Source: a virus
Virus record (IMG/VR): IMGVR_UViG_3300019360_000147
Span: 1 to 64,000 of that record
Reading direction: 5' to 3' (one strand)
Length of the DNA: 64,000 bases
The position numbers were made by a program, and so were the translations under genes. The notes beneath the pieces were generated by a model, which was given only the letters and a program-made list of their open reading frames with translations, ran no database searches and had not been told where the DNA came from. Positions within the stretch are counted from its first letter, which is position 1; every line of letters begins with the position of its first letter. Below, one piece after another: positions 1 through 64,000 of this stretch.

Positions 1-2
1 AG

Positions 3-671
3 GCCTACGTGAGGCCGGTCTTGGAGGATCTCGCCTCGGGCAAGGGGCGCCTGCTGAAGGTGTCCTTTCTCTTTGAGCGGCCTGGCCGCAAAGTCTTCGC
101 CTTGGTGTGCTACGAGCGAACGCTGATGATCCCGGTGCCAGGAGATCGGGAGGCGACCCTCGGTCCGCTGGAGGTGGATGGGTCGCTGTACCTCCGGGCC
201 ACGCTGGAGAATGGACGGCCCTTCGTGGAAAATTACGCGGAGCGCATCCTGCGCTGGCTCCAGATGAAGCAGCATTTTGCAGGGCTGCACAAGCGCCTGC
301 GACTGCAACGGCGCCAGAGCGGGTCCGGGTGGAGGCAGAGATATCGGCGGGATCTGCTGCGCGTGGGATCGTTCGAGGCCTGGGCGCATGGCAGACTCCA
401 GGAATTGTCGGCCGACGTAGTGGAGACATGCCGGCGCCTCGGGATCGGGAAGCTGGCGGTCGGGCCGATGGAATTCGGCGAGTTGCCCATGGCGAAGCTG
501 ATCGGGATGCTGACCTACAAATGCGAGGAGGCTGGAATCAGCCTGGTCCGGTTCGATCCGGTCCAGCCGACGACGGAGCGGGCTATCGAGGCGCCAATTC
601 GCAAGCGGGGCCGGAAACTCGCCAAGGCCCGGCAAGCCCTCTCGGATCTGCGGGATGTGATCCAGCCGTAA
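3..671 (+). CDS. TnpB/Cas12f-like RNA-guided effector, C-terminal part (5' truncated by window edge), RuvC apparently inactive
   Basis: Frame is open to the window start. LIGMLTYKCEEAGISLVRFDP resembles the TnpB/Cas12f 'LxYKaeeaGi.v..VdP' segment, preceded by an Arg-rich helix region. The expected RuvC-I (GxDlG) reads EATLGP and RuvC-II (vvEdL) reads LAVGPM; there is no Zn finger or RuvC-III. Lies directly upstream of a CRISPR leader and array. Confidence 0.7.
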   Translation, partial: AYVRPVLEDLASGKGRLLKVSFLFERPGRKVFALVCYERTLMIPVPGDREATLGPLEVDGSLYLRATLENGRPFVENYAERILRWLQMKQHFAGLHKRLRLQRRQSGSGWRQRYRRDLLRVGSFEAWAHGRLQELSADVVETCRRLGIGKLAVGPMEFGELPMAKLIGMLTYKCEEAGISLVRFDPVQPTTERAIEAPIRKRGRKLAKARQALSDLRDVIQP

Positions 672-853
672 ATGCCGCGAACCCCGAGAGGCCAGTTCAG
701 GCCCAGGAGATTCGCGGCAGGCGGAGAGGCCACGGAAACCACGAATTACAGAGAGGAGGCGATAGGCAGGCAGGTGGGAGATTGTGTCGGAACGTCCGGT
801 TCGCGGAAAGATGGGTGTGGGGCATCAGAATTCCAGCGATTGCGAGAGGGTGA
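672..853 (+). promoter_or_regulatory. CRISPR leader
   Basis: Non-coding gap between the effector gene and the first repeat. Inverted repeat TGCCGCGAA (673-681)/TTCGCGGCA (711-719) and a further TTCGCGG at 800-806. The repeat-variant polarity of the array fits growth from this end. Confidence 0.65.
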
Positions 854-1381
854 GGCACAATCGAATCCGACACTCAGAGGGGATTGCGAGAGGTGCGCGC
901 ATGACCGAGCGGATCCTCCCGCACGGCACAATCGAATCCGACACTCAGAGGGGATTGCGAGCATGATCCCTTGGCACGGATGTTCCCTCCCCCGCGGCAC
1001 AATCGAATCCGACACTCAGAGGGGATTGCGAGCATGACAAGGATGGAAACAAGCTGTACGCGTTCCAGGCACAATCGAATCCGACACTCAGAGGGGATTG
1101 CGAGCGCACCCCCCTCATCAGGAATCACCTCCCTTCCCGGCACAATCGAATCCGAAACTCAGAGGGGATTGCGAGCGCTACGCGTGGGCATATGGCAATC
1201 GCGTTTCAGGCACAATCGAATCCGAAACTCAGAGGGGATTGCGAGTTGTCGTGGTACAGCGTGTAGCTGGCGATGTTCCCGGCACAATCGAATCCGAAAC
1301 TCAGAGGGGATTGCGAGAGAGCAGGCTGTGAACTAGCCGCTCGGCTTTCGGCACAAGCGAATCCGAAACTCAGAGGGGATT
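854..1381 (+). CRISPR. CRISPR array 1: 8 repeats, 7 spacers (32-35 bp)
   Basis: Repeat GGCACAATCGAATCCGA(C/A)ACTCAGAGGGGATTGCGAG (37 bp) starts at 854, 925, 996, 1068, 1139, 1209 and 1281. A truncated terminal repeat occupies 1350-1381. Confidence 0.98.
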
Positions 1382-1404
1382 TCTGATCAGAAAGGAGAGA
1401 TGAC

Positions 1405-1758
1405 ATGACTGCCCACACATTCGATAGCCGGCTGAAGGAACAGGCGCTGTTGGGGCTGGAGGTGACTGACCGCATCTTGCGCGGCGAGGACGTCTCCAAC
1501 CTCCAGGGCCGGACGGCGATTTCGATCGTCGGCGCGGAGTTGAAGAATCAGAGCAACGAGAATGGCCGGGTGTCCCGAATCATCAGCCTGGCCAAGCTCG
1601 GCGTGACCGATGCTGCCGTGCGGCAAACCATTGCGGAGGCGGCACTGAAGGTATTGCTGCCCAATGTCCAACTGTCTCGGCTTGCCGGGGGCCCGCCCCC
1701 GCCCAAGGCCCTGAAGGGCAAGGCGAAGGGGAAAGTAGCCGAAGCAGGCGCGTCATGA
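1405..1758 (+). CDS. hypothetical protein
   Basis: ORF with an AGGAG SD supplied by the array tail; its stop overlaps the next start. Confidence 0.7.
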   Translation: MTAHTFDSRLKEQALLGLEVTDRILRGEDVSNLQGRTAISIVGAELKNQSNENGRVSRIISLAKLGVTDAAVRQTIAEAALKVLLPNVQLSRLAGGPPPPKALKGKAKGKVAEAGAS

Positions 1759-2168
1759 AACGCATTGGTGGGGGTGTCCTGCTCGTCATGCTCTTGGCGG
1801 GCTGTGCCGCGAATGCCAGTCGGCATGTGATGGCCTACCCAGCACGGGGGCAGAGCCTTGAGCAGCTCGCTCAGGACAAGTACCAGTGCGAGGGATGGGC
1901 GAATCAGGAGGCGGCGGCCGATCCACTGGCGGGGGCTGCAACTGGAGCCATCGGCGGGGGGGTACTCGGAGCCGGAGCCGGGGCAGTCTTAGGAGCGATC
2001 GCTGGAGCGTTTCTCGGGCAAGCCGGAGAGGGCGCAGCCATCGGGGCCGCCCTCGGCGGGGCGACGGGCGGAATGTCCGGGGCGGCGGGAGGAGCCACGT
2101 CGGAACGACAACGCTACCTGAACGCTTACAGCGTCTGCATGGCGGGTCGGGGGTATTCGGTGCGGTAA
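1755..2168 (+). CDS. glycine-zipper lipoprotein
   Basis: Signal peptide with LAGC lipobox, GxxxG glycine-zipper run, and QDKYQC...CMAGRGY cysteine pair. Confidence 0.85.
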   Translation: MKRIGGGVLLVMLLAGCAANASRHVMAYPARGQSLEQLAQDKYQCEGWANQEAAADPLAGAATGAIGGGVLGAGAGAVLGAIAGAFLGQAGEGAAIGAALGGATGGMSGAAGGATSERQRYLNAYSVCMAGRGYSVR

Positions 2169-2189
2169 GGCTAAGGAGGGAGGGGGAAG

Positions 2190-2417
2190 ATGCCGAAGAT
2201 TGAATCTCTTGAGCCCGCGTGGAAGCCAAGGCGGTACTGGATGGTGCATTGCCCGGAGGGACTTCCACCGAAGAAGATGCACGAGACGGGTACGGATGCC
2301 CACGAGGAAGCGATCCGACTGGCTGAGAAAGAACCCGGCAAGGTCTTTAGCGTGCTGGAAGTCATTGAAAGTTACTGGCAACGGCCACAAGTGCAATCCG
2401 TGAACTGGCGGGAATGA
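2190..2417 (+). CDS. small hypothetical phage protein
   Basis: Strong SD (AAGGAGG region) upstream; 75 aa. Confidence 0.6.
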   Translation: MPKIESLEPAWKPRRYWMVHCPEGLPPKKMHETGTDAHEEAIRLAEKEPGKVFSVLEVIESYWQRPQVQSVNWRE

Positions 2418-2489
2418 AGCGCGAAGAGGCGATTGCGATATTCCGCAAACTGTATCTCCAGAGATTGGAGGAGGCCGGTTCGGCTTGGA

Positions 2490-3602
2490 ATGGCGAGACC
2501 TAAGGTTCTGCTGATCTCTCCTCTGAGAGGAGCGGTCTCAGGGATCGAATCGGCGACGAGGATGATCCTCGACAGCCCGTTGGTGATCCACTGGGAGATC
2601 AGCCATCTCGATGCCTGGACCTCGCGGGCGAACCGTGAACGGGGCTGGCTGAGCTGGGGGAGCCTGCGGCGGTTCACGAAACTACTGTGGGTCGTGCGAC
2701 AGGCCGTGCGGGAAGTCAAGCCGCAGGTGGCGTGGATTCCGATGGCGAGCAATCGCCTGGGCTTCCTCAAGTTCGCGATGCTGGCAACGGTGGTCGGTGT
2801 CCCCGTGATCGGGAAGTATGGGGGGGACGCCTTCGCCACTTTCTACGCAACGCAGGCTGGTCCGGTGCGGGATCTGATCCGCACCGTCCTTCGCCGCTGC
2901 GCTGCGGTTCTCGTCGAAGCCGAATGTCTGATGCCCCAGTTCTACAGCCTCGTCCCCAGTTACAATGTTCGCTGGGCCCACCTCGGCCTCGACCCCGGCG
3001 CGTCTCCGCTCCAGCACCGGTCTCGACCCGCCAGGAATGTCCTCTTCATCGGCCACATCTCCCGGGCCAAGGGGGCCGTTGATTTGCTCGCCGCCATGCC
3101 TGCCGTCAGCAAAGCCATCCCCGGAGCCCGGCTTGTTCTCCTGGGGGAACACCTGCGGCGGGAGCGGAGCCTCGTGCATCTCCACGACCGGGACGCCGGC
3201 TGGCAGGCGGTCAAAGCGAGACCCGCGAACGTGGAAGCCCCTGGGATCCTGACCGGTCCGGCGAAGCGGCATGCGCTGGCGGAGGCGGATGTGTTCTGTC
3301 TGCCGTCGGCGTCGGAGGGGTTCCCTGTGGCGGTGTTGGAAGCGATGGCGGCGGGACTTCCGCTCGTGACCACGACTGCGGGAGCCATGGGCGAGGTCCT
3401 GAAGGACGGGGTGAATGTTCGCTTCGTGCCGTATGGAAACCCTGGGCGACTCGCCGAGGTGCTGAGCGACCTGCTGTCGCACGCGGGACGGTATGCCCGA
3501 CAGCGAATGGCAGCAGAGAATCGGCGGGCGGTGGAGGAAAGGTTCACGCTGGAATGCTTTGCGGAGGGAGTCCGGAAGGCCCTCGCGGATGTCGTGCGAT
3601 GA
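2490..3602 (+). CDS. GT4 family glycosyltransferase
   Basis: ADVFCLPSASEGFPVAVLEAMAAGLP (ExFxxxxxE motif) and FIGHISRAKG. Confidence 0.92.
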   Translation: MARPKVLLISPLRGAVSGIESATRMILDSPLVIHWEISHLDAWTSRANRERGWLSWGSLRRFTKLLWVVRQAVREVKPQVAWIPMASNRLGFLKFAMLATVVGVPVIGKYGGDAFATFYATQAGPVRDLIRTVLRRCAAVLVEAECLMPQFYSLVPSYNVRWAHLGLDPGASPLQHRSRPARNVLFIGHISRAKGAVDLLAAMPAVSKAIPGARLVLLGEHLRRERSLVHLHDRDAGWQAVKARPANVEAPGILTGPAKRHALAEADVFCLPSASEGFPVAVLEAMAAGLPLVTTTAGAMGEVLKDGVNVRFVPYGNPGRLAEVLSDLLSHAGRYARQRMAAENRRAVEERFTLECFAEGVRKALADVVR

Positions 3603-4297
3603 TTGCCTGGGTGCTTGGCGTCCCGATCTCGCGGCTCTCTGTGGATTCGACGCTCGGGTGTCTGACTGGATGGGTACGGGAGATGACGAGTCCCTGCGTC
3701 GTGAATCTCGTGAACGCCCACTCGGTCGTCGAGGCGCACAGGAACTCGGAACACATGCGGGCACTTCGCTGGTCACACATCAACCTCGCCGACGGCTGGC
3801 CGGTTGCTCGCATGGCCCGGGCGCCACGGATCGCAGGGGCTGATCTGATGCTCGCGGTCGCCCGGCATCCGGACCTGGGAAAGATGCGGCATGTGTTGCT
3901 GGGGGGATTCGGGGTGGCGTACACGGCGGCGATGCGGCAGTGCGTAGACGCGGCAGGGCACAGTCCGCTGAATCTGCGGTCGCCGGCTATTCCAGCCGCG
4001 GCTCCCGAGAGCAGCCTCCTCGAAATGGCGAACGGCCAACAGTGCGACATCCTCTGGGTCTCCCTCGGGTGCCCCAAGCAGGAAATCTGGATGCACGAGA
4101 ACCGGGACAAGCTGAAGGCCAAGGTCGTCATCGGCGTGGGGGCGGCATTCGATTTCCTCGCGGGGCGGGTTCGACGAGCTCCGGTCTGGGTGCAGCGGAT
4201 CGGACTGGAGTGGGCGTGGAGGATCTGGGCAGACCCGCAGCGGTGGCGTCGGCAGATCAGTGCCGTGATTGGGTTCGCCCGGTTGCTGCTTCGGTAG
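3599..4297 (+). CDS. WecB/TagA/CpsF family glycosyltransferase
   Basis: LVNAH, ADGWPV, RIAGADL, LGCPKQE, GVGAAFDFLAGRVRRAP, GLEW motifs. Confidence 0.95.
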   Translation: MIAWVLGVPISRLSVDSTLGCLTGWVREMTSPCVVNLVNAHSVVEAHRNSEHMRALRWSHINLADGWPVARMARAPRIAGADLMLAVARHPDLGKMRHVLLGGFGVAYTAAMRQCVDAAGHSPLNLRSPAIPAAAPESSLLEMANGQQCDILWVSLGCPKQEIWMHENRDKLKAKVVIGVGAAFDFLAGRVRRAPVWVQRIGLEWAWRIWADPQRWRRQISAVIGFARLLLR

Positions 4298-4903
4298 ATG
4301 GGCTGGCGCGTGTTCGACATCGTCGCCGGTCTGGTCGGCCTGATCATCTTCGCCCCGATCATCGCCCTGTGCGCGATCGCGACCGTGCTGGATTCCGGAC
4401 TGCCGCCGTTCAACGGGTCATGGAGGCTGGGGAAACATGGCACGCCCTTTCGGTGTTGGAAAATCCGGACGCTGAGGAATGACCACGAAGCCGTTCTTGC
4501 CAGACATCTTGCGACGTGCCCAGAAGCGCAGAAAGAGTGGGAGAGGTACGCGAAACTCAGTCACGATCCCCGTGTCACGCGAATCGGCGGATTCTTCCGC
4601 ACAACATCTCTCGACGAGATGCCGCAACTGTGGAATATCCTCCAAGGGAAGATGGCCGTCTTCGGCCCGCGGCCTTTCCTCTGTCGAGAGAGGACCCTGC
4701 TTGGAGTGTGGGCAGATGATTTGGCTGCGGTGCTCCCCGGCGTCATCTCCTACTACACCGCCCACGGCCGGAGCCGATTGCCCGTGGAACGGCGAATCAG
4801 GCTCGATGCGAAATTCGCGAGGCGGATGGCAAAGCCGGGCGTGAAGTGGCACGCACTGGTGCGGACGGTGAGGCGGTTGATCGACCGAAAGGGAGCCGTG
4901 TAA
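4298..4903 (+). CDS. initiating polyprenyl-phosphate sugar transferase (Bac_transf, WcaJ/PglC-like)
   Basis: R.FDI plus a hydrophobic helix; [37 protein letters not shown]. Confidence 0.93.
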
Positions 4904-5202
4904 TGGAGACCCCGCTCGATTTCTATGCCGACGGGTTCCAAGTGATCACGACGGCGTACGGGTGCAGCCTGAGCTTGGTGCGATCGTTGCCCGGGCCGCC
5001 CCGAATGGGCAAGACGCAAGAGGGCGAGGTGCTGGCCATCGCCCGCATGAGCCTGGAGCACCTGAAGTTGCTGATCTTTACCCTGCATCGGCAGCTCAGT
5101 CAGCACGAGCGGGAGCACGGGGTCGCGGTGGATGTGCCGCAGACCGCGCTGAACGGGATGCAGATCGGGCGGGAGGATTGGGAGAAGTTCTGGAGGGGAT
5201 GA
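4903..5202 (+). CDS. hypothetical protein (DUF3467-like)
   Basis: FYADGFQV...RMSLEHLKLL pattern; translationally coupled. Confidence 0.55.
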   Translation: METPLDFYADGFQVITTAYGCSLSLVRSLPGPPRMGKTQEGEVLAIARMSLEHLKLLIFTLHRQLSQHEREHGVAVDVPQTALNGMQIGREDWEKFWRG

Positions 5203-6134
5203 TGCGCGTGTTGTTGCTCATTGACAAGGCCGACTGGTCCTACCAGCAAATTGCCGAGGCTCTCGTTAAGCAGAATACGGATCGGAGTCTGGAATTGGAA
5301 ATCCTTGCCCTGAAAGGCCACACCAGATTGTTCCGATCAAAATATCTGGAGTATGATCGGACGCTTATATTCGGGCATCAGTTGCTGTCTATGATTCCCC
5401 CCCTTACCCGGTTCGTTATGAACGACGGGGATTGCCTCATTGGAATCCATAGTCATCATTCGTGGGATCCAGATCTCCGCACTACACCGGATGAAGATAT
5501 CGAGCCCCCAAGTCAACTCATCAGCACATTGAGAGGCTTTCGTGCCGTCAACTGCGTCTCGCAGCGGCTGTTCAATTTGTTCGCCGGTAGGGGACTCAAT
5601 CTATATCTCACCCCAAACGGCGTTGACTGCGACCGCTTCAAGCCGACGCAGCCGCTTTCGACCGAGGGACCACTGCGAGTTGGTGTGGCCTATACGCCGA
5701 AGCATGACAAACGCAAGGGGGTGGAGGAGTTCATTCGGCCCGCCTGTGAGAAGGTCGGGGCAATCCTCGTCGAGGCGAAGGCCCGGAGCGAGCAGCATGT
5801 GCGGCCGGAGGATATGCCCGCGTGGCACAATTCCTACGACGTGTATGTATGTGCATCCAGCTCGGAGGGATTTTCACTCGCGGTCCTCGAGGCCGCAGCC
5901 TGCGGGCGCCCGGTGATCTCGACGCGGGTGGGAGGGAGTACCGAGTTGATGAGACGCGTACATGATGGGTGTCTCGTAGACAGAACGTCCGATGCGATCG
6001 CAGAAGCACTCGTCCTATACCGAGATGATCGAATTCGGCTCGCCATGGATGGACTGAGCATACGAAGGCTTGTAGAGGAAGATTGGTCCTGGAAGCGGCG
6101 AGCAGTGGCATGGTTGGACTTCATGAGGAGCTAG
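5199..6134 (+). CDS. GT4 family glycosyltransferase
   Basis: TPNGVD; DVYVCASSSEGFSLAVLEAAACGRPVISTRVGG. Confidence 0.9.
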   Translation: MMRVLLLIDKADWSYQQIAEALVKQNTDRSLELEILALKGHTRLFRSKYLEYDRTLIFGHQLLSMIPPLTRFVMNDGDCLIGIHSHHSWDPDLRTTPDEDIEPPSQLISTLRGFRAVNCVSQRLFNLFAGRGLNLYLTPNGVDCDRFKPTQPLSTEGPLRVGVAYTPKHDKRKGVEEFIRPACEKVGAILVEAKARSEQHVRPEDMPAWHNSYDVYVCASSSEGFSLAVLEAAACGRPVISTRVGGSTELMRRVHDGCLVDRTSDAIAEALVLYRDDRIRLAMDGLSIRRLVEEDWSWKRRAVAWLDFMRS

Positions 6135-6138
6135 GATT

Positions 6139-6327
6139 ATGGAGGCCTGCAAGATTTGCGTGGAGCCGTGTACGGCCTGCGGGATGGATCCGCATGATCC
6201 CCGGTGTGGGATCTGCGGGATGCTGCACCAAGAGCCTGTGAGCCACGCCGGGGTGGCGTATTCGACCTGTGTGCGGTGTGGGAGGAGAGTATCGTCGCAG
6301 CGGCTGTTGACGTCCTCCCCGGACTGA
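6139..6327 (+). CDS. small Cys-rich protein, possibly truncated
   Basis: Four CxxC pairs; terminates inside the IS-end-like flank of array 2. Confidence 0.45.
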   Translation: MEACKICVEPCTACGMDPHDPRCGICGMLHQEPVSHAGVAYSTCVRCGRRVSSQRLLTSSPD

Positions 6328-6341
6328 AGTCCGGGGCGTCC
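6307..6341 (-). mobile_element. IS200/IS605 right-end-like hairpin (copy 1)
   Basis: Minus strand GGACGCCCCGGACTTCAGTCCGGGGAGGACGTCAA: a subterminal hairpin ending in TCAA. Identical to 10489-10523. Confidence 0.7.
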
Positions 6342-6362
6342 GCGCCCATGGAGAATCTGTGC

Positions 6363-6464
6363 GGCACAAGCGAATCCGAAACTCAGAGGGGATTGCGAGG
6401 CGCACGACCTCCGACTACATCCGCAAGCTCGCGGCACAATCGAACCCGAAGCTCAGAGGGGATT
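6363..6464 (+). CRISPR. satellite mini-array 2: 2 repeats, 1 spacer
   Basis: Repeats at 6363-6399 and 6433-6464 (truncated). Spacer GCGCACGACCTCCGACTACATCCGCAAGCTCGC. Confidence 0.93.
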
Positions 6465-6482
6465 TCTGATCAGAAAGGAGAG

Positions 6483-6514
6483 GTCAACTACCCCGCGCTA
6501 AAGTGCGGGGTCTC
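6483..6514. mobile_element. second IS200/IS605-type end remnant
   Basis: GTCAACTACCCCGCGCTAAAGTGCGGGGTCTC: a GTCAACTACCCC hairpin typical of IscB/TnpB-associated element ends. Confidence 0.6.
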
Positions 6515-6535
6515 TTGGCCGACTTTTTAGGAACT

Positions 6536-7180
6536 ATGAATCGACTCTGGTTTGACCTCGCCTTTCGCCGACGCGTGCGGGGGGAGATTCGGCGCTTGGG
6601 CCCGTGGTACCAACAGATTCAACTGCTGCCTGGCCTCTTTACCCGCCCGTGGAATCAGGCGACGATTGGGGAGTTGATTCACGCGGAACGGGGCGGACCG
6701 AAATTCCGAAGATTCCTGCTCCCAATGATCAAGCCGTATCTGCACGGGGGGACGGTTTTTGAGCTCGGCTGCAATGGCGCACAAATGCTCGTCTGCTGCC
6801 TGCGGCACGGAGCGGCCGAGGCATGGGGCGTCGAACCGGATGAGCGGTATCGCAAACAGGCCTGCCTAGTTCGGCAGTGCTTGGGCCTGCAACGACAATT
6901 GACGATCAGCAACCGGCCTCCGCTTGGTAAGAGTGTCGACATCGGTCTCATGTGTGCTGTTCTCCGGCATGTCGATCCCCTGGAGAGGGTGGGCGTGCTG
7001 CAGTCGATGGGTGAGTTCTGCAAGCGAGTGCTCATCAACGGCAATGGCTTATCGGACGCACCAGACGGGGATAGCATTGACTCGATTCTGCGGGATGTGC
7101 ACCGAACGAATCTGGTCGTTGAGGAGTTGCGATCCGAGCCGCATGTCCGCGGGCTGCGGATTCTGCTGAAGTCCCGATGA
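6536..7180 (+). CDS. class I SAM-dependent methyltransferase (CmoB/DUF1698-like)
   Basis: PWYQQIQL; VFELGCNGA...GVEPD SAM-binding motifs. Confidence 0.8.
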   Translation: MNRLWFDLAFRRRVRGEIRRLGPWYQQIQLLPGLFTRPWNQATIGELIHAERGGPKFRRFLLPMIKPYLHGGTVFELGCNGAQMLVCCLRHGAAEAWGVEPDERYRKQACLVRQCLGLQRQLTISNRPPLGKSVDIGLMCAVLRHVDPLERVGVLQSMGEFCKRVLINGNGLSDAPDGDSIDSILRDVHRTNLVVEELRSEPHVRGLRILLKSR

Positions 7181-7869
7181 TTCGTGAGATGCCCCTGGAG
7201 CGGCTGCTCAGCAAGGCGTTTCTGCGGCCGTGGCAGTTGAGTGAGTGTCACGCGGCACAATTGATCCTCGCTGGCCACACCGGCCTCGGCGGGACCCGGT
7301 TCGCCCACTTGCGGCTCGGTCTCCTGACGTGGGAGTCGCCTCACTGTGGGGAACTGCCGAAGGGCCTCGATGCCCCACTGCAGTACTGGGTGACTCCATG
7401 GCAGAGCAAGTTCCGTCGGCCGCTCAGCGTGGTGCAACGCGTCGAGCGGCGCCTGCGGTTCCGTCGGACGGTCTCCGACTTCCGCAAGTTGGTCCGCGTC
7501 ATGGACTGGAAGGGGTGGGTGGGGCCAGCGGTGCCGGGGATACTGCTGGTCGGCGGGGGATGGAAGGAAGTGGCAGGACCGAGGCAGGGCGATCCTGATC
7601 TTGTGCCGGAGTCGGCTGGCCGAGAGATTCCATTCAATCGGGATTCCTCCAGCGAATTATTTCTCCATACGGATGGCAACCGGAGAATTGGCATCGCAGC
7701 CGCAGTCGGAATTTTGAGAGTGCCGGTCAAGATCACCCCCCTGCTTACATTCGACTGGCAGGGGACGAGGGCGGCAGGGACGGGGCGATTCAGTGAGGGG
7801 GATACGCGGCGGATCTGGGAGCATGTGTGGGAACGCGTACTCCCCGACTATCGCAGGTCGGCACCATGA
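7177..7869 (+). CDS. ParB/Srx-fold-like protein
   Basis: HTDGNRRIGIAAAVGILRVPV resembles the DGxHR...GxxxVPV motif. Confidence 0.55.
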   Translation: MIREMPLERLLSKAFLRPWQLSECHAAQLILAGHTGLGGTRFAHLRLGLLTWESPHCGELPKGLDAPLQYWVTPWQSKFRRPLSVVQRVERRLRFRRTVSDFRKLVRVMDWKGWVGPAVPGILLVGGGWKEVAGPRQGDPDLVPESAGREIPFNRDSSSELFLHTDGNRRIGIAAAVGILRVPVKITPLLTFDWQGTRAAGTGRFSEGDTRRIWEHVWERVLPDYRRSAP

Positions 7870-8630
7870 AGCTGACTGTGCGGCAGAAGATCGTGCGCAG
7901 ACTGGCCCGGATCAAGACACGGATGGCATATCAGTGGGAACGACCGACGCATTGTTGGTGCGGCGGGGAATTGTTCAGGGATATGAACAGCCTCGACCCA
8001 TCCGTATCGGCCTGTTCGGTATGCTGGACGCGGGCACTGCGCCACAGACTTACCGAAGCATCGTATGCTCGCTGGTACGCGAGCGGGGACTACCGGCGGT
8101 ATGTAATGGGAACGAGCGGCGTGGCCATCGGACAGGTGATGAAGGAAATACGTCGGGCGGCCGCTGCCGTAAAGTTCCTCGGTGATCACGGGGTCGCCAT
8201 TCGCGGCACTTGGGTTCTCGATGTCGGATCCGGTGCTGGCGGTTGGTTGCTCGTGGCGAAACTTTTCGGTGCATGTCGGGTGGTGGGCGTGGATGTCGAT
8301 GATCGTTCACGGGCGGTTCCGTCTGAGTTCGGTCTCTCGGTACTCAAGGCCAGGCCTCAGGACGGTTTGTGGGACCGGATAATCTGTAGTCACATCATAG
8401 AGCACATCATACACCCGGTGGAATTCTTGAAGGACGTGCGTTCGGTCCTCGGCAGGAACGGGTGCCTCTACATCGAAACGCCAGCGTGGGGGCCGAAGGC
8501 GGAAGTGAAATTGCCGCATCCGTTTTACTACAGCCCCGACTCGTTGCGGCTCTTGGCGACGCGGGCGGGATTGGAAGTGGTGGCCATGACGGATGGAATT
8601 CAGGCGGTGCTGCGGAGGCTGAGCAGCTAA
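7866..8630 (+). CDS. class I SAM-dependent methyltransferase
   Basis: VLDVGSGAG, VGVDVD, HIIEHIIHP, LYIETP. Confidence 0.9.
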   Translation: MKLTVRQKIVRRLARIKTRMAYQWERPTHCWCGGELFRDMNSLDPSVSACSVCWTRALRHRLTEASYARWYASGDYRRYVMGTSGVAIGQVMKEIRRAAAAVKFLGDHGVAIRGTWVLDVGSGAGGWLLVAKLFGACRVVGVDVDDRSRAVPSEFGLSVLKARPQDGLWDRIICSHIIEHIIHPVEFLKDVRSVLGRNGCLYIETPAWGPKAEVKLPHPFYYSPDSLRLLATRAGLEVVAMTDGIQAVLRRLSS

Positions 8631-8639
8631 CAGACAGTA

Positions 8640-9608
8640 ATGAAGAGAATTTGCTATCTGACAGATTCATTGTCGTGGATCCAAGCCCAGCGGGCCAAGG
8701 ACCTCCAGCCGTATCTTCCGGAGTACGCACTCATCCCGATGCTCCCGACTGATGCCCTTCGATACGCCCCGATCATCTTGGCCTATTACGACGCGGTATG
8801 GTTCGCCTCTTGGCGAATCATACTGGCAGAACCGAGGCTCATGGACGCATTGAATCTGTCTGCCTGCATGGCATCCGTGACCAGCCACTACCACATCGGC
8901 GGTGGCCTCAAGCCGGAGACGTGCTTTCGGAAGGGGACTGATCCCGACCAGGAATTCACCAAGGCCATCGAGGTGCTGACACGCTTCCGGCTCGTCACAT
9001 GCAACTCGAAGATTCTGTACGACCTCCTTTCGCCCCATCTGCCGGAGCTCGTGCTGGCGCAGAATGGGGTCGATGCGGAGTTCTTTCACCCATCAGCCGA
9101 GGGGCATCACTGGTTCGACAGACGTGTCATCTTCCCCTCCGTTGGCTGGGTGGGGAAGGACAAGGGGGCCAAGAATCTGGCGATATTCATGGAGGCGTAC
9201 CGGAAAATCGACGGGCCCTGGCCCCTGTTTCCCATGGTCGTTCCCAAGAAGCGGGGCGGGCCAGTGAAGACGCGGGGGGGGATGCGGAACTTCTACTGGC
9301 AGACGGATTTCCTCGCCTGTACGAGCTGGCACGAAGGCACGCCGAATCCGGCGCTGGAGGCTGCGGCATGTGGTCTACCAATTATCACCACAAGGGTAGG
9401 CAACATGCCAGAGTTCGTGACCGAAGGCGGTACCGGCTGGTTTATCGAACCGACAGCCGAGAGCCTGATCGCCTGCATAGAGCGGTTGAAGGAGATCACG
9501 CCTGAACAATACCGCCGCATGTCTCAGGCCATTCGGACCGAGATCGAAATGCACTGGACCTGGTCGAAGCGGGCCGTGGCGTATCGGAAGGCACTGGAGA
9601 CGCTATGA
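8640..9608 (+). CDS. GT4 family glycosyltransferase
   Basis: QNGVD; TSWHEGTPNPALEAAACGLPIITTRVG. Confidence 0.9.
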   Translation: MKRICYLTDSLSWIQAQRAKDLQPYLPEYALIPMLPTDALRYAPIILAYYDAVWFASWRIILAEPRLMDALNLSACMASVTSHYHIGGGLKPETCFRKGTDPDQEFTKAIEVLTRFRLVTCNSKILYDLLSPHLPELVLAQNGVDAEFFHPSAEGHHWFDRRVIFPSVGWVGKDKGAKNLAIFMEAYRKIDGPWPLFPMVVPKKRGGPVKTRGGMRNFYWQTDFLACTSWHEGTPNPALEAAACGLPIITTRVGNMPEFVTEGGTGWFIEPTAESLIACIERLKEITPEQYRRMSQAIRTEIEMHWTWSKRAVAYRKALETL

Positions 9609-10432
9609 TCCCCCCCCAGAACGTCTCCGAGGCCGTCTACCGCCGGGAGGTGGCGAAGCGGATCGGCCTATGTCGGCGGATCATCGCAGAGGACTGGATG
9701 CGTTTCCGTCCACTGATTCGGCTTGTCGTGCTGAGTTGCAAGCGCCCCAAGGAATTGGCGAGGCTCATGGATGGCTTGGTGCATATGCCATCGAACGAGC
9801 CGAAGATCTTTGCAACCCTGCTGGTTGATAACGGCTCAGGCGAAGCAGTGAGGCGCATCGCCGAGTCCTACGGATTCTTTGGTGATATGATCCTGCATGA
9901 GGCGAATATTGGTATGGGGGCGGCGCTCAATGGCGCACTCAGCAGTTTCCCGGCTGAGTTCATTCTCTTCATCGAGGACGATTTGGTTCTGGAGCGTCCG
10001 GGATTCCTGAGGGGCTGCTTGGACATCTTTCGCGAGTTCCAAGAGATCGGCCTCATCAAGCTCAAGCGCAAGGACGCCTGGGACGAGAAGCCCTACCGGC
10101 GCATCGGCCCCATGCAAACCACGACCACGGGCGTTCGGTTCCATCCGTGGCTGCCGTCCCCCCGGGGGTCCTTCCGGTGGGGCCAGCGCCCGTGGTATCC
10201 AGTCGGAGTGCACAACGTATGGAGCCTCGGACCGGTGATGTTCCGCTGGTGTGCGTGGAAAGAGGCCGGACCGATCCAGACTGGGCAGGGCAGGGGACAG
10301 GCCGTGGCGGCGGAGGAGGTGTACGCCCGCACATTCAATCAGCGGTGGCTGGCGGCGAGACCTGTTGATATTCAGCCGTTCTCGCAACCGGAGACGTTAG
10401 AGAGTCCGGGGTTCAGGGATGAGATCGCATAG
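9605..10432 (+). CDS. GT2 family glycosyltransferase
   Basis: VLSCKRP, LVDNGS, ILFIEDD. Confidence 0.85.
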   Translation: MIPPQNVSEAVYRREVAKRIGLCRRIIAEDWMRFRPLIRLVVLSCKRPKELARLMDGLVHMPSNEPKIFATLLVDNGSGEAVRRIAESYGFFGDMILHEANIGMGAALNGALSSFPAEFILFIEDDLVLERPGFLRGCLDIFREFQEIGLIKLKRKDAWDEKPYRRIGPMQTTTTGVRFHPWLPSPRGSFRWGQRPWYPVGVHNVWSLGPVMFRWCAWKEAGPIQTGQGRGQAVAAEEVYARTFNQRWLAARPVDIQPFSQPETLESPGFRDEIA

Positions 10433-10488
10433 GGCCAAGCGCATGGCGCAGAGCGGCGAATCTGCGGTGGCGGTAGAGAAGATAGAGA

Positions 10489-10523
10489 TTGACGTCCTCC
10501 CCGGACTGAAGTCCGGGGCGTCC
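10489..10523 (-). mobile_element. IS200/IS605 right-end-like hairpin (copy 2)
   Basis: Identical to 6307-6341; identity between the copies begins exactly at TTGAC. Confidence 0.7.
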
Positions 10524-10544
10524 GCGCCCATGGAGAATCTGTGC

Positions 10545-10719
10545 GGCACAATCGAGTCCGAAACTCAGAGGGGATTGCGAGCCAACCGGACCGTCTGCCC
10601 AGCCCCGCACGATCGGGCACAATCGAATCCGAAACTCAGAGGGGATTGCGAGTTGACGTAGCGTGAGAGGTTCCCAACCAGGGTTGTGGCACAATCGAAT
10701 CCGAAACTCAGAGGGGATT
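10545..10719 (+). CRISPR. satellite mini-array 3: 3 repeats, 2 spacers
   Basis: Repeats at 10545, 10616 and 10688 (truncated). Spacers of 34 and 35 bp. Confidence 0.95.
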
Positions 10720-10752
10720 TCTGATCAGAAAGGAGAGAGGAGACGAACCGCG

Positions 10753-11532
10753 ATGCGTCCTGACATCACGATCTGCATCCTCTCTGCCGTCGAGCCGCCG
10801 TTGCCAGAATGCGTGGAGGCAGTCCGAAAGATCCTGGCCTCGGACTCACGGATCGGAGGGATCATCTCCGTCACGGATGTATTCCCGATGTCAGCGGCCT
10901 TCAACGCGATGATCGAGCGGTGCCCGTCCCGCTTCATCGTCCAAGTGGACGGGGATGTGGTCCTCGAACCGTGGGCGGTTGAGCGGCTGTACAATTTCAT
11001 CCACTGGACACCACTGGTGTACATGGCCTGGGGGCAGTTGTGGGAATCCTATGACGACGGCCTGCGGGCCGGTGGATCGGTACGGATCTGGCGCAGATGG
11101 CCCGTGAAACTGTTCCGGTTTCGCGACGAGCGGTGCGTGGATCGGGGACTGCATTCGCGGATCAGACTGACGGGGATGCGTCGGGTCCAGGTCGAGGCGG
11201 GGTGGAAGTTTGGGACACACTACCCGCGGCAAACTCCCTTTGCCATATTCAGTAAGTCCCGTGGCGATGCGATGAAGTGGCGGGTGCTCGGCCGGAGCGA
11301 TCTGATCAGGGCCCACCACACGCAGTTCCCGCCTGGGCTGTCTCTCGACGCCCTGGGCCGCCTGTCGGGATTGCAGGCGCCGCAGGATGAGGTGTGGCGG
11401 TCGAAGGATGCTCGGAAGGACTGGCACGAATTCCTGCGGATCGGAGGGCGGTATGCGGGCAGTCAAGGCCAAGCGGCTGCGCAAGCAGGTGTACGGCGAT
11501 TTCAGTCAGCGGGAGCGAAAATATTACCGTGA
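10753..11532 (+). CDS. GT-A/GT2-like glycosyltransferase
   Basis: DITICIL; AFNAMIERC..FIVQVDGDVVL (DxD motif). Confidence 0.75.
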   Translation: MRPDITICILSAVEPPLPECVEAVRKILASDSRIGGIISVTDVFPMSAAFNAMIERCPSRFIVQVDGDVVLEPWAVERLYNFIHWTPLVYMAWGQLWESYDDGLRAGGSVRIWRRWPVKLFRFRDERCVDRGLHSRIRLTGMRRVQVEAGWKFGTHYPRQTPFAIFSKSRGDAMKWRVLGRSDLIRAHHTQFPPGLSLDALGRLSGLQAPQDEVWRSKDARKDWHEFLRIGGRYAGSQGQAAAQAGVRRFQSAGAKILP

Positions 11533-11596
11533 GGTCGGCGGGGTCATCCGCAACATGGGGAGGCGGGCGGAGTATCAGGAGCTGAAGCGGCGGTGA
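11453..11596 (+). CDS. small basic hypothetical protein
   Basis: SD GGAGG upstream; MRAVKAKRLRK; coupled to the next GTG. Confidence 0.45.
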   Translation: MRAVKAKRLRKQVYGDFSQRERKYYREVGGVIRNMGRRAEYQELKRR

Positions 11597-12693
11597 GAAT
11601 CCTGTTTTCGGCGAGCCATCTTTTGCACTGGAGACCTCTGATTCCCGTGGCAATCGAACTCTCCCACCGCGGCCACCAGATCACGGTGCAGACGACACGG
11701 CCCAACTGGCTGGGGATGCCCACGTACCAGATGGACTGGCGGCCGACGAACGTCACGGGGATCAACAAGGCGAGTCTGGCGTGGCTGGCGGGGAAGATCG
11801 GGTACGGGGAGGAGTGGCAGGCGGTGCAGGATTGGATCGTTTATGAGCGATGGTTTGTCCCTGAGGAGCAGGACGCAGCCGTAGCGACGACGAAGGACAT
11901 GCGCTTCCTGCGGGACATGGGTTTGCGGATCAATGGCTACATGACAACCTACGCCGTGGGCTACCAGCACTTCCCGGCCGTGATCACAGTCGGGGACTCT
12001 GCGTGGACAGACAAATTGCTCAGCGTCAACCCACCTCCACTGATGCCCGAGGCGTTCACCGAAACCCACCCTTTCGGTGCTGCACACGGGTTCGGCGGCC
12101 TTCCGCTAAGCGATCGGGTCACTCCCTGCGGCTTCCCGCATCTTGACAAGGTTCGGATAGATTGTGGGTCACGAATGAACGCCGTTTTGATCCAGCATCC
12201 CGGGGGACACCGAGGCATCGACGGGCACGCCTGGCTAGCGAACATCTGCAAGACGCTCGACTTCGCGGGATTGCGCGTCTATGTCTGCCCGCACTTCATT
12301 CCCGGTCGTGGGTACGATGCTGGCAACCTCGGCACAGCACTGGCCAGCCATGGGGGGCTCCAAGCGCATATGATCCGGAATTGGTGGGAGGTCGCTGGCG
12401 ACTGCGACCTGATACTCACCGCTGGCTCCTCCGCCGCCTACGAGCTGTGGTCGGTCGGGCTGACGAATGTGTTTATCCTTGGGTACGTCGGCGGGAAACG
12501 CCATGAGAAGTTTGGCCTGTTCCAGGACCTGATGATCGAGTCACCGGAGGCACTGCGGAAGCTACTGCGAGGCCTGCCTGGATCTGCCCAAGCGACTGGG
12601 GCACTGACGAAGGACGTCATGGCCGCCTATCGCAGCCTCCACACCGGCCAGGGGGCGAAGACGGCGGCGGATGTGATGGAGGGCAAACGTTGA
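11593..12693 (+). CDS. putative GT-B fold / polysaccharide biosynthesis protein
   Basis: MRILF..HWRPLIPVAIELSHRGH; GFPHLD; DLILTAGSSAAYE. Confidence 0.6.
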   Translation: MRILFSASHLLHWRPLIPVAIELSHRGHQITVQTTRPNWLGMPTYQMDWRPTNVTGINKASLAWLAGKIGYGEEWQAVQDWIVYERWFVPEEQDAAVATTKDMRFLRDMGLRINGYMTTYAVGYQHFPAVITVGDSAWTDKLLSVNPPPLMPEAFTETHPFGAAHGFGGLPLSDRVTPCGFPHLDKVRIDCGSRMNAVLIQHPGGHRGIDGHAWLANICKTLDFAGLRVYVCPHFIPGRGYDAGNLGTALASHGGLQAHMIRNWWEVAGDCDLILTAGSSAAYELWSVGLTNVFILGYVGGKRHEKFGLFQDLMIESPEALRKLLRGLPGSAQATGALTKDVMAAYRSLHTGQGAKTAADVMEGKR

Positions 12694-13673
12694 TAGACTG
12701 GAAGGATGCATCGGTCTTGGTGGTGGGTGGTGCTGGGATGCTCGGAGAGCCCCTTGTGCACTTGCTGCGTGACCGGGGTGCCACGGTCACGGTGTTCGAT
12801 TGCCTCATTCGCGCCGGGCGATTCCCGTTTGAATGGCAGCCGCCAGAAAGAGTGCGGCTTGTCCGGGGGTCTGCGACGAGCTGGGAGGCCCTGCTGCCGC
12901 ATGTGCACGGCAGCCGGGTCGTCTTCAATCTGGCCGCGAATCTTGGCGGCATCGTCCACAATCTCGAACGGCCGGTCGAGATGTTCCTGGACAACCTTGC
13001 GATCAAGCTCGGCATGTACCGGGCTCTGTGCGAAGCGTCCGGGGTGGAGACATGCGTGGACGCAAGTACCGCCTGCGTCTATTCGGCTGAGGCCGTGGTG
13101 CCCACGCCGGAGTCAGAGGTGCTGCCAGACCGCGGCCCCTGGTCCCCGGAGCGCAGCAACTTCGGCTATGGGATCGCGAAGCTCTGCGGGGAGTTCCTGA
13201 CGCACTACCTCCCGGACAGAGTGCGAACGATCACGGTCCGGTTCTCGAACTGCTACGGCCCTCATGACTTTTTCGGGGCAGGCTGCCACGTCATCCCGGC
13301 CCTGATCCAGCGGATTGCCTCCGGCGAAGATCCGCTGATGCTGTGGGGCGGGGGGAGTCAGAGCCGGACCTTCCTCTACAGCGAGGATGCGGCGTTGGCC
13401 CTGATCGAGTTGGCCGAACGAGCCCCGACGAAGACGATCTGCAATGTCGGTGTGGCCGAAGAGGTCACGATTACCCGACTGGCCCGGATGATCGCGGACA
13501 GTCTTGGCGTCACCCTGACGCTGCACGAGGATCACAGCAAGCCGCGGGGATACTGGAGGCGGGCGCCAGATTTGCGGACGGCAGAGGGACTGGGGCTGAG
13601 TTGCACGAAGGATTGGGTACGCTTGGAGGACGGGATCGGACGCACGGTGGCGTGGTGGAAAGCCCAGCGGTAA
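12690..13673 (+). CDS. NAD-dependent epimerase/dehydratase (extended SDR)
   Basis: VLVVGGAGMLG; NLAANLGG; STACVY; YGIAK; NCYGP. Confidence 0.93.
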   Translation: MIDWKDASVLVVGGAGMLGEPLVHLLRDRGATVTVFDCLIRAGRFPFEWQPPERVRLVRGSATSWEALLPHVHGSRVVFNLAANLGGIVHNLERPVEMFLDNLAIKLGMYRALCEASGVETCVDASTACVYSAEAVVPTPESEVLPDRGPWSPERSNFGYGIAKLCGEFLTHYLPDRVRTITVRFSNCYGPHDFFGAGCHVIPALIQRIASGEDPLMLWGGGSQSRTFLYSEDAALALIELAERAPTKTICNVGVAEEVTITRLARMIADSLGVTLTLHEDHSKPRGYWRRAPDLRTAEGLGLSCTKDWVRLEDGIGRTVAWWKAQR

Positions 13674-13942
13674 AGCGTAAGCCTGTCCGACTGGCCTGCC
13701 AGAAATGTCAGCGGACGGTGAGCCGGGAGTGGGCACGAGATCGGGGCTGGTGCCCCTGGTGCTATGCGGACGCCCCATATGATCTGCGACAGATTCGCCA
13801 GGCGCAGAGTCCGAGGCGCTGAGCGAGCAGAAAGGAGGTGGTACCGAGTGGCGAAGAAACCGAAGAAGAAGGGCAAGGGTCCGAAGCAACCGTAGTGGTC
13901 TGTCGGCCTCAAGACCTCTCCCTTGGGGCCGGGACTTGTGAT

Positions 13943-14662
13943 ATGATTGATTGCCTCGTGATGATCCCGGCAAAGGGCACCAGTCGGGGGCTACCTGGGA
14001 AGAATCTGCACGCACTGGCAGGTCGCCCGTTGGTCTCGTGGACGATCCAACAAGCCCTCGCCGCCGACATCGGGCCTGTCGTCGTGGTTACGGATGACAG
14101 GGACATCGCTGGAATCTCTGATGGGCTCGGCACTACGGTCTACGAAGAACCTGCCGAGATCGCTGAGGGCAGCGTCTCAATGGAATCTGTGATGTCGTGG
14201 TTCCTCGGCCAGTGCCGGGAGCGGTCGGGACACATGCCAGATTTCCTCATGGTCCTTCAGCCTACGAGCCCCCTCAAGCTCGCCAGCCATGTGCGGGACG
14301 CGGCCGCGATCGCCAAGACTGGTGCCTTCGACAGCGTGTTCTCGGCGGTTCCATCGGCTCATTGTTCGTGGCGGTATCAGGGGACGGACCTCTTGGGGGA
14401 GTGGCCGCAGGATTTGAAAGCAAAGTCGCGGCAGCGTATGCTTCGCCAGCACGCAGGCAGGCAGGTGACGGAGAATGGGGCGATCTACGCGGTGAGGACG
14501 GAGCGATTTTTGGTCGAGGAGACACGGTTCTGTGGGCGGGTGTATGCGTACGAGATGCCCCTCTGGACCGCGACCGAGATCGACGGGTCGGAGGAGTTGG
14601 CGATTGTGGAGTTGATCATGCGGGCACGATTGCAGTTGGGCTCAGACGGAGTCCGAACCTGA
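13943..14662 (+). CDS. neuA: acylneuraminate cytidylyltransferase (NeuA-like)
   Basis: IPAKGTSRGLPGKN; LQPTSP; ENGAIY; EID. Confidence 0.9.
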   Translation: MIDCLVMIPAKGTSRGLPGKNLHALAGRPLVSWTIQQALAADIGPVVVVTDDRDIAGISDGLGTTVYEEPAEIAEGSVSMESVMSWFLGQCRERSGHMPDFLMVLQPTSPLKLASHVRDAAAIAKTGAFDSVFSAVPSAHCSWRYQGTDLLGEWPQDLKAKSRQRMLRQHAGRQVTENGAIYAVRTERFLVEETRFCGRVYAYEMPLWTATEIDGSEELAIVELIMRARLQLGSDGVRT

Positions 14663-15555
14663 CCCCCATCACTATCGGCGGCATCCCTATCGGCGACGGG
14701 CATCCGTGTCGAATTGTCGCTGAGATCGGGACAAATCACCAAGGGGATCTTGACCTCGCCAAGTGGCTGATCAAGATGGCGAAGGATGTTGGTGCCGATC
14801 TGGTCAAGGGGCAAAAACGCACACCGGAGCTGGCGGTACCAAAAGACGAATGGAACGAGCCGCGGGACACGCCGTGGGGATACCAACTATCGAAACTCGA
14901 GTATCGCCGGCGGGTCGAGTTCGACGAGAGTCAGTGGGCCGAACTGCTCAGATTCGCAGCCGAAGTTGGCATTCCGCTGTTTGCCAGCGTCTGGGACGTG
15001 CCGTCCCTGGAGTGCATGGAACGGCTGGGATCTCCGTGTCACAAGATCCCGTCGGCGAGGCTGCAGGATAGGAACCTCCTTCTGGCTGCCGGATCGTATG
15101 ACCGCCCGCTGGTTCTCAGCACGGGCATGAGTACGTTTGGAGACGTGAGCCGAGCCGTAGCATGGGCGGCGTCCCCAGCCCAAGCAGACCGACGAAGCCT
15201 GCGTCTAATCCTCCTGCAGGCGACGAGTGCATATCCCGCCAAGGCCGAGGAATCGAACTTGCGGGTCATGCGATACTACCGAGAGTCTTTTGCCTGCCCC
15301 GTGGGTTTCAGCTCCCATAAGATCGGGATCGCGACCTGCCTCTTGGCCGTGGCAGTCGGAGCGAATCTGATTGAGCGGCACATTACTTTTTCGCGGGAGG
15401 CCAAGGGATCGGATCATCGAATGAGCAGCACGAGTCAGGACCTGACGCGGCTGGTGCAGGAGGTCCGGTATGCGGAGGCGTGCCTTGGGGACGGACTGAA
15501 AAAGGCGGAAGCAAGTGAACTTGCAGAGGCGAAGAGGTTGCGGGGGGCGGCATGA
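14659..15555 (+). CDS. neuB: N-acetylneuraminate/nonulosonate synthase (NeuB-like, no C-terminal SAF domain)
   Basis: IVAEIGTNHQGD; KGQKR; KIPS; LSTGMS; SAYP; GFSSH; IERHIT; GSDH. Probable CTG start. Confidence 0.9.
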   Translation: MTPITIGGIPIGDGHPCRIVAEIGTNHQGDLDLAKWLIKMAKDVGADLVKGQKRTPELAVPKDEWNEPRDTPWGYQLSKLEYRRRVEFDESQWAELLRFAAEVGIPLFASVWDVPSLECMERLGSPCHKIPSARLQDRNLLLAAGSYDRPLVLSTGMSTFGDVSRAVAWAASPAQADRRSLRLILLQATSAYPAKAEESNLRVMRYYRESFACPVGFSSHKIGIATCLLAVAVGANLIERHITFSREAKGSDHRMSSTSQDLTRLVQEVRYAEACLGDGLKKAEASELAEAKRLRGAA

Positions 15556-17282
15556 CCGCACAAGCCCACATCGACGCCTTGAAGCGGGAACGGGCTGGAC
15601 CCTTGTCTGCCTGGGGAACACCTGAGCGGGATCTGACGTGGCGGGCCCTCCGTCGGCAGTGGCACAAGCTGACGTGGGTGATGGCGATGGCCTTCACCTC
15701 CTCCGGGTTGGAGCTCCTGCGCATGGGGCTGCTGCTGGCTTTTCTGGGCTCGGCGCCCTTCCGCATCGCGCAGTGGATTCCTCGGGTGGCGCTGGAGACC
15801 GGACCACTCCTCACCGCCCTAGTGTGCGTGTCCGTGGCTGCGGCCGGACTGGACTGGTGGCGTCGGCATGTGGCTCTGCTGGTCCAGCGGGATTTCACCG
15901 AGCGCTTGCGAGCGGACGTCTGTCTGGCCATGCTGCACCGGCCGCTCGACTGGTTCACAGCCAACCCGGCCGGGCACGCCTCGTATCTGCTCAATGGCCA
16001 AGTCGGGCGGTTCTCGACGCTGGTCCCGATGGCATCGGATGGGGTGGCGGCCATTCTCCAGGGGCTGGCCGTAATCGCCCTGATGCTGTGGATGTCGGTT
16101 CCGCTGACCGTGCTGGCACTGACTGGCTCAGCGATCCTGTGGCTCTCCGTGCATCCGCTGCAACGGCGCATCCGGACGCTCAGCGTCGAGGTCTCGGTGG
16201 AAAGCGGCAAGACGGCGGCCAAGGCGGAGGAGTGCGCCTACGCCATCAAGCTCATCAAATCCTGCCGGACGGAGGCATTTGAGCGAGATCGGTACGCCGT
16301 CATGGCCCGGGCATTGGCCGAGAAGCAGGTGCGGCTGTCGGATCTGCGGAATGCGGCAGGGGGCATCACGCTGATCGGGTTCGTGGGAATCTTGGTCGGG
16401 GCCGTCTGGGCGGCACCGAATGGGACGATCCTCGCCGGCTTCGGCGTCCTGCTCCTGCGCCTGTACCCCTGCTTGACCAAACTCCTCGAAGCGAGGACGG
16501 CACTGGCGACGATGTCGGGGCATCTGGCGGCGGTGGCGGAGTTCCTGGATTCACCCACACCTCCCGGTGCTCCAAATTGGCAGGGTCGGGACGGGCTGTC
16601 TACAGATCGGATCCCACATGGCGGCATCTCCACAAGGGCCTTGGATGCCTTCTATACACCTGACAAGCCAGTGCTCGACGGGATTACTCTACAGATTCCC
16701 CGAGGACAGGCAACGGCGTTGGTCGGGTTGACGGGGTCTGGGAAGACCACGCTTCTAGATATTTTGGCAGGGATACGACCATCGCAACGGGGGGCTGTGG
16801 CAACACCAAATCCCATCGGCTACGTGACGCAGGAGCCGATTGTTCTGGCGGGTACACTCGCCGAGAACGGACTGTACGGAGCGTTCCGCAAGGCATCGGA
16901 TACCGTGCTTGGCAAGACAGCCAGCAACATTGGGATGAGGTTGGGCGATTCTCTCGCATCCAGAGGTGCGAATCTCTCGGGAGGTCAACGACAACTCGTC
17001 GCCCTTGGCCGTGTGGTGTGGCAAGGACCGGACGTATATCTCCTGGATGAACCGACGAGCGCCATGGACGCAGAAATCGAAGACCTGTCGATGGACATCA
17101 TCCTGGGAATGGCGAGGACAGCCATTGTTCTCATGGCCACACACAAGCTCTCCCTCGCTGCCCGCTTTGATCGCATCCTGGTCCTGCACCATGGGAAGAT
17201 TGTCCAGGATGGGACGCATGAGGAGTTGGTGAAGGAGGATGGGTTGTATCAACGGCTGTGGAAGTTACAGGAGATCACATGA
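15552..17282 (+). CDS. ABC exporter, fused TMD+ATPase (MsbA/PglK-like, possible glycan flippase)
   Basis: Multiple TM helices; GLTGSGKT, LSGGQRQ, LLDEPTSAMD, ATH. Confidence 0.92.
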   Translation: MTAQAHIDALKRERAGPLSAWGTPERDLTWRALRRQWHKLTWVMAMAFTSSGLELLRMGLLLAFLGSAPFRIAQWIPRVALETGPLLTALVCVSVAAAGLDWWRRHVALLVQRDFTERLRADVCLAMLHRPLDWFTANPAGHASYLLNGQVGRFSTLVPMASDGVAAILQGLAVIALMLWMSVPLTVLALTGSAILWLSVHPLQRRIRTLSVEVSVESGKTAAKAEECAYAIKLIKSCRTEAFERDRYAVMARALAEKQVRLSDLRNAAGGITLIGFVGILVGAVWAAPNGTILAGFGVLLLRLYPCLTKLLEARTALATMSGHLAAVAEFLDSPTPPGAPNWQGRDGLSTDRIPHGGISTRALDAFYTPDKPVLDGITLQIPRGQATALVGLTGSGKTTLLDILAGIRPSQRGAVATPNPIGYVTQEPIVLAGTLAENGLYGAFRKASDTVLGKTASNIGMRLGDSLASRGANLSGGQRQLVALGRVVWQGPDVYLLDEPTSAMDAEIEDLSMDIILGMARTAIVLMATHKLSLAARFDRILVLHHGKIVQDGTHEELVKEDGLYQRLWKLQEIT

Positions 17283-17611
17283 CGTTTCTTTTCGACGTGG
17301 ACGGCACGATCTGCAGCACCGACGGGACCGACTACGGCGGTGCCACGCCGATCCCCGAGATGGTGGACATCATCCGCGACTTGTATGGCGCGGGGCATAC
17401 GATCTACTTCATCACTGGGCGGGGCTTCATGGGGGGTGTCCACAAGGCGGAGACAATGCGACGGCGGACGCGGAAGCAGTTGGACGAATGGGGGGTGCCC
17501 TACCACGGGGTGTACAGCAAGCCCGCCGCGGACCTTGCGGTTGACGATACGGGCGTGAGTGCGGCAGACTTCAGGCTGCTCGTCCGGCTTCTGGGCAAGG
17601 AGCCAGTGTGA
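17279..17611 (+). CDS. HAD-family capsule-biosynthesis phosphatase-like protein
   Basis: FDVDGTIC; TGRG; KPAADLAVDD. Confidence 0.85.
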   Translation: MTFLFDVDGTICSTDGTDYGGATPIPEMVDIIRDLYGAGHTIYFITGRGFMGGVHKAETMRRRTRKQLDEWGVPYHGVYSKPAADLAVDDTGVSAADFRLLVRLLGKEPV

Positions 17612-18315
17612 TCGAACGCCTGATACGCCTCTTCAGGCCCAAGAAGATTCTGCGACCGCACCTGCACCCTCCAGACTACATCGGGCGACATGCGGGCCTT
17701 CCCTTTCTTGTGCTTGGGAGTGGCCCATCCATTCAGACCCACCGTGGCATTATCGATGCGTTCGTCCAGGATCGGAATCCCGTCGTACTGACGGCGAACG
17801 TGCCGCATCCTGTCTGGGGCCCGGCCATGAACCGAACCCAATACGTCGGCTTCACGAATCGGCGACGGCTGGGGCAAGCCCGAATCTTTCCGTCGCTTCA
17901 GGACACGCCTTGCCTGATCGGCCCCCATATCCGCAGCCGCCATATCTGGATGCGTTCGTGGGAGCGGATGCCGTTCGTGGATGATTCCGACGCCCCGTTC
18001 GATATCGTGGACGGGGTTGTCCAGTGCAGTTGCCATGAGTGTGGGTGGTTGCTCGTGGCCGTGGCCTGGATTATGGGATCGAGCGAGATCTGGATGGCGG
18101 GCGTGGACGGGTACAGTCGCGAGAAGGCGAACCACTTCTACGAGCAAGAGGACTACAGCATCAATCGTTCGTTGGCCAGACAGGCACGGATACAGTCCGA
18201 GCTGCTGCCGCAGATGCGACGGTGCTTTGAGAGTGCCCAGGTTCGGGGTCCATTCTTCCTCACGCCAACGCTCTATGGCCCGGTGGAGGCAGACGATGCG
18301 CGAGTGCCAGGCTGA
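17608..18315 (+). CDS. DUF115/MptE/Maf-like protein
   Basis: LVLGSGPS; MGSSEIWMAGVDGY..HFY. Confidence 0.65.
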   Translation: MIERLIRLFRPKKILRPHLHPPDYIGRHAGLPFLVLGSGPSIQTHRGIIDAFVQDRNPVVLTANVPHPVWGPAMNRTQYVGFTNRRRLGQARIFPSLQDTPCLIGPHIRSRHIWMRSWERMPFVDDSDAPFDIVDGVVQCSCHECGWLLVAVAWIMGSSEIWMAGVDGYSREKANHFYEQEDYSINRSLARQARIQSELLPQMRRCFESAQVRGPFFLTPTLYGPVEADDARVPG

Positions 18316-19048
18316 CGCATGCGATTGGGAAAGGGCCAGGACCCTCGGCATTATCCCCGCCCGCTGGGGCAGTACCCGGTTCCCCGGCAAGGTCCTCGCC
18401 GACATCGGGGGAAAGCCAATGCTCTGGCACGTGTATCAGCGGTGCTTGGAAGCGAAATGCCTCCATGAGATCATGGTCGCGAGCGACGACGGGCGGGTCA
18501 TGGAGGCCTGCCGCGAACTGGAGATTCCCGCAGTCTTGACCTCACAGACTCATCGCGACTGCATTGATCGTGTGGCCGAGGTGGCGAGACGGGAGCCAGC
18601 GGCCTTGTATGTCTGTATCCAAGGCGATGAGCCGTGTATCTCCCCGGAAGCCATCCGGCGTGTGAAAGCAGTTGGTTTGACCGAATCGCTGCCCGTCTGC
18701 GGTTGTGCGGTCATCACCGATCCTGCCGATCTCGTGGACGTGACGGTCCCCAAGGTCGTCCTGGGATCGGGGGACAGGGCGATCTACCTCTCCCGCAGTC
18801 CGGTCCCCTATCTGCACTCTCGGTCAGTGCCCTACCGGAGTCAGGTGTGTGTGTACGCCTTTCATGCCGACGATCTCCTGTGGTTCGCCAACACCCCGGC
18901 GGGTCCGCTGGAGCAGGCCGAGCGTATCGGCCTCCTGCGATTCTTAGAGCACCACGTCCCGGTCAAGATGGTGGACGTGCCAGCCTCGCCGGTCGCGGTG
19001 GATACCATGGCGGATCTGGAACGGGCACGGGAGATTTTGAAGACGTGA
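18296..19048 (+). CDS. kdsB: 3-deoxy-manno-octulosonate cytidylyltransferase-like
   Basis: IIPARWGSTRFPGKVL; DRVAE; QGDEP; YLSRSPVP; LEQAE; AVDT..DL. Confidence 0.9.
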   Translation: MRECQADACDWERARTLGIIPARWGSTRFPGKVLADIGGKPMLWHVYQRCLEAKCLHEIMVASDDGRVMEACRELEIPAVLTSQTHRDCIDRVAEVARREPAALYVCIQGDEPCISPEAIRRVKAVGLTESLPVCGCAVITDPADLVDVTVPKVVLGSGDRAIYLSRSPVPYLHSRSVPYRSQVCVYAFHADDLLWFANTPAGPLEQAERIGLLRFLEHHVPVKMVDVPASPVAVDTMADLERAREILKT

Positions 19049-19785
19049 TCCCGTTGCGTCGATTGACCCGCGAAGCCGCTCGCTGCGTCCTCGCTGGCCC
19101 GTCTCTTGGCAGTATGGGGCGCCGGCTGGCGTTCGCTCCGCTCAGACTGTGGCTGACGAACCCAAGACTGGCCTTGCTGTTCGTGGCGGTTCGACCGTAC
19201 ACGATGCTGCCGTATGCCCGGCTGAGCAAGTTGGCAGAGCTCGCAGACGAGTGCAATCGCAACGGGATTCCTGGAGCGTTTGTCCAGTGCGGGGTGTGGA
19301 AGGGGGGCAGTGCAGCCGTGCTGGTGGCTCTGGCCAACGGCCGACCCGTCGAGTTATTCGACACGTTTGCTGGTTGTCCAGCGCCTGAGCCGAAAGATAT
19401 CTCCGTCCACGACCGGCCCGGTCACGCCGGTGAGGCTGCGGCTGGGATGGAGTTCATCCTCCGCGTATTGGACAGGCTGGGCCTGAACGATCCCACGGTG
19501 CGGGTTTATCCTGGCCTGATCGAAAGAACCGTCCCGTTGGCGAAGGAGGGCATCGACCGAGTCGCCCTGCTACACCTTGATTGCGACTGGTACTCCGCTA
19601 CACGAACTGCCATGGAGGAGTTGTATCCCCGACTGGAGCACGGGGGATACGTCTTTGCCGACGACGCGGGATATTGGCCATCATCCCTAGAGGGAATCGA
19701 ACAGTATTTCCTGATGCGGGCAAGTGATGTACCACCACTGACCTGGGTGGACCATACGGGAGCATATTGGCGAAAGACCGAGTAA
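19045..19785 (+). CDS. TylF/MycF/NovP-family sugar O-methyltransferase
   Basis: IPGAFVQCGVWKGGS; FDTFAG; LHLDCDWY; GGYVFADD. Confidence 0.9.
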   Translation: MIPLRRLTREAARCVLAGPSLGSMGRRLAFAPLRLWLTNPRLALLFVAVRPYTMLPYARLSKLAELADECNRNGIPGAFVQCGVWKGGSAAVLVALANGRPVELFDTFAGCPAPEPKDISVHDRPGHAGEAAAGMEFILRVLDRLGLNDPTVRVYPGLIERTVPLAKEGIDRVALLHLDCDWYSATRTAMEELYPRLEHGGYVFADDAGYWPSSLEGIEQYFLMRASDVPPLTWVDHTGAYWRKTE

Positions 19786-19803
19786 TCCGGTTCCGCCTGC
19801 GCT

Positions 19804-20358
19804 GTGCTGGGAACGGATCCCCGTACTATACCGTCAGGCGAAAAGAGGACGACCACGGGCCAGGGGATCCTCTCGGCGTGTACGACAGATTTGAGGCGGT
19901 TGCTGGCCTTCCGCCGCAAGGTCCGGGCTGCTGGCCTGCGGATCGTCGGACCGGACTGGACGCCCATCGAGGCCATACGCATTCCTCGCCCCGATGCGTG
20001 GTTCGCGGGCCAGAGCGAGTCCCCGTGGCGGACCGTGTTTGATACCCCGCATTACAAGTTGCTGACGGTGCAGCATGGGACGTGGTGGAACCTGCGTGAA
20101 ACAGATTACTGGGCGTGGCAGCGGTCGATTCGTGGACTGGATCACTCGCGGCCGGACGACTGGATAGCGGCGATGGCGGAGCGACTGAAACGCTTGCAAT
20201 CTTCGATCCATGGTGAGGGCTATCGGCTGCGGTCGGTGGCGGACCGGATCGCGGTCATGGAGGGTGGCACGCTGTGGGACGGCGGGCATCGGCTGGCGTG
20301 TTTGGCGGCTGAGGGATGGGTGCTGGTGCCGGTGGTGGTGGTGCGGTCGAATGACTAA
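19804..20358 (+). CDS. ParB/Srx-fold-like protein
   Basis: LQSSIHGEGY...LWDGGHRLACLAAEGWVLVPV; start uncertain. Confidence 0.6.
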   Translation: MLGTDPRTIPSGEKRTTTGQGILSACTTDLRRLLAFRRKVRAAGLRIVGPDWTPIEAIRIPRPDAWFAGQSESPWRTVFDTPHYKLLTVQHGTWWNLRETDYWAWQRSIRGLDHSRPDDWIAAMAERLKRLQSSIHGEGYRLRSVADRIAVMEGGTLWDGGHRLACLAAEGWVLVPVVVVRSND

Positions 20359-20364
20359 ACCGCA

Positions 20365-21828
20365 ATGAAAGTCCTTTTTGTGTTACCGCAGGTCGGTGCC
20401 GCCGTGCCAAGTTACCATGCCATCTCCATTCTTTCTGCCGTGGCAAAAGCGAACGGCCACGAGACCGCCTTGCTGGAGATGCCGGAGATGCGGCTGCAGG
20501 CTGTGGCCGAGGCGATTGCACAGCACGATCCCGCCGTGGTCGCGATTACGTCGGTGACACAACAGATCCCGTATAGCACGCACATCATCGCCCACGTCAA
20601 GCAAAAGTTCCCGCGCATCTACACGGTGTTAGGAGGGACCCATGCCATCGTCAGACCTCACGTCATTGACGACATTGCTGGACTGGATGCTCTGGCCACG
20701 AACGAATCAGAAGGTCCACTTGTTGATCTCTTATCGGCGCTCGACGCGGGGCGGACCCCGACTGACATTCCGAACTTTGCCTTTCGGGTAGGCGGACAAG
20801 TGCTTCGCCCTGTCCGGACGTACTCCTGCACGGAAGAGGAAATGACCTCGTTGCCGTTCGAGGATCGAGAGCTGTTCCCCCGGTGGAGAAACACGCCCAA
20901 AGGGCTGCCGCTGGAGTCGCTGGGCATCCGGCCAAGGTTCTGGATCAGCCGCGGGTGCATGTACCGTTGTGCCTTCTGCAGCCTCCCAACCCTTCGGGCC
21001 CAGTACCCCGTCAAGAACTTCGTCCGCTACCCCACGGCTGAGCGCGCGATCGCTGAGATCGAATCCGTAGCCGACCGCTGGACCTTCGGGACCTATCTCA
21101 TAGACGACGACGTCTTCCTGCACCGTCCGAAGTGGGTGGTCGAGGAGTGGGCAGCGAAATACCCGGACAGGCTGAAGCATCTCCGGTACGAGGTCCAGGT
21201 GCGGGTGGAGGCCGCGACCGAGGACGGCATCCGGGCCTTGAAGGACACCGGATGCAGCCTTGCCAAGTTCGGGCTGGAGAGCGGGGACTTCGCCTACCGG
21301 AAGCATGTCTATGATCGGAACGTGACGGACGAGCGGATCCTGGACGTGTTCGAGATGTGCCGGAAGCACGGGCTGAAGGCGCACACGTTCAATATCCTCG
21401 CCGGCCCCGATGAGACCCGGCGCCAGGTGTGGAGGACGGTGCGGATGAACCAGCGCCTCAAGCCGGATCGCTGCCAGATTTCGATTTTTGCCCCCTACCC
21501 AGGCACACCGCTTGGGGACAAGATGGCGCGGGAGGGGCGGGTGCTGAAGCACGTCAATAACTACTTCGAGGAATCGCCATTGGATTTGCGGACGATGAAA
21601 CCGTGGGAGGTCAAGCTGTACTTTCGCTTCTTCCGGCTGGCTGTCTATCTCGCCTACTCCCCCCGCCGAGCCTGGTCCGAGCTCGTCGGCCTTGTGAAGT
21701 GGCTGCGGGACAAGATCAGACGGCGGCGGACGCGGTACGACCTGGAGGCGGAAAGCACGCGGGTCGGGGGAGGTGCGGTGATCCTGCAAGGGGACGCACC
21801 GGTGCTCAACCAGCCGTGGACTCCATGA
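20365..21828 (+). CDS. B12-binding radical SAM protein
   Basis: SRGCMYRCAFC (CxxxCxxC); N-terminal GGTHA; GLESG; PYPGT. Confidence 0.93.
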   Translation: MKVLFVLPQVGAAVPSYHAISILSAVAKANGHETALLEMPEMRLQAVAEAIAQHDPAVVAITSVTQQIPYSTHIIAHVKQKFPRIYTVLGGTHAIVRPHVIDDIAGLDALATNESEGPLVDLLSALDAGRTPTDIPNFAFRVGGQVLRPVRTYSCTEEEMTSLPFEDRELFPRWRNTPKGLPLESLGIRPRFWISRGCMYRCAFCSLPTLRAQYPVKNFVRYPTAERAIAEIESVADRWTFGTYLIDDDVFLHRPKWVVEEWAAKYPDRLKHLRYEVQVRVEAATEDGIRALKDTGCSLAKFGLESGDFAYRKHVYDRNVTDERILDVFEMCRKHGLKAHTFNILAGPDETRRQVWRTVRMNQRLKPDRCQISIFAPYPGTPLGDKMAREGRVLKHVNNYFEESPLDLRTMKPWEVKLYFRFFRLAVYLAYSPRRAWSELVGLVKWLRDKIRRRRTRYDLEAESTRVGGGAVILQGDAPVLNQPWTP

Positions 21829-22418
21829 ATCCCCATCTCCACTACTCCCGCGATACCAGCCAGGAGGGCCAGTTCGACCCGGCCATGCCCTGGTTTGGCC
21901 GCGTGGCTCCGCTTCTGACTTCGCTCCCTCCATGCACCGTGGCCCTGGATGTGGGTTGCAACAGCGGGGGGTTGGGAGAACGTCTGACCGCTCACGGCTG
22001 CTCGGTGGTTGGGGTAGACCTTGCCATGCAATTCCTCCCCCGTGCCGTCAAGAAAGGCTACGTGGGTGCAATCCAGGCCGATGCCCAGGCGCTTCCCTTT
22101 CGAGACGGCAGCTTCCCCGTGGTCATCCTGTCGGAGATCCTGGAGCATGTCCCGGATGCCGAGCGGTGCGTGGCGGAAGCGGCCCGGGTCCTGATGCCGC
22201 ACGGGTGGCTACTCGGGGACGTCCCGACGTGGTTCGGGCGGTGGGGGCTGCGGAGCTTGCGTGGGCACAAGTGGCACGTACGAACCCTCTCCGAACGCAG
22301 ATTGCGGGCATTGTTAGGGGCGCATCTTGAGGTGGCCCACGTGTCGTACAGGCGGGCGTCATTGACTGCGGGGTACCTCCTGCCCCAGTGGGTGCACTTC
22401 AAGGCCACGAAGCGATGA
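21825..22418 (+). CDS. class I SAM-dependent methyltransferase
   Basis: LDVGCNSG; ADAQALPF; EILEHV. Confidence 0.9.
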   Translation: MNPHLHYSRDTSQEGQFDPAMPWFGRVAPLLTSLPPCTVALDVGCNSGGLGERLTAHGCSVVGVDLAMQFLPRAVKKGYVGAIQADAQALPFRDGSFPVVILSEILEHVPDAERCVAEAARVLMPHGWLLGDVPTWFGRWGLRSLRGHKWHVRTLSERRLRALLGAHLEVAHVSYRRASLTAGYLLPQWVHFKATKR

Positions 22419-23038
22419 CGACCGTGGGTCGTGCTGCCAAACGCTGGACCGGCAAAGAGCTGGCCCGGGGAGTCGATCGCTACCGCCGATACCTCGCCCT
22501 GTTCGGACTGACCGAGGACAGTTTCAAATACCAGACCGTTTGCCACGTGGGGTGCGGCCCCCTTGGTGGCGTCCTCTCCGTCCTCCGCGGTGTGCACTCC
22601 GCCTACCGGGTTGACCGCGATGTGGATATCTACCGCGGGATGGGGTGCTGCCCCGACTGCGGGATCGTTCGAGACCTGCACCACTTCCGCATCCTCACAC
22701 GGGAGGCGCCGCTCCTTCCGATCCATCGGCGGACCGGCCGCTCGCCCGTTCCGTCGGAGAGTTGTGATGCCGTGTTCTGTCTTGGGGACATCAACGATAC
22801 GCCGTGGCTCGTCACCCTCGAACATGAGTTGCGGCGGATCTGCAAGGCGGGCGGGCGGCTGTATTTGTGGTGGCGGGTCGCGGACGGCAATGCTCCGGGC
22901 GTCCGGTCGGAGCGCGTTCGGCGGATCTTTAAAGACAGCCGGTGGATGTGGGGCACGGTCAGTCAGGGAGCCGATCTGCCGAACCTGTTCCCGGCCGTGA
23001 AAGCGATGTGGACGGTGTTGACGCGGGTCAGGGAGTAA
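22415..23038 (+). CDS. methyltransferase-like protein
   Basis: HVGCGPLG; CDAVFC; RICKAGG. Confidence 0.7.
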   Translation: MTTVGRAAKRWTGKELARGVDRYRRYLALFGLTEDSFKYQTVCHVGCGPLGGVLSVLRGVHSAYRVDRDVDIYRGMGCCPDCGIVRDLHHFRILTREAPLLPIHRRTGRSPVPSESCDAVFCLGDINDTPWLVTLEHELRRICKAGGRLYLWWRVADGNAPGVRSERVRRIFKDSRWMWGTVSQGADLPNLFPAVKAMWTVLTRVRE

Positions 23039-24246
23039 ACACGGTAGGAGGGTTGTGAGCAGTTGATGGAAAAGTTGAAAGCCTACAAGACCGAGCTTGA
23101 CCCCAACAACGTCCAGCGAACCTTGCTGGCAAAACATGCTGGCGCTGCGCGGTTCGCCTGGAACTGGGCGCTCGGTCGCCGTATCGAGGAATACAAACCC
23201 ACAGGCAAGTCAAGTAATGTCATCGAGCAGCATCGGCAGTTGAACGCGCTGAAATCGACCGAGTTCCCCTGGATGTACGAGGTCAGCAAGTGTGCCCCGC
23301 AAGAAGCACTGCGAGACTTGGACAAGGCGTTCAGGAACTTCTTTGCGAAGCGAGCCAAGTATCCAAGGTTCAAGAGCAAGAAGCGTGGCCTGGGCGGGTT
23401 TCGCCTGACAGGCAGCATCACCATCGAAGCAGATAGGATCAAGTTGCCTCGCCTTGGCTGGTTGCGCCTGAAGGAATCGGGATACCTGCCGACAGACGCC
23501 AAAATCAACAGCGTCACTGTCAAAGAACGGGCGGGGCGCTGGTTTGTTAGCGTCCAGGTTGAGGAGCGGTTTGCCGTCACCGAAAACCAAGGTCCGGCAA
23601 TCGGCCTTGATCTGGGCCTGAAGTCGTTCGTGGTTGGTTCTGATGGATCGTCTCTTGAATCGCCGAAGCCTCTCCTGCGATCGCTCAGGCGATTGCAGAG
23701 GTTAGCCAGGCAACACTCTCGAAAACAGAAAGGATCAATGAATCGTCGCAAGTCGGCGAAGCGACTTGCCACACTGCACTACCGGATCAGCTGCCAACGC
23801 GCTGACTTCATCCATAAGGCCACAAGTGAACTGGCAAAAACCAAGTCAGTTATCGTGGTTGAGGATTTGAATGTCGGCGGGATGCTCAAGAATCGCTGCC
23901 TTGCTAGGCCCATCGGCGATGCTGGATGGTCTGAGTTCGTCAGGCAGCTTGAGTACAAGTCGGCGTGGAATGGCGGTAGCGTGGTCAAAGCTGGCAGGTT
24001 CTACCCGTCCACGAAAACATGTTCGGCTTGTGGCATGATCAAGGACGAAATGCCATTGTCCGTGAGGACATATTGTTGCGGCGGTTGCGGGCTAGTCATC
24101 GACCGGGACGTGAACGCCGCAAGGAACCTTGTGAGACTGAGTACCGTCAGTTCGACGGGATTTCAAGCCTGTGGAGATTCGCCGTTGGGCGGGTCCGCGA
24201 AGCAGGAACCGAGCGTCATGAACAATGAGTAAGTTTCGGAGAACGG
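23034..24246 (+). mobile_element. non-autonomous IS607-type TnpB element
   Basis: tnpB only. The right end AAGTTTCGGAGAACGG ends in GG and the left flank ends in AGGG. Removing the segment restores an ATGA gene overlap. Confidence 0.65.
23066..24232 (+). CDS. tnpB: RNA-guided endonuclease TnpB
   Basis: N-terminal HTH (ARFAWNWAL); RuvC GLDLG, VVEDL and DRDVNAARN; CSAC/CGGC Zn finger. Confidence 0.96.
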   Translation: MEKLKAYKTELDPNNVQRTLLAKHAGAARFAWNWALGRRIEEYKPTGKSSNVIEQHRQLNALKSTEFPWMYEVSKCAPQEALRDLDKAFRNFFAKRAKYPRFKSKKRGLGGFRLTGSITIEADRIKLPRLGWLRLKESGYLPTDAKINSVTVKERAGRWFVSVQVEERFAVTENQGPAIGLDLGLKSFVVGSDGSSLESPKPLLRSLRRLQRLARQHSRKQKGSMNRRKSAKRLATLHYRISCQRADFIHKATSELAKTKSVIVVEDLNVGGMLKNRCLARPIGDAGWSEFVRQLEYKSAWNGGSVVKAGRFYPSTKTCSACGMIKDEMPLSVRTYCCGGCGLVIDRDVNAARNLVRLSTVSSTGFQACGDSPLGGSAKQEPSVMNNE

Positions 24247-24253
24247 CGAGTCC

Positions 24254-24745
24254 ATGATCTACGTCGGCGTCGAGAACAGCCCGGTCAAGGTCCGTATTGC
24301 GACTCGGGCACCAGCCAGGACCCTCTCCGTGGATCCCGCCGATCTCGCCTGGGACTGTCAGCGGCATATCGAGTTCCTGCTGGATGCGGAGAGGCACCTG
24401 AAGGACGGGTGGAAGGAAGCGTGGATGATCCGGACTGCCTACGCGGGCTGGATGCTGCAAGCGGGGAGGACGCACGGGGCGGTGCTGGCCCGGTGTCGGC
24501 GATTCTTGGAGCGGGTGGCGGAGATCCGGTTGCATGGTTTGGATGGACCCTGGGCGGTGGTGACGGTGGACGGAATACGGCTGGACGGGTCGCATCGGGC
24601 GGCGATTGCGGTGGTGCTTGGAGAGGACGCGGTGCCTGTGGCCGAGGTGCCGTACCTGGATGACGACGCGCGGTGGCGTCGGGAAGCGGTGGCGTATCGG
24701 GCCAAGAGGATTCGGGACGGGAGTGCGGCGGGAGCGAACCCGTGA
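24254..24745 (+). CDS. ParB/Srx-fold-like protein
   Basis: RLDGSHRAAIAVVLGEDAVPV. Confidence 0.6.
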   Translation: MIYVGVENSPVKVRIATRAPARTLSVDPADLAWDCQRHIEFLLDAERHLKDGWKEAWMIRTAYAGWMLQAGRTHGAVLARCRRFLERVAEIRLHGLDGPWAVVTVDGIRLDGSHRAAIAVVLGEDAVPVAEVPYLDDDARWRREAVAYRAKRIRDGSAAGANP

Positions 24746-24987
24746 CATCGGGCGTTGAGCACCTCCCGATGACGCTGAAGGAATTGGCCACGAAATTGGG
24801 GTGGTCGCAGCGGAGGGTGCAGTATTGGCGGGGATTGGGCCTGCCGTTCCATCGGATCGGCGAGCGGAGCATTATCTACTTTCTGGATGAGGTGACGACA
24901 TGGTTACGGACGATGCCGGGAGCCGTCCGATGCGATCCCCCCGGCCGACGGGGAAGCACCTCCCGGAGAAGCGGAAAGGGTTCATGA
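24742..24987 (+). CDS. winged-helix excisionase/Nu1-like DNA-binding protein
   Basis: MTLKELATKLGWSQRRVQYWRGLGLP...YFLDEVTTWL. Confidence 0.75.
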   Translation: MTSGVEHLPMTLKELATKLGWSQRRVQYWRGLGLPFHRIGERSIIYFLDEVTTWLRTMPGAVRCDPPGRRGSTSRRSGKGS

Positions 24988-25241
24988 TCTACCTGCCGCC
25001 CAGCCTCCATGCCAAACTGAAACTGGAGGCAATCAAGCGGGCAGTCTCCATGTCGGAGGTGGCCTCGACGGCCGTGGCACAGCTCCTCGCCGACGATACG
25101 GCGGCAGGGGTGACGGTCATCGCCTCGACGCCGGAACCGTTCGTTGGGAGATTTGGCGGGGAGCACCACACGCCAAAAGCGGCGGACCCGGTGCCGGAAT
25201 CCCAGCCGGCAGCTGGGCCCGTGACCTACGAAGTCGAGTAG
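24930..25241 (+). CDS. ribbon-helix-helix DNA-binding protein
   Basis: FMIYLPPSLHAKLKLEAIKRAVSMSEV. Confidence 0.75.
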   Translation: MRSPRPTGKHLPEKRKGFMIYLPPSLHAKLKLEAIKRAVSMSEVASTAVAQLLADDTAAGVTVIASTPEPFVGRFGGEHHTPKAADPVPESQPAAGPVTYEVE

Positions 25242-26540
25242 GTTAGTACCCTCGGTGAATCTCGATGAGGATGCCGATGACGAGGATGGACAGGACAGTA
25301 GCGTAGATTTTTGGTCATTTTTGAGGGGCGAGTTACGGTCAAAAAGGGAAAAAGGCCCTCCCGGGAGGGCAGGAGGGCGGCTGGAGAGGGCCGGGGATCA
25401 GGCTGAGCCGGCTCGGGCGTCGGGGGCGAGGAGAAGAAGATCCGACAGAAGGTTGCGAAGCCGCTCGGTCACTGCGGGAGAAAAACATTCTGCTTTCGTG
25501 GTGGTGGAGTCCCGGAAGAGAAAGGCGTACCCGCCTTGGGGGAGAGAGGCTGCGCATCGGAGGGAAGGGATGGAGTCCCAAGAATTCCAGCCGGGGCGGC
25601 CGAGGGGCCTACCCCCCAGGGGGGTGGTCTTTCAGATTCCGACCAGTCGGCCGCGGCTCGGCCGGGCGATCGCCGCCCACATCATCCTGGGCCTGACTGG
25701 CGACCAGGACGGCGACCAGACTTAACGACCCCTCGTAACCTACTATCAACACACGGTCTCCATTACCGTGAATTCGACTGCCTGTCGAATACCACAGATT
25801 GTGCCTCGCGCTGTACATTTTTCAAATCAGAAGGCCAGACTCACAATCCATCTGAGTTTCTGATTCGCCGGAGCTGCCGGCGGATTGAACCCGCACCAGT
25901 CGCACGACAGCACGATTCGACCCACCCCGCTCAACGCCGGTTCCGACGCTATCACCTGAGGCGTGCCGACCCCGTTCAACGCAGCCGCGCATGGCCGCAC
26001 ACTGGCACACACAACTACACCCGCTTCAACCTCTTTCAACGTGGACACCCTGGGGCTTACTTCCACCGGATACTCTTACTCTCTCAGACGTACTTCGAGT
26101 CACTACAATCAAATCGGGTACTGTGTGCTGTATCGAGTACTTGGGACTTCAATCCGTCTCCGAGTACTCTATCCGATAGGTCGTACACTATACGTCCTAC
26201 TACAGAGTACTTCGGACTCGGACGCTAACGCGCGCGCGAGGCTTGCCATTGGCAATGTCTGCGATCCGCGAGGGGGCGACGTATTGGTATACTTTACCGT
26301 ACAAGATTGCACAAATAACTGTGCAAAAGTATTGTCATGTATCCAAAAATATTGTGCACTGTGTTTTCGCTGGCTTGGCGGATCTCCTACAGACAAAGTG
26401 CATGATTTACAGGGCAAGAGACATGGAGCAAAATACTACACGATAGTAATATCAGCCCTTTACGCCCTCAGCACCAATATTGCGCCGACAACGGTGCACT
26501 AATGAACGCCGTAGAAACAGATGACTAAAGAGGGGAAACC

Positions 26541-26867
26541 ATGAAAACCTATTGGAGCAGCTCGGTAGCAGTAAATGGGCAGGTAAAGTGCCCAACCAGG
26601 GATGTGGATCTACCAAGGGCGCTTGGTAAGTCCATCAAAAGTGCCATTTACTATCTGGCCATCTATCCCAATGCAAGCATTACCATTGAAGAGACGAGAG
26701 AGCAGTGCTCGCTGTGCTGGAATGCTGGCACGGTGAAGGCCGGCAAGAACGGCCTCCGCGGAGGCCGTTGCCCAGAATGCAAGGGCAAGGGCGCAACTGG
26801 GAGGGTTGGGTCCATCCCGGTCTGCCTATCAGACGATTCAAAGTTACAGATCATCCAGACGGCATAA
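26541..26867 (+). CDS. hypothetical protein with DnaJ-like Zn finger
   Basis: CSLCWNAG...CPECKGKG; SD GAGGGG upstream. Confidence 0.65.
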   Translation: MKTYWSSSVAVNGQVKCPTRDVDLPRALGKSIKSAIYYLAIYPNASITIEETREQCSLCWNAGTVKAGKNGLRGGRCPECKGKGATGRVGSIPVCLSDDSKLQIIQTA

Positions 26868-26958
26868 CGTCCTAAACCCCAGTCTGTGTCCGGCGGCAGG
26901 ACAATAGAGAAGCGGCATATTGGGATGTGCCACGGACAGCAGAAGGAAGGGGGGAGCC

Positions 26959-27543
26959 ATGTACCGATTAAATACCTCCGAAAAACGATTAGCCGCTCGA
27001 TGGGTGCCGGAGGGCTATACGGTCAGCCTCGAATATCCGAGCGTGAATGCCGTCATTCATGCTGGCCAGACGCCCCGAGGGATCCTCGCGCTTGCCTATC
27101 GCGGGACCGCAAGTCGGCCTTCTTGGCACCTGTCGTTCCGGAGCCCTCAAGCATTCACGGATTACGCAGCCCAGTGGCTATCCAACCTTGAGGCGTGGCA
27201 CGCCCGCAAGGTGGCAGACCGAGCAGAGCGCAAGGTAGGCCACACTCTCAAGGTGGGAAATGTCCTAGTGAGTACCTGGGGATATGACCAGACCAATGTT
27301 GATTTTTACGAAGTCATCGCCGTGCGCGGCAAAGTCGTTGATCTGCAAGAGATCGGGCAACACGCTACTGCCCAACGTGGACCGGCTGGCGATCTTGTGA
27401 TCCCGATACGCGGAGGTCGAGGGAAAATCCTGAAAGGCAAAAGGCCCACGCCAGACAACTACATCCGGATTAACAGTTACTCACACGCCCATCCGTGGAA
27501 TGGGAAGCAGATGTATCAGACAGACCCAATGTTCGGACACTGA
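26959..27543 (+). CDS. conserved phage/plasmid hypothetical protein
   Basis: LKVGNVLVSTWGYDQTNVDFYEV motif; strong SD. Confidence 0.7.
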   Translation: MYRLNTSEKRLAARWVPEGYTVSLEYPSVNAVIHAGQTPRGILALAYRGTASRPSWHLSFRSPQAFTDYAAQWLSNLEAWHARKVADRAERKVGHTLKVGNVLVSTWGYDQTNVDFYEVIAVRGKVVDLQEIGQHATAQRGPAGDLVIPIRGGRGKILKGKRPTPDNYIRINSYSHAHPWNGKQMYQTDPMFGH

Positions 27544-27691
27544 TGAGGCGCAGGGAATCATCTCCATCGGTTCCCAGGCCGGTTCCCGGGACGGGGCCTG
27601 GCGCCCGGAGCAGCCAGGGGACAGGATCGGCCAATGAGCACCCCAGAGACTCCCGCCAGTATCACCATTACCCGGGACTAAGGAGGGCACC

Positions 27692-28405
27692 ATGGCCAAA
27701 TACGACGTCGAGCATAGTTGCGGACACACCAGCGTGCAGCAGCTCTATGGCCCGGGCAAGGACCGCGAGAGCCGGATCGAGTGGCTGAGCGGGCGGCCCT
27801 GCGTGGATTGCTGGAAGGCCGCCAAGCGGGCCGAGGACGCGATCAAGCCCATCCGCGTTACCGCCGCTACCAACGGCCTGGACAAGGATGAGCAGGGCAA
27901 CATCCTGGCCGAGATCTATCTCACGGGCGGGACGGAGCCGCACAAGGACCGCATCAAGGCTTTGGGCTACTCGTGGGGCGAGGTGCGGGGAGGCGTGCTC
28001 AATTTCCTGTCCACAGCCTCCGCGCAGTGGGCGTGGATCAAGCGCCTGCCACTCCTCAGCTTGGGCGAGCGGGCGCCGGCGCTCCTCGCCGAGATCCGGG
28101 CCATCGACCCGCGAGCGGAGGGCCGGGTGGAGATCAATCTCTTGGACATCGAAATGGCCCGCAAGAGTTTGGCGGATCGCGAGGCACGGGTGGCGGCCAA
28201 CCCCAAGCCCGAGCGGCCGCCTTGGTACGCCACGCTGATGGCTGGCCCGGACGCGCGGTGGAATGGCAAGATCTACGGGAAGGAGCAGTACGGCTACCGG
28301 ATCTATATCAGCAACGTCGAGCATCGGATCACCAAGGATCAGGCAGCCGAGCTCACAGCCTACAACGAGGCCCGGCTGGCCCACAAGGCGGCCAAGACCG
28401 CCTGA
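27692..28405 (+). CDS. hypothetical phage protein
   Basis: SD AAGGAGG; MAKYDVEHSCGH...CVDC. Confidence 0.75.
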   Translation: MAKYDVEHSCGHTSVQQLYGPGKDRESRIEWLSGRPCVDCWKAAKRAEDAIKPIRVTAATNGLDKDEQGNILAEIYLTGGTEPHKDRIKALGYSWGEVRGGVLNFLSTASAQWAWIKRLPLLSLGERAPALLAEIRAIDPRAEGRVEINLLDIEMARKSLADREARVAANPKPERPPWYATLMAGPDARWNGKIYGKEQYGYRIYISNVEHRITKDQAAELTAYNEARLAHKAAKTA

Positions 28406-28417
28406 CAGGAGGACGCT

Positions 28418-28813
28418 ATGCAACCAATTGCGATAACCCGGGGGAAGGACATCCTCGCGCATCACACCACGGATTCTCCGCACTCGCATTATGGCCAGAC
28501 GGTCTGGCAGGTCGAGGACTCCGACCCGGCCCGGGGCCCGGCCATGTGGACCCAGGGCGAGCACGTGCAGCCCCTGACGATCCTCGGTGTGGTTGGCGGC
28601 TGGCTCATCGCCCGCCAACGCGACGGTCTCCTGTGTGGTATCCTGTGGAGCGATGGATCGTACTATGCCAACGTGATCGAGGCGCGCCGCACCCAGCGCC
28701 CCACCAAGCGGGCGACGCTGGCCACCCTGCGCTCTGCGCGCTACCAGGTGCGCGGGACCGTTGCCGCGGCCGCCTTTGACGCGGACAGCCCCTTGGGCTG
28801 TCTCCTCGCATGA
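28418..28813 (+). CDS. hypothetical protein
   Basis: SD AGGAGG; coupled to the next ORF. Confidence 0.65.
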   Translation: MQPIAITRGKDILAHHTTDSPHSHYGQTVWQVEDSDPARGPAMWTQGEHVQPLTILGVVGGWLIARQRDGLLCGILWSDGSYYANVIEARRTQRPTKRATLATLRSARYQVRGTVAAAAFDADSPLGCLLA

Positions 28814-29133
28814 CGCCCCGCCTTGTCCGCACAGACTTCGCCGTGAGCGGGCGCTGTGCTCGCTACTGGCTCCGCAGCGCCGCCGGCTCCGAGGCCGCCA
28901 TAGCCGTGGCGGAGGATGGCACCGTGGCCGGGCTGGATTTAGCGGCCGCCATACGAGACACAGGCTATGGCCCTTGGACCGTGATTCGCCGCGACGGTCA
29001 GGCCGTCCGGTATCTCGGTGTTATTGACCGCAGCGTCATCAGCCAGTCGGGGGCACGGCTCTGCGACCTGGACCGACCGCACGGGATGCGGTTTCAACTG
29101 CTGGGCCAGGTCGTGCCAACCAGGGAGGCGTGA
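28810..29133 (+). CDS. hypothetical protein
   Basis: ATGA overlap with the upstream gene. Confidence 0.55.
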   Translation: MTPRLVRTDFAVSGRCARYWLRSAAGSEAAIAVAEDGTVAGLDLAAAIRDTGYGPWTVIRRDGQAVRYLGVIDRSVISQSGARLCDLDRPHGMRFQLLGQVVPTREA

Positions 29134-29134
29134 C

Positions 29135-30172
29135 GTGAGGGGCGTCTTTCAGAAGGCCGGGAAGGGCGGGACCTGGTGGATTCGCTGGACCTGCCCCAAG
29201 GGACATCGGCACGAGGAAAAGGTCGGGCCGAAGGCTGCCGCAGTTCGCCTGGTCGAACGGCGCCGAGTGGCCGCGAAGCTCGACGCGTTCTGTCTGACCG
29301 AGCACCGGACTCGTGACGTTCCCCCCCTCTTCGGCGCGGCGACCAGGGACTACCTCGCCTGGGCAGCCCGGGACCGCCCCCGCTCCGTCCGATTCCGCCA
29401 GTCTGTCCTGGCCGCTGTCCTGCCAGTATTGGGCCCGCGCTCCGTCCCGGACATCACCGCACCCATGATCGAGCACTATCTGGCCGCCCGGCAGCACGCA
29501 GGGGCCACAGGCGCCACGACCAACCGGGATCGGGCGGTCCTCTCCCACCTCTTCGGCCAGCTCGTAGCCAAGGGCATCCTCCGAACGAACCCCGTCGCCC
29601 GCGTCCCGCGCCGACGAGAAGCACCCGAGGAACCCCGGCCCCTGACTCATGACGCAGAGGCCAGGCTGCTCATGGCCCTGGACCCCCTCGAGACGTCCAT
29701 CGCCCAACTGGCCCTCAACACCGGACTCAGGCTGGGAGAGATCACGGCCCAGGCCTGGCGGGACGTGGACTGGGAGGCCAGGGCACTGACCGTCACGGCC
29801 CCCAAAAGCGGCCAGCGGGAGGTGATTCACCTCAATCGCGTGTCCTGGGACCTCCTCGCCCGTCTCCCAAAGGACGGTTCGACGCTGTTTCCAACACTGC
29901 GGGCCGACTTCTCCCGGGTGTTTGCCCGAAAGGCCCGGTCAGTCAACCTTGACGTGACGTTCCACTGCCTGCGGGATACGTTCATCTCCAGACTGGCCCC
30001 GCATGTCTCGGGGCCAGTGCTGATGCAACTGGCGAGGCACCGGGATTTCCGGACGACGAGACGGTATTTGAAGGTGGATGGTCAGCACTTACGGGAGGCC
30101 ATCGAAAAACTTGTGGAGGCAGACTATGATGGATCAAACGCTGGCCGACTTGTGCCGACCCGACTGGACTGA
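29135..30172 (+). CDS. int: tyrosine recombinase/integrase
   Basis: Arm-like N-terminus WWIRW; LALNTGLRLGEI (R), FHCLRDTF (HxxR), ARHRDFRTTRRY (H, Y). Confidence 0.92.
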   Translation: MRGVFQKAGKGGTWWIRWTCPKGHRHEEKVGPKAAAVRLVERRRVAAKLDAFCLTEHRTRDVPPLFGAATRDYLAWAARDRPRSVRFRQSVLAAVLPVLGPRSVPDITAPMIEHYLAARQHAGATGATTNRDRAVLSHLFGQLVAKGILRTNPVARVPRRREAPEEPRPLTHDAEARLLMALDPLETSIAQLALNTGLRLGEITAQAWRDVDWEARALTVTAPKSGQREVIHLNRVSWDLLARLPKDGSTLFPTLRADFSRVFARKARSVNLDVTFHCLRDTFISRLAPHVSGPVLMQLARHRDFRTTRRYLKVDGQHLREAIEKLVEADYDGSNAGRLVPTRLD

Positions 30173-30452
30173 GACGGAGGAATCTTCGGGGCGAGAAGGA
30201 GGACGATGATGAGCATGCAGCCAGCGCAGGTTGCAGAATCTCCATCCGCATTCGGATCCACTTCCCATCCTCCCGAGCACCAGATCCGCCTGCCCCCGTG
30301 GGCCAGAGATCAGGCGAACGCCGCCTTCCGGTCTCAGGATGGTGCGGTGCACGAGCAGGCTGGTGAGATCCCGGAAGGCATCGGCGGCGGCCGAACCGCC
30401 AGCCTTGTAGGCCTCCGTGAGCCTACGGGCTTCCGCAAGGAGGGCGTCGCGT

Positions 30453-30659
30453 TCAGGCAGGGACAAAGAGCGGATCGCTCTCGGCGAGCAGGCTGGCGAG
30501 CGCGAGGAGATCCGCGACCGCACCGGGGTCTTCCAGGCGCCCCGAGCGGTAGGCCTGGACCAGGTCGCGGGCGGAGATATGCAGTCGGCGCTGTGCGCCC
30601 CGCTCAAGGCGCCGCGCAATGTCATCCCGGGTCAACTGGAGGATGCCGTTCTCTTCCAT
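30453..30659 (-). CDS. small hypothetical protein (antitoxin-like size)
   Basis: MEENGILQLTRDDIARRLERGAQRRLHIS; one of the few plausible minus-strand genes. Confidence 0.45.
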   Translation of the reverse strand: MEENGILQLTRDDIARRLERGAQRRLHISARDLVQAYRSGRLEDPGAVADLLALASLLAESDPLFVPA

Positions 30660-31057
30660 GGCTGGAACCCACTTCGGGGAGGGGACGCACCCCTCACGCC
30701 ATACCACCCCCCCATTCGGAAATTGGGGGATTTCTAGGGGGAACGATAGAACCCCAGGCTTCACGGTGTCAAGGGATTTCTCTCAATAGAACCCTCTCCC
30801 CGGCCTAGCGCGACGGCGCGAAAAGCGGTTCCCACACCGCTTGGGACTCCCACTGCCTGAAATTCCTGCACGAAACGTCACCAATCTGCGCCTCACCGGT
30901 CTCCAGTGTCCGAAATTGCATCACAGTGTCTGAAATGACATGACCGATTCCAACACACCCGCTTGACATCTGCCTACGGATTGAGCAAGGTGCGCCCGTG
31001 TGGAGTCCTGTCTGTCCTGACCCGCAACGGGTGGGGGATGTGACGTAGGAGAGCCCT

Positions 31058-31375
31058 ATGCCGTATGAAATCCTGATCGGGCACCCGCTGATCCTGGTCG
31101 CGAAGGGGAGCCTCACCGTGGGGAACGCCGCCATCGGCATTCCTGCCAGCGACCTCGACAAAGCCATGGGCGGGGATATGGAAGTGCTGCTCGGGGTGGA
31201 GACGGATCAGGTCCGGCTGAGTCCGGATGGGGTGGCGGCCACGACGACCGACATGTTGTTCGATGTCGGGGATAAGCTCCGTCTGGCCGGGCCAACGCTC
31301 TGTCGACAGATGACCATGATTCGGGTCACCGGGAACGCCACCGTCCGCTACTGGGTGTTTGGGAAGGCGATCTGA
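31058..31375 (+). CDS. hypothetical virion-associated protein
   Basis: SD AGGAG; beta-rich; first gene of the late region. TTGACA at 30963 upstream. Confidence 0.65.
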   Translation: MPYEILIGHPLILVAKGSLTVGNAAIGIPASDLDKAMGGDMEVLLGVETDQVRLSPDGVAATTTDMLFDVGDKLRLAGPTLCRQMTMIRVTGNATVRYWVFGKAI

Positions 31376-31518
31376 TGCAGAGTGACTTACGTCGCCGGTC
31401 CTGGATCGGGAGACTGCTCGACATCCCACGACTGTTCTGGACTCATCGGAAGCTGGGTCTGCCGGTGGGTCCGGCAATTCGGCTTGCCCTGCAAATCCTT
31501 CGATAGGGAGGGTTCCAC

Positions 31519-32121
31519 GTGAAACCGGTGCGGGCGTGGCACGTCGTGGGACTGCTGGCGGTCGCGTTCCTGGCGGGCCTGGGGGCGCGGGAGGTGGCCT
31601 CGCAGGTGTCGGTGGCGGCCTCCAGGCTGATCCTAGCCTACGTGCGGATCACGGGCGGCTCGGCCCTGTTGGCGCAGGAGGGGCTGTTCCTGCCGGCGGC
31701 CGGGCGGCTCGGGTTCGCCGTTGGGGGCACGAGCCAGTGGGAGATCGACCAGAGCGGCGACCTCGTGACCACGGCCGATAACACCGAGAATATCGGGAAC
31801 ATCGCGGGGCTGCGTCCGGCGAACGCGTACTTCGGGACCGCGGTGGCGGTCGGGAATGACCCGGCCAGCGCAGGAAGTTTCCGAATTGCCAGCGGGGGCA
31901 GTCTCCAGGCCCGGAACGGGACTGGCTCCGGCAACATCGTTTTGCTCCAGACGGACCTCGCCGACACCCTCATCATTGGCAGCGGCTCGCAGCTCACCAT
32001 CAGCGTGGCCAGCGCCAGTCCGCCCGTCGAGACCGGCATACGACTCCTCTGCGTCAGCGCGACCACGGGAAAAATTTTCTTTGGCCGCACCTTCAGCGCC
32101 GTGGGCGGGTGCGGGTCATGA
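31519..32121 (+). CDS. signal-peptide-bearing fibre-like protein
   Basis: Hydrophobic N-terminus; Gly/Ala/Ser-rich beta sequence. Confidence 0.7.
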   Translation: MKPVRAWHVVGLLAVAFLAGLGAREVASQVSVAASRLILAYVRITGGSALLAQEGLFLPAAGRLGFAVGGTSQWEIDQSGDLVTTADNTENIGNIAGLRPANAYFGTAVAVGNDPASAGSFRIASGGSLQARNGTGSGNIVLLQTDLADTLIIGSGSQLTISVASASPPVETGIRLLCVSATTGKIFFGRTFSAVGGCGS

Positions 32122-32290
32122 GGGGCCATCCGAAGACGGTCGGCCGCACGGAGGTCCCGCTCTTCCGCCGCGCGGACATGCAGGACGTCTCTACCCGCGG
32201 GCGCCCACGCGGTGACGCCCGGTTCACCCGCATCGGGACCGCCAAGCGGCTGGCTCGGGCCTGGCCGGAATGGGAGGCAGGAGGGACCCC

Positions 32291-32863
32291 ATGACCGATC
32301 TCCCGAAGGACGCCCTGGCCCCCGCCGATGCCCCCTGGCCGAGCAATCCCGCGTTCACGCGGAAGGAGGCCGGGGCGGCACGGGCGGCGGGGGGGGGCCC
32401 CATGACTGCCGAGATGGCGGAATTGGCGGCGGCCGCGACGAAACTGGGTGTGCCTCCCGAGGAGGCCTTCCGGCGTCTCGGCTACTCGGCGCGCGGGGCC
32501 AAGCAGGCGGTGCGCCACGAGCTCTTCAAAATGGCCTTTCTCCGTCTCTGCGAAGAGCACGGCTACACCAGCGGCGCGGTGGCGAAGCAGATGGTCGCGG
32601 GGCTTGGGGCCGACTACGTCGAGGTGGCGAAGCACGAGGGCAGCATCACCGACGAGAAGGCCTTCGCGGACCATCGAACGCGGCTCCAGTACGTGGACCG
32701 CTTCTTGGACCTGGAAGGCTTACGGACTCCGCAGGGGCGCCGGGAGCGTCCGGAGGAGTCCGATGCCCGGCCCATCCTGAACGTGCAAGCGGGCGGGAAC
32801 ATTCAGTTGGTGTATTTTGGAGAGGCGATTGAACCCAGTACAGACAGCGATCCCCCGCGATAG
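32291..32863 (+). CDS. putative terminase small subunit
   Basis: Directly upstream of TerL; helical, with DHRTRLQYVD near the C-terminus. Confidence 0.55.
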   Translation: MTDLPKDALAPADAPWPSNPAFTRKEAGAARAAGGGPMTAEMAELAAAATKLGVPPEEAFRRLGYSARGAKQAVRHELFKMAFLRLCEEHGYTSGAVAKQMVAGLGADYVEVAKHEGSITDEKAFADHRTRLQYVDRFLDLEGLRTPQGRRERPEESDARPILNVQAGGNIQLVYFGEAIEPSTDSDPPR

Positions 32864-32917
32864 GCTCCCGCAATTCGCCGAGACCTGCTGGAGCCACGGA
32901 GCTCGCGGACTCGGCTG

Positions 32918-34582
32918 GTGGCCGTGGATGGCCGAAGGATGCTCCTGACGCAGGCCGCTTCGAGTAAGTGGGCGACCAACCGGCCCGGTCCGACCGCCCA
33001 GCGCATTCTCCAGTGCCGGAAGCGGGTCATTGGCGTCGAGGGACCCGTCGGCACGGGCAAGTCCAGCATCTTCAGCCAGTATATCGCCGCCCATACGGCC
33101 GAGGCCCCGGGGGCGATCTGGATCGTCATCCGCCGCACCTACCGCATGCTCCGCGATAACACCGTGCCCACGTGGATGCAGTGGTTCCCCGACGGCTCGG
33201 CCGGCCGCTGGAGCGAGGCCACCGAGACCTTCTTCCTCGATTGCCGGTTCATGGGGAGATCCCTGAAAGGCGAGGTGCGGTTTCGGAGTGCCGAGCGTCC
33301 GGAGGACATTGATAAGTTCATGGGTGGGGAGTACGCGGGAGCAGTCCTTGAAGAGGTGACGGGGACCTACCAAGAGTCCGGCGGGCTCAAGGAGGACGTG
33401 TTCACCGGACTGGGCATGCGCCTGCGGCAGTCGGGAATCCCGTGGGCGTGCGAGGTCTGTCGGCGGCTGCTGCCGACCGGACTGATCCCGACGGATCCCG
33501 ACATGGAGTACACCGACTGCCCTGCGTGCGGGGCCAGCCGCCGCGTCCGGACACGCTATCACCTCGTCCTCGTCTTCAACCCGCCGACCCCCGGCCACTG
33601 GGTGGACAAAGAGTTCCCGCTGCCAGAGCGGGAGACGGAGAGTTCCGCCCACTTCCGCATCGGGCGCCGGGAGAACGCCCACAACCTGCCTCCTGGCTAC
33701 TACCAGGCCATCGCGACGCAGTTCAAGCTCAAGGGAGATTGGGCGGCCCGGTACCTGGACGGGGAGCGGGTGCCGATCGGGCGGGCCACGTCCATCTTCG
33801 ACACCGAAGCGATCTACAAAGCGCTGGAGGAGTGGGTGCGGGAGCCGCTCTACTGCTGCACGCTGAAGCGGGACGAGCGCGGGAAGATTGTCCCAGACAA
33901 GACCGCGAATGGGCCGATCCGCGTCTGGGAGCCGCCCAAGCCGCCCGACGAAGAGCAGTATGTGATGGGGTCCGACTCCGCGGAGGGGTTGGACGAGGGG
34001 GATCCCTCCTGCGCCTACGTCCAGTCCCGGCTGACCGGCAATATCGTGGCCGAGATCCACGGGCATTTTGTCCCGCGGCGGTTCGCGAAGGAACAGGCCA
34101 TGGTCGGATGGTGGTACAACGACGCCCTGATCTGCCCGGAGGTCGAGCCGTCGGCAGCGGGGCGATCAGCGTGCGACGCGCTGGAAAACCTCGGCTACGT
34201 GAACCTGTACCTCCAGCGGAAGGAGCAGCAGATCGGGGATCCGGTCGTGAAGCGGTACGGGTTGCCGATGACCCGGACGAACAAGAGCCGGACCGTGGGC
34301 AAAGCGCGCGAGGTCGTCGAGGAGCGGCAACTGAAGTCGCCTGTGCGGGAGTTCTGGCTGGAGTTGCTGAACTTCGTCAAGCATCCCGATGGCCGGATGG
34401 CCGCTGACATCGGGCTCAAAGACGATCGCGTCATGGCGTATCTGTGTACCTTGGAGGCGTATGACCGCGCGGGCCCGTGGAAGCCGAAGCCGAAAATCGG
34501 GCCCGCCCCGGATTGGATGGGGAAACTGCTCGGGTCCTATGCCGGTGGAGCTGCGGGGGACCGGGCGTGGATGGGAAATTGA
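32918..34582 (+). CDS. terL: terminase large subunit
   Basis: Walker A GPVGTGKS, Walker B AVLEE, FNPP; nuclease YVMGSDSAEG..DPS and DDRVMA. Confidence 0.92.
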   Translation: MAVDGRRMLLTQAASSKWATNRPGPTAQRILQCRKRVIGVEGPVGTGKSSIFSQYIAAHTAEAPGAIWIVIRRTYRMLRDNTVPTWMQWFPDGSAGRWSEATETFFLDCRFMGRSLKGEVRFRSAERPEDIDKFMGGEYAGAVLEEVTGTYQESGGLKEDVFTGLGMRLRQSGIPWACEVCRRLLPTGLIPTDPDMEYTDCPACGASRRVRTRYHLVLVFNPPTPGHWVDKEFPLPERETESSAHFRIGRRENAHNLPPGYYQAIATQFKLKGDWAARYLDGERVPIGRATSIFDTEAIYKALEEWVREPLYCCTLKRDERGKIVPDKTANGPIRVWEPPKPPDEEQYVMGSDSAEGLDEGDPSCAYVQSRLTGNIVAEIHGHFVPRRFAKEQAMVGWWYNDALICPEVEPSAAGRSACDALENLGYVNLYLQRKEQQIGDPVVKRYGLPMTRTNKSRTVGKAREVVEERQLKSPVREFWLELLNFVKHPDGRMAADIGLKDDRVMAYLCTLEAYDRAGPWKPKPKIGPAPDWMGKLLGSYAGGAAGDRAWMGN

Positions 34583-34641
34583 CGCGCAGGGCGCCGCGCA
34601 CGGAGCGCCAGGCGCACAGGGTGCAGCCCGCAGAGGGAAGA

Positions 34642-35490
34642 GTGCCGATTGCAGCGGGGCGGCTCTCCCAGCTCGCGGACCGGCCCGCCGTGTTTTGCAA
34701 CGTCTGCGCATCGCCGTGGCCGTCCATCCGATCCACGGCGCGGCATCAGGTCCAGAAGCATGGCTGGCGGAAGGCCGCTCTGGCGGGCGCCGCGATCCTC
34801 CTTCCTCTCATGGTCGGCCCTCTCTCCGAGGCGGCCGCCCCCACGGTCTCGCCAGCGAGCGTGACCTTCGCCCGCACGGTCGGCGGGCCCAACCCGCCCG
34901 CCCAGACGGTGCAGGTCACGGTCGCCCCGGCCCAGGCGTGGAAGATTTGCGACGGCATGCCGTGGGCGGACACCAGCATGCCCGGCGGCAGCGGGGCGAG
35001 CTGCCCGGCGGGCCAAGGCGGCTGGCAGCGGACCGGAGCCGGCTCGATCACGGTCACGCCGAACGCGACGATGGCGGGCCTCGCCGCCGGCACGTACCAG
35101 GAGACGATCACCCTGACCGCGGGCCCGGACGTGGTCCCGATCACGGTGACGGTCACCGTCAGCGCGGGGGCCAGACCGTCCGGTGGCGCGACGGGGCTGG
35201 GGATCTCGTTCCTCGCCGATCCCGTGGCCGGGCAGCCGGTCACGGTCCTGTGGAATGCGGCCACGGCCTACACCGACGGCAGTCCGCTGGCCAATCCAAC
35301 CTACCTCGTGGAGCGGAGCGAGCCGCCCGGAGCCTATCAGGAGCGCGTCCGGGACATCGCGGCCCTGACCTGGACCGACGGGGCGGTCATCACCGGCCGC
35401 CAGTATTGTTACCGGGCATTCACCCGGGATCCCGCGGGGCTCCAGTCGGCCCCGAGCAACGAGGCCTGTACAACTGCGGAGGTGCCATGA
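34642..35490 (+). CDS. membrane-anchored Ig/BACON-like + FN3 protein with N-terminal C2H2-like motif
   Basis: CNVC...HQVQKH, then a TM helix, VSPASVTF...GTYQETIT, and FN3 (YCYRAF...SAPSNEAC). Confidence 0.7.
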   Translation: MPIAAGRLSQLADRPAVFCNVCASPWPSIRSTARHQVQKHGWRKAALAGAAILLPLMVGPLSEAAAPTVSPASVTFARTVGGPNPPAQTVQVTVAPAQAWKICDGMPWADTSMPGGSGASCPAGQGGWQRTGAGSITVTPNATMAGLAAGTYQETITLTAGPDVVPITVTVTVSAGARPSGGATGLGISFLADPVAGQPVTVLWNAATAYTDGSPLANPTYLVERSEPPGAYQERVRDIAALTWTDGAVITGRQYCYRAFTRDPAGLQSAPSNEACTTAEVP

Positions 35491-35843
35491 GACGAGCAAG
35501 GATCATCCTCGGCGTTCTGCTGGCTGCCAGCTTCCTGCTGCCCGCTGCCAGCTTCGCCCTCCAGGCGACCCTGAGCTGGACCGACGGGGCGACGGGGGAA
35601 GACGGCTACCGGGTCGAGCGGCGGGACGGGCCGGACACTGCGCCCTGGGTGAGCCAGGGCACCGTGGCGTCGGGCGTCACGGCGTTCAATCAGGCGGGCC
35701 TGGCCCTCGGGACGCGCTATTGCTACCGGGTCGTTGCCTTTAATGCCTTCGGCGACACGACGACTGCCCCCCCCGAAGGGTGCGGGACGCCGGATCGGCC
35801 CCAGGGCGGCGCCACGAATCTGACGATTATCCTGGCGCCATAG
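35487..35843 (+). CDS. secreted fibronectin type III protein
   Basis: Signal peptide; LSWTD..EDGYRVER...YCYRVVAFN. Confidence 0.85.
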   Translation: MRRARIILGVLLAASFLLPAASFALQATLSWTDGATGEDGYRVERRDGPDTAPWVSQGTVASGVTAFNQAGLALGTRYCYRVVAFNAFGDTTTAPPEGCGTPDRPQGGATNLTIILAP

Positions 35844-35945
35844 AGGTTCCATGCCCACGCGCACGACACTCGCTACTCCAGCGATCAGGCAACTCGTCGT
35901 TGAAGGCGGCATCCCGGCATTGCCGACGAATCTGAGGATTGTGCC

Positions 35946-36311
35946 ATGGCTACCCTGATAGGCCGGACACGCGTTGCTCCGGATGTCCCGCTCGAAACCG
36001 CACCAGTCCTGATCGAAGGTCTGCGGGAGTTTCGGGTGCGCCTGAATCCGAATGTGATTGATTTTGACGACCCCGATCTGCGAATCACGGTGAGTATATG
36101 GCTCAGTACTGATGCGGGTGTGACCTGGGGGTACGAGACTCTTGCCACGATTGTAGGCGGGGCGCGAGGCAAGGACGGTAATTTCCCGTTCGTAGGCGTT
36201 GGTTTTATCAGTCCTGCCGGAGAAATCCCATTTCCCGCAGGCACGTTAGCCAGGGTGCGATATCAACATAATCTCTCCAAGCGCATCGGACTAGATTCGG
36301 AGACGCGGTAG
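35946..36311 (+). CDS. hypothetical protein
   Basis: ORF in the late operon. Confidence 0.6.
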   Translation: MATLIGRTRVAPDVPLETAPVLIEGLREFRVRLNPNVIDFDDPDLRITVSIWLSTDAGVTWGYETLATIVGGARGKDGNFPFVGVGFISPAGEIPFPAGTLARVRYQHNLSKRIGLDSETR

Positions 36312-37007
36312 ATGGCCCTCGCGTATGACCAGCAAACTGTGCAGGCCCGTTCAGCGGGCGTGGACAGTCTCCAACAAACCACTGGCCAGGCGGTGGACGC
36401 GGGCGACTTGGTGGTGGTATGCGTCTCAACCTGGTTTGCAAACGGAACGCCTGGTACGTGGGTCGTCACCGACGACGCTTCGCAGACATATACTGAGGCC
36501 ATTGATACTAGCAATCAGGCCCAGCAAGGCCAAGTAGCTATCTTCTATAAGGAGAATCACCCCGGCGGCACCATCAAGGTTACAGTTAATCCAGATGGTA
36601 GCAGCGCAGACATTGACTTCACAGTCAGCGAAGTGAGCGGGGCTGCCACATCGGGGGCGCTGGATAAAACGGCAGCGAATTCGAGTGCTGGCACTTCGGT
36701 TGCGACCGGGGTACTTTCGCAGGCTAACGAAATTATCTTCGGTATATATACTCACCAGGGTGCGACAAGTACCCTCAGTCCTGACACGGCCGGTGGCTAC
36801 ACAGAGATTGGCGAGAACGAAAATAACGCCGGAGGTCAGTGTTATAACGCCCAGTATAAAATCGTGGCCAGCACGGCGTCTGACACGGCAGACTGGACGG
36901 GTCCGAGTGGCGAGTGCTGTGTTGCCACATTCAAAGAAGCGGCGGCGGGGGCGGCGGCGAAGGCGCATCCGGCATTGCTGGCCGGGCCGGCGGCGTGGTG
37001 CCCGTGA
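36312..37007 (+). CDS. beta-rich virion/receptor-binding-like protein
   Basis: Thr/Ser/Gly-rich; GDLVVVCVS, EVSGAAT. Confidence 0.65.
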   Translation: MALAYDQQTVQARSAGVDSLQQTTGQAVDAGDLVVVCVSTWFANGTPGTWVVTDDASQTYTEAIDTSNQAQQGQVAIFYKENHPGGTIKVTVNPDGSSADIDFTVSEVSGAATSGALDKTAANSSAGTSVATGVLSQANEIIFGIYTHQGATSTLSPDTAGGYTEIGENENNAGGQCYNAQYKIVASTASDTADWTGPSGECCVATFKEAAAGAAAKAHPALLAGPAAWCP

Positions 37008-37041
37008 TCTGACGGAGCCTAGCGACGAACGAGGACCATGA

Positions 37042-39198
37042 ATGACCGCAGAGATCACCCCAGGCAAGCCGACGGTGCAAGACGAGGGGACGCCGCTCGG
37101 AGCCTTCGACAAGATCAATTTTGTCGGGGCGGGGGTCGCGGTCTCGGTGACGGGCGATCTGGCGACGGTCAGCGTCGGCGGGGGCGGTGGGGGCAGCGTC
37201 ACGAGTCAGCAGTTCTCTGCCTTGAGCCAGGCCGTGTCGGTCCTCTCGCAGCAGGTCTCGGTATTGTCGCAGGGCATTTCGGTCGTCTCCCAAGCGCTCT
37301 CAAACGAGATCAGCAACCGAGCATCCGCCGACAACGTTCTCAGCCAGGCCATCTCGGTCATTTCGCAGCAAGTCAGTGTGCTTTCCCAGGCCCACTCGGC
37401 CTTGTCCCAGGCCGTGTCGGTCCTCTCGCAGACGGTCTCAGTGCATTCTCAGCGGTTCAGTACCTTGGCCGGCGGGGGCGCTTCGACCTACCTCATGAAA
37501 TCGGGGGCGACCGACTTCGATTGGAAGTGGGTCTCGATTACGACCGGCGGGGCGGCTTCGGCGGATGTGACGTCCCAACACCTTTCCGTTTTCTCCCAAG
37601 CGATTTCGGTCCTCTCCCAGAGCCATTCGGCCTTGAGCCAGCAGGTGTCGGCACTCTCCTCGCAAGTCTCCGTCGTCTCCGTGGCGGTCACCTCGGTCGA
37701 TGCCCGCGTGGATGCGGTTTCGCAGCAGGTGTCCGTCCTTTCGCAAGCCCACTCCGTGCTGTCGCAGGCGGTGTCGGTGCTCTCCCAGGCACATTCAGTC
37801 CTCTCGCAACGCATGAGTACGCTCGCAGGCGGCGGGGCGTCGACCTATCTGATGAAGTCTGGGGCCACGGATTACGACTGGAAGTGGGTCTCGATCACCG
37901 CGGGAGGAGCCGCGTCTGCGGACGTGACCTCGCAGCATATCAGCGTCCTGAGCCAGGCGATTTCCGTGCTCTCGCAGGGGCTGTCCGTCGTCAGCACTGC
38001 GGCCAGTGCGGCGGATGCCCACGCCGCCGTGGCCTCGGCGGCCGCGACCAGTGCCGATGCGCACGCCGCTGCCGCTTCGGCAGCGGCTACCTCGGTGGAT
38101 GCCAGGCTCGACACCGTGTCTCAACAGGTGTCTGTCCTCAGTCAAGCGCACTCGGTCCTTTCCCAAGCGGTCTCGGTCCTGTCACAGGGCCACTCCGCCC
38201 TCAGCCAGCAAGTGTCAGCGCTTTCCACCCAGGTGTCGGTCGTGTCGGTCGCCGTCACGTCTGTGGACACCCGGGTCAATACCGTGTCGCAACAAGTCTC
38301 CGTGCTGAGTCAGGCACACTCGGTCCTCTCGCAGGCCGTCTCCGTCCTCAGTCAGGGGCATTCCGCACTCTCGCAGCAGGTCTCGGCGTTATCCACTCAG
38401 GTTTCAGTGGTCTCGGTGGCGGTGACGTCCGTCGATACCAGAGTCAACACCGTATCTCAGCAGGTGAGCGTGCTCTCGCAGGCCGTCTCCGTCCTCAGTC
38501 AGGCGCATTCGGTCCTCAGTCAGGCGCATTCAGCCCTTTCCCAGCAAGTCTCTGCCTTGTCGAGTCAGGTGTCGGTCGTGTCGGTGGCCGTGACCTCGGT
38601 CGACACGCGGGTGAATACGGTCTCGCAGGCCGCCTCAGTGCTGAGTCAAGCCGTTTCAGTGCTCTCCCAGGCCGTCAGCGTTCTCTCGCAGGCGGTGTCG
38701 GTGCTTTCCAACAAGGTTTCGACCCTCCAGGCACCCACGATCAACGTCGTGGGCGGGATCCAGACCATTTCGACGGCCACATTGACCACGGTCAGCGCCC
38801 TGAGTCTGTCCGTCAGTGCCGGCGGGACCTACGAAATGTACGCAACGCTCCTGTACACGCTATCGGCGAATGCCGCGCCCATCCGCCTGGGCCTGAACTT
38901 CCCCGCAATGACCCGGATCGCCGGGCAGATCAAAGGGTGGGTCTCCGCGAACGCCCAGGGGGGCGGATTCCTCTCGACACAGTCCGAGCAGGTGATGTTT
39001 ACGGGGGATTCCGCTTCGGGATCCACGCTGTACTCCGCCGCGGGCGGGAATTCGGCCGATGTAATGCTGGCGGGGTACTACGCGTTGATGAAAGCCAGTG
39101 CGGGCGGGACCATTCATATCCTGGCGGCTGGCAGCACGACCGTAGGGGCCATTCACATCCAGCCGAGCTCGTTTATCAAGCTGTTCCAAATCGCCTGA
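37042..39198 (+). CDS. Ser-rich heptad-repeat fibre protein
   Basis: Dozens of SVLSQAV/SALSQQV heptads, a duplicated STYLMKSGATD.DWKWV module and a C-terminal beta head. Confidence 0.85.
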   Translation: MTAEITPGKPTVQDEGTPLGAFDKINFVGAGVAVSVTGDLATVSVGGGGGGSVTSQQFSALSQAVSVLSQQVSVLSQGISVVSQALSNEISNRASADNVLSQAISVISQQVSVLSQAHSALSQAVSVLSQTVSVHSQRFSTLAGGGASTYLMKSGATDFDWKWVSITTGGAASADVTSQHLSVFSQAISVLSQSHSALSQQVSALSSQVSVVSVAVTSVDARVDAVSQQVSVLSQAHSVLSQAVSVLSQAHSVLSQRMSTLAGGGASTYLMKSGATDYDWKWVSITAGGAASADVTSQHISVLSQAISVLSQGLSVVSTAASAADAHAAVASAAATSADAHAAAASAAATSVDARLDTVSQQVSVLSQAHSVLSQAVSVLSQGHSALSQQVSALSTQVSVVSVAVTSVDTRVNTVSQQVSVLSQAHSVLSQAVSVLSQGHSALSQQVSALSTQVSVVSVAVTSVDTRVNTVSQQVSVLSQAVSVLSQAHSVLSQAHSALSQQVSALSSQVSVVSVAVTSVDTRVNTVSQAASVLSQAVSVLSQAVSVLSQAVSVLSNKVSTLQAPTINVVGGIQTISTATLTTVSALSLSVSAGGTYEMYATLLYTLSANAAPIRLGLNFPAMTRIAGQIKGWVSANAQGGGFLSTQSEQVMFTGDSASGSTLYSAAGGNSADVMLAGYYALMKASAGGTIHILAAGSTTVGAIHIQPSSFIKLFQIA

Positions 39199-39238
39199 GG
39201 CGCGGCGCACAGCGCGCATAGCGCAGCGCGGAAGAGCA

Positions 39239-40270
39239 ATGCCAGGAATCAGCCACCAATTCTCAATCGTGTCGGCGTGGGTCAAGGGACTCAGCCAGAC
39301 CGTGTCGGCGGTGAGTGCTGGCTACGTCAGCTCAGACGCTCGGGTGGATGCCCTCTCGGCGGCGATCTCCGTCCTCTCGCAGCAGATTTCGGTGCTCTCG
39401 CAGCAGGTGTCCGTCCTGTCCTCCCAGCCGCCGGGCAGCGGGAGCGTGACCAGTACGGAACTCTCGGCCGTGAGCGCCCAGGCGGCGTCGGCGATAAACG
39501 TCGTCAGCCAAGCCGTCTCCGTCCTGAGTCAGCAGGTTTCGACCCTGTCGCAAGCGGTGAGCGTGGTCAGCCAAGCGGTGTCGGTCCTCAGTCAAGCCGT
39601 CTCCGCCCTCTCTAGTCAAGTCAGTACGGTCTCGGGGAATGTCACCTCGGTGGAGGTCCATGCCTCGACGGCCTCGGCAGCCGCCACGTCGGCCGATGCC
39701 CATGCGGCCGCCGCGTCGGCGGCCGCGACCTCCGTGGACGCCCGGCTGAACTCCGTGGTCTCGACATTCCTCTCGGCCACGGGGCAGGTCGTTCCTCAGA
39801 TCCGGTCCCGCGGGAACGTGGTGTCGGTCATCTCGGCTGGGACCCTCGTGGATATCGCCAGTCTCAGTGTCTCGGTGGCCGGCGGCGATGCGATCTACAA
39901 GATCGACGGGGCCGTGGCCTTCGAGAAAGCGACCAGCGGCGGGTGTGCCTTCGGCATTTCCACGCCCGCGTTGGGGGCTGGCGGCAGTTACGTGGAAATG
40001 GCGGTGGCAGTGCTGGTTCAGCAGGCCGGGGCCATCGGCGCCGCAGCGACGTATGCCTGGGGTCGCGTCGCCCTCAGCGCGATCGCGGCCGCGAATACTG
40101 CGGTCGTCTCGGCGTCCGTCCTGAACATCAACGCCTTACGCTTCATGCACTTCGAGGGGATGCTGGCGGTCAGCACGGCGGGCACGGTGCAGATCATGGG
40201 GAAGGGCAGCGTCGCGGGGGATTCGCTGAGCGTCCGGGGCGGATACATCCGGGCGTACCGGATTGGGTAG
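39239..40270 (+). CDS. paralogous shorter Ser-rich fibre protein
   Basis: Same heptads and the ASAAATSADAHAAAASAAATSVDARL block; C-terminal head. Confidence 0.85.
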   Translation: MPGISHQFSIVSAWVKGLSQTVSAVSAGYVSSDARVDALSAAISVLSQQISVLSQQVSVLSSQPPGSGSVTSTELSAVSAQAASAINVVSQAVSVLSQQVSTLSQAVSVVSQAVSVLSQAVSALSSQVSTVSGNVTSVEVHASTASAAATSADAHAAAASAAATSVDARLNSVVSTFLSATGQVVPQIRSRGNVVSVISAGTLVDIASLSVSVAGGDAIYKIDGAVAFEKATSGGCAFGISTPALGAGGSYVEMAVAVLVQQAGAIGAAATYAWGRVALSAIAAANTAVVSASVLNINALRFMHFEGMLAVSTAGTVQIMGKGSVAGDSLSVRGGYIRAYRIG

Positions 40271-41713
40271 GTGGGCGAGATCAGGACACTCGATCCGAAC
40301 GCGAAGCAGGAGGTCCAGTATTGTATCAGTTTATGGATTCGCGACCTCCAGATAAAAGCCAACACCGCCAGGATCAAGGGCCGGATCGAAGCGCACCAAG
40401 AGAAGCGTCCTGACCCCATTGCGGTGGTGTGTTTCGGTCCCTCGCTGAACGACACGTGGGAGCAGATTCGAGGCTTCAAGTACATCATCACCTGCTCGGG
40501 TGCCCACAAGTTTCTCATTGAGAGGGGCGTGATACCGACGATGCACTCGGATGTCGATCCCCGGGCACACAAAGTGCTGCTCATGGGGCCGCCGCATCCG
40601 GAGGTGGAGTATTTGATCGCCAGCACGTGTCACCCAAAATTGCTCGATCATCTGGAGGCGGGACTGCCGCCGGAGGTGTTCCGAAAGCACGTGAAGCTGT
40701 GGCATGTGTTCGATAGCAAGGGGGATGCGATACGGACGCTCCCGCATGGGGAATGGGCGTTAACCGGCGGGTGCTCGGCCGGGCTGCGGGCTATGACGAT
40801 CGCTCGGTTCCTCGGCTTCACGCAGCAGCACATTTTTGGTATGGACGGCGGGGCGGGGGCCTCTGGACTGCATGCGGCGGAGCATCCCAATCAGGCGAAG
40901 GAGCAGTTCACCTGCGAGTACGAGGGCAAGACCTACTACACGAACCCGGCGTTTCTCGAGGCGGCCCGGCAGACGTTCCATGAGTTGGATCAGATGCCGG
41001 ATGTCGTTGCCCGGTTCTACGGCGAAGGTCTCGTGCAGGAGATGGCCAAGCGGTACGTGCCGAAGCCCGTCGGCAAGGGGAAGCCGGTCATCGGGTTTAG
41101 CAAGCCGGAACTTATCAGCGAGGAGTACCGGAAGCTGAATGCCCAACTGCACCAGGAGAATCTGGCCTACGGCGTCGGGGCGCAGCGGCATGTGCAGACG
41201 GTGTTGAAATTGGCGGAGGCACTGAAGACGAAAAGTATCTTGGATTACGGAGCGGGCAAGTGCCTTCTTGGCAAGGGGATTCCTTGGCAGATCGCGGAGT
41301 ATGATCCCGCGATCCCCGGCAAGGAAGAGTCCCCGAAGCCGGCGGACATCGTGGCTTGTCTGCAAGTTCTTGAGCATGTTGAACCCGACAAGCTCCTGTA
41401 CGTGTTAGACGATCTCAAGCGGTGCGTCTTGCAGGTCGGGTACTTCATCATCGATACGGGACCGGCGCAGAAAAAGTACGCCAACGGCCAAAACACGCAT
41501 CTGATCCAGAAGGACAAGGCCTGGTGGACGAAGCGGCTGAAGAAGTTCTTCACGGTCGGGAGCGTGATGGAGCTCCCGATCGGTCCCGCTCCCCCCAATG
41601 GAGGACCGGACAAGCGGTTCACGGAACTGCACGTCGTCGTCGGGCCGAAGCAGGGGCAGGCCGTGTCGAAGCGGGCGCTCCGAACAAGCGTTGCGACGGT
41701 GCAGGTGGCGTGA
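40271..41713 (+). CDS. DUF115/Maf-like domain fused to a methyltransferase domain
   Basis: VVCFGPSL, GGCSAGLRA..LGF...HIFGMD; C-terminal ILDYGAGK, QVLEHVEP. Confidence 0.75.
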   Translation: MGEIRTLDPNAKQEVQYCISLWIRDLQIKANTARIKGRIEAHQEKRPDPIAVVCFGPSLNDTWEQIRGFKYIITCSGAHKFLIERGVIPTMHSDVDPRAHKVLLMGPPHPEVEYLIASTCHPKLLDHLEAGLPPEVFRKHVKLWHVFDSKGDAIRTLPHGEWALTGGCSAGLRAMTIARFLGFTQQHIFGMDGGAGASGLHAAEHPNQAKEQFTCEYEGKTYYTNPAFLEAARQTFHELDQMPDVVARFYGEGLVQEMAKRYVPKPVGKGKPVIGFSKPELISEEYRKLNAQLHQENLAYGVGAQRHVQTVLKLAEALKTKSILDYGAGKCLLGKGIPWQIAEYDPAIPGKEESPKPADIVACLQVLEHVEPDKLLYVLDDLKRCVLQVGYFIIDTGPAQKKYANGQNTHLIQKDKAWWTKRLKKFFTVGSVMELPIGPAPPNGGPDKRFTELHVVVGPKQGQAVSKRALRTSVATVQVA

Positions 41714-42483
41714 TGAATTCCCCACGCCCCATCGGCCGGAGCACGAACGGAGCGGGAGGCGACTACCTCGAACTGTTGAAGCACGTTCTCATGGGGACGT
41801 TGTTCGCCGAGGATGAGGCCACGCGATCTCTTCTGCTGGATGGATGGCCACTCGCGCCGCGCAAACTGCCCTATGCCTTCACCCTTGTTGGGCAGCGACG
41901 GCTGGACAGTTTGCAGGAGCAAATCGAGTCCATCATCCAGGAAGCGATTCCTGGGGATCTGATCGAGGCGGGCGTGTGGAGGGGGGGCGCCTGTATCTTC
42001 ATGCGCGGAGTCCTGAGAGTCCTTGGGGATGACACGCGACGTGTCATCGTCGCCGATTCATTCCAGGGATTGCCACGCCCGGACGTTGCCACCTACCCCA
42101 CGGATGCAGGCGACGCCCATTACCTGCGGTCGGAACTCTGCGTCGATCAGCAGGCCGTCACCACGAACTTCAGCCGGTTCGGGCTCCTGGATGACCGGGT
42201 GGAATTTGTGCCGGGGTGGTTTCGGGACACGCTGCCAGGTCTGCGGGGGCGCCAATGGAGTCTGGTGCGGCTGGACGGGGACATGTACGAGTCCACGATC
42301 TTGGGCCTTCGGCATCTGTATCCTCACCTCTCGCCGGGCGGCTATCTGATTTCCGATGACTACGGGGATCCGGGAAAGGTTCTCCAGGCCAAGAAGGCGG
42401 TGGACGATTACCGAGCGGAGCAGGGAATCACTGAAAAAATGAACTGGATCGACGGGCGGGCAATTTACTGGAGAAAGGCTTGA
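41713..42483 (+). CDS. TylF/MycF/NovP-family O-methyltransferase
   Basis: IPGDLIEAGVWRGG; ADSFQGLP; LVRLDGDMYEST; GGYLISDDY. Confidence 0.93.
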   Translation: MNSPRPIGRSTNGAGGDYLELLKHVLMGTLFAEDEATRSLLLDGWPLAPRKLPYAFTLVGQRRLDSLQEQIESIIQEAIPGDLIEAGVWRGGACIFMRGVLRVLGDDTRRVIVADSFQGLPRPDVATYPTDAGDAHYLRSELCVDQQAVTTNFSRFGLLDDRVEFVPGWFRDTLPGLRGRQWSLVRLDGDMYESTILGLRHLYPHLSPGGYLISDDYGDPGKVLQAKKAVDDYRAEQGITEKMNWIDGRAIYWRKA

Positions 42484-43385
42484 TGACGGTCCAGTTTCTC
42501 GCCCGATGGACGCGGGATATCGCCAGCAGCCGCATTCGGGCCTGGCATGTCGTGGAGGCCTGGAACCATCCCGACGTGGCCTGCGCGAAACTGTGGGAGT
42601 CGCTGCGGTACCAGTCAGGCATCCGGCCGGATGTGCTGGTGCTGCAGAAGCCGAAGATGAAAATTCTCCACCCGGAGACCCTGGGGGTCCTGAAGTCTCA
42701 GGTGGGACGCTTGATCTGCGACTTCTGCGATCCAGACTGGTGCCTGGCCAGCGATGAGTACTTTCGAGGATTTGCCAGCCACATGAATGCCTTCGTGGTC
42801 AGCAACCGGGGTCTCCAGGCGGGGCTTGAGGAGGACTGGGGCATCAAATCTACGGTGATTGAAGACCGAATGCCTCCGCCGATGACCGTCAAGGCGCATG
42901 GGCCAGTTGCTCTCCCTACGTTGGTCTGGTACGGGCAGAACGCGAACCGGGAGATTTGTTTGGCTTCCGGTGCTCTGTCTGTGACGAGGCTCCGTGCGAA
43001 CCGAGTGCCATTCCGACTCCGCGTCATCGACAACGGCGACGGCCCGCAGTCCGAAAGCCGCGATCTCGGATTGGGAGATCTGATCGAGTACCGGGCGTGG
43101 TCGCTCCCCACATTCGAGAGGGATGTCCTAGAGTGCGATATCGCCCTGCTTCCCCCCCATCCTGGTCGCTGGGGGACGATGAAGAGCAACAACAAACGCC
43201 TCACGGCCTCATGGCTTGGGCTTCCGACTGCGGACGGGCAGGACTACGACGAGTTGAAGCGGCTCCTGACCGATGTCGAGTATCGGGCGACCCGTGGTCA
43301 CGAGGCCCGGGAGTGGGCTGAGCGGGAAGGGCATATCGACCAGTCCGTCCAGCAGTGGAAGAACCTCCTCGGGTGGACACCGTGA
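42480..43385 (+). CDS. GT-B glycosyltransferase-like protein
   Basis: ASSRIR; LVWYG; DIALLP; KSNNK. Confidence 0.7.
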   Translation: MMTVQFLARWTRDIASSRIRAWHVVEAWNHPDVACAKLWESLRYQSGIRPDVLVLQKPKMKILHPETLGVLKSQVGRLICDFCDPDWCLASDEYFRGFASHMNAFVVSNRGLQAGLEEDWGIKSTVIEDRMPPPMTVKAHGPVALPTLVWYGQNANREICLASGALSVTRLRANRVPFRLRVIDNGDGPQSESRDLGLGDLIEYRAWSLPTFERDVLECDIALLPPHPGRWGTMKSNNKRLTASWLGLPTADGQDYDELKRLLTDVEYRATRGHEAREWAEREGHIDQSVQQWKNLLGWTP

Positions 43386-43399
43386 AGGGTGCGTGGCCT

Positions 43400-44104
43400 A
43401 TGTCTGAGATGTTTCGGGTCTTCGTAGGGTTCGATAGCCGAGAGCCGATCGCGTATCACGTCCTCAGCCACTCCATTCTTCGCCGGGCCTCGATTCCGAT
43501 CGCCATCACGCCCCTGGTCCAGCCCGCACTCCGAGCGGCCGGGATCTACACGCGCGAGCGGGGCCCGACGGAATCCACGGAGTTCTCGATGACGCGGTTC
43601 CTGGTCCCGTATCTCTGCGGCTATCAGGGGATCGCGCTCTTTCTGGATTGCGACATGCTCTGTCGGGTAGACCTCGCCGAGCTGCAAGCCGTCTACGGCG
43701 GGCATTCCCGCGTTTGCCCCCCGGAGGCCGTCTGGGTCTGCCAGCACGACTACGTCCCGAGGGGCGACACGAAGTTTCTGGGCCAGGTCCAGACGCGCTA
43801 CCCGCGCAAAAACTGGTCCTCGGTCATCGTCTTCAACACCGAGCGCTGCCGGGCACTCTCGCCGGGCTACGTGCACAGCGCCTCGGGCCTGGAACTGCAC
43901 CGCTTCCTCTGGCTGAAGGACGAGGACATCGGGTCCCTGCCGCTGGCGTGGAATAATCTTGTTGACGAAAACGGACAAGATTCTACCATAAGTCCGAAGA
44001 TGCTCCATTGGACCAACGGAGGCCCCTGGTTCAAGGAAACCGCGAATTGCAGTTACGCCGACGAGTGGCGGGAAGAGTATCGCGCCATGAGGGGAGGCAC
44101 CTAA
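43400..44104 (+). CDS. GT8-like glycosyltransferase
   Basis: VFVGFDSRE; STEFSMTRFLVP; FLDCDML; YPRKNWSS; LHWTNGGPW. Confidence 0.88.
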   Translation: MSEMFRVFVGFDSREPIAYHVLSHSILRRASIPIAITPLVQPALRAAGIYTRERGPTESTEFSMTRFLVPYLCGYQGIALFLDCDMLCRVDLAELQAVYGGHSRVCPPEAVWVCQHDYVPRGDTKFLGQVQTRYPRKNWSSVIVFNTERCRALSPGYVHSASGLELHRFLWLKDEDIGSLPLAWNNLVDENGQDSTISPKMLHWTNGGPWFKETANCSYADEWREEYRAMRGGT

Positions 44105-44691
44105 TGGGACCGACGGTGCGGAAGTTCTACGACGAGATGCAGCGGCAGATGGACGGCCACGCCGCCCTAGAGGCCGAAGTCGCGGATCTGGTACAGCAGC
44201 GGGCGAACCTCCGAAGGTTCATGGACATCGATGCCGAGAAGGCGGAACTGGCCAGGCTCCAGCAGGAGAAGGCGGGGATTCTGGCTGAGGCGGAGGCCGA
44301 GCGGGAGCGGATGCTCGGGCAAGCCCGGTCCGATGCCGACAGCATCCGTCTCAAGGCGACGGAGATCGCCGAGCAGGTCGCTGGAGGCATTCTGGGACGG
44401 GCCAATGCAGAGGCCGAGACCGTCCGGGCGGAGTCCCGGGCTCTCGTGGTCGCCGCGCAAGGGGATGCCAGCCGGCTCGTGGCAGCCGCACAGGGACAGG
44501 CGCGGCAACTGATGCGCGATGCGGAAGTGGCCACTGCCACTGTGGCCAAGGCTCTCGAGGATGCCGGGAGTACCACGCTCTCGCTCGCCGAACGGGAGAA
44601 AGCGGTGGCGATCCGAGAGAAGGCGTTGGCTGAGGCCGAGCGGACCTTCCAGCAGCGCAAGGATGCCCTGGCGGCGTCCCTGGCACGGTAA
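44104..44691 (+). CDS. coiled-coil hypothetical protein
   Basis: Ala/Glu/Arg heptads; coupled start. Confidence 0.7.
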   Translation: MGPTVRKFYDEMQRQMDGHAALEAEVADLVQQRANLRRFMDIDAEKAELARLQQEKAGILAEAEAERERMLGQARSDADSIRLKATEIAEQVAGGILGRANAEAETVRAESRALVVAAQGDASRLVAAAQGQARQLMRDAEVATATVAKALEDAGSTTLSLAEREKAVAIREKALAEAERTFQQRKDALAASLAR

Positions 44692-44694
44692 CCG

Positions 44695-45018
44695 ATGGCC
44701 AAGAGGGGACTCCAGGAGGCTCTCCGGCTGGCGACACCGGAGGCCAGGGTGGTCGGGGCGGATGTCGCGGTCATCGACCTCCATCTCAGCTTGCAGCCGA
44801 AACCGGTTCTGCACATCGGGTACGCCGTGGGAACGGTGGATGCGGACGGGGCGGTGACGGCGGCCGTGGTTCGGATGCTCGCCCTGCCGCTGGAGGATGT
44901 CGCGGTCAGGCACGCGGGCATTGACGCGAAACTGTCTGCGGCGGTGGCCGATCTGGTCCAGGCCGCCTACGATCTGTTGGTCGCCGAGGGGGCCGTTGGG
45001 ACGGGGATACGAAACTAG
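44695..45018 (+). CDS. hypothetical protein
   Basis: ORF in operon. Confidence 0.6.
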   Translation: MAKRGLQEALRLATPEARVVGADVAVIDLHLSLQPKPVLHIGYAVGTVDADGAVTAAVVRMLALPLEDVAVRHAGIDAKLSAAVADLVQAAYDLLVAEGAVGTGIRN

Positions 45019-45028
45019 GGGAGACACC

Positions 45029-45163
45029 ATGGCGCACAAGGGCATGAAGGGGAGCAAAAAGTCGGCATACGCCAAGGGGGAGAAGATGCCGATGGAGTAT
45101 GGAAAGGGCATGGCCTCCGGGATGAAGCCGATGCCCATGATGAAGGGCGGGAAGGGGAAGTAG
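45029..45163 (+). CDS. small Met/Lys/Gly-rich protein
   Basis: SD GGGGAG; MAHKGMKGSKK...MPMMKGGKGK. Confidence 0.55.
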   Translation: MAHKGMKGSKKSAYAKGEKMPMEYGKGMASGMKPMPMMKGGKGK

Positions 45164-45298
45164 GCAGTCGGCGATTCGACAACTGAACGACCCAACCGTT
45201 CGGCTGATCACCGGACGGTCCGCAAGGAAACAGAGGCCCAGGAACCGTAGCTACGGGCGGTTGCTGGGCTTTCTGTTTTGGGCTCCTGGAGCAACGCA

Positions 45299-47521
45299 GT
45301 GGCCGACACGCAGGTTCTCGAGCAGGACGTTTCCTACGAATCCAGGCAGCCGGCTGGTGCCGTGGAGGAGCAGCAGGACCTTCGCGTGCCGGATGATCGT
45401 GCTTCGTGGGCGATCGGACTCATCTACGAGTGGGAGAACGGGAAGGGCAAGGAGCTGCGGGAACGCGCCAAGAAGATGTTCAAGTATTACAACGGGGACC
45501 AGTGGGATCCGACGGTGCGGTCCAAGATGGAGTCCTCGGACGATCCCCGGCCCGTGATGACGTTCAACGAGATCCGGCCAAAGATCGACATCCTGTCGGG
45601 CGAGGAGCGACGGAATCGCGAGGACTGGGTCGCCAAGCCGCGGGAGGGGTCCGATGAGGAGGAGGCCCAGATCCGCACGGCCCTGCTCAAGTACAAGCGG
45701 GACCAGAACACGCTGGCGGTGGAGGAAAGCCGGGCGTTCGAGGAGGGCATTATCGGGGGGTATGCCGGCGTGGCCTGTGACCTCGTGGCCGATCCCGAGG
45801 GCGGGGCGCCGTTGATCCATGTCGAGGCGCGGGACTGGTCCGAGTTCCGGTGGGATCTGACCAGCCGCAAGCCCGATATGACGGACGCACACTGGATGGC
45901 CTTGTCCGTCATGGCCAGTCCCGACCGGCTGTCCGAACTCTTTCCAAACTGGTCGGTCGAGATCAACGGCGAGTATGCGAGCCTTTGTCACGACCCCCTG
46001 ATCGAGGAAGCGGATATCGGCGAGCGCATCGGCGTGACCCGCTATCTCGATGGCCGGATGCGGAAGACCCTCTTCGATACGAAGGAGAAGAAGATCCGCA
46101 CGATCCAGTTCTACTACCGGACGATGCGGAAGCGGGAGTACCTGACGATCCAGGGTCCGCAGGGCCTCGTGGAGCGGGAGGTTCCGGAGGGCGACAACAA
46201 AGAGTTGCGGGCACTGGCCGATCAACTTCTCCTGACGGGACGCGCCCAGCGGAAGATTGTGGCCGAGAAGGCGATCCGGGGCCTTTTGATCGTCGGGCGG
46301 CGGACGCTGGCGCAATGGTGGTCGCCGTTCGACGGGCAGGATGCCTTCGGGACACCCTACTTTCCCCTGCATCTCTGGAAGGCCTCGGACACCGATGGCT
46401 ACATCATGGGCCTGGTCGAGTCCTTGGTAAGTCCGCAGGATGAGGTGAACAAGCGCTGGACGATGATGGTCGAAAACTACCTCAAGACGGCGCGCTCCGG
46501 CGGGTTGTACGAGGAGAACGCGTTCGAGAACGAGGCGGAGGCGAAGCGGAAGTGGGGATCTCCCGGCTACTGGGCGAAAGTCCGTCAAAACGCCATCAGT
46601 CAGCAACGGATCAAGGAGCACACGGCGAAGCCCCCAGACACGGCCCTGATGATGCTGTTCCAGGCCGCCGAGGCCAGCGTGGACCGGATCAGCAACATGG
46701 ACAAGGGCCGAATGGGGATGCTGAGCCGGGAGGAGAGCGGGGTCGCGATCCGGACGCGAGCGGTCCAGTCTGCGCTGGTCCAGGTCAAGGCGTTCGACAA
46801 CTTCCGGAACTTCCAACTCCGACTGGGGCGATTCCTGAATGCCAATCTGCATCTGGAGTTCCCGGTGCGACGCACGATACGCCTCGTGATGCCGACCGGG
46901 GACACGAAGTCGGTCGTGCTGAACGAAGTCGTCCGGACGCAGACGGGGGCGACCCGGATCGCGAACAACACGCGGTCGGCTGGCCTCTACGACATCATCA
47001 TGGATCTGACGCCTGGCAACGCGACCTTCCGGGAAATGCAGGCGCAGAACCTGGGGAATCTGATCGGGCAGATCGGGCCGCCCATGAAGGAGTTGCCGTG
47101 GTTCCTGCCGGCCTACGCGGCCCTGTTGAAGGGACAGATTAAGATGATCGACGGGCTGCCGAATCGGGACGAGATCATCAAGGCCCTGGACGCGGCCACG
47201 CAGGCCGTCGCCCAGGGCGGTCCTGGGGCCCCCGGCCAGCCCCCGCCCCCGCCCGAGCCGAAGGTTTCCATTGCCCTCAAGGGCGACCTCTCGCCCGAGA
47301 CGGCCGCAGACCTTGCGGATGGTCGGTTAGACAGCCAGCCGATCCCCGCACAGCCTGAGCCGCCCACTGGAGCATCCACCACGGTCCGCCCAAGTGTTCC
47401 GCGGGCCGTGCCCAGGCCTGCGCCTCCGGGACCCCCGGGGGGGCTACCCTTCACCCCGGCCGCACTGACGGTGCCGCGCGCCGGGCCAGTCGGGACACCG
47501 AACATCATGGGAGGTCCCTGA
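45299..47521 (+). CDS. portal protein (P22-like)
   Basis: YYNGDQWD, P.MTFNEIRP..GEE, SPQDEVNKR, ESGVAI, YDIIMD; about 740 aa. Confidence 0.9.
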   Translation: MADTQVLEQDVSYESRQPAGAVEEQQDLRVPDDRASWAIGLIYEWENGKGKELRERAKKMFKYYNGDQWDPTVRSKMESSDDPRPVMTFNEIRPKIDILSGEERRNREDWVAKPREGSDEEEAQIRTALLKYKRDQNTLAVEESRAFEEGIIGGYAGVACDLVADPEGGAPLIHVEARDWSEFRWDLTSRKPDMTDAHWMALSVMASPDRLSELFPNWSVEINGEYASLCHDPLIEEADIGERIGVTRYLDGRMRKTLFDTKEKKIRTIQFYYRTMRKREYLTIQGPQGLVEREVPEGDNKELRALADQLLLTGRAQRKIVAEKAIRGLLIVGRRTLAQWWSPFDGQDAFGTPYFPLHLWKASDTDGYIMGLVESLVSPQDEVNKRWTMMVENYLKTARSGGLYEENAFENEAEAKRKWGSPGYWAKVRQNAISQQRIKEHTAKPPDTALMMLFQAAEASVDRISNMDKGRMGMLSREESGVAIRTRAVQSALVQVKAFDNFRNFQLRLGRFLNANLHLEFPVRRTIRLVMPTGDTKSVVLNEVVRTQTGATRIANNTRSAGLYDIIMDLTPGNATFREMQAQNLGNLIGQIGPPMKELPWFLPAYAALLKGQIKMIDGLPNRDEIIKALDAATQAVAQGGPGAPGQPPPPPEPKVSIALKGDLSPETAADLADGRLDSQPIPAQPEPPTGASTTVRPSVPRAVPRPAPPGPPGGLPFTPAALTVPRAGPVGTPNIMGGP

Positions 47522-47721
47522 TGGCGAGACGAGGACCGAAAGGATCGAGCCGGTCCGACTACGGGCCGATGCCGAGTGAGGCCAAGTTGCAGGCAGCGGG
47601 AAGCGAGATGAAGCAAAACCCGCCAAGCATCTTGGCGAGTACGCGGAGGAAATTCGGGGCCGAGCGGGCACTCGCTCAAGAGCGGGCAATCCTGTTTTCC
47701 AAAGCCAGGCGGGCAAAATGA
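47521..47721 (+). CDS. small basic hypothetical protein
   Basis: Coupled to the portal gene. Confidence 0.6.
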   Translation: MARRGPKGSSRSDYGPMPSEAKLQAAGSEMKQNPPSILASTRRKFGAERALAQERAILFSKARRAK

Positions 47722-48317
47722 CTGATCCGTGGTCCGGTTATGATTCGCTGATGCCGAGCGAACACGATCTCGGCCAGGACTGGCGGAAGCAGCCGGTCCT
47801 GCCGCCCATGCACGCCGGACTGATCCTGCCCTATGACTACAGCCCCGGCAGGCAGCCGTCGGCCGCACGGTTGGATCTTACGGACGGGATGGTGGCCGAG
47901 GCCGTGGACATCCTCAAGGACGGGGGGGCGGTGGCCTTTCGCATGCTGCTGGGCTACGAGGACGCCTGCGGATGCATTCATACCTTCAACTGCTCCCACG
48001 ACGATATCCGTCATGCCGTGGAAACGGCCATCGCCCGACTGTCGCGGGCGGCGCGAACGAGGCTGGTCCTCGTAGCGGAGCCGGGCAAGTCCGATGGCAT
48101 CATCCTCGACGACAAGGACGGTCGCGATATTCCCGACGTGCGGTTCTGGGTGGCCGCAGGGGCGCAATGCGACCGCTGTAGCAACCGCGTCTGCTCCTGC
48201 CCCCCGAACGAGGCAGAGGTGCACGCGATCACGATCCGAGACTCCTTGCGATCGGATCGGTCGGCGACGGCCGCCGAGAATGGCCGGCACGCTGGATCAC
48301 CGGGCGAGAGCAGGTGA
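47718..48317 (+). CDS. hypothetical protein
   Basis: ATGA overlap; Cys clusters. Confidence 0.55.
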   Translation: MTDPWSGYDSLMPSEHDLGQDWRKQPVLPPMHAGLILPYDYSPGRQPSAARLDLTDGMVAEAVDILKDGGAVAFRMLLGYEDACGCIHTFNCSHDDIRHAVETAIARLSRAARTRLVLVAEPGKSDGIILDDKDGRDIPDVRFWVAAGAQCDRCSNRVCSCPPNEAEVHAITIRDSLRSDRSATAAENGRHAGSPGESR

Positions 48318-48402
48318 TGACCCTTCCGCAGGGCACGCGGGCGCTTACGCTGAGCGGATCAGCGGCCGCAGTCCGGGCGAGATACGGACACATGAGGTCG
48401 TC

Positions 48403-49260
48403 ATGCCGCAAGAGCCAGTGACACTGACCCCAGAGCAAGAAGCGGTCCAAGCCGAGGTCAAGAAACTCGGATTGGTCGAGGGAACGATCATCATCGGTGA
48501 AGGGGAGGACGCAGCTCCCGCCACACCAGCCGCTCCAGTCGCTCCGGCGGCACCGGCCGCCCCCGCAGCGCCAGCAGGTCCGGCGGCTGCGGCTCCTGCT
48601 GCCCCGGCAACTCCGACGGAGGGGGAGCCGGGGACCCTGAAGGAGTGGGCCCAGCGGGAGAAGGAGCGGGCGGATTCGGAGCGGACGCGGGCCGAAGGGT
48701 TGGAGGCGGAGAACAAGCGTCTCCGGGTTGCCCTTGGAACTCCGTCCGGACCAGCGCCGACAGAGGCTGAGGGGAATGCCCGCAAGTGGATGCTGGATAT
48801 TCTGACCTCCGGTGGCCTGCTTGCCGAGGCCTTTGAGAAGTTGCCGGAGGAATCGCTGGATAAGCATCCCTCCCTGCGGAAGCGGGACGTGGCGATCTAC
48901 CTCACCCGGGATGACGTCGCCCAAACCCAGTTCTTGGGCCGTTTCGAGCCGAAGCAGCGTCCAGTGGTCCAGAAGCGCATCCTGCCCATCCTGCAAACGC
49001 AGCGGCAGCAGTCCGGGTATCGAGAAACGTACGACGATCTGTACGACCGCTACGCGCAGGGAGTTCGGGAGCAGGCCGAGTTGGTCGGGTTGGTGGTGAG
49101 TGAGCCGAACGCCCCAGCGGCCCAACCGCCGGGGCAGCCAGCCGCGCCTGCTGGGCCGATTCCCCCGAGCCTGTCCGGGGTCCGGGGTGGGGGATCGCCG
49201 GGGACCCCAAGTGCAGAACCGTTGAGTATCGAGGACGCCCGCGTTCTCGGTCTGGCGTAA
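48403..49260 (+). CDS. putative scaffolding protein
   Basis: Pro/Ala linker plus coiled coil, immediately before the capsid gene. Confidence 0.65.
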   Translation: MPQEPVTLTPEQEAVQAEVKKLGLVEGTIIIGEGEDAAPATPAAPVAPAAPAAPAAPAGPAAAAPAAPATPTEGEPGTLKEWAQREKERADSERTRAEGLEAENKRLRVALGTPSGPAPTEAEGNARKWMLDILTSGGLLAEAFEKLPEESLDKHPSLRKRDVAIYLTRDDVAQTQFLGRFEPKQRPVVQKRILPILQTQRQQSGYRETYDDLYDRYAQGVREQAELVGLVVSEPNAPAAQPPGQPAAPAGPIPPSLSGVRGGGSPGTPSAEPLSIEDARVLGLA

Positions 49261-49290
49261 TCCGGCCGGGACGGGCAGAAGGAGAATTCA

Positions 49291-50283
49291 ATGGCTGACA
49301 CCACAGTCGCGACGGGTGATGCCGTCGCGGTCAAGCGATGGGATCCCAAGTTCATCAGGCAGGCGAGCAAGAAGATCTTTTTCGCCGCCATGACGGGCAA
49401 GGATGAGAACAACATCGTCCAGAGCAAGCTCGACCTGACCAAGGGGCCGGGGGATCGGATCACGATGCCGCTCTTCCCGCGGTTCTCCGGGGCCGGCGTA
49501 CAGGGCGATGTGGACATTGAGGGGAATGAGGAGGCGATTACGCCGCAGAGTGACAACGTGTCCATCGACTTCTACGCCCAGGCCTTCCGGGTCAGCGGGC
49601 TGATGACGGAGCAGAGAAGCCCCGACGATCTCCGGCGGGCGGCGCGGGAGCAGTTGTCGATCTGGCTGGGGGAGAAGGTGGACCAGCTTGGCTTCGATGC
49701 CATCGAGTCGAGCCCGACTCTGATCTATTCCGAGAACTCGGACACGCTGGTCAAGTCCGGCCCGACCACCTCGATCGTGGCCGCTGATCTGATCGAGCCG
49801 CACATGGCGAGCTTCCTGCGCCATGCCGCGAACACCCAGAGTCCCAAGATCAAGTGCATCAAGCAGGGCGGGCGGGATGTGTTCGTGCTCCTGATGCACC
49901 CGCACTGTGCCTACGACATGAAGAATGACAGCACCTGGCAGAACTTCCACCGGGACGCGGACGTGCGCGACGCCAAGGACAACTACCTGTTCAAGGCCGG
50001 GATGGGGACGATCGACGACGTCCTGCTGTATGAGCATGAGAACGTCGCCGTCGCGACCACCTGGGGGGCGGGGGCGGTCTATGGGGCGCGGAACAAGTTC
50101 ATGGGGGCGCAGGCTATGGCGCTCGCGTGGGCGCGGTTCCCGTTCCTGGTGGAGAAGCGTTTCCAGTATGGCACGAAGTGGGGGGCCATGGTGGGGGCGG
50201 TGCTCGGGTTCCGGAAGCTTGTTTACGATAGCAAGGACTTTGGGCTGGCCGAATTGAGGACAGCACGAACGAATCTAAACTGA
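49291..50283 (+). CDS. major capsid protein (N4-gp56/DUF4043-like)
   Basis: DLTKGPGDRIT, GVQGD..IEGNEE, MHP..YDMKND..W, FMGAQA; strong SD. Confidence 0.9.
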   Translation: MADTTVATGDAVAVKRWDPKFIRQASKKIFFAAMTGKDENNIVQSKLDLTKGPGDRITMPLFPRFSGAGVQGDVDIEGNEEAITPQSDNVSIDFYAQAFRVSGLMTEQRSPDDLRRAAREQLSIWLGEKVDQLGFDAIESSPTLIYSENSDTLVKSGPTTSIVAADLIEPHMASFLRHAANTQSPKIKCIKQGGRDVFVLLMHPHCAYDMKNDSTWQNFHRDADVRDAKDNYLFKAGMGTIDDVLLYEHENVAVATTWGAGAVYGARNKFMGAQAMALAWARFPFLVEKRFQYGTKWGAMVGAVLGFRKLVYDSKDFGLAELRTARTNLN

Positions 50284-50342
50284 GTTAACTCCATGAGAAT
50301 AAAGTCGTTCCAGGGGTTAATTCTGACTTGAAGGAGGAGGAC

Positions 50343-51047
50343 ATGCCAACGGAGGAGAAAGCGCGGCAACCTTCCACAGCGGCAACGGCGGTGGCGGACC
50401 CGCCGCCGTCAGATAGGAAACTGGTTCAAGTCGACGCCGATGTCTGGGCGGAGATCGTCCGAAGGCAGGGGGCCATGGAGCGGATGCTGGAGCAGATCCA
50501 GGCCGAGCGTGCCGCCGGTGGTCCGACGCCGAACATCATCAGACCGCCCGTCGTCGCCAAGACCATGCCGCCGAACTACGTGGTCTGGCTGGGAACTGAG
50601 CCCCGCTCGGGCGATTTGTATCTGGGGGCCAAGGGCACGGTCACCACGGTCAACTCCGAGGAGACGACCGTGATGACGGACGGGGACGGCCACGGCAAGC
50701 CGCGGACGATCCGGGGGCAGCTCTGTGCGTTCCGGACGACCGAGTACTCGGATTCGGGGATGAAAAGCATCGATTTCATCCGCCGATGCCCCTCGGGGCA
50801 CAAGTATGCCGGTCGGCTGTTCGCGGAGTTGGACTGTCCGGAGCATGCGGCGTACCTGCATCTGATCGCGCCGGACGGCAAAGGGCACGACAAGGATGGA
50901 AACAAGCTGTACGCGTTCCACCTCATCGGGGACTGGATTCCCAAGTACCAGAACCTGGTGCGGTTCCGCATGAACGCGCGGAAAGCCGCCGAGGTGGATG
51001 TGGACTTTGTCGCCTCGGATGGCGTGGAGATGCCGTTCGAGGAGTAG
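50343..51047 (+). CDS. hypothetical late protein; contains the protospacer for spacer 3
   Basis: SD AAGGAGGAGG; 50886-50920 matches the spacer at 1033-1067. Confidence 0.75.
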   Translation: MPTEEKARQPSTAATAVADPPPSDRKLVQVDADVWAEIVRRQGAMERMLEQIQAERAAGGPTPNIIRPPVVAKTMPPNYVVWLGTEPRSGDLYLGAKGTVTTVNSEETTVMTDGDGHGKPRTIRGQLCAFRTTEYSDSGMKSIDFIRRCPSGHKYAGRLFAELDCPEHAAYLHLIAPDGKGHDKDGNKLYAFHLIGDWIPKYQNLVRFRMNARKAAEVDVDFVASDGVEMPFEE

Positions 51048-51102
51048 CCCTGATGGAGTAGGCGCAGCCGCCACTCCACAGGGCGGGACAGGGAGGAGAC
51101 AC

Positions 51103-51333
51103 ATGGGATACATGCCAGACTTTGAAGGCGAGGAGGCCAAGACCCTGAAGGAGGGGGACGGCGGGATCGTCGGTCCCGCCGGCCAGAAGGTGAAAAGTGC
51201 TGCCGCACCGGGCACGGAGCAGATCGCAGCCTGGGGCGGGTTTAGGGGTGGCGAGGAGTTGGTCGACCAGACCGAACCTCAGGCCCTGTCCACCAAAGAG
51301 ACGGGAGCCCAAGGGGACGAGGCTGGGTCCTAG
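51103..51333 (+). CDS. small acidic hypothetical protein
   Basis: SD GGAGGAG. Confidence 0.6.
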   Translation: MGYMPDFEGEEAKTLKEGDGGIVGPAGQKVKSAAAPGTEQIAAWGGFRGGEELVDQTEPQALSTKETGAQGDEAGS

Positions 51334-51382
51334 CCCAGTCAGAGCGCGCGGCAATGGGTGCCGGGCACACAAAGGAGAGACG

Positions 51383-52303
51383 ATGAAGCGAATCCTGACG
51401 CTGATCTTCGCCGTGGCGTTCGCGTGGGCACTCACTGCCCCGGCGGATGCCGGCTACTACTTCTTCCAGGTCCGCGACGAGCAGGGGCGGTCCGTCACGT
51501 CCGGCTTCAAGTGCCACGTGTACACCCTGGCCTCTCGGACGCAGGACGCGGTGTTTACCGACACCAACTACGGCACGGCCAAGACGAATCCGGTCAATCC
51601 GGACAGCAACGGCGTGTGCACGTTCGCCACAAGCGCCTCGACGGTGGACGTGCTGGTCTACGCCGATAGCGGGAATGCCCGGGGGGCTGTGGCCCGCGTG
51701 GTGGGGCTGACGGACAAGGACCACACGGTCATCCTCGACACGCAGAAGACGGAAAAGCAGATTCGATTCTACTTCGATGCCAACATCTCGCGAGGGGCCG
51801 AGACGGATACGGGGATCGACCTCCCGCTCGGGGCCGTCGTGTACGATGTGTGGGTTGAGGTGGCGACCGGATTCGCCCTGAGTTCCGTGTCTGTGGGACT
51901 GCTCTCGACCGAGGCCTCGGGCGTGACCAACGGCTTCTGTAACTCCCAAGGCATTGATCAGACGTGGGGGACAGCCGCCAACCTCCCCGATCCGGCGTTC
52001 TTCCGGTGTGAGGCAAGTCGAACAACCCGCCCAGCCGTGGAGGGCATGCTGGGGAGCGAAGGGTTCATCTACAGCAGCAACACGCGCGGTCGACTGCTGG
52101 CGTCCTTCGTGCGCGGGCAGACGACCTTCCCGCTGGCACCCCTTGTGACCGTCACATCCCAGGGGCGGTACACCGAGTTTCCGCATCTGGTTCGGCCTGG
52201 CGCGGCAGGGAGTATTGTGTATCAGACGAACGACCGGCACACGACCAGTCAAGGTGCGGCGGGATGGGTGACGATTTTTTACCGCGCCCTGAGGAACAAG
52301 TAG
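51383..52303 (+). CDS. secreted virion-like beta protein
   Basis: Classic signal peptide MKRILTLIFAVAFAWALTAPADA; TNPVNPDSNG. Confidence 0.8.
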   Translation: MKRILTLIFAVAFAWALTAPADAGYYFFQVRDEQGRSVTSGFKCHVYTLASRTQDAVFTDTNYGTAKTNPVNPDSNGVCTFATSASTVDVLVYADSGNARGAVARVVGLTDKDHTVILDTQKTEKQIRFYFDANISRGAETDTGIDLPLGAVVYDVWVEVATGFALSSVSVGLLSTEASGVTNGFCNSQGIDQTWGTAANLPDPAFFRCEASRTTRPAVEGMLGSEGFIYSSNTRGRLLASFVRGQTTFPLAPLVTVTSQGRYTEFPHLVRPGAAGSIVYQTNDRHTTSQGAAGWVTIFYRALRNK

Positions 52304-52324
52304 AACGGGCAGTACGGTCAACTC

Positions 52325-53686
52325 ATGAAAGGGTCCGGGTGGAAATTCGCGATCGGGGCCGGGACGGCGTTTCTGCTCGTCTCGGCCCCGATCTCCCGGC
52401 CGCTGTGGCCGCAGTTTGCGGGCATCGTTCAGTCCAGCCGGGACGTGATGGCGGTCTGGTTCGCTTTGGGCGGTAGCCTTGCCATCGGGGCACTGGCCTG
52501 GCGAGTTTCCCCAGCCGTCACCTGGCTGGTCGGCGCCTATGCCCTGAGCGGTCTCGCCTACGGCTTTCAGGGACTCAGCATGATGAATCTCCAGTCCCTG
52601 CTGTGGGGGACGGCTCTGCTGGCCCTGCTCACGTATGCGTGGCCCGAGCACAAAGGGATCATTTTGTGGGCGTTGACGGCGGCGCTGACTGTCCACGTGG
52701 CCGTCGCCCTCAGCCAGTACTTTGTCGAGAACTACGGGTGGCCGACGCCAGCCGGCTTGGTATACCGCGACCCCTTTTTCATGACGGCCAAGGTCGTCCA
52801 CGAGGTCGAAGGGCTCGCCTCGCACTACTCCCTCTTGGGGGGCCTTTTGGCCGTGGCCATGCCGCTGCTGTATCTCAGACTCGGCTGGCCCGTCTGGGTG
52901 GCCACGCCCGCAGTCATCCTGGCGCTGCAGCACCGATCGAGCATGCTGGCGGCCGGTCTGGCCGCCTTCCTCATGATTCCTGGGAGGCGGAAGTGGCATG
53001 CGGCGTGGATCGGGGCCATTCTGACTGGTCTCGTCGTGGTCATCCGCGGGGCGTTCTCGGATTTTGCGGGTCCGTCCCTGACAGCCTGGACCAGCACCCG
53101 AATCGACGTGTGGGTCATCACCCTCGCCAAGGCCCTCCAGAAGCCCTGGCTGGGCTGGTCCCCGGGATCCTTTTACCTCTGGAAGCCGACCTTTATCACG
53201 CCGCCAGCTAAGGCCGGTCTCACCTTCATTCAGGCCCACAACGAGTTCCTCCAGCTCTTTTTCGAGGTCGGGGTGATCGGCTTCGCGGCCGTCCTGATCT
53301 ACTTCATTCACACGGGCTGGCGACTCAAGCGGGCGCGGCCGTGGACGCGGGAATTGCGGTGCGCCGTAGCGTCGGCGGCGGCCTTTGCCCTGATCGCGTT
53401 CGTGAGTTTCCCCTTGCGCATCGGCGTAACGGCGGTGGGGGCACTGCTCACGCTGGCGGCGTTGCACGGAGAACTGCTGGAGATCGAGGACACGCGGAAG
53501 GCAGCGGACGCAGTAGCACGGAGGGCCCATGAGGGTGGTCATCTGCCTCTCGTACGGCGTAAGCGTCGCCGACTGGCACCGCCAGGGGATTCTGGCCAGG
53601 GAAACGGCGGGGTATCGGAAACTGCCCGGACTGGTGATGCTGCTGGCACCCGATCTGGAGCAGAGCGCACACCGCATGGCACATAG
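52325..53686 (+). CDS. O-antigen ligase / oligosaccharyltransferase-like membrane protein (Wzy_C)
   Basis: About 10 TM segments; R..VW......KPWLGWSPGSF and QAHNEFLQLFFEVGVIG. Confidence 0.85.
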   Translation: MKGSGWKFAIGAGTAFLLVSAPISRPLWPQFAGIVQSSRDVMAVWFALGGSLAIGALAWRVSPAVTWLVGAYALSGLAYGFQGLSMMNLQSLLWGTALLALLTYAWPEHKGIILWALTAALTVHVAVALSQYFVENYGWPTPAGLVYRDPFFMTAKVVHEVEGLASHYSLLGGLLAVAMPLLYLRLGWPVWVATPAVILALQHRSSMLAAGLAAFLMIPGRRKWHAAWIGAILTGLVVVIRGAFSDFAGPSLTAWTSTRIDVWVITLAKALQKPWLGWSPGSFYLWKPTFITPPAKAGLTFIQAHNEFLQLFFEVGVIGFAAVLIYFIHTGWRLKRARPWTRELRCAVASAAAFALIAFVSFPLRIGVTAVGALLTLAALHGELLEIEDTRKAADAVARRAHEGGHLPLVRRKRRRLAPPGDSGQGNGGVSETARTGDAAGTRSGAERTPHGT

Positions 53687-54035
53687 CGTCGAGCCGTTGC
53701 GGATTCTGGCTCGCCCCGCCTGGTGTCCGATGACGCTCTACAGCCTGGTCGGGCCGTTGATCCATTGGAGGAGCTTAACTGGACTGGACGAGGTGCGGAT
53801 GCACAACGGGCCAGCAGCCTGGACAGCAGTCATTACCCGCATCCTCTTCGGTAAGCGCTTCGTGGCGCGCTTTGGCTTCATCTGGTCCTGGGACATGATC
53901 CGACGGGGGGTGCCGCTGTGGAAGGTGTTGCCCGTGCTGGCCTCGGAGTGGCTTGCGTGTCGGCTGGCGGATCGGATCGAGGTGTCGGCGGCTTCGCAGG
54001 CGGCGTATCTGCGGGCAGTACACGGAGTGGTCTGA
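53529..54035 (+). pseudogene. GT4 N-terminal domain only (truncated)
   Basis: GT4-like N-terminal domain ending ADRIEVSAASQAAYL; lacks the C-terminal catalytic half; overlaps the upstream gene by 158 nt. Confidence 0.5.
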
Positions 54036-54079
54036 CGCACAGTGCACAGCGCAGAGGGCAAAACAAAGGAGGGGACTCC

Positions 54080-54463
54080 ATGAGTGTGACGGGGAAGTTG
54101 CAGGGGATTTCCGCACGGGGGTACAGACTGCGGTGGTCGGTGGACCACACGCCTGAGCCGGACTACGACACTCTGACGCTGGCCCTCATCGATGCCGGGG
54201 GATCGGTCGTCCTCTCGAACAGCCAGCGGGTCAAGGCCCGAGGCGCCGTGGTGACGAAGGAGAGCGAGGAGGCGCAGAAGAATGCACTGATCACCTGGGC
54301 GGAGGAAGTCACGCGCTCACCGATTCAGCCGCCGCCGAACCCCACGGATGACGCACCGACTCCAGAGCCTGAGCCGATCGCCGCGCCGGAGCCGGTGGCG
54401 GCCCGCCCTGTGGGCCCGGTCCCGCAATCAGGTTTACAGGAGAGCGAGGTGGCCGATGGCTAA
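54080..54463 (+). CDS. hypothetical protein
   Basis: SD AAGGAGG. Confidence 0.65.
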   Translation: MSVTGKLQGISARGYRLRWSVDHTPEPDYDTLTLALIDAGGSVVLSNSQRVKARGAVVTKESEEAQKNALITWAEEVTRSPIQPPPNPTDDAPTPEPEPIAAPEPVAARPVGPVPQSGLQESEVADG

Positions 54464-54695
54464 GACATCGGTGAAGCCATCCCCAACGTCTGGCCCACTG
54501 CGCCCCAAGCCGACGATTCGGTTTGATCTCGGTGAAGGGCTCCCGTCGCGCCTGCCAGCCGTGAATTCCGAGGTCACGCTGACGGTCAAAGGAACCCTCG
54601 TGAAGATCGCGGCGAAGGACGCGGACTTCAACGAGTACGCCACGATCACCGTGCGGCCGAGCAGTGTGGTCGTGAACGACGGCAAGAAGAAGTGA
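54456..54695 (+). CDS. hypothetical protein
   Basis: SD GAGG; overlaps the upstream stop. Confidence 0.6.
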   Translation: MAKTSVKPSPTSGPLRPKPTIRFDLGEGLPSRLPAVNSEVTLTVKGTLVKIAAKDADFNEYATITVRPSSVVVNDGKKK

Positions 54696-54811
54696 CCACA
54701 GACCACTGACCACGGACGACAGGAGAGCCCATGGCTGACACCACGATCCCGGCGGGGAGTCCAATGACGCCGGTCCGATGGCCGACGAAGAAGAAGGGGA
54801 AGGGGCGATAG

Positions 54812-55231
54812 ATGCCGTTCGGGTTCACGCCTCCGACTCCGGCCCCGACGCCAGAGGAGTTTGAGGCCATGCGTCGGAGCCTCGGAGGCGGTCTCCTCGA
54901 CATAATTCCCGCGACCGCCCCCTACGCCACGGCCCTCTTCGGACCCCCGGAGACGAGAATGGCCGGACCGAGCACGATCAGCCGTGTTGGGCCCGTTGTG
55001 AGGTTACCGGAGATTCTGCAGCGCCTTTTCGGGAGTGCCATGCGGCCCAAGGCTACGCCGCCTCAACTGACGGGTCTGACGAGACCATGGCCCGGTGTGT
55101 ATCGGGGGGCAGTAGAGCAGGGACGAATGCAACCGAAGTCCTTCGCCAATCCCCTGACGTTCGAGATGCCGCCGATTTCTGATGCTGAGCGCGCGGCCCT
55201 GTTGAGGAGCCTCGGCATGACGGGACCGTAG
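54812..55231 (+). CDS. hypothetical Pro-rich protein
   Basis: ORF abutting the adaptor gene. Confidence 0.5.
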   Translation: MPFGFTPPTPAPTPEEFEAMRRSLGGGLLDIIPATAPYATALFGPPETRMAGPSTISRVGPVVRLPEILQRLFGSAMRPKATPPQLTGLTRPWPGVYRGAVEQGRMQPKSFANPLTFEMPPISDAERAALLRSLGMTGP

Positions 55232-55894
55232 ATGGGCCTCTTGACCGCAACCCTTATCATCGACCAGGCCATGCAGGCGGCGGGAAATACGCGCATCCAA
55301 GCGTGGTCCCTGGTCCAGCTCAACACGATTCTGCGGGAGGTCTATCGGCGCCGGGAGTGGCCCTTCACCGTCATCAACGTCGAGACGCTGTCCACGACGG
55401 CCAGTCAGGCGTATACAGACTACTCCGGGTTGACCCTGACCCTCTGGAAGCCGACGGTGATTCAGATCCGGTCTGGCACGAGCCTGTTCCCCGTCACGCC
55501 GCGCAAGGGCGGACTCTCGGCCTATTTCGCGGACACCAGCCGATTGGCGGGGACGGGCAGACCGAGCAAGTACGTCTTGGACCGCCGGAATTCGCGCATC
55601 TACTGGGCGGACAGCATTCCGACGGCGGCGGAGACGATCTCGCTAACGTACATGGTCGCCGTAGCGGATGTGGCCCTTGGTGGGACGCCCGACCTCGTCA
55701 CCCACACGAAGAACGGGGAGCAGTACCTGATCGCCAGGCTGACGATGGAGATTAAGAGTCTGTACATGGGGGAAATCACGGAAGGGTCTGCGATTGCGAC
55801 GCTCGTCCGAGAGAAAGAGGGCGCACTCCTCGACGAGCGGTTCGATGACTCGGACGCGGCGACAGAGATTCCGGACAATGTGAGGTACACCTGA
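55232..55894 (+). CDS. head-tail adaptor protein
   Basis: LN...REV....WPF; GRPSKY; position before the nozzle gene. Confidence 0.75.
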   Translation: MGLLTATLIIDQAMQAAGNTRIQAWSLVQLNTILREVYRRREWPFTVINVETLSTTASQAYTDYSGLTLTLWKPTVIQIRSGTSLFPVTPRKGGLSAYFADTSRLAGTGRPSKYVLDRRNSRIYWADSIPTAAETISLTYMVAVADVALGGTPDLVTHTKNGEQYLIARLTMEIKSLYMGEITEGSAIATLVREKEGALLDERFDDSDAATEIPDNVRYT

Positions 55895-57468
55895 TGCCGC
55901 CAGCCAGACCGCTGGAAATCGCCGACGCCTTCCGCGGCGTGAGTCATTTGGGGGATCAGCAGTCCATCTCCCGGCGACAGCTCTGGCAGGCGCAGAACTT
56001 CTGGGCCCCGGGGCGCGGTGTGGCAGAGACCCGGCTGGGTGCCGCCCGCTTCAACAGCAGTGAGGTGTCGGGGGGCAAGGGCCGGAACATCGCCCGGTAT
56101 TACCCGGCAGGCGGGACTGCTCGCAAGATCGTTGCCTTCAATTTGGCTGGCGGGGACAAACTCTACTACGGGACGGACGCGACGGGGGCCTTGACCGAGA
56201 TCACCGGGGCCACGGCCCTCAGTGCAAACAAGCAGTGGCTCTTCAGCCAGTTCTCCGGGAACTTTTACGGCGGGAATGCGACGGAGGCCATCCAAAAAAG
56301 CACCAATGGGACGACGCGGGCCAACATCGGCGGAAGTCCTGCCCCGCCTGTGGCGTATCCGGGTCCGGTCTATCGGTCGCGGCTGACCTTCTTCGGCAAC
56401 CCTAGCTTCCCGAAGCGGTGGTACTACACGGACACGTTCACCGAGAACGTCCCCGCCGACAACTACGTCACCATCGAGCATCCTGAGGACATCAGCGCGG
56501 GAGCCGTCTATGGACGCGACGACGATCAGGGGGTGTTTGGGGACCTCGCCATCTTCACCCCCAGCAGTACCTGGATCGTGCGCGGAGACTTCAAGGATAT
56601 CGGGGGCGGGTATAGGCTGGACCGGGCCACGGATCGGCTGGGGTGCCCCTCGCCCCTGACCTTGGTGGACACGCCCTACGGATTATTTGGACTCGGCTAC
56701 GACGCCACGACGGACTTCGTCGCGTTTATGATCCCGGTGGGATACGGGCGGCCGGTGGTGGTCTCAGACGCCATTCGCAACTTGGAGACCATGCCGCGGG
56801 CCTCCCGCAACCTGGCCAGTGCGGTTTACATAGACGGCTGGGTGCGGATCGCGTTCGCACCCTCCGGGCAGACGGTCCCCACGAAGGAGTGGTGGGCGGA
56901 TCTGCGGGGCTACAGTTCCAACAAGCCCGACTTCGGCATTGAGTGGTGGGGGCCGATGACGGGCCGGAACATCGGGGCCATGATGGTGCAGAGCGAGGGC
57001 AGCGATGCCAACGAACTGATCGCGGTGGATGCGAATGCGGGGTACGTGAATACGCTGGATCCGGCGGATACGTGGAAGGATTTCGGGACCGCGTACACGG
57101 CTGTCCTGGAGACGAAATCCCTCGACGGCGGCAACCCCCTCTACGCCAAGACCTTCGCGGGCTTCATGGTGGGGGCGAAGCCGACGGCGGATGAGAATGT
57201 GGCCGTGCGGGTCCTGCTGGATGATGCGATTGCCATTGCCACCGAAACCCTTCCCATGGTCACCAGTTCCCCGCTGGTCGGAGAGGCGACGGTCGTGGGT
57301 GATGACACGATCGTGGGCGGCCCGAGATTTGCCGAGTATCTGCAATTCCTCGGCAGTCCGCTCTTTGGGCATCGGGTCAGCTTGGAGTTGACCTACGGTG
57401 GCGGGAATCAATTGTCCGTCCGGAGAATGAGTGCAATCGGCAGCGTGTCGAGACGCCTGCGGATCTAA
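55894..57468 (+). CDS. tail nozzle/stabilization protein (P22 gp10 / T7 gp12-like beta-propeller)
   Basis: 524 aa beta-rich; LGCPSPLTLV; ETKSLDGG...K.F. Confidence 0.75.
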   Translation: MPPARPLEIADAFRGVSHLGDQQSISRRQLWQAQNFWAPGRGVAETRLGAARFNSSEVSGGKGRNIARYYPAGGTARKIVAFNLAGGDKLYYGTDATGALTEITGATALSANKQWLFSQFSGNFYGGNATEAIQKSTNGTTRANIGGSPAPPVAYPGPVYRSRLTFFGNPSFPKRWYYTDTFTENVPADNYVTIEHPEDISAGAVYGRDDDQGVFGDLAIFTPSSTWIVRGDFKDIGGGYRLDRATDRLGCPSPLTLVDTPYGLFGLGYDATTDFVAFMIPVGYGRPVVVSDAIRNLETMPRASRNLASAVYIDGWVRIAFAPSGQTVPTKEWWADLRGYSSNKPDFGIEWWGPMTGRNIGAMMVQSEGSDANELIAVDANAGYVNTLDPADTWKDFGTAYTAVLETKSLDGGNPLYAKTFAGFMVGAKPTADENVAVRVLLDDAIAIATETLPMVTSSPLVGEATVVGDDTIVGGPRFAEYLQFLGSPLFGHRVSLELTYGGGNQLSVRRMSAIGSVSRRLRI

Positions 57469-57478
57469 GGAGAGATTC

Positions 57479-58690
57479 ATGCAAAGATTTCTTGCCGCCC
57501 TTCTCAGCCTTCTCTTGGTCCTTTCGTCACTGACTGCCTTCGCAGACTCTTTGTCGATCACGGCATGGCAGACGGGGGACGCCCTCAATAGCACAAATTT
57601 GAACGCCCGCATGAACAGCATCAGCACCTGGGCCAACGGCCTAGTGGCAAATGACAACATCAAATCCACCGCCGCCATCGTCGGCAGCAAACTCGATCTC
57701 ACCTCCGGCACGGGACGTATCTCTCACACGACGTCCGTTACTGATGATGCTCCAGTGTTCACCAGTGCCCAGACCTGGAACGATGCCGCTGAAGTATTCT
57801 CGGCCTGGCGGCTGACGGTCACGAACACGAACTCTGCCTCCACCTCACGGCTTATTGATCTGCGCGTGGGCAGCACGATCATTGCCAGTATCTCCCGCAC
57901 GGGGCAATTCAGCCTGAATCCTCAGAATTTCTCCTCTGGGCCGACGACGATGATGGATGGGGCGTGGTTCAATGTGGCCAGCGCCACGATGACGGACAAT
58001 ATCACCGCTGCCTCTGGCACCGCACCGATGTTCATCGCGTACGCCTTCCAGCGCCCCGCCGTGGCTGCCGCGAATTCCTCAGTCACGACGACCAACGCCG
58101 CCACCGTCTTCATCGCCAGCGCCCCGGTGGCTGGCGACAACATGACCCTGACGAATCGTTACGCGCTGTGGGCGGCGGATGGTAGCTTCCGTTTTGGCGC
58201 CGGTCCCCATGCCATCGGCGGGGCGACGAATCCCACCGCGCAGCTTCTCTTGACAGGCTCATATACGCCTTCGTCGAGCGTTGATGCGGCAGGTATTGTT
58301 TTGACCAGTACCCTCACTCCCGGCGCCGTGAACCTGAATGCCCGTGGAGTGCTAATTCAAGCGACGTTCAATAAACTCGGGAGCGGTACTCACACGATCT
58401 TTGCGGGCGTTCAGGTTGACGCTCCTACGGTTGGCGCTGGTGCAGCAACGCTAACGAATGCAGCAACGGTGTACATCACGGGCGCCCCCACCGCCGCGAC
58501 GAACAACTATGCGCTGTGGGTGGAGGGGGGCGACGTGCGTTGGGGTGCGCCGCTTGTCGCTCTCGGCGGCGGTGCCGCTCCAACCTTCGGCACGATCGGT
58601 GGCTCCGGACCCGCAACGGGGGCTCAGAACTCATGGATGCGTATAATCGACTCGACCGGGGCCACCTTCTGGGTGCCCGCGTGGAAATGA
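57479..58690 (+). CDS. tail-fibre-like protein with N-terminal signal peptide
   Basis: MQRFLAALLSLLLVLSSLTAFA; Thr/Ala/Gly-rich with repeated TNAATV.I..AP....N.YALW. Confidence 0.75.
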   Translation: MQRFLAALLSLLLVLSSLTAFADSLSITAWQTGDALNSTNLNARMNSISTWANGLVANDNIKSTAAIVGSKLDLTSGTGRISHTTSVTDDAPVFTSAQTWNDAAEVFSAWRLTVTNTNSASTSRLIDLRVGSTIIASISRTGQFSLNPQNFSSGPTTMMDGAWFNVASATMTDNITAASGTAPMFIAYAFQRPAVAAANSSVTTTNAATVFIASAPVAGDNMTLTNRYALWAADGSFRFGAGPHAIGGATNPTAQLLLTGSYTPSSSVDAAGIVLTSTLTPGAVNLNARGVLIQATFNKLGSGTHTIFAGVQVDAPTVGAGAATLTNAATVYITGAPTAATNNYALWVEGGDVRWGAPLVALGGGAAPTFGTIGGSGPATGAQNSWMRIIDSTGATFWVPAWK

Positions 58691-58811
58691 CATGGCGAAG
58701 CCTGATCTCCCCTCGGAAAGGGGCAAGCGGCACGAGTTGTTCCTAAGCGAGGTAAACCGATGGGGCGGGAAATAGTTTCTACGTCCCAGCTATGAATGCG
58801 TCGTGGTAGTT

Positions 58812-59261
58812 ATGCGCGACCTCACGTGGTATCAGCCCTGGCCCTGGCCGGTCTATGACGAGCCGGAAGACGCCCCGGACGGCTGGCCCGGCTTCCTGGC
58901 GGCACACCAGCATGAGGAGATCGCCGTCGCCCACTGGGACATCGCCAAAGCGCAGCAGGCGGGTGTGTGGTCGGAGGGCCTGCCCAACCTCGCCGTACTC
59001 CTGTTCAATTGGTATCCGGCCTGCAGCGCCGTGCCTGTCTTGTTTCGATGGGCCTATGTGCCGTTCAAGACGCTGGAGTACCGGTTACGCTACTCAAAGC
59101 GCGATGTGCCGTGTTACTTGACACTCTGGCGTTTGGATCGAGCAGCCAGTGACGACGAGTACGGATACCACTACTGGCCCAGCCGTTTTTGGAACGCGTG
59201 GTCGTTTTTTTTCTTCAAGGTGCTGTTATGGCCAAGAGCCACTGGACGAGCGTTCTTCTAA
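58812..59261 (+). CDS. hypothetical protein
   Basis: Aromatic-rich ORF. Confidence 0.45.
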   Translation: MRDLTWYQPWPWPVYDEPEDAPDGWPGFLAAHQHEEIAVAHWDIAKAQQAGVWSEGLPNLAVLLFNWYPACSAVPVLFRWAYVPFKTLEYRLRYSKRDVPCYLTLWRLDRAASDDEYGYHYWPSRFWNAWSFFFFKVLLWPRATGRAFF

Positions 59262-59530
59262 TCACAGGGATAGGGGTCTGGGCATTCCCGCCCCTGGCAG
59301 AGTCCCAAGACGCACTGGGGGCCTGTCAGGACCAACTCCGGGGCGTGCGGGTGTACGCCGAACGCCTAGCGAAATCCAAGCAGGCAGATGATCTGGACGC
59401 GGCGCAGGTGATTGCGAACCTCATCAAACAGATTGAGAGCCTTCAGGCCGAGATGCAGCGGATAAAGGCGAAGCCACCAGAGAGTCCTACGGTTCCGAAA
59501 GTCGCCCCACAGGGCGGGGAGACACACTGA
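59228..59530 (+). CDS. TM/signal + coiled-coil protein
   Basis: Hydrophobic N-terminus followed by heptads. Confidence 0.55.
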   Translation: MAKSHWTSVLLITGIGVWAFPPLAESQDALGACQDQLRGVRVYAERLAKSKQADDLDAAQVIANLIKQIESLQAEMQRIKAKPPESPTVPKVAPQGGETH

Positions 59531-61197
59531 TGGCCATTGACCTCACCGGCATCTTCCAAGGCGGCCCCGGCGCGAAGGGCGAGGATTTCTACAAACAGTT
59601 CCCCTTCCTCAGGCCTCCGGCTCCCCCGGAGGAGTCGCTGATGCGGTACGCGACCGCCCCAAAGCCCACGCAGCCTCCGACCCTTCCCATGACGCAGAAT
59701 GCGCAGGGAGTCTGGGAGCCGACCGGGCCCGCACCGACCACGGGGGCAGACCTCTCCGGACTGGCCCCGCTGCGGCAGGCAAGTCGGCAGACCCTAGCGA
59801 ATGCCTACGATCCGGGCGGGGGGGTGGACCAGCAGGCCCTCCAAGATCTCATCAATCGGCAACTCTGGGGGACGGGGGAATCTGCGGGTGTGTACTCCGG
59901 CATGGCCAGCCGCGGCCTGAACGAGTTACAGCCCGAGACCCAGTACGCCACGAGCAGGGTCGTCAAGGATTCTCTCCAGCAGCTCGCCGATCAGTACGCC
60001 GCCCGCCAGCGGGCCGCGATCGAGACCGGCCGTACGACGGAGATGACCGAGCCGAACTTCCGATTGACCGAGGCCGGCGTGACGGGGGCATATGGGGGGC
60101 AGCCGACGTTGGAGAATCTCCTCGGCACCCGGGCCCTCGACATCCGGGGTGAGGAAGCGGCGACGCGGTCAAAGCAGCTTGAGGAGGAGTTGAGTTTCCG
60201 GCGGCAGGCGCTGCTCGGGTCGATGATCGGGGGATTGGCCGAGCGGAGCGGACTCCTGGATCTGATATTTGGCGGCCGTGCTGGCACGGCAGGCGGGGGA
60301 CTGTTGGGAACGGCAACCGGTGCTGCGACACGGGGGCTATTGCCGCAGGCCGTGCGATGGATCGGGGAACAGCTTGGATTTGGCAGCGATATTGCGGCGT
60401 ATACCCCGCAGCAGCGGGCCATCATCGACTCCATGACCCGGCAGGATGCCATGGTGGAATCGATGAACATGGGTCAAGGCGGGGGCGGGGGCGGTGGTGC
60501 TGGCGGGGCGGTTGGCGGGGCGGCCAGTGGAGTCGGAGCCGCAAATACCGTCAGCGGTATGGCGGGCGGGCCGACGATCCAAGGTCTGTTGGCTGGCGTC
60601 GGGGCCTTAACTCCAGGGGGTGTCGGAGCAGCCGCGCCATCTATCGAGGCCGGGTTGGTTGAGATGTTGGGGCCGGAGCTGGCCGCCGAATTGGGGTATG
60701 GGGCTGGAGCCACTGCTGGCGGCGCAGCGGGCGGCGCTGCTGGCGGCGGTGGCGCGGGGGCCGGTGCAGCTGGCGCAACTCCGCTCGCCGCTTGGGCGCT
60801 TCCGGTTGCGGCGATTGGCTTGCCGGTGGCAGCTGGTCTAAGTGCCGGCTACGCGAACAAGAAACTTATGGGTGCGGAGTATGGAGCAAAGATGGCGTTC
60901 CAGGGTCAAATGGCCAAGAATCCACAAATCGGGCAAACCCTCTTAGCGAACTTCCAAGATGAGGTGAACAGGGCCATCGCAGCCGACGTGGACGTGTATC
61001 CCGGCGATGTGATGACTCGGGCGATCCAGCGGACCGGCATTCCCACGACGAATGACGTTTATACGGCTGGAATCAGTCAGGTACTAACGGGTGAACAGCC
61101 ATACGCGCAAGTGTGGGCACAACTTCATGATTGGCTACGGCAGAAAGCTTACTCGATTTACGCCAATCCAGCCTGGGATATGGACCTCGGGAAGTAG
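59530..61197 (+). CDS. putative internal virion/DNA ejection protein
   Basis: Gly/Ala-rich with glycine-zipper segments; located after the tail genes. Confidence 0.65.
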   Translation: MAIDLTGIFQGGPGAKGEDFYKQFPFLRPPAPPEESLMRYATAPKPTQPPTLPMTQNAQGVWEPTGPAPTTGADLSGLAPLRQASRQTLANAYDPGGGVDQQALQDLINRQLWGTGESAGVYSGMASRGLNELQPETQYATSRVVKDSLQQLADQYAARQRAAIETGRTTEMTEPNFRLTEAGVTGAYGGQPTLENLLGTRALDIRGEEAATRSKQLEEELSFRRQALLGSMIGGLAERSGLLDLIFGGRAGTAGGGLLGTATGAATRGLLPQAVRWIGEQLGFGSDIAAYTPQQRAIIDSMTRQDAMVESMNMGQGGGGGGGAGGAVGGAASGVGAANTVSGMAGGPTIQGLLAGVGALTPGGVGAAAPSIEAGLVEMLGPELAAELGYGAGATAGGAAGGAAGGGGAGAGAAGATPLAAWALPVAAIGLPVAAGLSAGYANKKLMGAEYGAKMAFQGQMAKNPQIGQTLLANFQDEVNRAIAADVDVYPGDVMTRAIQRTGIPTTNDVYTAGISQVLTGEQPYAQVWAQLHDWLRQKAYSIYANPAWDMDLGK

Positions 61198-61313
61198 TTG
61201 CGGCCGATGTTGTAAGCGGGGGGGCGGGCTGACTGCGGAAGAGTTAACACGATGGGGGGACATGTAGGGTCTGGTGTTCTGACCGAGGGCGAAAAGACGA
61301 TTCGGAGAGTGCG

Positions 61314-62525
61314 ATGGCCAATTTCCTGAACGTCGGGATTCCCTCAGCTATCTTGGCGGCCGTCGGGTCGGCACCCGAGCAACGGGAGCGGGCGGACCGA
61401 CTCGCCCAACTCGAGGCTCAGCGGCAATACCAGGCCGAACGGCTCGGACTGGATCGGGAGACGCTGGCGGAGACGCGCCGGCAGCACGATCTGCAGTACG
61501 GACCGAGCACGATCAACGTCCCCGGCGTCGGGGAGATCACCGGGCCACGCTGGGCCATCCCCTCCCTGATTCAAGCGGCGTCTGCTCGGGAGCGGGAGGT
61601 GAGTCCGACGGAACTCGGGGCACTGGCGACCATCCGGGAGCGCATCGTGAATCCCCAGGTGGGCGGCATGGTGGATCTTCCCCAAGACATCAGACTACCG
61701 CGGACCTCGGTGGAGAAGCTCTTCACGGAGGCGGGGGCGCAGCGGAAAGAGGTCGATCTTGCCGCCGCCAAGCAGAAGCAGGGACTCGCGAATGCACGGT
61801 ACCGGCAGGCATACTCTCTCGGGATCGCTCAGGGAATTCCCCATCCGGTCGCCGATGCGATGGCAATCGAGACCGCGACGAAGGAATTCGGCGTGGCACC
61901 TGAGCGTGAGGCCTTTGCAACGGAGCCAAGGGAGGGGCGGCAACCCACCGAGGCGAGTCTTGCGTTCGATGCGGCTCGCGGAGATCCCGCCAAGGCCCTG
62001 GACATTCTCAAAAAGCAAAAGCGGGAGGTCGGACGGAGTAAGGTGGATCTGGCTCTTGAGGTGGCTGGCGGAGATCCCGCCAAGGCCATCGCCATCCTGG
62101 ACCGGGATGAACAGCGGGAGCGTGACTCCGCGTGGGCAAAGGCCAGCACTATCCTCACGCAGGCCCGGAACATACGATCCATGGAGCAGGGCCGATTCGG
62201 CAAGATCATCATGGATCCGGTCGAGGAGGAGAACGTGATCAGTCGCATCGCCAATCAACTGGCGGTGGGGACGCGCGATCCACTGGTCCAGGACATTGTT
62301 CGGACAATGATGGGGGGGCTTGGCGGGGGTGTCCAACCCCCTGGGGCACAGCCGCCCGTGGCTCCTCCAACTCAACCGCGTCCCGCGCCGGCCGTGCGGC
62401 CACCGGCACCAGCCGGGGCACCCGAGACGCTTAGTCGACGTGACACACGGTACAGCAAACTCCAGGGTCGTGGACTGTCCGACCAGCAGATCGAGACACA
62501 ATTCGGGGTGAGGATCGTTCCATAG
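61314..62525 (+). CDS. putative internal virion/ejection protein
   Basis: Helical; duplicated GDPAKA motif. Confidence 0.65.
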   Translation: MANFLNVGIPSAILAAVGSAPEQRERADRLAQLEAQRQYQAERLGLDRETLAETRRQHDLQYGPSTINVPGVGEITGPRWAIPSLIQAASAREREVSPTELGALATIRERIVNPQVGGMVDLPQDIRLPRTSVEKLFTEAGAQRKEVDLAAAKQKQGLANARYRQAYSLGIAQGIPHPVADAMAIETATKEFGVAPEREAFATEPREGRQPTEASLAFDAARGDPAKALDILKKQKREVGRSKVDLALEVAGGDPAKAIAILDRDEQRERDSAWAKASTILTQARNIRSMEQGRFGKIIMDPVEEENVISRIANQLAVGTRDPLVQDIVRTMMGGLGGGVQPPGAQPPVAPPTQPRPAPAVRPPAPAGAPETLSRRDTRYSKLQGRGLSDQQIETQFGVRIVP

Positions 62526-64000
62526 ATGGGGCTCGCTGAGATCGACAACTTTCTGAGTGCTGACACGCCACGCGCCGGAGGACTGGCGGCGATCGACGAC
62601 TATCTGGAACAGCCACCTGCCTCCTCAACCTGGCGCGATCGCATGTTCAAGACCGGGCAGGAGACGCTGGCGGATCCGAACGCGACGACCGGGGAGCGGT
62701 TCTTGGCGGGGGTGACGACCGGGATGCGGTCCGTGCCAAGTCCGTTCCGTCCCCTTCCAGGGCCACAGGCGACGCTTGAAGAGATCCAACAGGATCCGCT
62801 TCCGACCCGGATCGCCGAAGTGCCGATGCTGCCATTTTCGATGGCGTTTTCCGGGGTCACGCGTGGGCTGGAAGAGGCCGGGGTCATCAGCCGGGAGACC
62901 ACGGAGAATCTGGCGAAAATCCCCGTGGCGCTCGCCCCGATGTTCATGGCGCCGCCTCCACGGCCAGCACGATCCATCCCACCCCTGCGGGCGAAGCAGG
63001 CTATGACTGAGGCTCCACCGATCGTCCGACCGATTCCAGAGCCTGGGGGGCCACCGATGCAACCGGTGGAGCCCCCCGTTGCCCCCCGTGCCAGACCGAT
63101 GGGTCCTGTCCCGGAGCCGACCGTGACCCTGGGGAGTTTGGGCGGGGGCCTGCAAGATATCGCTGGCTACCTGCCTGAGTCAGTCCGGAATCTGCCTGCG
63201 ACCTATTGGAAGGAGGTCCAGAAGGGCTTGGATTACATCTCCGCCAAGACGCCGAGTGTCCTCCCGATCGTCCGACCGATTCCAGAGCCTGGGGGGCCAC
63301 CGATGCAACCGGTGGAGCCCCCCGTTGCCCCCCGTGCCAGACCGATGGGTCCTGTCCCGGAGCCGTTGACCACCGTCGCCCCGGAACTCGCTATGCCGGA
63401 GGTCATCCGCCGGGCGATTGAACCGACCCGTCCAGCGAAACTGCCTGCGGTCGGGATCGGGGATGTGCAGGAAGTCCGGTTCGACGCCAAACAGGAGAAG
63501 GCCAAGATCGCCGGGTACCGGGCGGGGGCGGAGGAGCCGATTCCAGTACCGAGAGCCGAGAGCCGAGAGCCGAGCAAGATGGAGGGAGCGGCCCGGGAGC
63601 CATTCTTCGGGGAGGTGGACCGACTGGCGGCGGAAGAGGCTGGGCTCTTCCGGCGGGAGCCCGTGGGTGCGCCTATGCGCGTCGAGACGCCAGAAGGGGC
63701 TCGGGCGGTCACCGCCATGGATCCACGCCTTATGAAGGTTTTGGGGGGGAACCTCTATTCGGGCGACCTTGGCGTTGTGGCCGTGAAAGAGATGCTGCAG
63801 AACGCCACGGACAGTCTGCGCGCCCTGGAGAAGCCCGGCACTGGAACCGTCCGGGCGTCGGTGGACTCCGTTAAGCGGACGATTACGGTCACGGATACTG
63901 GGGCGGGCATGACGCCGGAGGTGGCGACCAGGGAATTGGTGGATATCGGGGGATCGTCAAAGGCCGAAGGCTCGGCCGGGGGATTTGGAATCGCCAAGGT
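62526..64000 (+). CDS. large ejection/polyvalent protein with GHKL ATPase domain (3' truncated; absent from the ORF track)
   Basis: Open frame from ATG 62526 to the window end; KEMLQNATD, VTDTGAGM, GGFGIAK. Confidence 0.8.
   Translation, partial: MGLAEIDNFLSADTPRAGGLAAIDDYLEQPPASSTWRDRMFKTGQETLADPNATTGERFLAGVTTGMRSVPSPFRPLPGPQATLEEIQQDPLPTRIAEVPMLPFSMAFSGVTRGLEEAGVISRETTENLAKIPVALAPMFMAPPPRPARSIPPLRAKQAMTEAPPIVRPIPEPGGPPMQPVEPPVAPRARPMGPVPEPTVTLGSLGGGLQDIAGYLPESVRNLPATYWKEVQKGLDYISAKTPSVLPIVRPIPEPGGPPMQPVEPPVAPRARPMGPVPEPLTTVAPELAMPEVIRRAIEPTRPAKLPAVGIGDVQEVRFDAKQEKAKIAGYRAGAEEPIPVPRAESREPSKMEGAAREPFFGEVDRLAAEEAGLFRREPVGAPMRVETPEGARAVTAMDPRLMKVLGGNLYSGDLGVVAVKEMLQNATDSLRALEKPGTGTVRASVDSVKRTITVTDTGAGMTPEVATRELVDIGGSSKAEGSAGGFGIAK
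63018..63365 (+). repeat. perfect 102-bp in-frame direct repeat (63018-63119 and 63264-63365)
   Basis: Both copies encode PIVRPIPEPGGPPMQPVEPPVAPRARPMGPVPEP. Confidence 0.95.

Follow-up and report, generated by a model that had tools for sequence, protein, structure and literature searches.

The window analysed here is a stretch of 64,000 nucleotides covering positions 1 to 64,000 of the IMG/VR record IMGVR_UViG_3300019360_000147, a 73.7-kb, 63% GC sequence whose terminase, portal and major head (49291-50283) genes agree with its initial annotation as phage DNA. That annotation, made from the letters alone, had noted an open reading frame that runs off the left edge and ends 182 bp before an eight-repeat CRISPR array, which is indeed what lies there: the stop codon occupies 669-671, the first repeat begins at 854 and the gap spans 672-853. 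The features on which the argument depends are as follows.

3..671, + strand: nuclease-dead Cas12f-like effector, C-terminal 222 codons; 5'-open ORF, GC3 0.81
672..853, + strand: leader sequence between the effector gene and array 1, exactly 182 bp
854..1386, + strand: CRISPR array 1, in which eight repeats of 37 nt enclose seven 32-35-nt spacers
1382..1399, + strand: tail TTCTGATCAGAAAGGAGAG common to all three arrays, which combines a palindrome of 12 nt with a Shine-Dalgarno-like sequence and leads into the next gene
1405..1758, + strand: small putative partner protein, 117 aa, whose homologues adjoin the effector gene in relatives
6307..6492, + strand: mini-array 2, comprising a 56-bp leader block, two repeats and one spacer (6363-6469), and the shared tail
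10489..10737, + strand: mini-array 3, with three repeats and two spacers (10545-10724), and the shared tail directly before the gene at 10754
25797..25868, - strand: orphan repeat-spacer unit, consisting of the 3' 29 nt of a degenerate repeat, a 34-nt spacer and the repeat's first 9 nt
50886..50920, + strand: self-protospacer of array-1 spacer 3, 34/35 match

The effector frame is open from base 3 with no upstream stop, and the 5' cut in the gene coincides with the contig start of the phage record. Window and record share their first base, so that it is the record, and not the gene, that lacks the N-terminal ~170-200 residues. Consistent with this, a family profile matched the record at 3-662 only (profile positions 168-382 of 389), and the N-terminal half, sought with the profile at the other contig end, was not there. 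The fragment is 52-53% identical to the full-length relatives P0001-P0003; judged from relatives, which presumably also represent its N-terminal half, the complete protein comprises ~410 aa. Its translation contains the motifs ...REATLGPLE... and ...KLAVGPMEFGE... and the TnpB/Cas12f-like segment ...MLTYKCEEAGISLVRFDP..., all as first read by eye, and after MLTYKCEEAGISLVRFDP the protein ends with a 41-residue K/R-rich tail that contains no cysteine. Pfam returned only sub-threshold matches to the fragment, Cas12f1-like_TNB (E 0.0047, spanning just profile positions 3-29 of 60) and OrfB_IS605 (E 0.079).

The repeats of array 1 start at 854, 925, 996, 1068, 1139, 1209, 1281 and 1350 and end in ATTGCGAG, the last copy (1350-1386) being degenerate at its 3' end, where it diverges after GGGGATT. 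The window contains 13 copies of the repeat core, where shuffles lead one to expect 0, and spacers over all arrays read measure 32-37 nt in a regular repeat-spacer layout. The tail TTCTGATCAGAAAGGAGAG is identical after all three arrays, with exact copies at 1382, 6465 and 10720, while the leader block of mini-array 2 (6307-6362), which begins TTGAC and contains the hairpin CCCCGGAC-TGAA-GTCCGGGG, is identical to that of mini-array 3 (10489-10544). The orphan unit, in which the degenerate repeat is 25/29 identical with one gap and the spacer lies at 25839-25806, was the sole further repeat alignment scoring 36 or more on either strand of the genome.

The leader of array 1 contains remnants that resemble the repeat: at about 727-765 a degenerate copy, and at 819-846 a truncated one that ends GATTGCGAG, 7 nt before repeat 1. 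A complementarity scan found a 9-nt stretch at 780-788 that can pair with repeat positions 1-9. The leader fold, however, was no better than those of shuffles (z-score -0.19) and thus gives no sign of special structure, and an Rfam search of the leader found no match. Proteins of Cas12f size normally require a large RNA scaffold. RNAduplex and complementarity scans for a tracrRNA or anti-repeat gave nothing consistent across loci, and the loci of relatives contain almost no non-coding space. The repeats display no consensus structure and share no hairpin, a result compatible with a requirement for a tracrRNA. Scans for sigma-70 consensus promoters and terminators were uninformative.

A Cas12f-like fold that has lost its cutting residues

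The effector is a Cas12f-like protein that has lost the residues required for cutting. The wide family alignment A1, used as a profile against the PDB, matched Cas12f1 at 6e-11 (Cas12f range to 4e-10) and TnpB at 0.0035 or worse; the natural 'nuclease-deactivated Cas12f' 9n9c was matched at 1.4e-8 in one end-to-end stretch. Structure tests used the AF2 model (pLDDT 90.4) of the full-length homologue P0002, which is 53% identical to the window fragment. The model displays the bilobed fold of the Cas12f/TnpB type, with WED, REC and RuvC present, and its top PDB matches are all Cas12f proteins (VIA Z 22.8-20.9 for Sp/As/OsCas12f, over about 330 residues), SpCas12f1 scoring 22.8, dCas12f 19.7, Cas12k 16.0, TnpB 13.9 and Cas12m 13.1. 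Foldseek gave a best value of 1.8e-16, with Cas12f matches at about 1e-16 to 1e-14. The kinship to TnpB and Cas12f proposed in the initial annotation is thus evident in both profile and structure.

That annotation had also placed the RuvC-I aspartate and RuvC-II glutamate on EATLGP and LAVGPM by eye and had recommended an AlphaFold or Foldseek comparison with alignment of the triad, and the positions proved to be correct. The RuvC-I column is hydrophobic (L/V/I/F/M) in all 65 aligned members, and Leu in the phage protein, while the RuvC-II column is Gly in the phage protein and acidic in just 6/65; in the alignment the Gly of LAVGPM stands opposite the glutamate of the canonical TnpB (ALEDL) that the phage itself encodes. 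Both the RuvC-III segment and any CxxC are absent from 65/65 family tails, and the P0002 model has a single long helix at 378-414 where the zinc-finger TNB domain is expected, so that the replacement of zinc finger and RuvC-III by a basic tail was also correctly described. Among the 65 aligned proteins the D-E-D catalytic triad of type V-F Cas12f is not intact.

The family is rare (89 clusters at 50% identity), is seen in metagenomes and phages only, and includes one member in a Vicinamibacterales MAG. The view that it may form an undescribed clade holds in part, since the family has no annotation, but proteins of this kind are in print (PMC13472631; TldR 10.1101/2023.11.30.569447). Scanning IMG/VR with the single effector fragment yielded no match, as did a genome-contig scan with close-clade patterns of the effector. 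The diversity of alignment A1 made it unsuitable for scanning loci; profile A3 found one weak match, a 452-aa ORF, in 401 Acidobacteriota genomes.

Linkage of effector, array and a small neighbouring protein

A co-oriented array lies downstream of the effector gene, within about 60-500 bp, in nine of the ten relatives that could be judged. Their repeats, 36-37 nt in length, are homologous to those of the phage yet diverged, keeping a 3' end of the form G.GG.A.TGARRG while the remainder diverges with the protein. This recurrent order and the co-diverging repeats argue that the array belongs to the effector, bearing out the earlier claim that the protein has its own array. Near-identical loci differ in array content, L014 having four repeats and L016 one. 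The neighbouring genes in relatives' loci are RusA-, ParB- and DnaB-like phage genes (named by eye), tblastx synteny comparison of the loci being too noisy in high-GC DNA to be of use.

The gene that follows array 1 did not figure in the initial annotation. It encodes a protein predicted to form a bundle of three helices and a tail that is basic and disordered (AF2 pLDDT 71), and its homologues, which form 14 clusters in 5.8 billion proteins, lie between effector gene and array in L006, L009, L010, L011 and L012, with distant homologues in L015 and L016. Pfam, PHROG, PDB-sequence, BFVD and PDB-fold comparisons revealed no relative. The protein's conserved position suggests a role as partner within the module.

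Neither Cas1 nor Cas2 had been seen in the window, and neither was matched anywhere in the 73.7-kb record. The phage genome also carries two canonical TnpB genes. The phage's TnpB, whose identity to a copy in a Blastocatellia MAG does not exceed 55%, and the Vicinamibacterales MAG member are hints only as to the host; the hosts of module-bearing phages are probably non-Bacteroidota.

Spacer targets and proposed function

One of the 11 spacers matches the phage itself. The protospacer of array-1 spacer 3 lies inside the gene at 50328-51047, which follows closely on the major head gene (49291-50283), and has the 5' flank AAAGGG, which places a G directly 5' of a target that points toward the downstream late genes. 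The single mismatch, at guide position 3, is synonymous (CAC vs CAT, His). Seed-length self matches of the 11 spacers were not above chance, spacer 3 had no exact match in IMG/VR, array 1 gave no hit in INPHARED, and the related viral records G001 and G002 contained no self-targets. The best match in 401 Acidobacteriota genomes (31/36) fell on a purine-rich part of a pstC-like gene and was judged to be chance. Across the family, 6/32 spacers, among them spacers 1, 2 and 4 of the phage, are antisense to a Shine-Dalgarno sequence plus start codon against a background of 5.9% (p = 0.01, with a loose motif), a modest enrichment that fits selection for the 5' ends of genes.

The reading that we consider probable is that of a self-contained CRISPR module encoded by the phage, derived from type V-F and lacking adaptation genes, which silences by binding. 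The ~410-aa effector would retain the WED/REC/RuvC scaffold, a basic helix having taken the place of the lost RuvC-I Asp, RuvC-II Glu, TNB and RuvC-III, and the dedicated ~100-aa three-helix partner would constitute the second component. The arrays, on the strand of the effector, would be transcribed with the early gene block, the two mini-arrays lying inside glycan operons, and the transcripts would be cut into crRNAs that are loaded onto the effector, each carrying the repeat 3' end as a handle 5' of a ~34-nt guide. The complex would then form R-loops on matching DNA beside a 5' adjacent motif, would not cut, and would act as a roadblock, a natural CRISPRi, on genes of rival phages, mobile elements or the host. 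The synonymous seed change in the phage's own copy of the spacer-3 target would spare self; an rU:dG wobble at guide position 3 might be tolerated, and hence spacer 3 might bind the phage itself. It should be emphasized that RNA loading, DNA binding without cleavage, silencing and the role of the partner are deduced from sequence and modelled structure, in which silencing cannot be told apart from activation or recruitment, and it is on this basis that RNA-guided binding and silencing appear to be the most likely function.

It could be argued that the dead effector delivers its partner, and thereby RNA polymerase or another enzyme, to sites chosen by the guide, in analogy with dCas12f-sigmaE, and may switch on the phage's late or glycan genes. 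Cast as a three-part transcription controller, the effector, guided by crRNAs from arrays that lie inside the phage's operons, would bring the partner to promoters or gene starts, where RNA polymerase is recruited or blocked, late and glycan genes are timed and host genes rewired. A strictly linked partner protein exists, the closest dead relatives recruit sigma-E (PMC13472631), the spacer-3 self-protospacer has a G directly 5' and is oriented toward the late genes, and the partner's neighbours in a protein language model include a small 'sigma-70 family' cluster (score 0.90, a weak lead only). In the partner, however, neither a sigma nor an HTH nor any other known domain could be detected; the record contains no Sigma70_r2 gene, and region 4 appears only as a 14-bit sub-threshold Sigma70_r4_2 match in an excisionase-like ORF at 73382-73444. 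With a self match in just one of 11 spacers and seed-length matches at chance, we regard this recruitment or activation, including the controller, as unlikely. More improbable still is that the arrays are Cas-less viral mini-arrays serving a host class 1 (type I/III) complex, the dead Cas12f-like gene being unrelated or an anti-CRISPR decoy. In its favour are the 37-nt length of the repeat, the 32-35-nt spacers and the repeat's ATTGCGAG end, which recalls the 8-nt ATTGAAA(C/G) handle; adaptation genes are absent, and viral cas homologues are reported to be capable of anti-CRISPR action (10.1101/2023.06.24.545427). Against this, the gene-array order recurs in nine further loci with repeats that diverge in step with the protein, most of the relatives' repeats lack an ATTGAAA-like tag (...CTGAAGG, ...GTGAAGG, ...GTGCAAG), and the exact repeat was absent from IMG/VR outside this record and, as an array, from 401 Acidobacteriota genomes.

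The identical 56-bp block (TTGAC start, hairpin) before both mini-arrays and the identical tail of all three arrays might instead mark copies of a mobile cassette, the effector being an RNA-guided homing or transposition helper of the Cas12k or TnpB type, in line with the two canonical TnpB genes and the moderately good fold match to Cas12k (Z 16). The block, however, is found nowhere else in the genome, including beside the two TnpB genes, no transposase was seen beside the module in the loci read, and duplication of array ends by recombination is a simpler account of the copies; we therefore consider such a helper very improbable. Loss of all three catalytic elements and the incompleteness of the gene in the record could also reflect a Cas12f or TnpB gene that, having lost its nuclease, is itself being lost beside a fossil array. 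This has the least to commend it and we hold it to be scarcely credible, since the truncation is a contig edge and no mutation, codons are used as in a genuine gene, the repeats are uniform and spacer content differs between close relatives. Indeed the same dead architecture, with conserved motifs and a confident fold, is found in 65 diverged full-length relatives, and the conservation and diversification of the family (89 clusters, model pLDDT 90) argue for function and against decay.

Comparison with known systems

The demonstration that naturally nuclease-dead relatives of Cas12f and TnpB work as RNA-guided repressors (TldR) and activators (dCas12f-sigmaE) is recent, and binding without cutting has precedents in dCas12f (PMC13472631), TldR (10.1101/2023.11.30.569447) and Cas12m (PMC11013384). 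The present family would add a phage-borne branch with ordinary multi-spacer arrays, a previously undescribed partner and mini-arrays spread through the genome. If it silences by binding, it would show viruses turning CRISPR parts on rivals or hosts with no cutting of DNA, and the module would represent a ready-made ~410-aa multiplex CRISPRi system. Were the controller to prove true, RNA-guided transcription would have been invented a second time, independently, and a new adaptor would replace sigma-E.

The best structural and profile matches of the effector are the Cas12f nucleases (SpCas12f1 9i8y, AsCas12f 8dzj/8j12, OsCas12f 9nzs, Un1Cas12f 7c7l). In common with type V-F systems the module has an effector of ~400 aa and repeats of 36-37 nt, and its array follows the effector gene in the same orientation. 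The effector, however, is only 12-14% identical to Cas12f, its RuvC-I Asp and RuvC-II Glu are replaced and a basic helix stands in for TNB and RuvC-III; no tracrRNA or cas1/cas2/cas4 was found, and the module is phage-borne with a dedicated small partner.

The natural dCas12f proteins of Bacteroidota, which include the RNA-guided transcription system dCas12f-sigmaE (Hoffmann et al. 2026, PMC13472631; PDB 9n9c/9n9m), share the Cas12f fold with the effector and, like it, are truncated at the C terminus, with loss of part of the RuvC site. The same study describes a cluster of naturally dead, C-terminally truncated dCas12f next to CRISPR arrays, for which repression was suggested (PMC13472631). 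Identity to dCas12f is about 15%, and the match is no closer than that to active Cas12f, which may indicate that the effector was inactivated independently. In dCas12f-sigmaE an operonic rpoE (sigma-E with a C-terminal extension) and often an HTH gene accompany the effector, the guides are chimeric single guides of 14-16 nt, the adjacent motif is a 5' G and transcription starts 45-48 bp downstream (PMC13472631). The phage module, in contrast, has neither rpoE nor the HTH gene but an unrelated three-helix protein, its arrays are regular with 32-37-nt spacers, and it resides in 63% GC phages of probably non-Bacteroidota hosts.

TldR proteins, nuclease-dead TnpB-like repressors of which some are prophage-encoded (10.1101/2023.11.30.569447; PMC13418256), resemble the effector in being phage-borne, dead and C-terminally truncated members of the TnpB/Cas12 superfamily, and RNA-guided repression is what we propose for the phage protein. 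TldR, however, is a direct descendant of TnpB whose guide, one omega-RNA-like molecule encoded after the gene, takes the place of arrays, whereas the effector is nearer to Cas12f than to TnpB in both profile (6e-11 vs 0.0035 or worse) and structure (Z 22.8 vs 13.9). Cas12m (type V-M) and Cas12k (type V-K) bind double-stranded DNA without cutting, as the effector may do, but they are larger proteins and weaker structural matches (Z 13.1 and 16.0). Cas12m retains a modified RuvC for crRNA processing, and Cas12k works with Tn7-like genes, none of which was seen beside the module in the loci read. Finally, Cas-less viral mini-arrays that use host Cas proteins would be recognized by a repeat identical or nearly so to one of the host and by the lack of a cognate effector on the virus; in relatives of the phage module a co-evolving candidate effector adjoins the array.

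A Cas12f-like phage protein without a nuclease

The virus that carries the effector module is, judged by the genes below, a tailed phage, in agreement with the phage origin assumed in the initial annotation. Its record, of which the window covers bases 1-64000, is linear, 73,725 bp long with a GC content of 63%, and is estimated to be 100% complete (CheckV).

Phage genes with PHROG matches
32918-34582, large terminase
45278-47521, portal
49291-50283, major head protein

The effector gene is incomplete, as the contig start cuts through it: its frame, open at base 3, runs to a stop at 669-671, and in a search of the contig the family profile aligned solely to 3-662 (profile positions 168-382 of 389). 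The N-terminal half was not present at the other contig end. The ORF has a GC3 of 0.81 and the codon bias of phage genes. The assembly break was probably caused by a GC-rich tandem repeat with a 12-nt period (GGTCGGGGTCGC-like), which terminates the contig at its right end (contig 73588-73725, outside the window). A similar GC-rich tract lies 1.2 kb off the module of one relative (L008:12835-13230).

In 1.84 billion cluster representatives, searched exhaustively with phmmer, 89 relatives were found, mostly of 330-460 aa, the fragment aligning to their C-terminal halves with the same end point. These are without exception metagenomic, labelled 'hypothetical proteins' and devoid of Pfam domains; one comes from a Vicinamibacterales MAG. 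The effector itself displayed only sub-threshold Pfam matches, to Cas12f1-like_TNB and OrfB_IS605. The proposed kinship with TnpB and Cas12f was borne out by profile, AlphaFold2 and Foldseek analyses, with Cas12f the closest. A profile built from 20 family members for a structure-sequence search matched Cas12f1 structures (9i8y, 6e-11; AsCas12f, about 1e-10) and, in a single end-to-end stretch, the 'nuclease-deactivated Cas12f' 9n9c (1.4e-8), while TnpB-labelled chains scored 0.0035 or worse. The AlphaFold2 model of P0002, a full-length relative 53% identical to the effector fragment, had a mean pLDDT of 90.4 (65-sequence alignment as input), and Cas12f topped both its Foldseek and VIA-align rankings (VIA-align Z: SpCas12f1 22.8, AsCas12f 22.2, OsCas12f 20.9, natural dCas12f 19.7, Un1Cas12f 17.5, Cas12k 16.0, TnpB 13.9, Cas12m 13.1).

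The motifs named in the initial annotation (EATLGP, LAVGPM and LTYKCEEAGISLVRFDP, with a Cys-free basic tail) are present as described. When aligned by hhalign to a canonical TnpB of the same phage (contig 69491-70591, minus strand), the Gly of (L)A(V/I)GPM occupies the position of the RuvC-II Glu (ALEDL). Across a 65-sequence alignment the RuvC-I position is Leu, Val, Ile, Phe or Met in every member, and just 6/65 have an acidic residue at the RuvC-II position. No sequence in this alignment contains a CxxC downstream of the FDP motif, after which the tails span ≤61 residues; in the P0002 model the tail is a single long helix (residues 378-414). Given these replacements and the short tails, nuclease loss is ancient and shared by the family, not a flaw of the present copy. 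The initial observation is confirmed and its interpretation supported; that the effector would bind without cutting is, from alignment and model, well grounded.

The phage also carries two canonical, apparently intact TnpB genes, at 23063-24232 (plus strand; 389 aa, recognized from its N-terminal sequence only) and at contig 69491-70591 (L005:9491-10591, outside the window; 366 aa, with RuvC-I, RuvC-II and zinc-finger motifs seen by eye). For the latter, the nearest copies found in genomes are only 51-55% identical (Blastocatellia and Capsulimonadaceae MAGs).

The array, the partner protein and the guide RNA

The first full repeat of array 1 (854-1386, plus strand) begins at 854, and the gap between ORF and array is therefore exactly 182 bp, as initially reported. 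Its eight 37-nt repeats (GGCACAATCGAATCCGAMACTCAGAGGGGATTGCGAG), the eighth degenerate beyond GGGGATT, are separated by seven spacers of 32-35 nt. Across the window the repeat core was counted 13 times, compared with no occurrence in 100 shuffles. Relatives (29-62% identity) are encoded on three contigs from IMG/VR (L006-L008) and eight from metagenomes (L009-L016), and downstream sequence was readable in ten of these loci, L013 stopping at the gene. Nine of the ten (L006-L010, L012, L014-L016) have same-strand repeats within about 60-500 bp of the effector gene or the small ORF behind it, and L011 has one repeat-like element only. The repeats (36-37 nt, with spacers of about 34-39 nt) diverge between loci but can be aligned, and their 3' part is conserved (G.GG.A.TGARRG), which supports the view that the array is the effector's own. 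In type V systems the 3' end of the repeat forms the handle upstream of the guide, and an effector and crRNA that co-evolve with such a handle would be expected to show diverged but alignable repeats; the orientation of the array, on the gene strand with its degenerate repeat at the far end, also fits. Both Cas1 and Cas2 are missing from the whole record, which extends their reported absence from the window. The near-identical L014 (11521-11790) and L016 (about 1010-1050) differ only in the array, with four repeats and three spacers versus one repeat, which shows recent spacer gain or loss in a family without cas1/cas2 on the contigs seen.

Directly behind the terminal repeat lies the ORF of a 117-aa partner protein (1405-1758, plus strand), homologues of which are located between effector gene and array in L006 and L009-L012; L015 and L016 have more remote homologues. 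A search of 5.8 billion proteins found only 14 partner clusters, of which four lie on contigs equal in length to contigs with effector homologues. The protein is predicted to form a three-helix bundle (helices at pLDDT about 80) with a disordered, often basic tail. No relatives were detected in Pfam, PHROGs, PDB sequences or BFVD, and among 48,161 PDB chains no similar fold was found, the best matches (Z 6.4) being generic helical hairpins. The product of the next ORF (1755-2168, 137 aa) is rich in Gly/Ala over a long, glycine-zipper-like stretch and has a lipoprotein-like signal (LLAGC); it has no conserved counterpart in the modules of the relatives.

The repeats contain no conserved internal hairpin, and repeats of this kind usually pair with another RNA. 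Rfam yielded no tracrRNA match, complementarity scans across loci revealed no consistent anti-repeat, and the leader showed no advantage in folding over shuffled sequence. Module loci have almost no non-coding space; within the 182-bp leader are two pieces resembling degenerate repeats (about 727-765 and 819-846) and, at 780-788, 9 nt complementary to the repeat 5' end.

Dispersed arrays and spacer targets

Beyond the initial annotation, which the partner protein also extends, the genome contains dispersed arrays, an orphan unit that is its sole other significant repeat match, and a near-self target.

Repeat units outside array 1
6363-6469, mini-array 2, two repeats, same repeat as array 1
10545-10724, mini-array 3, three repeats, same repeat as array 1
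25797-25868, minus strand, orphan unit: 3' 29 nt of a degenerate repeat, 34-nt spacer, first 9 nt of the repeat

An identical 56-bp block, beginning TTGAC and containing a GC-rich hairpin, precedes both mini-arrays, and the genome has no further copy, including beside the two canonical TnpB genes. All three arrays share a 3' end, TTCTGATCAGAAAGGAGAG, consisting of a 12-nt palindrome and a ribosome-binding site into the next gene. Both mini-arrays are embedded in co-oriented glycan-biosynthesis operons and are therefore probably transcribed with them. Array 1 and mini-array 3 lead straight into the next start codon, unlike mini-array 2, behind which (6470-6537) a hairpin (CCCCGCGC-TAAA-GTGCGGGG) and T-run look like its own terminator, before the ribosome-binding site of the next gene. 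The long co-oriented block of glycan-biosynthesis-like genes (2433-24745) includes ORFs resembling glycosyltransferases, WecB/TagA and a sugar phosphotransferase (named by eye) and an ABC exporter (15552-17282; PHROG 'ABC transporter', 3e-71).

Only one of 11 spacers was matched: spacer 3 of array 1 is identical at 34/35 positions to 50886-50920 of the phage's own genome, inside the gene at 50328-51047, a short way behind the major head gene. The 5' flank of the protospacer is AAAGGG, and pairing of the crRNA would be to the template strand. The mismatch, a synonymous change at a third codon position (CAT versus CAC), affects guide position 3, within what would be the seed of a type V effector. 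The simplest reading is that the spacer derives from a close relative of the phage, the resident copy being spared by the seed change. The spacer may instead serve self-regulation, because an rU:dG pair at guide position 3 may be tolerated. No other targets were found in IMG/VR (exact matches), INPHARED, 401 sampled Acidobacteriota genomes, two related viral records or, by seed-length matching, the phage's own genome.

Six of 32 family spacers, including present spacers 1, 2 and 4, are antisense to a Shine-Dalgarno sequence and start codon, against a background of 5.9% (binomial p = 0.01), which is suggestive of, although not conclusive for, selection for gene 5' ends. In all seven array-1 spacers (891-1349) the 3' end is rich in pyrimidines and includes TTCC, TTTC or TCCC. 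That of spacer 3 falls within the matched target and is thus target-derived, not repeat-derived; such ends could be a signature of acquisition or selection, or the reverse complement of ribosome-binding sites.

Comparison with known systems

Natural dCas12f proteins of Bacteroidota have C-terminal truncations; the majority are associated with sigma-E and direct RNA-guided transcription, and another dCas12f cluster, which adjoins CRISPR arrays, has been proposed to act in repression (PMC13472631). An evolutionary scenario for dCas12f is available (PMC10691335). Prophage-borne TldR repress host flagellin (10.1101/2023.11.30.569447), and Cas12m silences through binding (PMC11013384). Among the papers searched, none described phage-encoded dead Cas12f with arrays. 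The present family is about equally distant from active Cas12f and Fta-type dCas12f (12-16% identity to both), making it plausible that its nuclease was inactivated independently of the latter. It shares the principle common to dCas12f, TldR and Cas12m, yet departs from the defining features of Cas12f, dCas12f-sigmaE and TldR. In contrast to Cas12f it lacks an intact RuvC and a zinc finger; in contrast to dCas12f-sigmaE it has neither chimeric guides nor an rpoE or HTH partner; and, unlike TldR, it has arrays and its affinity is to Cas12f, not TnpB.

Follow-up and report, generated by a model that had tools for sequence, protein, structure and literature searches.

The locus described here raises the question why a phage should carry, in a CRISPR array of its own, a spacer that matches one of its own late genes at all but one position. 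The window, i.e. the whole stretch of DNA that was analysed, comprises bases 1-64000 of a single linear viral record of 73,725 bp that is rated complete by CheckV (its features are collected in Table 1). The original prediction had offered two explanations for the match, namely that the array targets close relatives, in a competition between phages in which a mismatch in the seed protects the carrier, or that a non-cutting effector regulates the phage's own late operon.

Table 1. Features of the phage record discussed in the text (positions are those of the window)
Feature	Position	Strand	Description
Effector gene, 3' part	3-671	+	222 codons; nuclease-dead Cas12f-like (predicted); truncated by contig start
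Leader-like region	672-853	+	between effector gene and array 1; end part aligns loosely with the pre-array segments of L001 and L011
CRISPR array 1	854-1386	+	8 repeats of 37 nt, 7 unique spacers of 32-35 nt; last repeat degenerate
Spacer 3, near-self guide	1033-1067	+	within array 1
Small helical partner ORF	1405-1758	+	conserved with the effector family; after array 1
56-nt block and mini-array 2	6307-6469	+	array part 6363-6469; 2 repeats, 1 spacer
56-nt block and mini-array 3	10489-10724	+	array part 10545-10724; 3 repeats, 2 spacers
Tyrosine integrase gene	29018-30172	+	PF00589 at 1.6e-16 and 2.8e-14
Major capsid protein gene	49291-50283	+	Pfam Phage_capsid_3 3e-38; phrog_334 3e-54
Target gene	50328-51047	+	conserved late protein, 239 residues; directly after capsid gene
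Protospacer-like site	50886-50920	+	mismatch 50888; 5' flank AAAGGG at 50880-50885; 3' flank CCTC
P22-like portal gene	same record		match 2e-77

The near-self spacer, its array and its target

Direct comparison confirmed that spacer 3 is identical to the protospacer-like site at 34 of 35 positions, and this site is its sole copy in the window. The borders of identity coincide with those of the repeats, with none beyond the spacer on either side. Spacer and site differ at position 3 of the former, where a T stands in place of the C of the target. This base is the third one in a His codon (CAT versus CAC), and, as predicted, the change is silent: both versions encode HDKDGNKLYAFH. In 100 dinucleotide shuffles no match with up to 3 mismatches arose, and the analytic chance expectation for at least 34 of 35 identities, taken over ten spacers and both strands, is ~1e-12. 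The site covers codons 187-198 of the 239-codon ORF and is thus intragenic. Since it starts on a codon border, a silent change is possible only at positions 3, 6, 9 and so on, and of these position 3 is the one nearest to the presumed PAM. The odds that one neutral change hits positions 1-6 (of 35) are ~17%, and those for position 3 or earlier ~9%. The target retains the preferred codon CAC (GC3 0.84; in the morphogenesis region, 15 sampled ORFs contain 81 CAC against 51 CAT). Most Cas12f nucleases go with a T-rich 5' flank (PAM); the flanks of the site here are those originally read, and the one on the 5' side is not T-rich.

The near-self relation is confined to this one spacer. With up to 8-9 mismatches allowed, neither the other nine array spacers nor the spacer of a solitary repeat unit described below matched the 73.7-kb record, and seed-only scans as well as translated scans with shuffled controls yielded no further self-related spacer in that record. 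When the 36 spacers from eight arrays of the family were compared with 216 kb of related DNA only spacer 3 matched, and three related phage records contained no self-match. A cross-match between a spacer of locus L017 and locus L018 was discarded as homologous trailing sequence. The original prediction had also called for a search for perfect protospacers in viral metagenomes. None with the CAT allele was found across IMG/VR, JGI metagenome contigs, INPHARED and PLSDB; likewise, an exact protospacer scan with Y at position 3 returned nothing from IMG/VR or the JGI contigs, and the first 22 nt returned nothing from IMG/VR.

Array 1 has the make-up of a CRISPR array (at least three near-identical repeats of 23-55 nt, with unique spacers of similar length), and a Cas12f-fold gene ends 182 nt upstream of it on the same strand. 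Mini-arrays 2 and 3 share its repeat, which brings the total to ten spacers in three arrays, and all three finish in one and the same degenerate repeat (...GGGGATTTCTGA; regions 1350-1400, 6433-6483 and 10688-10738). Each degenerate terminal repeat is followed by TCAGAAAGGAGAG, which holds a palindrome (TTTCTGATCAGAAA) and a ribosome-binding site, and an ATG lies within ~20 nt downstream of arrays 1 and 3. An identical block of 56 nt precedes both mini-arrays (6307-6362 and 10489-10544), beginning with TTGACG and containing a GC-rich hairpin; there is none before array 1. At repeat position 18 the first four repeats of array 1 have a C, and its last four, as well as the repeats of arrays 2 and 3, have an A. 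Because the first four repeats carry the C variant, spacers 1-3 are assigned to a leader-proximal block, which suggests that they were added after the repeat variant arose. Five of the seven spacers of array 1 end in TTCC[AC], TTTCA or CTTTC.

The co-orientation of array and effector gene, the degenerate distal repeats and the conserved 3' end of the repeat beside the spacer indicate a leader at the end that faces the effector gene and argue for transcription in the plus direction; in all eight loci that have an array, it is co-oriented with the effector gene. This orientation also agrees with the neighbouring genes, all of which are encoded on the plus strand. With the arrays probably transcribed in this direction, guide 3 would have the sense sequence and base-pair to the template strand at the target, with a presumed PAM-proximal seed that starts at guide position 1. 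The leader-like region contained no significant anti-repeat duplex (shuffle p ~0.10; the region upstream of the effector gene is not part of the contig) and no excess folding (z ~0), no Rfam family was found in 1-12000, which includes this region, and consensus scans gave no promoter-like or terminator-like site near array 1. Searches with the repeat and with the first 24 nt of spacers 1 and 2 each gave 0 matches in IMG/VR, and blastn with array 1 matched nothing in INPHARED or PLSDB.

The target gene indeed lies just after the major capsid gene, as had been proposed, and it does so too in a distant relative (L010). Its product has no Pfam or PHROG match. We found 16 relatives of 35-89% identity, and no recorded protein is more than 90% identical; the closest of them (P0012, 89%) has the same peptide across the spacer-3 site. 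Two motifs are invariant in the family, C-x3-H and CPEH (RCP-x2-H ... CPEHAA), and judged by these residues alone the Cys and His look like a metal-binding site. The AF2 model of the protein is poor (pLDDT 61), the ESM Atlas held no usable match to it, and no relatives were found in GTDB genome contigs. Directly downstream of the gene follows a block (51197-54463) in which ORFs of 368 and 181 aa accompany a Wzy_C O-antigen-ligase-like gene. This block has no counterpart at the same place in L010, where there is only ~1.4 kb with small ORFs (7512-8922). Consensus scans of the plus strand found no promoter-like or terminator-like site near the target, nor any between the target and the next gene.

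That the match ties the left and right halves of the window to one phage, as originally suggested, is supported by the three arrays, the co-oriented genes and the base composition. The three arrays, which share one repeat, are found at 0.85, 6.4 and 10.5 kb amid co-oriented genes, and the plus strand carries nearly every long ORF of the window. The GC content is about even (0.56-0.69), only three 2-kb intervals lack a positive GC skew and the cumulative skew climbs across the window. Moreover, other viral contigs carry homologous effector-array modules beside terminase and portal genes. The contig has no terminal repeats and its start falls within the effector gene, which leaves some room for an artefact, i.e. 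a match by chance or a host array fused to a phage contig through misassembly. Chance is opposed by the expectation given above, and a misassembled host array, which the original prediction had named as the outcome that would undo it, is rejected because three arrays interleave with co-oriented phage genes within one phage record that CheckV rates complete; we therefore give an artefact next to no credence.

The integrase gene marks the phage as temperate on sequence grounds. Immediately upstream of it, at 26000-28000, the GC content dips to 0.56, and this low-GC stretch may be the attachment and lysogeny region. The solitary unit referred to above (25790-25867, minus strand) also sits in a lower-GC region; it consists of the 3' part of a degenerate repeat, an AT-rich spacer of 34 nt (25806-25839) with no other match in the record, and the first 9 nt of a repeat. 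The 73.7-kb record contains no cas1, and it contains no sigma-70-type gene in the form of a Sigma70_r2 match, nor was such a gene found among the neighbours in locus L001. Beyond the window, at contig positions 69494-70594 on the minus strand, lies an IS605-type TnpB with a zinc finger and RuvC motifs that look intact (motifs LGVDFG, LALEDL, CPACG...CQSCG and LADWVAAE), and its similarity to the effector is only distant (E 2.7e-5).

A Cas12f-like effector without a RuvC active site

The truncated ORF at the start of the window shares 47-53% identity with eight full-length relatives (407-453 aa) over their C-terminal halves, and an exhaustive profile search for the family gave 127 clusters at 50% identity. 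A profile built from 46 members matched AsCas12f (E ~1e-15), SpCas12f1 (1.7e-16) and the natural dCas12f 9n9c (1.6e-9). The AlphaFold (AF2) model of one relative (P0003, pLDDT 88) had 8j3r, 8j12, 9i8y and 9n9c as its top Foldseek matches (E ~1e-15). Profile and Foldseek thus agree on a Cas12f/TnpB fold with its WED-REC-RuvC core. No relative of the subfamily was found in GTDB genome contigs.

The catalytic Asp-Glu-Asp triad is absent from this fold. In the HMM alignment the RuvC-I Asp of AsCas12f is aligned with Leu in the window motif ATLGPLE, and the RuvC-II Glu with Gly in the window motif LAVGPME. Among the 46 aligned members the RuvC-I column holds L, I, N or V, with neither Asp nor Glu among the residues listed, and the RuvC-II column holds A, L, V, G or I, with the Glu retained in three. 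Both the RuvC-III segment and the zinc finger (TNB domain) are missing from all 46, their place being taken by a short basic C-terminal helix, and the C-terminal tail of 16-66 residues is free of Cys in 45 of them; the protein of the window likewise ends in a basic tail that has no Cys. PF07282 aligns over no more than its initial 29 profile positions, which is below the cut-off. The family is therefore predicted to be nuclease-dead, or nearly so throughout, and with the RuvC active site lost any effect of a guide must come from binding and not from cutting. The premise of a non-cutting effector, on which the second of the original explanations was built, is in this way provided with a concrete basis, i.e. 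a Cas12f fold that lacks the RuvC active site.

Relatives of the effector occur in phage contigs, and in seven of the 11 other loci a same-strand array follows the gene. This holds for each of the three IMG/VR viral contigs with homologues (repeats of 36-37 nt) and for four of the eight metagenome loci; among the remaining four, one breaks off just behind the gene and three have no array within the available sequence. In L001 the module lies upstream of DNA methylases, the small and large terminase subunits and the portal. A small partner ORF (~100-130 aa) is found between effector gene and array in L001 (3252-3569), L011 (1713-2024), L012 (1083-1421) and L016 (2047-2448), and directly 3' of the effector gene in L013 (754-1053) and L014 (716-1054), where no array was seen. 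The ORF has no match in Pfam or among PDB sequences. A likeness to a 'sigma-70 family' cluster was dismissed, as the Atlas feature matches (0.90-0.91) were at noise level.

Against whom the guide may be directed

The reading that we prefer, at somewhat less than an even chance, is that spacer 3 is a guide against near-identical sibling phages and that the phage itself is spared by the seed mismatch. The spacer would then supply a guide to a CRISPR system that is carried by the phage and has a Cas12f-type effector which binds but does not cut, and it would derive from the phage's own lineage, i.e. from a near-identical sibling or an ancestor; since the match extends over 34 of 35 positions, the donor must have been almost identical to the phage. 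As a roadblock to replication or transcription, the effector would bind and block this late gene in incoming siblings that have the CAT allele, such as relatives that superinfect a lysogen and whose immunity region is not that of the resident. Because the resident's own copy is mismatched to the guide at position 3, the initiation of an R-loop on self would be weakened, and as the resident late genes would be silent in the lysogen they should not complement the blocked gene. Exclusion exerted by a lysogen is plausible because an integrase is present. What favours self-sparing in particular is that the sole mismatch occupies the silent site nearest to the PAM, as expected if binding to self had been selected against. 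A recent acquisition would be expected under this reading, and the location of spacers 1-3 in the leader-proximal block with the newer repeat variant fits. Related phages with the target gene do exist (up to 89% protein identity), and these sequences lend the sibling reading some support.

Several observations nevertheless speak against a guide that is directed at siblings. The database searches recovered neither the perfect protospacer nor a target protein of more than 90% identity, the 5' flank of the site deviates from a T-rich PAM, and the contig contains only part of the effector gene. The resident copy could complement the silenced structural gene during a mixed lytic infection, and binding may survive a single seed mismatch. 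In addition, relatives are not the general target of the array, because the other nine spacers resemble the phage family neither in DNA nor in protein. Both the binding-only interference and the siblings with a CAT allele are what we infer from the combination of match and effector.

Part of the same evidence can be accounted for without any selected function. The phage's own DNA might have been the source of the spacer, with the Cas1-Cas2 of a lysogenic host as one conceivable means of capture; the spacer would then have persisted since a non-cutting effector brings no autoimmunity, with the one difference being a later neutral mutation. The inability of the effector to cut, the lack of cas1 in the record, a donor sibling that is unsampled in IMG/VR, JGI metagenome contigs and protein records, and the status of spacer 3 as the only near-self spacer among 36 of the family all agree with such a tolerated copy. 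Because the target keeps its preferred codon, a C-to-T change in the unconstrained spacer gives a simple account of the mismatch. A neutral change, however, would only rarely have landed as close to the PAM as this one did (see the odds above), and since an R-loop bound within an essential late operon would not be free of cost some selection is to be expected. We consider a functionless copy rather unlikely, and place it behind a guide against siblings.

The second of the original explanations, in which the dead Cas12f and guide 3 purposely bind the phage's own late operon, shares the non-cutting effector and has further points in its favour. The guide would pair with the template strand within a plus-strand operon, an orientation that suits a roadblock, and no terminator-like site separates the target from the next gene, so that binding might act as a partial roadblock that limits downstream read-through; alternatively, it might provide an RNA-guided transcription start as in dCas12f-sigmaE. 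Directly downstream is the block with the Wzy_C ligase that is absent from this place in L010. Natural dCas12f and TldR proteins are regulators (PMC13472631), and the site has a G just 5' of it, which is the TAM used by one published dCas12f homologue (PMC13472631). Even so, a guide devoted to regulation should match in its seed, and it is there that guide 3 has its sole mismatch; the site lies far inside the coding region and away from a promoter, and the record has no sigma factor gene. Furthermore, not even the seeds of the other guides match the phage, and the three related records have no self-match. Deliberate self-regulation is accordingly improbable in our view, and the specific version in which the phage tunes its own genes, with guide 3 gating transcription into 51197-54463 (a secreted protein and the O-antigen-ligase-like gene), is slightly more doubtful still; it would have to involve binding despite the seed mismatch or modulated by it, through a roadblock or an RNA-guided start site and possibly with the small partner protein. 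Between the two original explanations, then, the data lean to phage competition with a protective seed mismatch, and the other retains its non-cutting premise; neither is proven.

Related systems and what the guide would mean

The closest precedent for a guide against siblings is found in the mini-CRISPR arrays of other viruses (Medvedeva et al. 2019, PMC6858448; the phage mini-arrays therein are from Faure et al.), the spacers of which match close relatives while the orthologous locus of the carrier has point mutations or deletions, and for which a role in heterotypic superinfection exclusion has been proposed (PMC6858448). As in those cases, the array here is located on a viral genome, as evident from portal, capsid and integrase, the spacer fits a gene of the carrier's own lineage, and the carrier's locus is mutated with respect to the spacer (position 3), where a point mutation is expected to prevent self-targeting. 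The arrays of Medvedeva et al. come without a cas gene and use cutting nucleases of the host, whereas the phage described here brings its own nuclease-dead effector; moreover, the targeted sibling was not observed in our case. Judging from these sequences, the new elements with respect to virus-borne arrays against siblings would be that the virus supplies the effector itself and that this effector does not cut.

With respect to the effector, the nearest relations are with natural dCas12f, for which the TAM-proximal seed matters most (PMC13472631), and of which an array-linked cluster is mentioned by Hoffmann et al., Nature 2026, Extended Data Fig. 1 (PMC13472631; PDB 9n9c). The systems have the Cas12f fold, the loss of the RuvC site and the presence of guides or arrays in common, and by analogy RNA-guided binding with a TAM-proximal seed would be expected here as well. 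By features alone, i.e. a dead RuvC site with a CRISPR array nearby, the locus corresponds to the array-linked cluster. It differs from the sigmaE-coupled systems in having neither an adjacent ECF sigma factor gene nor a single scaffold-guide RNA: the phage system has no sigmaE gene, is phage-borne and has multi-spacer arrays in place of single scaffold guides. Because the family profile is nearer to AsCas12f (~1e-15) than to 9n9c (1.6e-9), the inactivation may have occurred independently.

A model for exclusion without cutting is provided by Cas12m (type V-M, PMC11013384), a type V effector that only binds and yet, as a roadblock in the path of transcription or replication, protects against both plasmids and phages (PMC11013384). 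Cas12m belongs to another Cas12 branch, though, as Foldseek ranks it far below Cas12f, and it retains a RuvC domain for crRNA processing. TldR proteins (10.1101/2023.11.30.569447; PMC13622181) resemble the effector in being small TnpB-lineage proteins that have lost RuvC residues and have a truncated C-terminus; some are encoded by prophages, and they repress via RNA-guided binding. They do so, however, with one promoter-directed omega-RNA-like guide and without an array, unlike the ten spacers, three arrays and intragenic site found here. Cas12r of the Thermus Lalka phages (10.64898/2026.04.20.719267) similarly combines a compact phage type V effector with an array and no adaptation module, and its spacers serve conflicts between mobile elements (10.64898/2026.04.20.719267). 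Interference by Cas12r is consistent with cutting, whereas the active site of the effector described here is gone. Taken together, these analogies suggest that the phage system functions most like the array-linked dCas12f cluster and the Cas12m roadblocks, and like neither the sigmaE-coupled dCas12f nor TldR.

The family would in any case add to the compact programmable DNA binders a protein of ~420 residues with multi-guide arrays, as predicted from its sequences, and the pair of CAC and CAT targets offers a simple test of whether a seed mismatch protects against a binding-only effector. If the guide were to regulate the phage's own late or cargo genes, this would be the first self-regulation circuit in a phage that is based on a CRISPR array. 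To our knowledge, virus-borne spacers against sibling viruses are known only for cutting systems. If, as we prefer, the dead Cas12f mediates the exclusion of siblings, it would represent a natural form of CRISPRi for virus-virus exclusion, in which a single silent base in the seed would make up the entire difference between self and rival.

Follow-up and report, generated by a model that had tools for sequence, protein, structure and literature searches.

A large glycan gene cluster on a tailed-phage contig, with candidate routes to the host envelope and to a virion protein

The DNA analysed here, called the window, is a stretch of 64,000 nucleotides that forms positions 1 to 64,000 of a single virus contig of 73,725 bases, handled as a virus record. 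Gene families were assigned with Pfam and NCBIfam, and phage families with PHROGs. Over the whole contig, about twenty genes apparently serve to assemble a lipid-linked sugar chain, methylate it, export it and attach it, and 17 co-oriented genes, all on the + strand, have family matches at E<1e-5 (Pfam, NCBIfam) within 2433–22418. The large glycan gene set of the original prediction was thereby borne out, as was its claim, judged by gene content, of a scale far beyond gtrABC. The range that it gave, 2490–24745, holds glycan genes as far as 22418 and also takes in a TnpB gene and an ORF at 24254–24745, neither of which is a glycan gene.

1405–1758, +, ORF ahead of the glycan genes
1755–2168, +, predicted lipoprotein with a glycine zipper (Gly-zipper_OmpA, E 1e-4; a LAGC lipobox, identified by eye, ends the N-terminus)
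2433–3602, +, segment A, GT4 (Pfam, NCBIfam)
3554–4297, +, segment A, WecG/TagA (141 bits)
4298–4903, +, segment A, Bac_transf phosphoglycosyl transferase (137 bits; hydrophobic helix at the N-terminus)
4962–6134, +, segment A, GT4 (Pfam, NCBIfam)
6503–7180, +, segment B, methyltransferase-like (TIGR04290, E 7e-8)
7177–7869, +, segment B, ORF without firm family
7827–8630, +, segment B, Methyltransf_23 (Pfam, NCBIfam)
8640–9608, +, segment B, GT4 (Pfam, NCBIfam)
9605–10432, +, segment B, GT2 (Pfam, NCBIfam)
10753–11532, +, weak GT2-like ORF (E 0.0012)
11593–12693, +, 366-aa ORF without firm family
12690–13673, +, SDR epimerase/reductase (Pfam, NCBIfam)
13838–14662, +, PseF-like cytidylyltransferase (66 bits, under the equivalog cut-off of 205.7)
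about 14665–15555, +, NeuB-family synthase (Pfam, 216 bits; under the NCBIfam equivalog cut-off)
15552–17282, +, ABC exporter, fused TMD-NBD, MsbA/HepA/ABCB-like, candidate flippase (Pfam, NCBIfam)
17258–17611, +, small HAD-IIIA phosphatase (Pfam, NCBIfam, PHROGs; DVDGT motif)
17608–18315, +, ORF without firm family
about 18340–19048, +, KdsB (NF003952, 220 bits; cut-off 193)
about 19100–19785, +, TylF O-methyltransferase (Pfam, NCBIfam)
19804–20358, +, ORF without firm family
20365–21828, +, B12-binding radical SAM enzyme (Pfam, NCBIfam)
about 21830–22418, +, Methyltransf_11 (Pfam, NCBIfam)
22388–23038, +, weak methyltransferase-like ORF
23063–24232, +, IS200/IS605-type TnpB (Pfam; guided_TnpB, 322 bits; cut-off 100)

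Six cluster ORFs, starting at 7177, 10753, 11593, 17608, 19804 and 22388, have no firm family. Small phage-like ORFs had been predicted among the glycan genes; the HAD protein was the sole match among the cluster ORFs tested against PHROGs, so the small ORFs are not shown to be phage-like in the window. Among the Atlas look-alikes of the region 10753..13673 is a family putatively of O-antigen biosynthesis (score 0.95), which serves as a lead only. The exporter scores under every NCBIfam equivalog cut-off, and the closest solved relative of the HAD-IIIA phosphatase is 9IQW, a "capsule biosynthesis protein" (E 1.6e-8). The NeuB-family synthase lacks a SAF domain and is closest, among solved structures, to 6NCS, a 290-residue sialic acid synthetase (E 1e-32). 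Matches to the NeuB and cytidylyltransferase families suggest that the glycan may contain a nonulosonate, as originally predicted; the synthase falls under its equivalog cut-off, the cytidylyltransferase match is weak, and NeuC, Pse and Leg precursor enzymes were not found in a Pfam scan of the contig ORFs. The same scan found neither Wzx nor a chain-length regulator.

Three CRISPR-like arrays, which were unexpected, stand in front of the operon segments of the cluster.

9..671, +, first ORF, open where the contig begins and directly upstream of array 1, with weak collinear TnpB/Cas12f-like similarity
854..1386, +, CRISPR-like array 1, with eight repeats (37 nt) and seven spacers (32–35 nt)
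6307..6482, +, 63-bp leader and CRISPR-like mini-array 2, two repeats and one spacer
10489..10740, +, 63-bp leader identical to that of mini-array 2 and CRISPR-like mini-array 3, three repeats and two spacers
50886..50920, +, protospacer of array 1 spacer 3 (34/35 bases), within ORF 50328–51047

The final repeat of array 1 is degenerate and extends into the ribosome-binding site of the ORF at 1405, and mini-arrays 2 and 3 interrupt the glycan cluster. The repeat had no match in 185,579 species genomes or in any collection searched, and spacer 3 of array 1 nearly matches a structural gene of the phage itself. The first ORF gave E 0.089 for OrfB_IS605 (residues 96–154) and E 0.0046 for Cas12f1-like_TNB (residues 163–190), and BLASTP against two TnpB-like proteins gave E 0.12–0.15, which is not significant and serves only as a lead. 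Short CRISPR mini-arrays carried by viruses and used against related ones, with a spacer matching a virus of the same kind, have been described (PMC11656645), and the arrays here resemble them in being short and virus-borne and in having a spacer that nearly matches such a virus. Those described in that account have repeats identical to the host's, whereas the present repeat matched no collection searched; unlike them, too, the arrays here form the leaders of glycan operon segments, and the near-match lies in the carrier's own gene.

Downstream of the cluster, the contig carries an integrase and the packaging and virion genes of a tailed phage, together with a further set of sugar-related genes.

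26920–27543 and 27692–28405, PHROG-family ORFs
29018..30172, +, tyrosine integrase (Pfam; phrog_1, E 1e-49)
32918..34582, +, large terminase subunit (phrog_2, E 6e-22; 46% identity to relative L002)
39239..40270, +, serine-rich repeat protein, 23% Ser+Thr, fibre-like in appearance (sequence)
40271–41713, +, fusion of a Maf/MptE-like transferase domain with a class I methyltransferase (PF01973, 54.5 bits; cut-off 34.6)
41422–42483, +, second TylF methyltransferase, domain within the ORF (266 bits)
42480–43385, +, 301-aa ORF without family
43355–44104, +, GT-A-like protein (PHROGs; DCD motif)
45278..50283, +, P22-like portal (45278–47521) through major capsid protein (49291–50283) (Pfam, PHROGs)
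about 51383–52303, +, signal-peptide protein
52325–53686, +, Wzy_C / WaaL-like multi-pass membrane protein (46 bits)

Lysis genes comprise a cell-wall hydrolase (PHROG endolysin matches; Hydrolase_2) and holin-like membrane ORFs; replication genes were not recognised over the whole contig, nor was a tRNA found on it. Judging only from the source labels of homologues, the uncultured host probably belongs to the Pseudomonadota and is Gram-negative. The prediction of further glycosyltransferases and a ligase-like gene in the virion module proved correct, with Maf-like, TylF, GT-A-like and Wzy_C genes all present. The structure model of the Maf-like protein (pLDDT 80.7) matched Maf 5MU5 best in a fold search (E 5.5e-7), with the human sialyltransferase ST6GALNAC2 at E 3e-4, and its family, with at least 1,148 proteins mostly on phage-sized contigs, is very widespread. 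The Wzy_C protein has conserved columns R259 and H305–N306, and its best fold match, WaaL 7TPG (E 1.6e-4), is modest (TM 0.42–0.46) and does not separate ligase, polymerase and protein O-oligosaccharyltransferase. Among 50,697 phage records, similarity was found to the NeuB-like protein in 3 and to the transferase in 38, and to the Wzy_C protein in none (tblastn, E 1e-5). Both virion-module islands are accessory, because relative L002 is without them.

The cluster is linked to this phage lineage in relatives. Contigs of 90,660 and 96,128 bases carry the portal homologues P0010 (50% identity) and P0008 (53%), and contigs of exactly these lengths from the same sources carry the radical SAM homologues P0035 (61%) and P0037 (54%); the linkage rests on identical base counts of the contigs, not on gene order. 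Apart from the gene itself, radical SAM homologues with ≥54% identity number 15, all on contigs of at most 96,128 bases, and the first on a contig above 100 kb is only 42% identical, with none above 50%. One homologue, P0041, carries intein domains. The gene order of segment A is kept in a related contig (L084) at 55–75% identity, and in this contig and L085, whose GT4 proteins are 75% and 82% identical, phrog_4652 ORFs adjoin or separate glycan genes. Carriage of the cluster by the phage, which the original prediction asserted, is supported but not proven: phage genes share the contig and the radical SAM–portal linkage agrees, while the integrase lies between cluster and virion module, so that a prophage–host junction could lie there. 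The circularity and att sites suggested as checks of the phage boundaries did not appear, with no terminal repeat and no att-like direct repeat found.

We place slightly better than even weight on a temperate tailed phage that carries the 20 kb cluster in its own genome and combines an envelope glycan route with a cytoplasmic branch acting on a virion protein. The families, folds and order of the genes and the cluster's link to the phage lineage are shown; we infer in what order the steps run, which lipid carries the chain, which sugars it holds, what the two acceptors are and what biological role the pathway plays. The monotopic phosphoglycosyl transferase would start a sugar chain linked to polyprenyl phosphate, which WecG/TagA, three GT4 enzymes and one or two GT2 enzymes would extend and which methyltransferases of the class I, TylF and B12 radical SAM types would decorate. 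The phage's KdsB, and NeuB with the cytidylyltransferase and HAD phosphatase, could supply Kdo and a nine-carbon keto-sugar in CMP-activated form. The ABCB-type exporter would flip the finished lipid-linked glycan, and the WaaL-like Wzy_C protein would ligate or polymerise it at the periplasmic face. In the second, cytoplasmic route, the Maf-like/methyltransferase fusion, second TylF and GT-A-like enzyme, encoded beside the serine-rich fibre-like protein, a candidate glycosylation target, may glycosylate a virion protein with the same CMP-sugar. Host surface conversion and virion decoration had been offered as alternatives; the genes suggest both, by separate routes. If so, the altered host envelope could mask receptors, exclude other phages or convert the lysogen surface.

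Another account, in which the gene set glycosylates only capsid or fibre, as in mycobacteriophages and chloroviruses, and the host surface is not a target, seems unlikely. It draws on the Maf-like, methyltransferase, TylF and GT-A-like genes within the structural region beside the serine-rich protein, on a methyltransferase/GT-A-like pair that adjoins the capsid gene in many viral contigs of 36–40 kb, and on reported glycosylation of mycobacteriophage virions (Freeman et al. 2023, as cited in PMC12619734). The set nevertheless includes a phosphoglycosyl transferase of the membrane, an ABC exporter and a WaaL-like protein with several membrane passes, which point to a lipid-linked glycan delivered to the periplasmic face. 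Virion assembly is cytoplasmic.

Somewhat less probable still is that the prophage begins at the integrase, near 29 kb, and that all DNA to its left, with cluster, arrays and TnpB, is untrimmed host chromosome in a provirus call. The integrase falls exactly between cluster and packaging genes, the contig is without a terminal repeat, the cluster's GC (0.59–0.65) lies slightly below that of much of the virion module (0.61–0.69), and a spacer nearly matching the phage would suit a host array. Against this, radical SAM and portal occur together on two relatives' contigs, though the portals are only 50–53% identical; large bacterial contigs carry no radical SAM homologue that exceeds 50% identity; positions 1–29 kb are without a housekeeping gene, such families being absent among the scanned ORFs (all + strand ORFs ≥90 aa and a few chosen ones); PHROG-family ORFs stand to the left of the integrase and also among relatives' glycan genes; the array repeat is absent from the 185,579 species genomes; and the virion module's own enzymes would need the cluster's CMP-sugar. 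Least probable is that the product is a methylated glycolipid, or a small glycosylated metabolite, which is exported and is not a surface polymer. TylF O-methyltransferases, B12 radical SAM C-methyltransferases and ABCB-type exporters are common in the tailoring of secondary-metabolite sugars, but polyketide, non-ribosomal peptide and aglycone genes were not found here, and phosphoglycosyl transferase, WecG/TagA, GT4 and KdsB are usual parts of polysaccharide loci.

The preferred reading, a phage-borne pathway with an envelope and a virion branch, can be set beside several known systems. Serotype-converting phages, such as Pseudomonas phage D3 with its Wzy-beta and Variovorax phage VarioGold, whose VG_p25 adjoins a signal-peptide protein (PMC9658991), are likewise temperate and carry an accessory multi-pass Wzy_C protein beside a secreted one (here 52325–53686 and about 51383–52303). 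They use one to three genes to modify or re-polymerise a host-made O-unit, whereas the present contig also encodes an initiating transferase, at least five glycosyltransferases, sugar-nucleotide enzymes, methyltransferases and an exporter. In Caulobacter phage CcrColossus (gp126–gp131), homologues of the GT-A-like protein (gp129, "putative nucleotide-diphospho-sugar transferase", 33% identity, E 4e-34) and of the methyltransferase domain (36%) are adjacent, and beside them lie a gene annotated as an alpha-2,3-sialyltransferase and tail and lysis genes. That phage is lytic and 280 kb long, the function of its island comes from annotation alone, and no lipid-linked pathway, exporter or NeuB is annotated in the 8.6 kb covered. 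Maf flagellin nonulosonate transferases share PF01973, above the Pfam cut-off, and supply the best fold match (5MU5), at 16% identity; unlike 5MU5, the phage protein is fused to a methyltransferase and lies among structural genes, not near flagellin. The Helicobacter Wzk/WaaL O-antigen route and the Campylobacter PglK route are pathways with an ABC flippase and a ligase. Their logic, which the proposed pathway would share, is an initiating transferase, cytoplasmic glycosyltransferases and an MsbA-like half-transporter flippase, ending in a ligase or oligosaccharyltransferase of the Wzy_C family; unlike in those bacteria, all parts would here be phage-borne, some in an early-region cluster and others in the virion module.

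The record, handled as a virus, is a single contig of 73,725 bases, the first 64,000 of which form the window, and terminase, portal, major capsid and lysis genes, the marks of a tailed phage genome, are all present on it. Almost all of the convincing genes are on the plus strand, and almost every 2-kb interval has a positive GC skew.

Layout of the contig
1–2.4 kb, small open reading frames and a repeat array
2.4–22.4 kb, glycan cluster
23.1–24.2 kb, TnpB gene
24.3–28.8 kb, small open reading frames, two in PHROG families
29.0–30.2 kb, tyrosine integrase
32.9 kb, large terminase
45.3 kb, P22-like portal
49.3 kb, major capsid protein
right of the major capsid gene, further structural genes, among them that of a 1,840-residue virion protein at 62.5–68.0 kb
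68.0–69.3 kb, lysis cassette, holin-like protein and cell-wall hydrolase
69.5–70.6 kb, minus strand, second TnpB-like gene
right of the second TnpB-like gene, small regulators

Cultured phages are very distant relatives of this contig, judged by a portal whose identity to any of the listed phage records, measured over most of the protein, is at most ~25%. The DNA of the head region matched nothing in the phage records beyond two 2% matches, and the portal found no match as a single protein in viral contigs or as an alignment in genome contigs. The 1,840-residue virion protein (window 62526–64000, continuing to genome 68048) has an HSP90/histidine-kinase-like ATPase domain near residues 405–559. 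At the other end, a predicted lipoprotein with a glycine zipper (1755–2168), which may be an exclusion or envelope protein, directly precedes the first glycosyltransferase gene.

The gene list of the glycan pathway originally predicted for this region was borne out by Pfam and NCBIfam, which assign 17 genes at E < 1e-5 within 2433–22418; the predicted range, drawn to 24745, also takes in the TnpB gene and one unassigned open reading frame. The small reading frames said to be interspersed among these genes are not shown to be phage-like here, the HAD protein being the sole match among the cluster reading frames sent to PHROGs, and the cluster is instead interrupted by two CRISPR-like mini-arrays. 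The enzyme that initiates a polyprenyl-phosphate-linked pathway is present as a phosphoglycosyl transferase with one N-terminal helix (Bac_transf, 137 bits; WbaP C-terminal region, E 5e-53). The glycosyltransferases comprise three GT4 enzymes, WecG/TagA and one GT2 enzyme, and the predicted exporter is ABCB/MsbA/HepA-like; Wzx was not found on the contig. The cluster further holds four to six methyltransferases, including TylF, a B12-binding radical SAM enzyme and a single SDR protein closest to GDP-fucose synthase. Six reading frames of the cluster lack an assigned family, and a PDB sequence search with one reading frame, that at 11593, gave no match. A scan of 1–12000 found one promoter-like site against 2.4 expected and two terminator-like sites against 6.9 expected. 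The contrast originally drawn with gtrABC seroconversion cassettes holds. GtrA-type families are absent from the Pfam scans, and the set of genes present differs in kind.

KdsB passes its curated cut-off (NF003952, 220.3 bits against 193), and a synthase of the kind expected in a nonulosonic acid pathway is present (Pfam NeuB, 216 bits); this NeuB-family protein lacks the SAF domain, and its scores fall short of the equivalog cut-offs of NCBIfam (223 against 399.65 and 169 against 340.25). The PseF-like cytidylyltransferase matches the PseF model weakly (66 bits against a cut-off of 205.7) and CTP_transf_3 at 47.7 bits against 22.6. The small HAD-IIIA phosphatase retains an intact DVDGT motif, and its best solved relative is named a capsule biosynthesis protein. 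For the predicted nonulosonate-containing glycan, a NeuB-family synthase is present and precursor enzymes were not found, neither NeuC, PseB/C/H/G nor LegB/C/H/G families appearing in the Pfam and NCBIfam scans. A KDN-type route of the sort worked out in Bacteroides would likewise be compatible with NeuB and a small HAD phosphatase.

Comparison with an 11 kb relative (L002), whose portal is 52% identical, indicates at the sequence level that the virion module carries two accessory islands. The gap between terminase and portal is 269 bases in this relative and 10.7 kb in the window, and both glyco-related islands, at 34582–45278 and 51047–53918, are missing from it.

Genes of the accessory islands
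Island 1, coiled-coil protein
Island 1, 39239–40270, 343-residue protein, 23% Ser+Thr, with VSxLSQ-type repeats
Island 1, 40271–41713, 480-residue fusion, MptE/Maf-like domain plus class I methyltransferase
Island 1, strong TylF match, 266 bits
Island 1, 301-residue reading frame without an assigned family
Island 1, 43355–44104, 249-residue protein of phrog_28018 with a DCD motif
Island 2, signal-peptide protein
Island 2, 52325–53686, Wzy_C membrane protein

The fusion protein has both the PF01973 domain and a Maf-like fold: its structural model (pLDDT 80.7) best matched the Maf glycosyltransferase 5MU5 (E 5.5e-7), and human sialyltransferase ST6GALNAC2 was matched as well. Pfam scans found no flagellin gene on the contig, and the fusion gene is situated between terminase and portal. 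Its family numbers at least 1,148 homologues, those listed being ~60% identical, and an estimated 2,700 stretches of viral contigs. Of 80 fetched loci, 51 pair the fusion homologue with a homologue of the GT-A-like protein at 43355–44104, and 21 contain a capsid homologue, which in those 36–40 kb contigs that were checked lies a few kb upstream. The TylF genes of island and cluster, considered as recent duplicates, are just 30% identical, and this reading was dropped.

The Wzy_C protein of island 2 scores 46 bits against a Pfam cut-off of 31.7, and the best fold match of its model (pLDDT 82.3) is the WaaL ligase 7TPG (E 1.6e-4), with FtsW and RodA next. An alignment of 30 sequences shows no variation at R259 and H305-N306. 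The protein is very isolated, with >50% identity to five of 1.84 billion representatives, and a PDB sequence search with it gave no match. On its Pfam score and predicted fold, it fills the pathway slot of a periplasmic ligase, polymerase or oligosaccharyltransferase.

Relatives of the contig provide indirect evidence on whether the cluster belongs to the phage. The portal has 17 non-self homologues of 46–91% identity, and the radical SAM enzyme of the cluster (20365–21828) has a parallel series of 54–87%. Portal homologue P0010 and radical SAM homologue P0035, from the same source, are both on contigs of exactly 90,660 bases, and a second pair from a common source, P0008 and P0037, are both on contigs of exactly 96,128 bases. 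Two such exact coincidences are not credible by chance, so portal and radical SAM enzyme share a contig in these relatives, whose portals are just 50–53% identical to that of the window. All 15 non-self radical SAM homologues of at least 54% identity are on contigs of at most 96 kb, and a large bacterial contig (5.87 Mb) first appears in the series at 42% identity; an alignment of the enzyme found no match among viral contigs. One homologue, P0041, has intein and LAGLIDADG domains. Two metagenome contigs with GT4 homologues 75% and 82% identical retain the order GT4, WecG, transferase, GT4, and reading frames of the phage family phrog_4652 are interspersed at differing positions among the glycan genes of both, a variation that is typical of phage mosaicism.

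Direct proof of phage carriage, sought in circularity and attachment sites, failed. Neither terminal direct or inverted repeats at the contig ends nor tRNA or tmRNA genes were found; att-like long direct repeats were absent, the long repeats consisting of the arrays and one spacer match, and T-loop-like motifs near the integrase were unconvincing. On the right the contig runs out in a (GGGTCG)x16.5 tandem repeat (genome 73603–73701), which probably broke the assembly, and the left end holds no continuation of it. A prophage junction at the integrase would place host DNA, the cluster included, to the left of that gene. No housekeeping family was matched within 1–29 kb, and this arrangement is quite improbable; the indirect evidence favors the phage, and the cluster is very probably carried by it. 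A frame able to run on into the first reading frame of the contig (9–671) stays open through the terminal repeat. An identical Maf-like protein (P0063) is listed on a contig of 63,045 bases and not on the 73,725-base contig, which suggests that almost the same phage has been assembled a second time.

The mini-arrays within the cluster belong to a set of three, built from a 37-nt repeat present in 13 copies, all on the plus strand, with ten unique spacers of 32–35 nt.

CRISPR-like arrays
854–1386, plus strand, array 1, eight repeat copies
6363–6469, plus strand, array 2, two repeat copies
10545–10724, plus strand, array 3, three repeat copies

The hallmarks of a CRISPR array are all present: the direct repeats are regular, the spacers are unique and similar in length, and the last repeat is degenerate. 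Arrays 2 and 3 have a 63-base leader in common (at 6307 and 10489). The degenerate last repeat of each array extends into the ribosome-binding site of the gene that follows (1405, about 6503 and 10753), and the arrays therefore resemble leaders to three operon segments. Spacer 3 of array 1 (1033–1067) matches the phage's own gene at 50328–51047 in 34 of 35 bases (50886–50920), the single mismatch, at spacer position 3, being a synonymous change in a His codon. The other nine spacers have no match on the contig, and none of the ten matched the 87 fetched loci. The repeat itself was found in none of the viral, genome or metagenome contigs searched; Rfam gave no match for the window at the gathering threshold or for array 1 at the E-value threshold, and the fold of the repeat is not notable (z -0.85).

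No cas genes were found besides two TnpB/Cas12f-like genes and a weakly similar first reading frame, and PADLOC returned TnpB/Cas12f-type and coiled-coil matches only. The first reading frame (9–671), 5'-open and just upstream of array 1, has weak collinear matches to OrfB_IS605 (E 0.089) and to a Cas12f1-like TNB (E 0.0046) and may, on this similarity, represent the 3' portion of a TnpB/Cas12-derived gene truncated where the contig ends. The two TnpB-like genes are ~25% identical to each other. That at genome 69491–70591 is divergent and is the sole clear minus-strand gene; that at 23063–24232 encodes a typical IS200/IS605 TnpB in which an HTH domain is present, and its candidacy as array effector was dropped on its NCBIfam assignment as an ordinary member of that group. 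Viral mini-arrays aimed at related viruses are known and use repeats identical to those of the host (PMC11656645), whereas the repeat described here is absent from all collections searched. The near-self match fits either a phage array directed against close rivals or a host array that the phage has escaped, and is compatible with either placement of the boundary.

The original interpretation finds partial support, phage carriage being likely and the product and target being inferred as follows. The transferase would prime polyprenyl phosphate, and the WecG, GT4 and GT2 enzymes would lengthen the chain on the cytoplasmic face, where methyltransferases would decorate it. KdsB would supply CMP-Kdo, and NeuB with the cytidylyltransferase and HAD phosphatase a CMP-nine-carbon sugar. 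The exporter, as candidate flippase, would flip the product, and the WaaL-like protein would ligate or polymerize it in the periplasm. Because a membrane route facing the periplasm cannot decorate virions assembled in the cytoplasm, the lipid-linked route is assigned to the host envelope, where it could mask receptors, exclude other phages or bring about lysogenic conversion. For virion glycosylation the Maf-like branch is a stronger candidate, since it needs no lipid carrier and adjoins the serine-rich, structural-looking protein; it would use CMP-sugar from the cluster. A more speculative and rather unlikely proposal unites these elements in a self-contained two-route glycosylation system, with a lipid-linked, strongly methylated glycan of Kdo and a nine-carbon keto-sugar on the host envelope and a Maf-type mark on a virion fiber. 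In it, arrays belonging to the phage itself would head the operon segments and, with the TnpB/Cas12-derived protein beside array 1, would target rivals of the same lineage, the carrier escaping through the synonymous mismatch at spacer position 3, and warfare and surface remodeling would be expressed as one unit.

These findings matter for the scale of pathway that a phage can carry, for CRISPR-like arrays that look like operon leaders and for a widespread Maf-like/methyltransferase family, very common in viral contigs, for which no target is known and which merits its own study. If a temperate phage of 74 kb provides for initiation, chain extension, sugar-nucleotide supply, export and ligation, phages can bring a whole new surface antigen, beyond editing an existing one. 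For uncultured bacteria this would be relevant to how serotypes evolve, to arms races between phages and receptors and to superinfection exclusion, and glycoengineering would gain a compact assembly line for glycans contained in one mobile element.

ABC-flippase pathways are familiar from Helicobacter Wzk/WaaL and Campylobacter PglK, and by analogy the parts of the cluster and the Wzy_C protein appear to agree with the logic of both. Phages that alter host surface sugars using one to three genes are known, a few phages glycosylate their own virions, and some cyanophages have large LPS-type gene sets. The gp129 protein of phage CcrColossus, annotated as a nucleotide-diphospho-sugar transferase, is 33% identical to the phrog_28018 protein of island 1, and its neighbors in that phage are a methyltransferase-domain homologue, a gene annotated as alpha-2,3-sialyltransferase and a GT9. 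Already described are temperate phages in which a Wzy_C protein stands next to a secreted one, namely D3 and VarioGold (PMC9658991), and phage enzymes that edit nonulosonic acids (PMC12053666, PMC6586298); mycobacteriophages are reported to have glycosylated virions (as cited in PMC12619734). By tblastn against 50,697 phage records, the initiating transferase was found in 38 and NeuB-like genes in three, of which two are large uncultured viruses and the third is doubtful; the Wzy_C protein was found in none. From these counts and the phages already described, the kind of system is therefore known; the novelty lies in its completeness and makeup within a temperate phage of 74 kb.

Follow-up and report, generated by a model that had tools for sequence, protein, structure and literature searches.

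Two small CRISPR arrays located apart from the main array of a P22-like phage belong to the phage's own CRISPR system as true additional arrays, and each is headed by the same block of 56 bp, the outer 30 nt of which are, in exact and strand-specific form, the right-end terminus of an IS200/IS605-family transposon. The phage is represented by a contig of 73,725 bp (73.7 kb), the first 64,000 nucleotides of which form the stretch analyzed here, referred to as the window.

The main CRISPR array (854-1386, plus strand) contains eight repeats, the last one truncated, and seven spacers. Its 37-nt repeat, GGCACAATCGAATCCGAAACTCAGAGGGGATTGCGAG, is present in 13 copies in the contig, every one on the plus strand: eight at 854-1386, two at 6363-6469, and three at 10545-10724. 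Satellite mini-array 1 (6363-6464, plus strand) consists of two repeats and one spacer (6400-6432), and satellite mini-array 2 (10545-10719, plus strand) of three repeats and two spacers (10582-10615 and 10653-10687). A first-pass annotation of this DNA had described both as mini-arrays with the repeat of the main array but with spacers of their own, and this description holds: as in CRISPR arrays in general, the direct repeats are constant at 37 nt, the spacers (33-35 nt) are unique, and the repeat is that of the effector-linked array. Among the 10 spacers of all three arrays (32-35 nt), no two are alike. The final repeat of each array breaks off after ...GGGGATT, and therefore the array ends given in that annotation, 6464 and 10719, are correct. 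An RNA anti-CRISPR, that is, a solitary repeat serving as a spacerless mimic of host crRNA, was also considered and was rejected, because the satellites hold one and two full spacers between repeats.

All three arrays are closed by an 18-nt tail, TCTGATCAGAAAGGAGAG (1382-1399, 6465-6482, and 10720-10737, plus strand), composed of a palindrome and a Shine-Dalgarno-like motif, and a gene starts 5 to 53 nt past the tail in every case. The first copy is followed by ATGA and by the start of a small gene (1405-1758), of which a homologue is located between effector and array in a viral relative (L008); the third is followed 15 nt later by the ATG at 10753. A degenerate inverted unit was also found at about 25766-25867 (minus strand), consisting of the 3' part of the repeat, 34 nt, and then the first 9 nt of the repeat, with no adjoining IS block. 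The degenerate last repeat is effector-distal in the window, in L008, and in L009, which was counted towards the orientation of the arrays.

The second spacer of satellite 2 matches a candidate defence gene in a viral contig (L037). Spacer 3 of the main array matches the phage itself at 50886-50920 (plus strand, 34/35), in the gene following the capsid gene; a near match of a main-array spacer to the phage's own late gene is what targeting of a closely related phage would lead one to expect. The outside spacer match is perfect across the first 22 nt and the self-match carries its mismatch at position 3 of the spacer, and hence of the guide, both of which were counted in favor of the system and its orientation. 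Against transcription of the plus strand was counted the better folding of the repeat on the minus strand, two G.U pairs turning into A.C on the plus strand.

Cas12 effectors derive from TnpB of IS200/IS605 elements. The array-associated effector of this phage (3-671, plus strand) is represented by its C-terminal 222 amino acids, the 5' half being lost at the contig start, and its missing N-terminal half was not found elsewhere in the contig; full-length relatives are of 407-453 amino acids. The effector profile matches Cas12f1 (9i8y) at E 1.3e-4, the RuvC-II Glu being aligned there to Gly/Ala, and the predicted structure of one relative (P0001, pLDDT 88.7) matches by Foldseek Cas12f at E 1e-15 and dCas12f (9n9c) at E 4e-14. 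As judged from this model, the effector is of Cas12f-like fold. The family stops just past the ...FDP... strand, its last element being a long helix, and neither CxxC motifs or a Zn finger (TNB) nor a RuvC-III motif was detected in it. The RuvC triad and Zn finger required for nuclease activity are therefore not present as a set, and by its sequence the Cas12f-like effector looks nuclease-dead. For three viral relatives, an array of their own follows directly downstream of the effector gene; satellite arrays are absent from all three of these records, which was counted against transposition-like copying. No sigma-E gene was found in the contig.

The 56-bp block directly precedes satellite 1 at 6307-6362 and satellite 2 at 10489-10544, its right end being on the minus strand in both cases. 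As noticed in the first-pass annotation, these two copies are identical from exactly the first base of TTGAC. They are the only ones in the contig, the base before TTGAC is G in one and A in the other, and the upstream flanks are unrelated; both share the same block-to-repeat junction. The block contains a perfect hairpin of 8 bp with a 4-nt loop, CCCCGGAC-TGAA-GTCCGGGG, limited to the two blocks, and none of the other perfect hairpins listed for the contig (stem of at least 7 bp) resembles it. On the minus strand, the final 30 nt of copy 1 (6336 down to 6307) comprise the 8-bp hairpin, with its UUCA loop, and AGGACGTCAA. About 16 nt beyond these 30 nt are loosely right-end-like, making a right-end portion of about 46 nt in total; the 26 nt between the hairpin and the repeat did not match IS arms significantly (p 0.06-0.34). 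The 12 nt of the block closest to the repeat resemble, by eye only, the leader of the main array.

The proposal that this block represents, on the minus strand, the right end of an IS200/IS605 element was borne out by comparison with other genomes. A 22-mer of the block, TTCAGTCCGGGGAGGACGTCAA, gave nine exact matches among prokaryote contigs sampled at one genome per species, all in Actinomycetota, and each match is the last 22 nt of a TnpB-only element of 1.2-1.35 kb, with the RuvC-III motif and an omega-RNA-like region upstream. The terminus of the block is identical over 30/30 nt to several of these genomic IS copies, the remaining ones being off by one or two stem bases. The same type of end was found in 12 viral contigs, with covarying stems. 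In all nine genomic and 12 viral copies, conservation ceases directly after TCAA, with diverging flanks. A covariance model of the right end (R1), built without the window sequence, matches both blocks, and solely on their minus strand, where the score is 54.1 bits (E 6e-10 to 1e-9) compared with 11.7 bits for the plus strand. The Rfam family HgcC (RF00062), which carries an 'RE-like UUCA tetraloop' (Gomes-Filho et al. 2015, PMC4615843), gave an independent weak match on the same strand. The block has the subterminal hairpin, the short tail ending at the cleavage site, and the strand asymmetry by which IS200/IS605 right ends are recognized.

In the IS family that owns this right end, 6 of 8 genomic copies are located directly 5' of an ATG start codon (target TCAT). 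Cassette 1, as defined below, likewise ends at an ATGA start codon. Orphan ends of the family are present in other phages in which arrays are absent, and in no other viral contig examined does the right end lie next to an array, the latter being a point against transposition-like copying. The contig itself carries, at 69494-70662, an intact TnpB element that belongs to this family and has a homologous left end; its tnpB (69494-70591) is on the same strand as the right end of the blocks. This resident element appears to end after the penultimate hairpin, its own terminal hairpin seemingly missing, and the sequence of its left-end hairpin is unlike that of the block hairpin.

A physical hybrid of omega-RNA and CRISPR RNA, the other reading offered in the annotation, is not supported. 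The block holds only the final 46 nt or so of a scaffold that exceeds 100 nt, short of the at least 100 nt of a TnpB omega-RNA, and a CRISPR repeat is located upstream where tnpB is expected. The strand is opposite to the probable crRNA strand, and pairwise comparison revealed no similarity between the Cas12f-like effector and the TnpBs owning the right end. A variant is that the right-end hairpin, AGGACGUCAA, and the phage flank form a short minus-strand guide RNA for TnpB, either the resident one or one of the host, or a decoy. The right end is complete to its last base and on the strand of the resident tnpB, the repeat folds better on that strand, and the resident element seems to lack its terminal hairpin, but the short scaffold, the dissimilar left-end hairpin of the resident element, and the failure of hypothetical guides of 16-24 nt after TCAA to match elsewhere in the contig make this variant very improbable.

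The block folds stably on both strands, the stem-loop at about -20 kcal/mol. Whatever its origin, the hairpin might have been co-opted as an RNA element of the plus strand, where it would guard the message of the upstream gene at its 3' end or mark the 5' border of pre-crRNA. Such a role would agree with the position of the block between genes of a co-oriented operon, with the 100% identity of its copies, and with the finding of no sigma-70-like promoter or classic terminator nearby. The U-tract is absent, however, the main array works without a block, and recency alone could explain the identical copies; this role is considered improbable.

Together with the block and the tail, the satellites form two cassettes, cassette 1 of 229 bp (6307-6535, which extends past the tail) and cassette 2 of 249 bp, located between intact and co-oriented glycosyltransferase and methyltransferase genes with no broken frames. 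A chimeric join made by the assembler at the repeats and blocks has to be weighed, because the contig is metagenomic and broken inside the effector gene, and repeated stretches of 90 nt can mislead assemblers. Neither the spacers nor the flanks of one cassette recur in the other, however, and the flanking genes keep their frames and common direction, so that an artefact of this kind is very unlikely.

Just after the array of cassette 1, a second IS-type hairpin region was found at 6483-6535 (minus strand). Its hairpin (6489-6510; CCCCGCAC-UUUA-GCGCGGGG on the minus strand, with one G.U pair) folds stably, is 25 nt from the ATGA that starts the gene at 6536, and agrees at 19/24 positions with the left-end hairpin of one IS copy (L012; shuffle p about 0.002). 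It matches the right-end model only weakly (9.7 bits, E 2.8), and its arms match no known left ends. From these sequence comparisons the region is possibly a degenerate left end of cassette 1. In cassette 2, both the left-end hairpin and TCAT are absent. All three IS-type hairpins of the window adjoin the two satellites and nowhere else, which was counted for a transposition-like history. Against transposition-like copying was counted that the first repeats of the two satellites differ at 2/37 positions, versus identity of the blocks at 56/56; the satellites also have no spacer in common, which is odd for recent copies of one another.

The explanation tentatively placed first, at somewhat less than an even chance, is that the cassettes are right-end-capped arrays of the dead Cas12f-like system, one of which gave rise to a copy at another site through an event cutting at the right-end cleavage site. 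The cap would be a fossil of a TnpB-only, IS1341-type IS, consisting of the terminal omega-RNA hairpin and a tail of 10 nt that reaches to where TnpA cleaves, and this right end of about 46 nt would lie on the strand opposite to the genes. Since the blocks share their junction with the repeat and both copies stop exactly at the terminus, with unrelated flanks, copying of the module is the most economical history. A cut at the right-end cleavage site would point to single-strand 'peel-and-paste' chemistry, performed in trans by a Y1 transposase of the host.

Such trans-acting Y1 transposition, as suggested in the annotation, is plausible. It is supported by the transposon terminus at which both copies end, by the unrelated flanks, and by Y1 TnpA genes adjoining near-identical hairpins in two actinobacterial genomes that carry the right end. 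On the other side, no match to tnpA (PF01797) was obtained in the 73.7-kb contig and cassette 2 has no left end. The stronger proposal that CRISPR guide cassettes are the cargo of minimal IS200/IS605 transposons, pasted by the host Y1 transposase 5' of start codons, is regarded as unlikely. Cassette 1 may persist as a shell of left end, cargo, and right end inserted at the ATGA start codon, and the cassettes are probably immobile today. No further copies were found in the viral contigs searched or in 401 Mycobacteriaceae genomes, so that the known sites are the two of this contig, which differ in their flanks.

The same observations might be accounted for by plain segmental duplication or array recombination, in which an IS decayed to a right-end stub beside one array, and the stub and first repeat were then copied illegitimately, through the repeats or promoted by the hairpin, with no transposase. 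Tail and repeats common to all three arrays would make exchange between arrays easy; the contig without tnpA, the missing second left end, the different satellite spacers, and the orphan ends in array-less phages all agree with such a course. Under recombination, however, it would be a coincidence that the border of the copy falls precisely on the terminus of the transposon, and the clustering of all three IS-type hairpins at the two satellites also speaks against it; this course is judged rather less probable than copying by a cut at the cleavage site. Under the latter history, the cassettes would most likely be transcribed on the plus strand with the glycosylation operon, giving crRNAs that would direct the dead effector to bind, and presumably silence, but not to cut, targets in rival phages or defence genes.

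The blocks are similar to the right end of IS1341-type TnpB elements and to HgcC in the 8-bp stem, the UUCA loop, the 10-nt tail ending in TCAA, and the strand specificity, but are different in holding only about 46 nt, with no tnpB or upstream scaffold and with a CRISPR repeat in place of the interior of the element. The cassettes also resemble PATE- or MITE-like non-autonomous IS200/IS605 derivatives (fused ends, REP-like) in being short, protein-less, hairpin-bearing, and intergenic, cassette 1 having IS-type hairpins of the same orientation at both borders and abutting ATGA; they differ in that the cargo would be a CRISPR mini-array, that cassette 2 lacks a left end and cassette 1 has only a doubtful one, and that mobility is putative. 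Viral CRISPR mini-arrays involved in inter-virus conflict use host repeats and Cas proteins (Medvedeva et al. 2019, as cited in PMC11656645). As far as described there, these arrays are likewise virus-carried with one or two spacers, whereas the repeats here belong to a phage-encoded effector and the arrays bear a transposon end. A nuclease-dead Cas12f locus with 'multiple discontinuous CRISPR arrays' has been described (Hoffmann et al., Nature 2026, PMC13472631). This system, with which TldR, Cas12m, and TranC intermediates were grouped, shares with the phage a compact, C-terminally truncated Cas12f-like protein and scattered guide loci, but the present system is viral, is without sigma-E, and has IS-capped satellites 5-10 kb away in a glycosylation operon; sequence identity between the effector family and Cas12f proteins of solved structure is no more than 13-16%.

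In this phage, two satellite arrays of a dead Cas12f-like system begin with an exact, strand-specific transposon terminus, and the genome also holds an intact TnpB element from that transposon family. To our knowledge, the origin, spread, and effector-distant placement of CRISPR arrays are poorly understood. If no transposase was involved, the phage still provides a clear and datable example of IS debris shaping viral CRISPR loci. If the copies were the work of a transposase, guide cassettes are able to move independently, a route that current reviews of mobile-element CRISPR do not list (PMC11656645). If the cassettes are indeed transposon cargo, the phage could spread and re-wire guide modules for a dead Cas12f-like regulator, and the link between transposon end and CRISPR array would be a living one, opposite in direction to the known path from TnpB to Cas12.

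A 37-nt repeat was mapped 13 times in the contig, a single 73,725-bp virus record whose first 64 kb make up the window, and every copy is on the plus strand: eight copies form array 1, the main CRISPR array (854-1386), two are located at 6363-6469, and three at 10545-10724. The ten spacers of 32-35 nt include no two alike. The repeat map and the spacer comparison confirm the claim of the first-pass annotation that two mini-arrays, hereafter satellites (6363-6464 and 10545-10719), share the repeat of array 1 and carry unique spacers. The 56-bp block that was claimed to precede both satellites (6307-6362 and 10489-10544) is identical in its two copies and has no further copy in the contig; the bases before TTGAC differ between the copies and the upstream flanks are unrelated. 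The satellites are surrounded by a long run of glycosyl-/methyltransferase genes on the plus strand, which carries nearly all genes of the contig, and a P22-like portal (45278-47518) and a capsid protein (49291-50280) are encoded downstream.

All three arrays end with a truncated last repeat and an identical 18-nt tail, TCTGATCAGAAAGGAGAG (1382-1399, 6465-6482, and 10720-10737), consisting of the palindrome TCTGATCAGA and AAGGAGAG, with a gene start 5 to 53 nt beyond it. From this shared tail, array ends and gene starts look coupled. The tail also places a ribosome-binding-like motif before the following gene. A 9-nt remnant of the repeat 3' end (GATTGCGAG) was found at 838-846, 7 nt ahead of the first repeat of array 1, and array 1 therefore has decayed repeats at both ends. 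In addition, a degenerate inverted unit on the minus strand at about 25766-25867, consisting of the 3' part of the repeat, 34 nt, the first 9 nt of the repeat, and a new hairpin, is a fourth, decayed satellite without the IS block. Exact scans of viral contigs with the repeat and with the block gave no match. The search proposed by the first-pass annotation yielded no other insertion site in these contigs; the terminus of the block does match IS ends, as described below. A 19-mer taken from the repeat matched metagenome contigs six times, always singly, and these matches were dismissed as chance and not arrays.

Within the contig, the perfect hairpin CCCCGGAC-TGAA-GTCCGGGG is confined to the two blocks. 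By Rfam scan, HgcC was detected over both blocks on the minus strand as a weak match (28 bits, E 1.4e-3, under the gathering score), nearly all of which came from the hairpin and AGGACGUCA. HgcC is reported to contain an "RE-like tetraloop" (8-bp stem, UUCA loop), a feature of IS1341-type tnpB genes, where it occurs at their right ends (PMC4615843). In a search of one genome per prokaryote species, the minus-strand 22-mer TTCAGTCCGGGGAGGACGTCAA gave nine exact matches, all in Actinomycetota, and every one of them makes up the final 22 nt of a conserved element 1.2-1.35 kb in length. This element carries a single gene with Pfam domains OrfB_IS605, Cas12f1-like TNB, and HTH_OrfB_IS605 and the motif NADVNAARNIAA, followed on its 3' side by an omega-RNA-like stretch of about 110 nt, the hairpin, and AGGACGTCAA, with conservation ending directly past TCAA. 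The host of the phage is not identified by these actinobacterial matches, because the nearest cultured phages by portal protein (23-25% identity) infect Proteobacteria. A looser pattern detected the same type of end, with covarying stems, in 12 viral contigs, several with an upstream TnpB motif and some solitary. One solitary right end, CCCCGTCC-TTCA-GGGCGGGG-AGGACGTCAA, is present in Ralstonia phage Cimandef (L020:2501-2546; also in Heva and Dimitile), where it has a block-like inner arm and lies within an annotated 64-aa "hypothetical protein" CDS in a divergent intergenic region.

A covariance model of 19 such right ends (R1), built with the window excluded, matched 6307-6356 and 10489-10538 on the minus strand with 54.1 bits (E 6e-10 to 1e-9), as compared with 11.7 bits on the plus strand. 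Since R1 was built without the window and matches both blocks on the minus strand, the outermost 30 nt of each block can be assigned on solid sequence grounds to the exact right-end terminus of the IS200/IS605 family. The minus-strand IS200/IS605 right end put forward in the first-pass annotation is thus borne out by the nine exact element ends and by the R1 scores. A further 16 nt or so loosely resemble the region ahead of the right-end hairpin. The 12 nt adjoining the repeat resemble the leader of array 1 by eye only (CATGGAGAATCT vs CATCAGAATTC), and comparison of the block with that leader gave no real similarity. As candidates for left-end sequences, neither the inner 26 nt of the block (p 0.06-0.34 against IS1341-type or TnpA-bearing elements) nor the shared tail with the truncated repeat (p 0.05-0.33) was significant. 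The 51-nt block, with up to three mismatches allowed, was absent from the 401 Mycobacteriaceae genomes searched.

The next match of R1 was on the minus strand beyond the window, at 6639-6662 of L001, the part of the contig reaching past the window, and corresponds to the left-end hairpin of a resident IS1341-type element. This element (L001:5494-6662, contig 69494-70662, minus strand) consists of TCAT, the left-end hairpin CCTCGTCC-GTCA-GGGCGGGG, AGGAGCGCCGAT, and tnpB. The TnpB gene is intact (contig 69494-70591, minus strand) and its 366-aa product, 26% identical to actinobacterial TnpB, has OrfB_IS605 and TNB domains, recognisable RuvC-I/II/III motifs, and a Zn finger. Past the penultimate hairpin, the terminal right-end hairpin of the family seems to be missing. 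In the actinobacterial copies (L011-L018) the left flank is always TCAT, and in six of the eight its CAT is the ATG of a real opposite-strand ORF; this TnpB-only IS family therefore appears to insert immediately ahead of start codons. The ribosome-binding-like motif GAAGGAGAT is supplied in these copies by the left-end complement. Genes for Y1 TnpA adjoin near-identical UUCA hairpins in two actinobacterial genomes, and none was found in the phage contig.

Several features of the cassettes, each a block with its satellite, argue for a transposase-type origin. Both block copies stop at the exact terminus, beside unrelated flanks, and meet the first repeat at an identical inner junction, and the three IS-type hairpins in the window are all at the two satellites. 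The third of these is related to the block hairpin but contains one G.U pair; it occupies 6489-6510, just past the array of cassette 1 (6307-6535), so that IS-type hairpins of like orientation border this cassette on both sides. Like the insertions of the family, the cassette terminates at an ATGA start codon. In this reading, a right-end-capped array module would have been copied by a transposase-type event acting at the transposon terminus. Against it count the modest quality of hairpin 6489-6510 (19/24 to the left-end hairpin, p about 0.002, and a weak 9.7 bits with R1), the lack of a left end in cassette 2, the failure of the arms to match any known left end, and the absence of a spacer common to the two satellites. 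Also counted against it are the three records with related effectors, in which no satellites were found, and the other viral contigs examined, none of which has an array beside this right end. Plain duplication or recombination, with the IS stub carried along passively, is the rival explanation, and we consider it somewhat less likely than a transposase-type origin. A transposase-type origin may be proposed tentatively, at somewhat less than an even chance, and mobility of the cassettes is a reasonable, if unproven, supposition.

Removal of 6307-6535 would join a Cys-rich ORF (6139-6306) in frame to the methyltransferase-like gene at 6536, as if cassette 1 were an insert splitting a Zn-ribbon-methyltransferase gene. 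This candidate empty site was rejected on the evidence of 27 homologues of the gene 6536 protein: they measure 164-245 aa, most of them are 216-245 aa long and span nearly all of the query, and none has an N-terminal extension of this kind. The in-frame join was put down to a 1-in-3 coincidence. No homologue for neighbourhood comparison was found in viral contigs.

The array-associated ORF 3-671 is truncated at the contig start and stops 182 bp short of array 1. Relatives of full length have 407-453 aa and constitute a modest family (127 clusters at 50% identity among 1.84 billion proteins), not found by profile search in the one-per-species prokaryote genomes and present in three viral contigs, each with its own CRISPR array of a different repeat downstream. 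A structure model built from a 47-sequence alignment was confident (pLDDT 88.7), and its best structural matches were Cas12f (E 1e-15), the nuclease-dead Cas12f 9n9c (4e-14), and TnpB (8e-9). In the HMM alignment, the RuvC-II glutamate of AsCas12f aligns to Gly/Ala, and the family terminates in a long helix directly past the ...FDP... strand, without the Zn finger and RuvC-III. These features lead us to regard the protein as a Cas12f-like effector that is carried by the phage and probably lacks nuclease activity. C-terminally truncated, nuclease-dead Cas12f proteins are on record, as is one locus with "multiple discontinuous CRISPR arrays" (PMC13472631); the present system differs from those in that no sigma factor partner was found across the contig. 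A small conserved gene without Pfam match accompanies the effector, past the array in the window (1405-1758) and between effector and array in L008 (3253-3569), the closest viral relative.

Spacer 3 of array 1 (1033-1067) matches the phage itself at 34/35 positions, at 50886-50920 in the gene that follows the capsid gene, with its sole mismatch at guide position 3, which fits arrays aimed at close relatives, the phage itself escaping by the mismatch. The second spacer of satellite 2 (10653-10687) matches an AT-rich viral contig (L037:514-546) exactly over its 5' 22 nt and at 32/35 with two homopolymer gaps; by rough estimate, about 0.01 such 22-mer matches are expected by chance. The target gene encodes a RelA/SpoT-domain protein, matches the PADLOC candidate PDC-S33 (E 2e-18), and adjoins an integrase, and is thus a possible anti-defence target. 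This match remains only a lead, because GC contents differ (0.37 vs 0.63) and the reading frame would be disrupted by the gaps. No spacer target was detected in 50,697 phage records or in three actinobacterial genomes, and the spacer of satellite 1 has no exact 22-mer in viral contigs.

Three indications favour plus-strand transcription of the arrays: in the window, L008, and L009 it is the effector-distal end of the array that carries the degenerate last repeat; GTTGCA opens the repeats of L009 and L010, two viral contigs with effector relatives, as it does in Cas12f arrays; and the self-match fails only at guide position 3, whereas the outside match has no mismatch in its first 22 nt. The right end would therefore be antisense to the crRNAs. 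The block, moreover, holds only the last 46 nt or so of a scaffold that exceeds 100 nt in real elements. The omega-RNA/CRISPR hybrid suggested by the first-pass annotation is accordingly not upheld, and a hybrid-RNA reading of the block is unlikely. The sequences past TCAA have no match elsewhere in the contig, and pairwise comparison shows no relationship between the effector and the TnpBs owning this right end. For the repeat itself (for example 1139-1175), the fold is better in minus-strand RNA (-10.6 kcal/mol, z -2.7) than in plus-strand RNA (-7.1, z -0.85), since two of its G.U pairs turn into A.C in the latter, at odds with the array polarity.

The block-capped satellites are real and the identification of the right end is solid, and to our knowledge CRISPR mini-arrays capped by IS605 ends have not been described. 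A review of CRISPR in mobile elements gives only mini-arrays, solitary repeats, V-M, and CASTs (PMC11656645). Silencing by Cas12m, TldR, and dCas12f is established (summarised in PMC11656645 and PMC13565253), and by analogy the likeliest output of the dead effector would be binding and transcriptional silencing.
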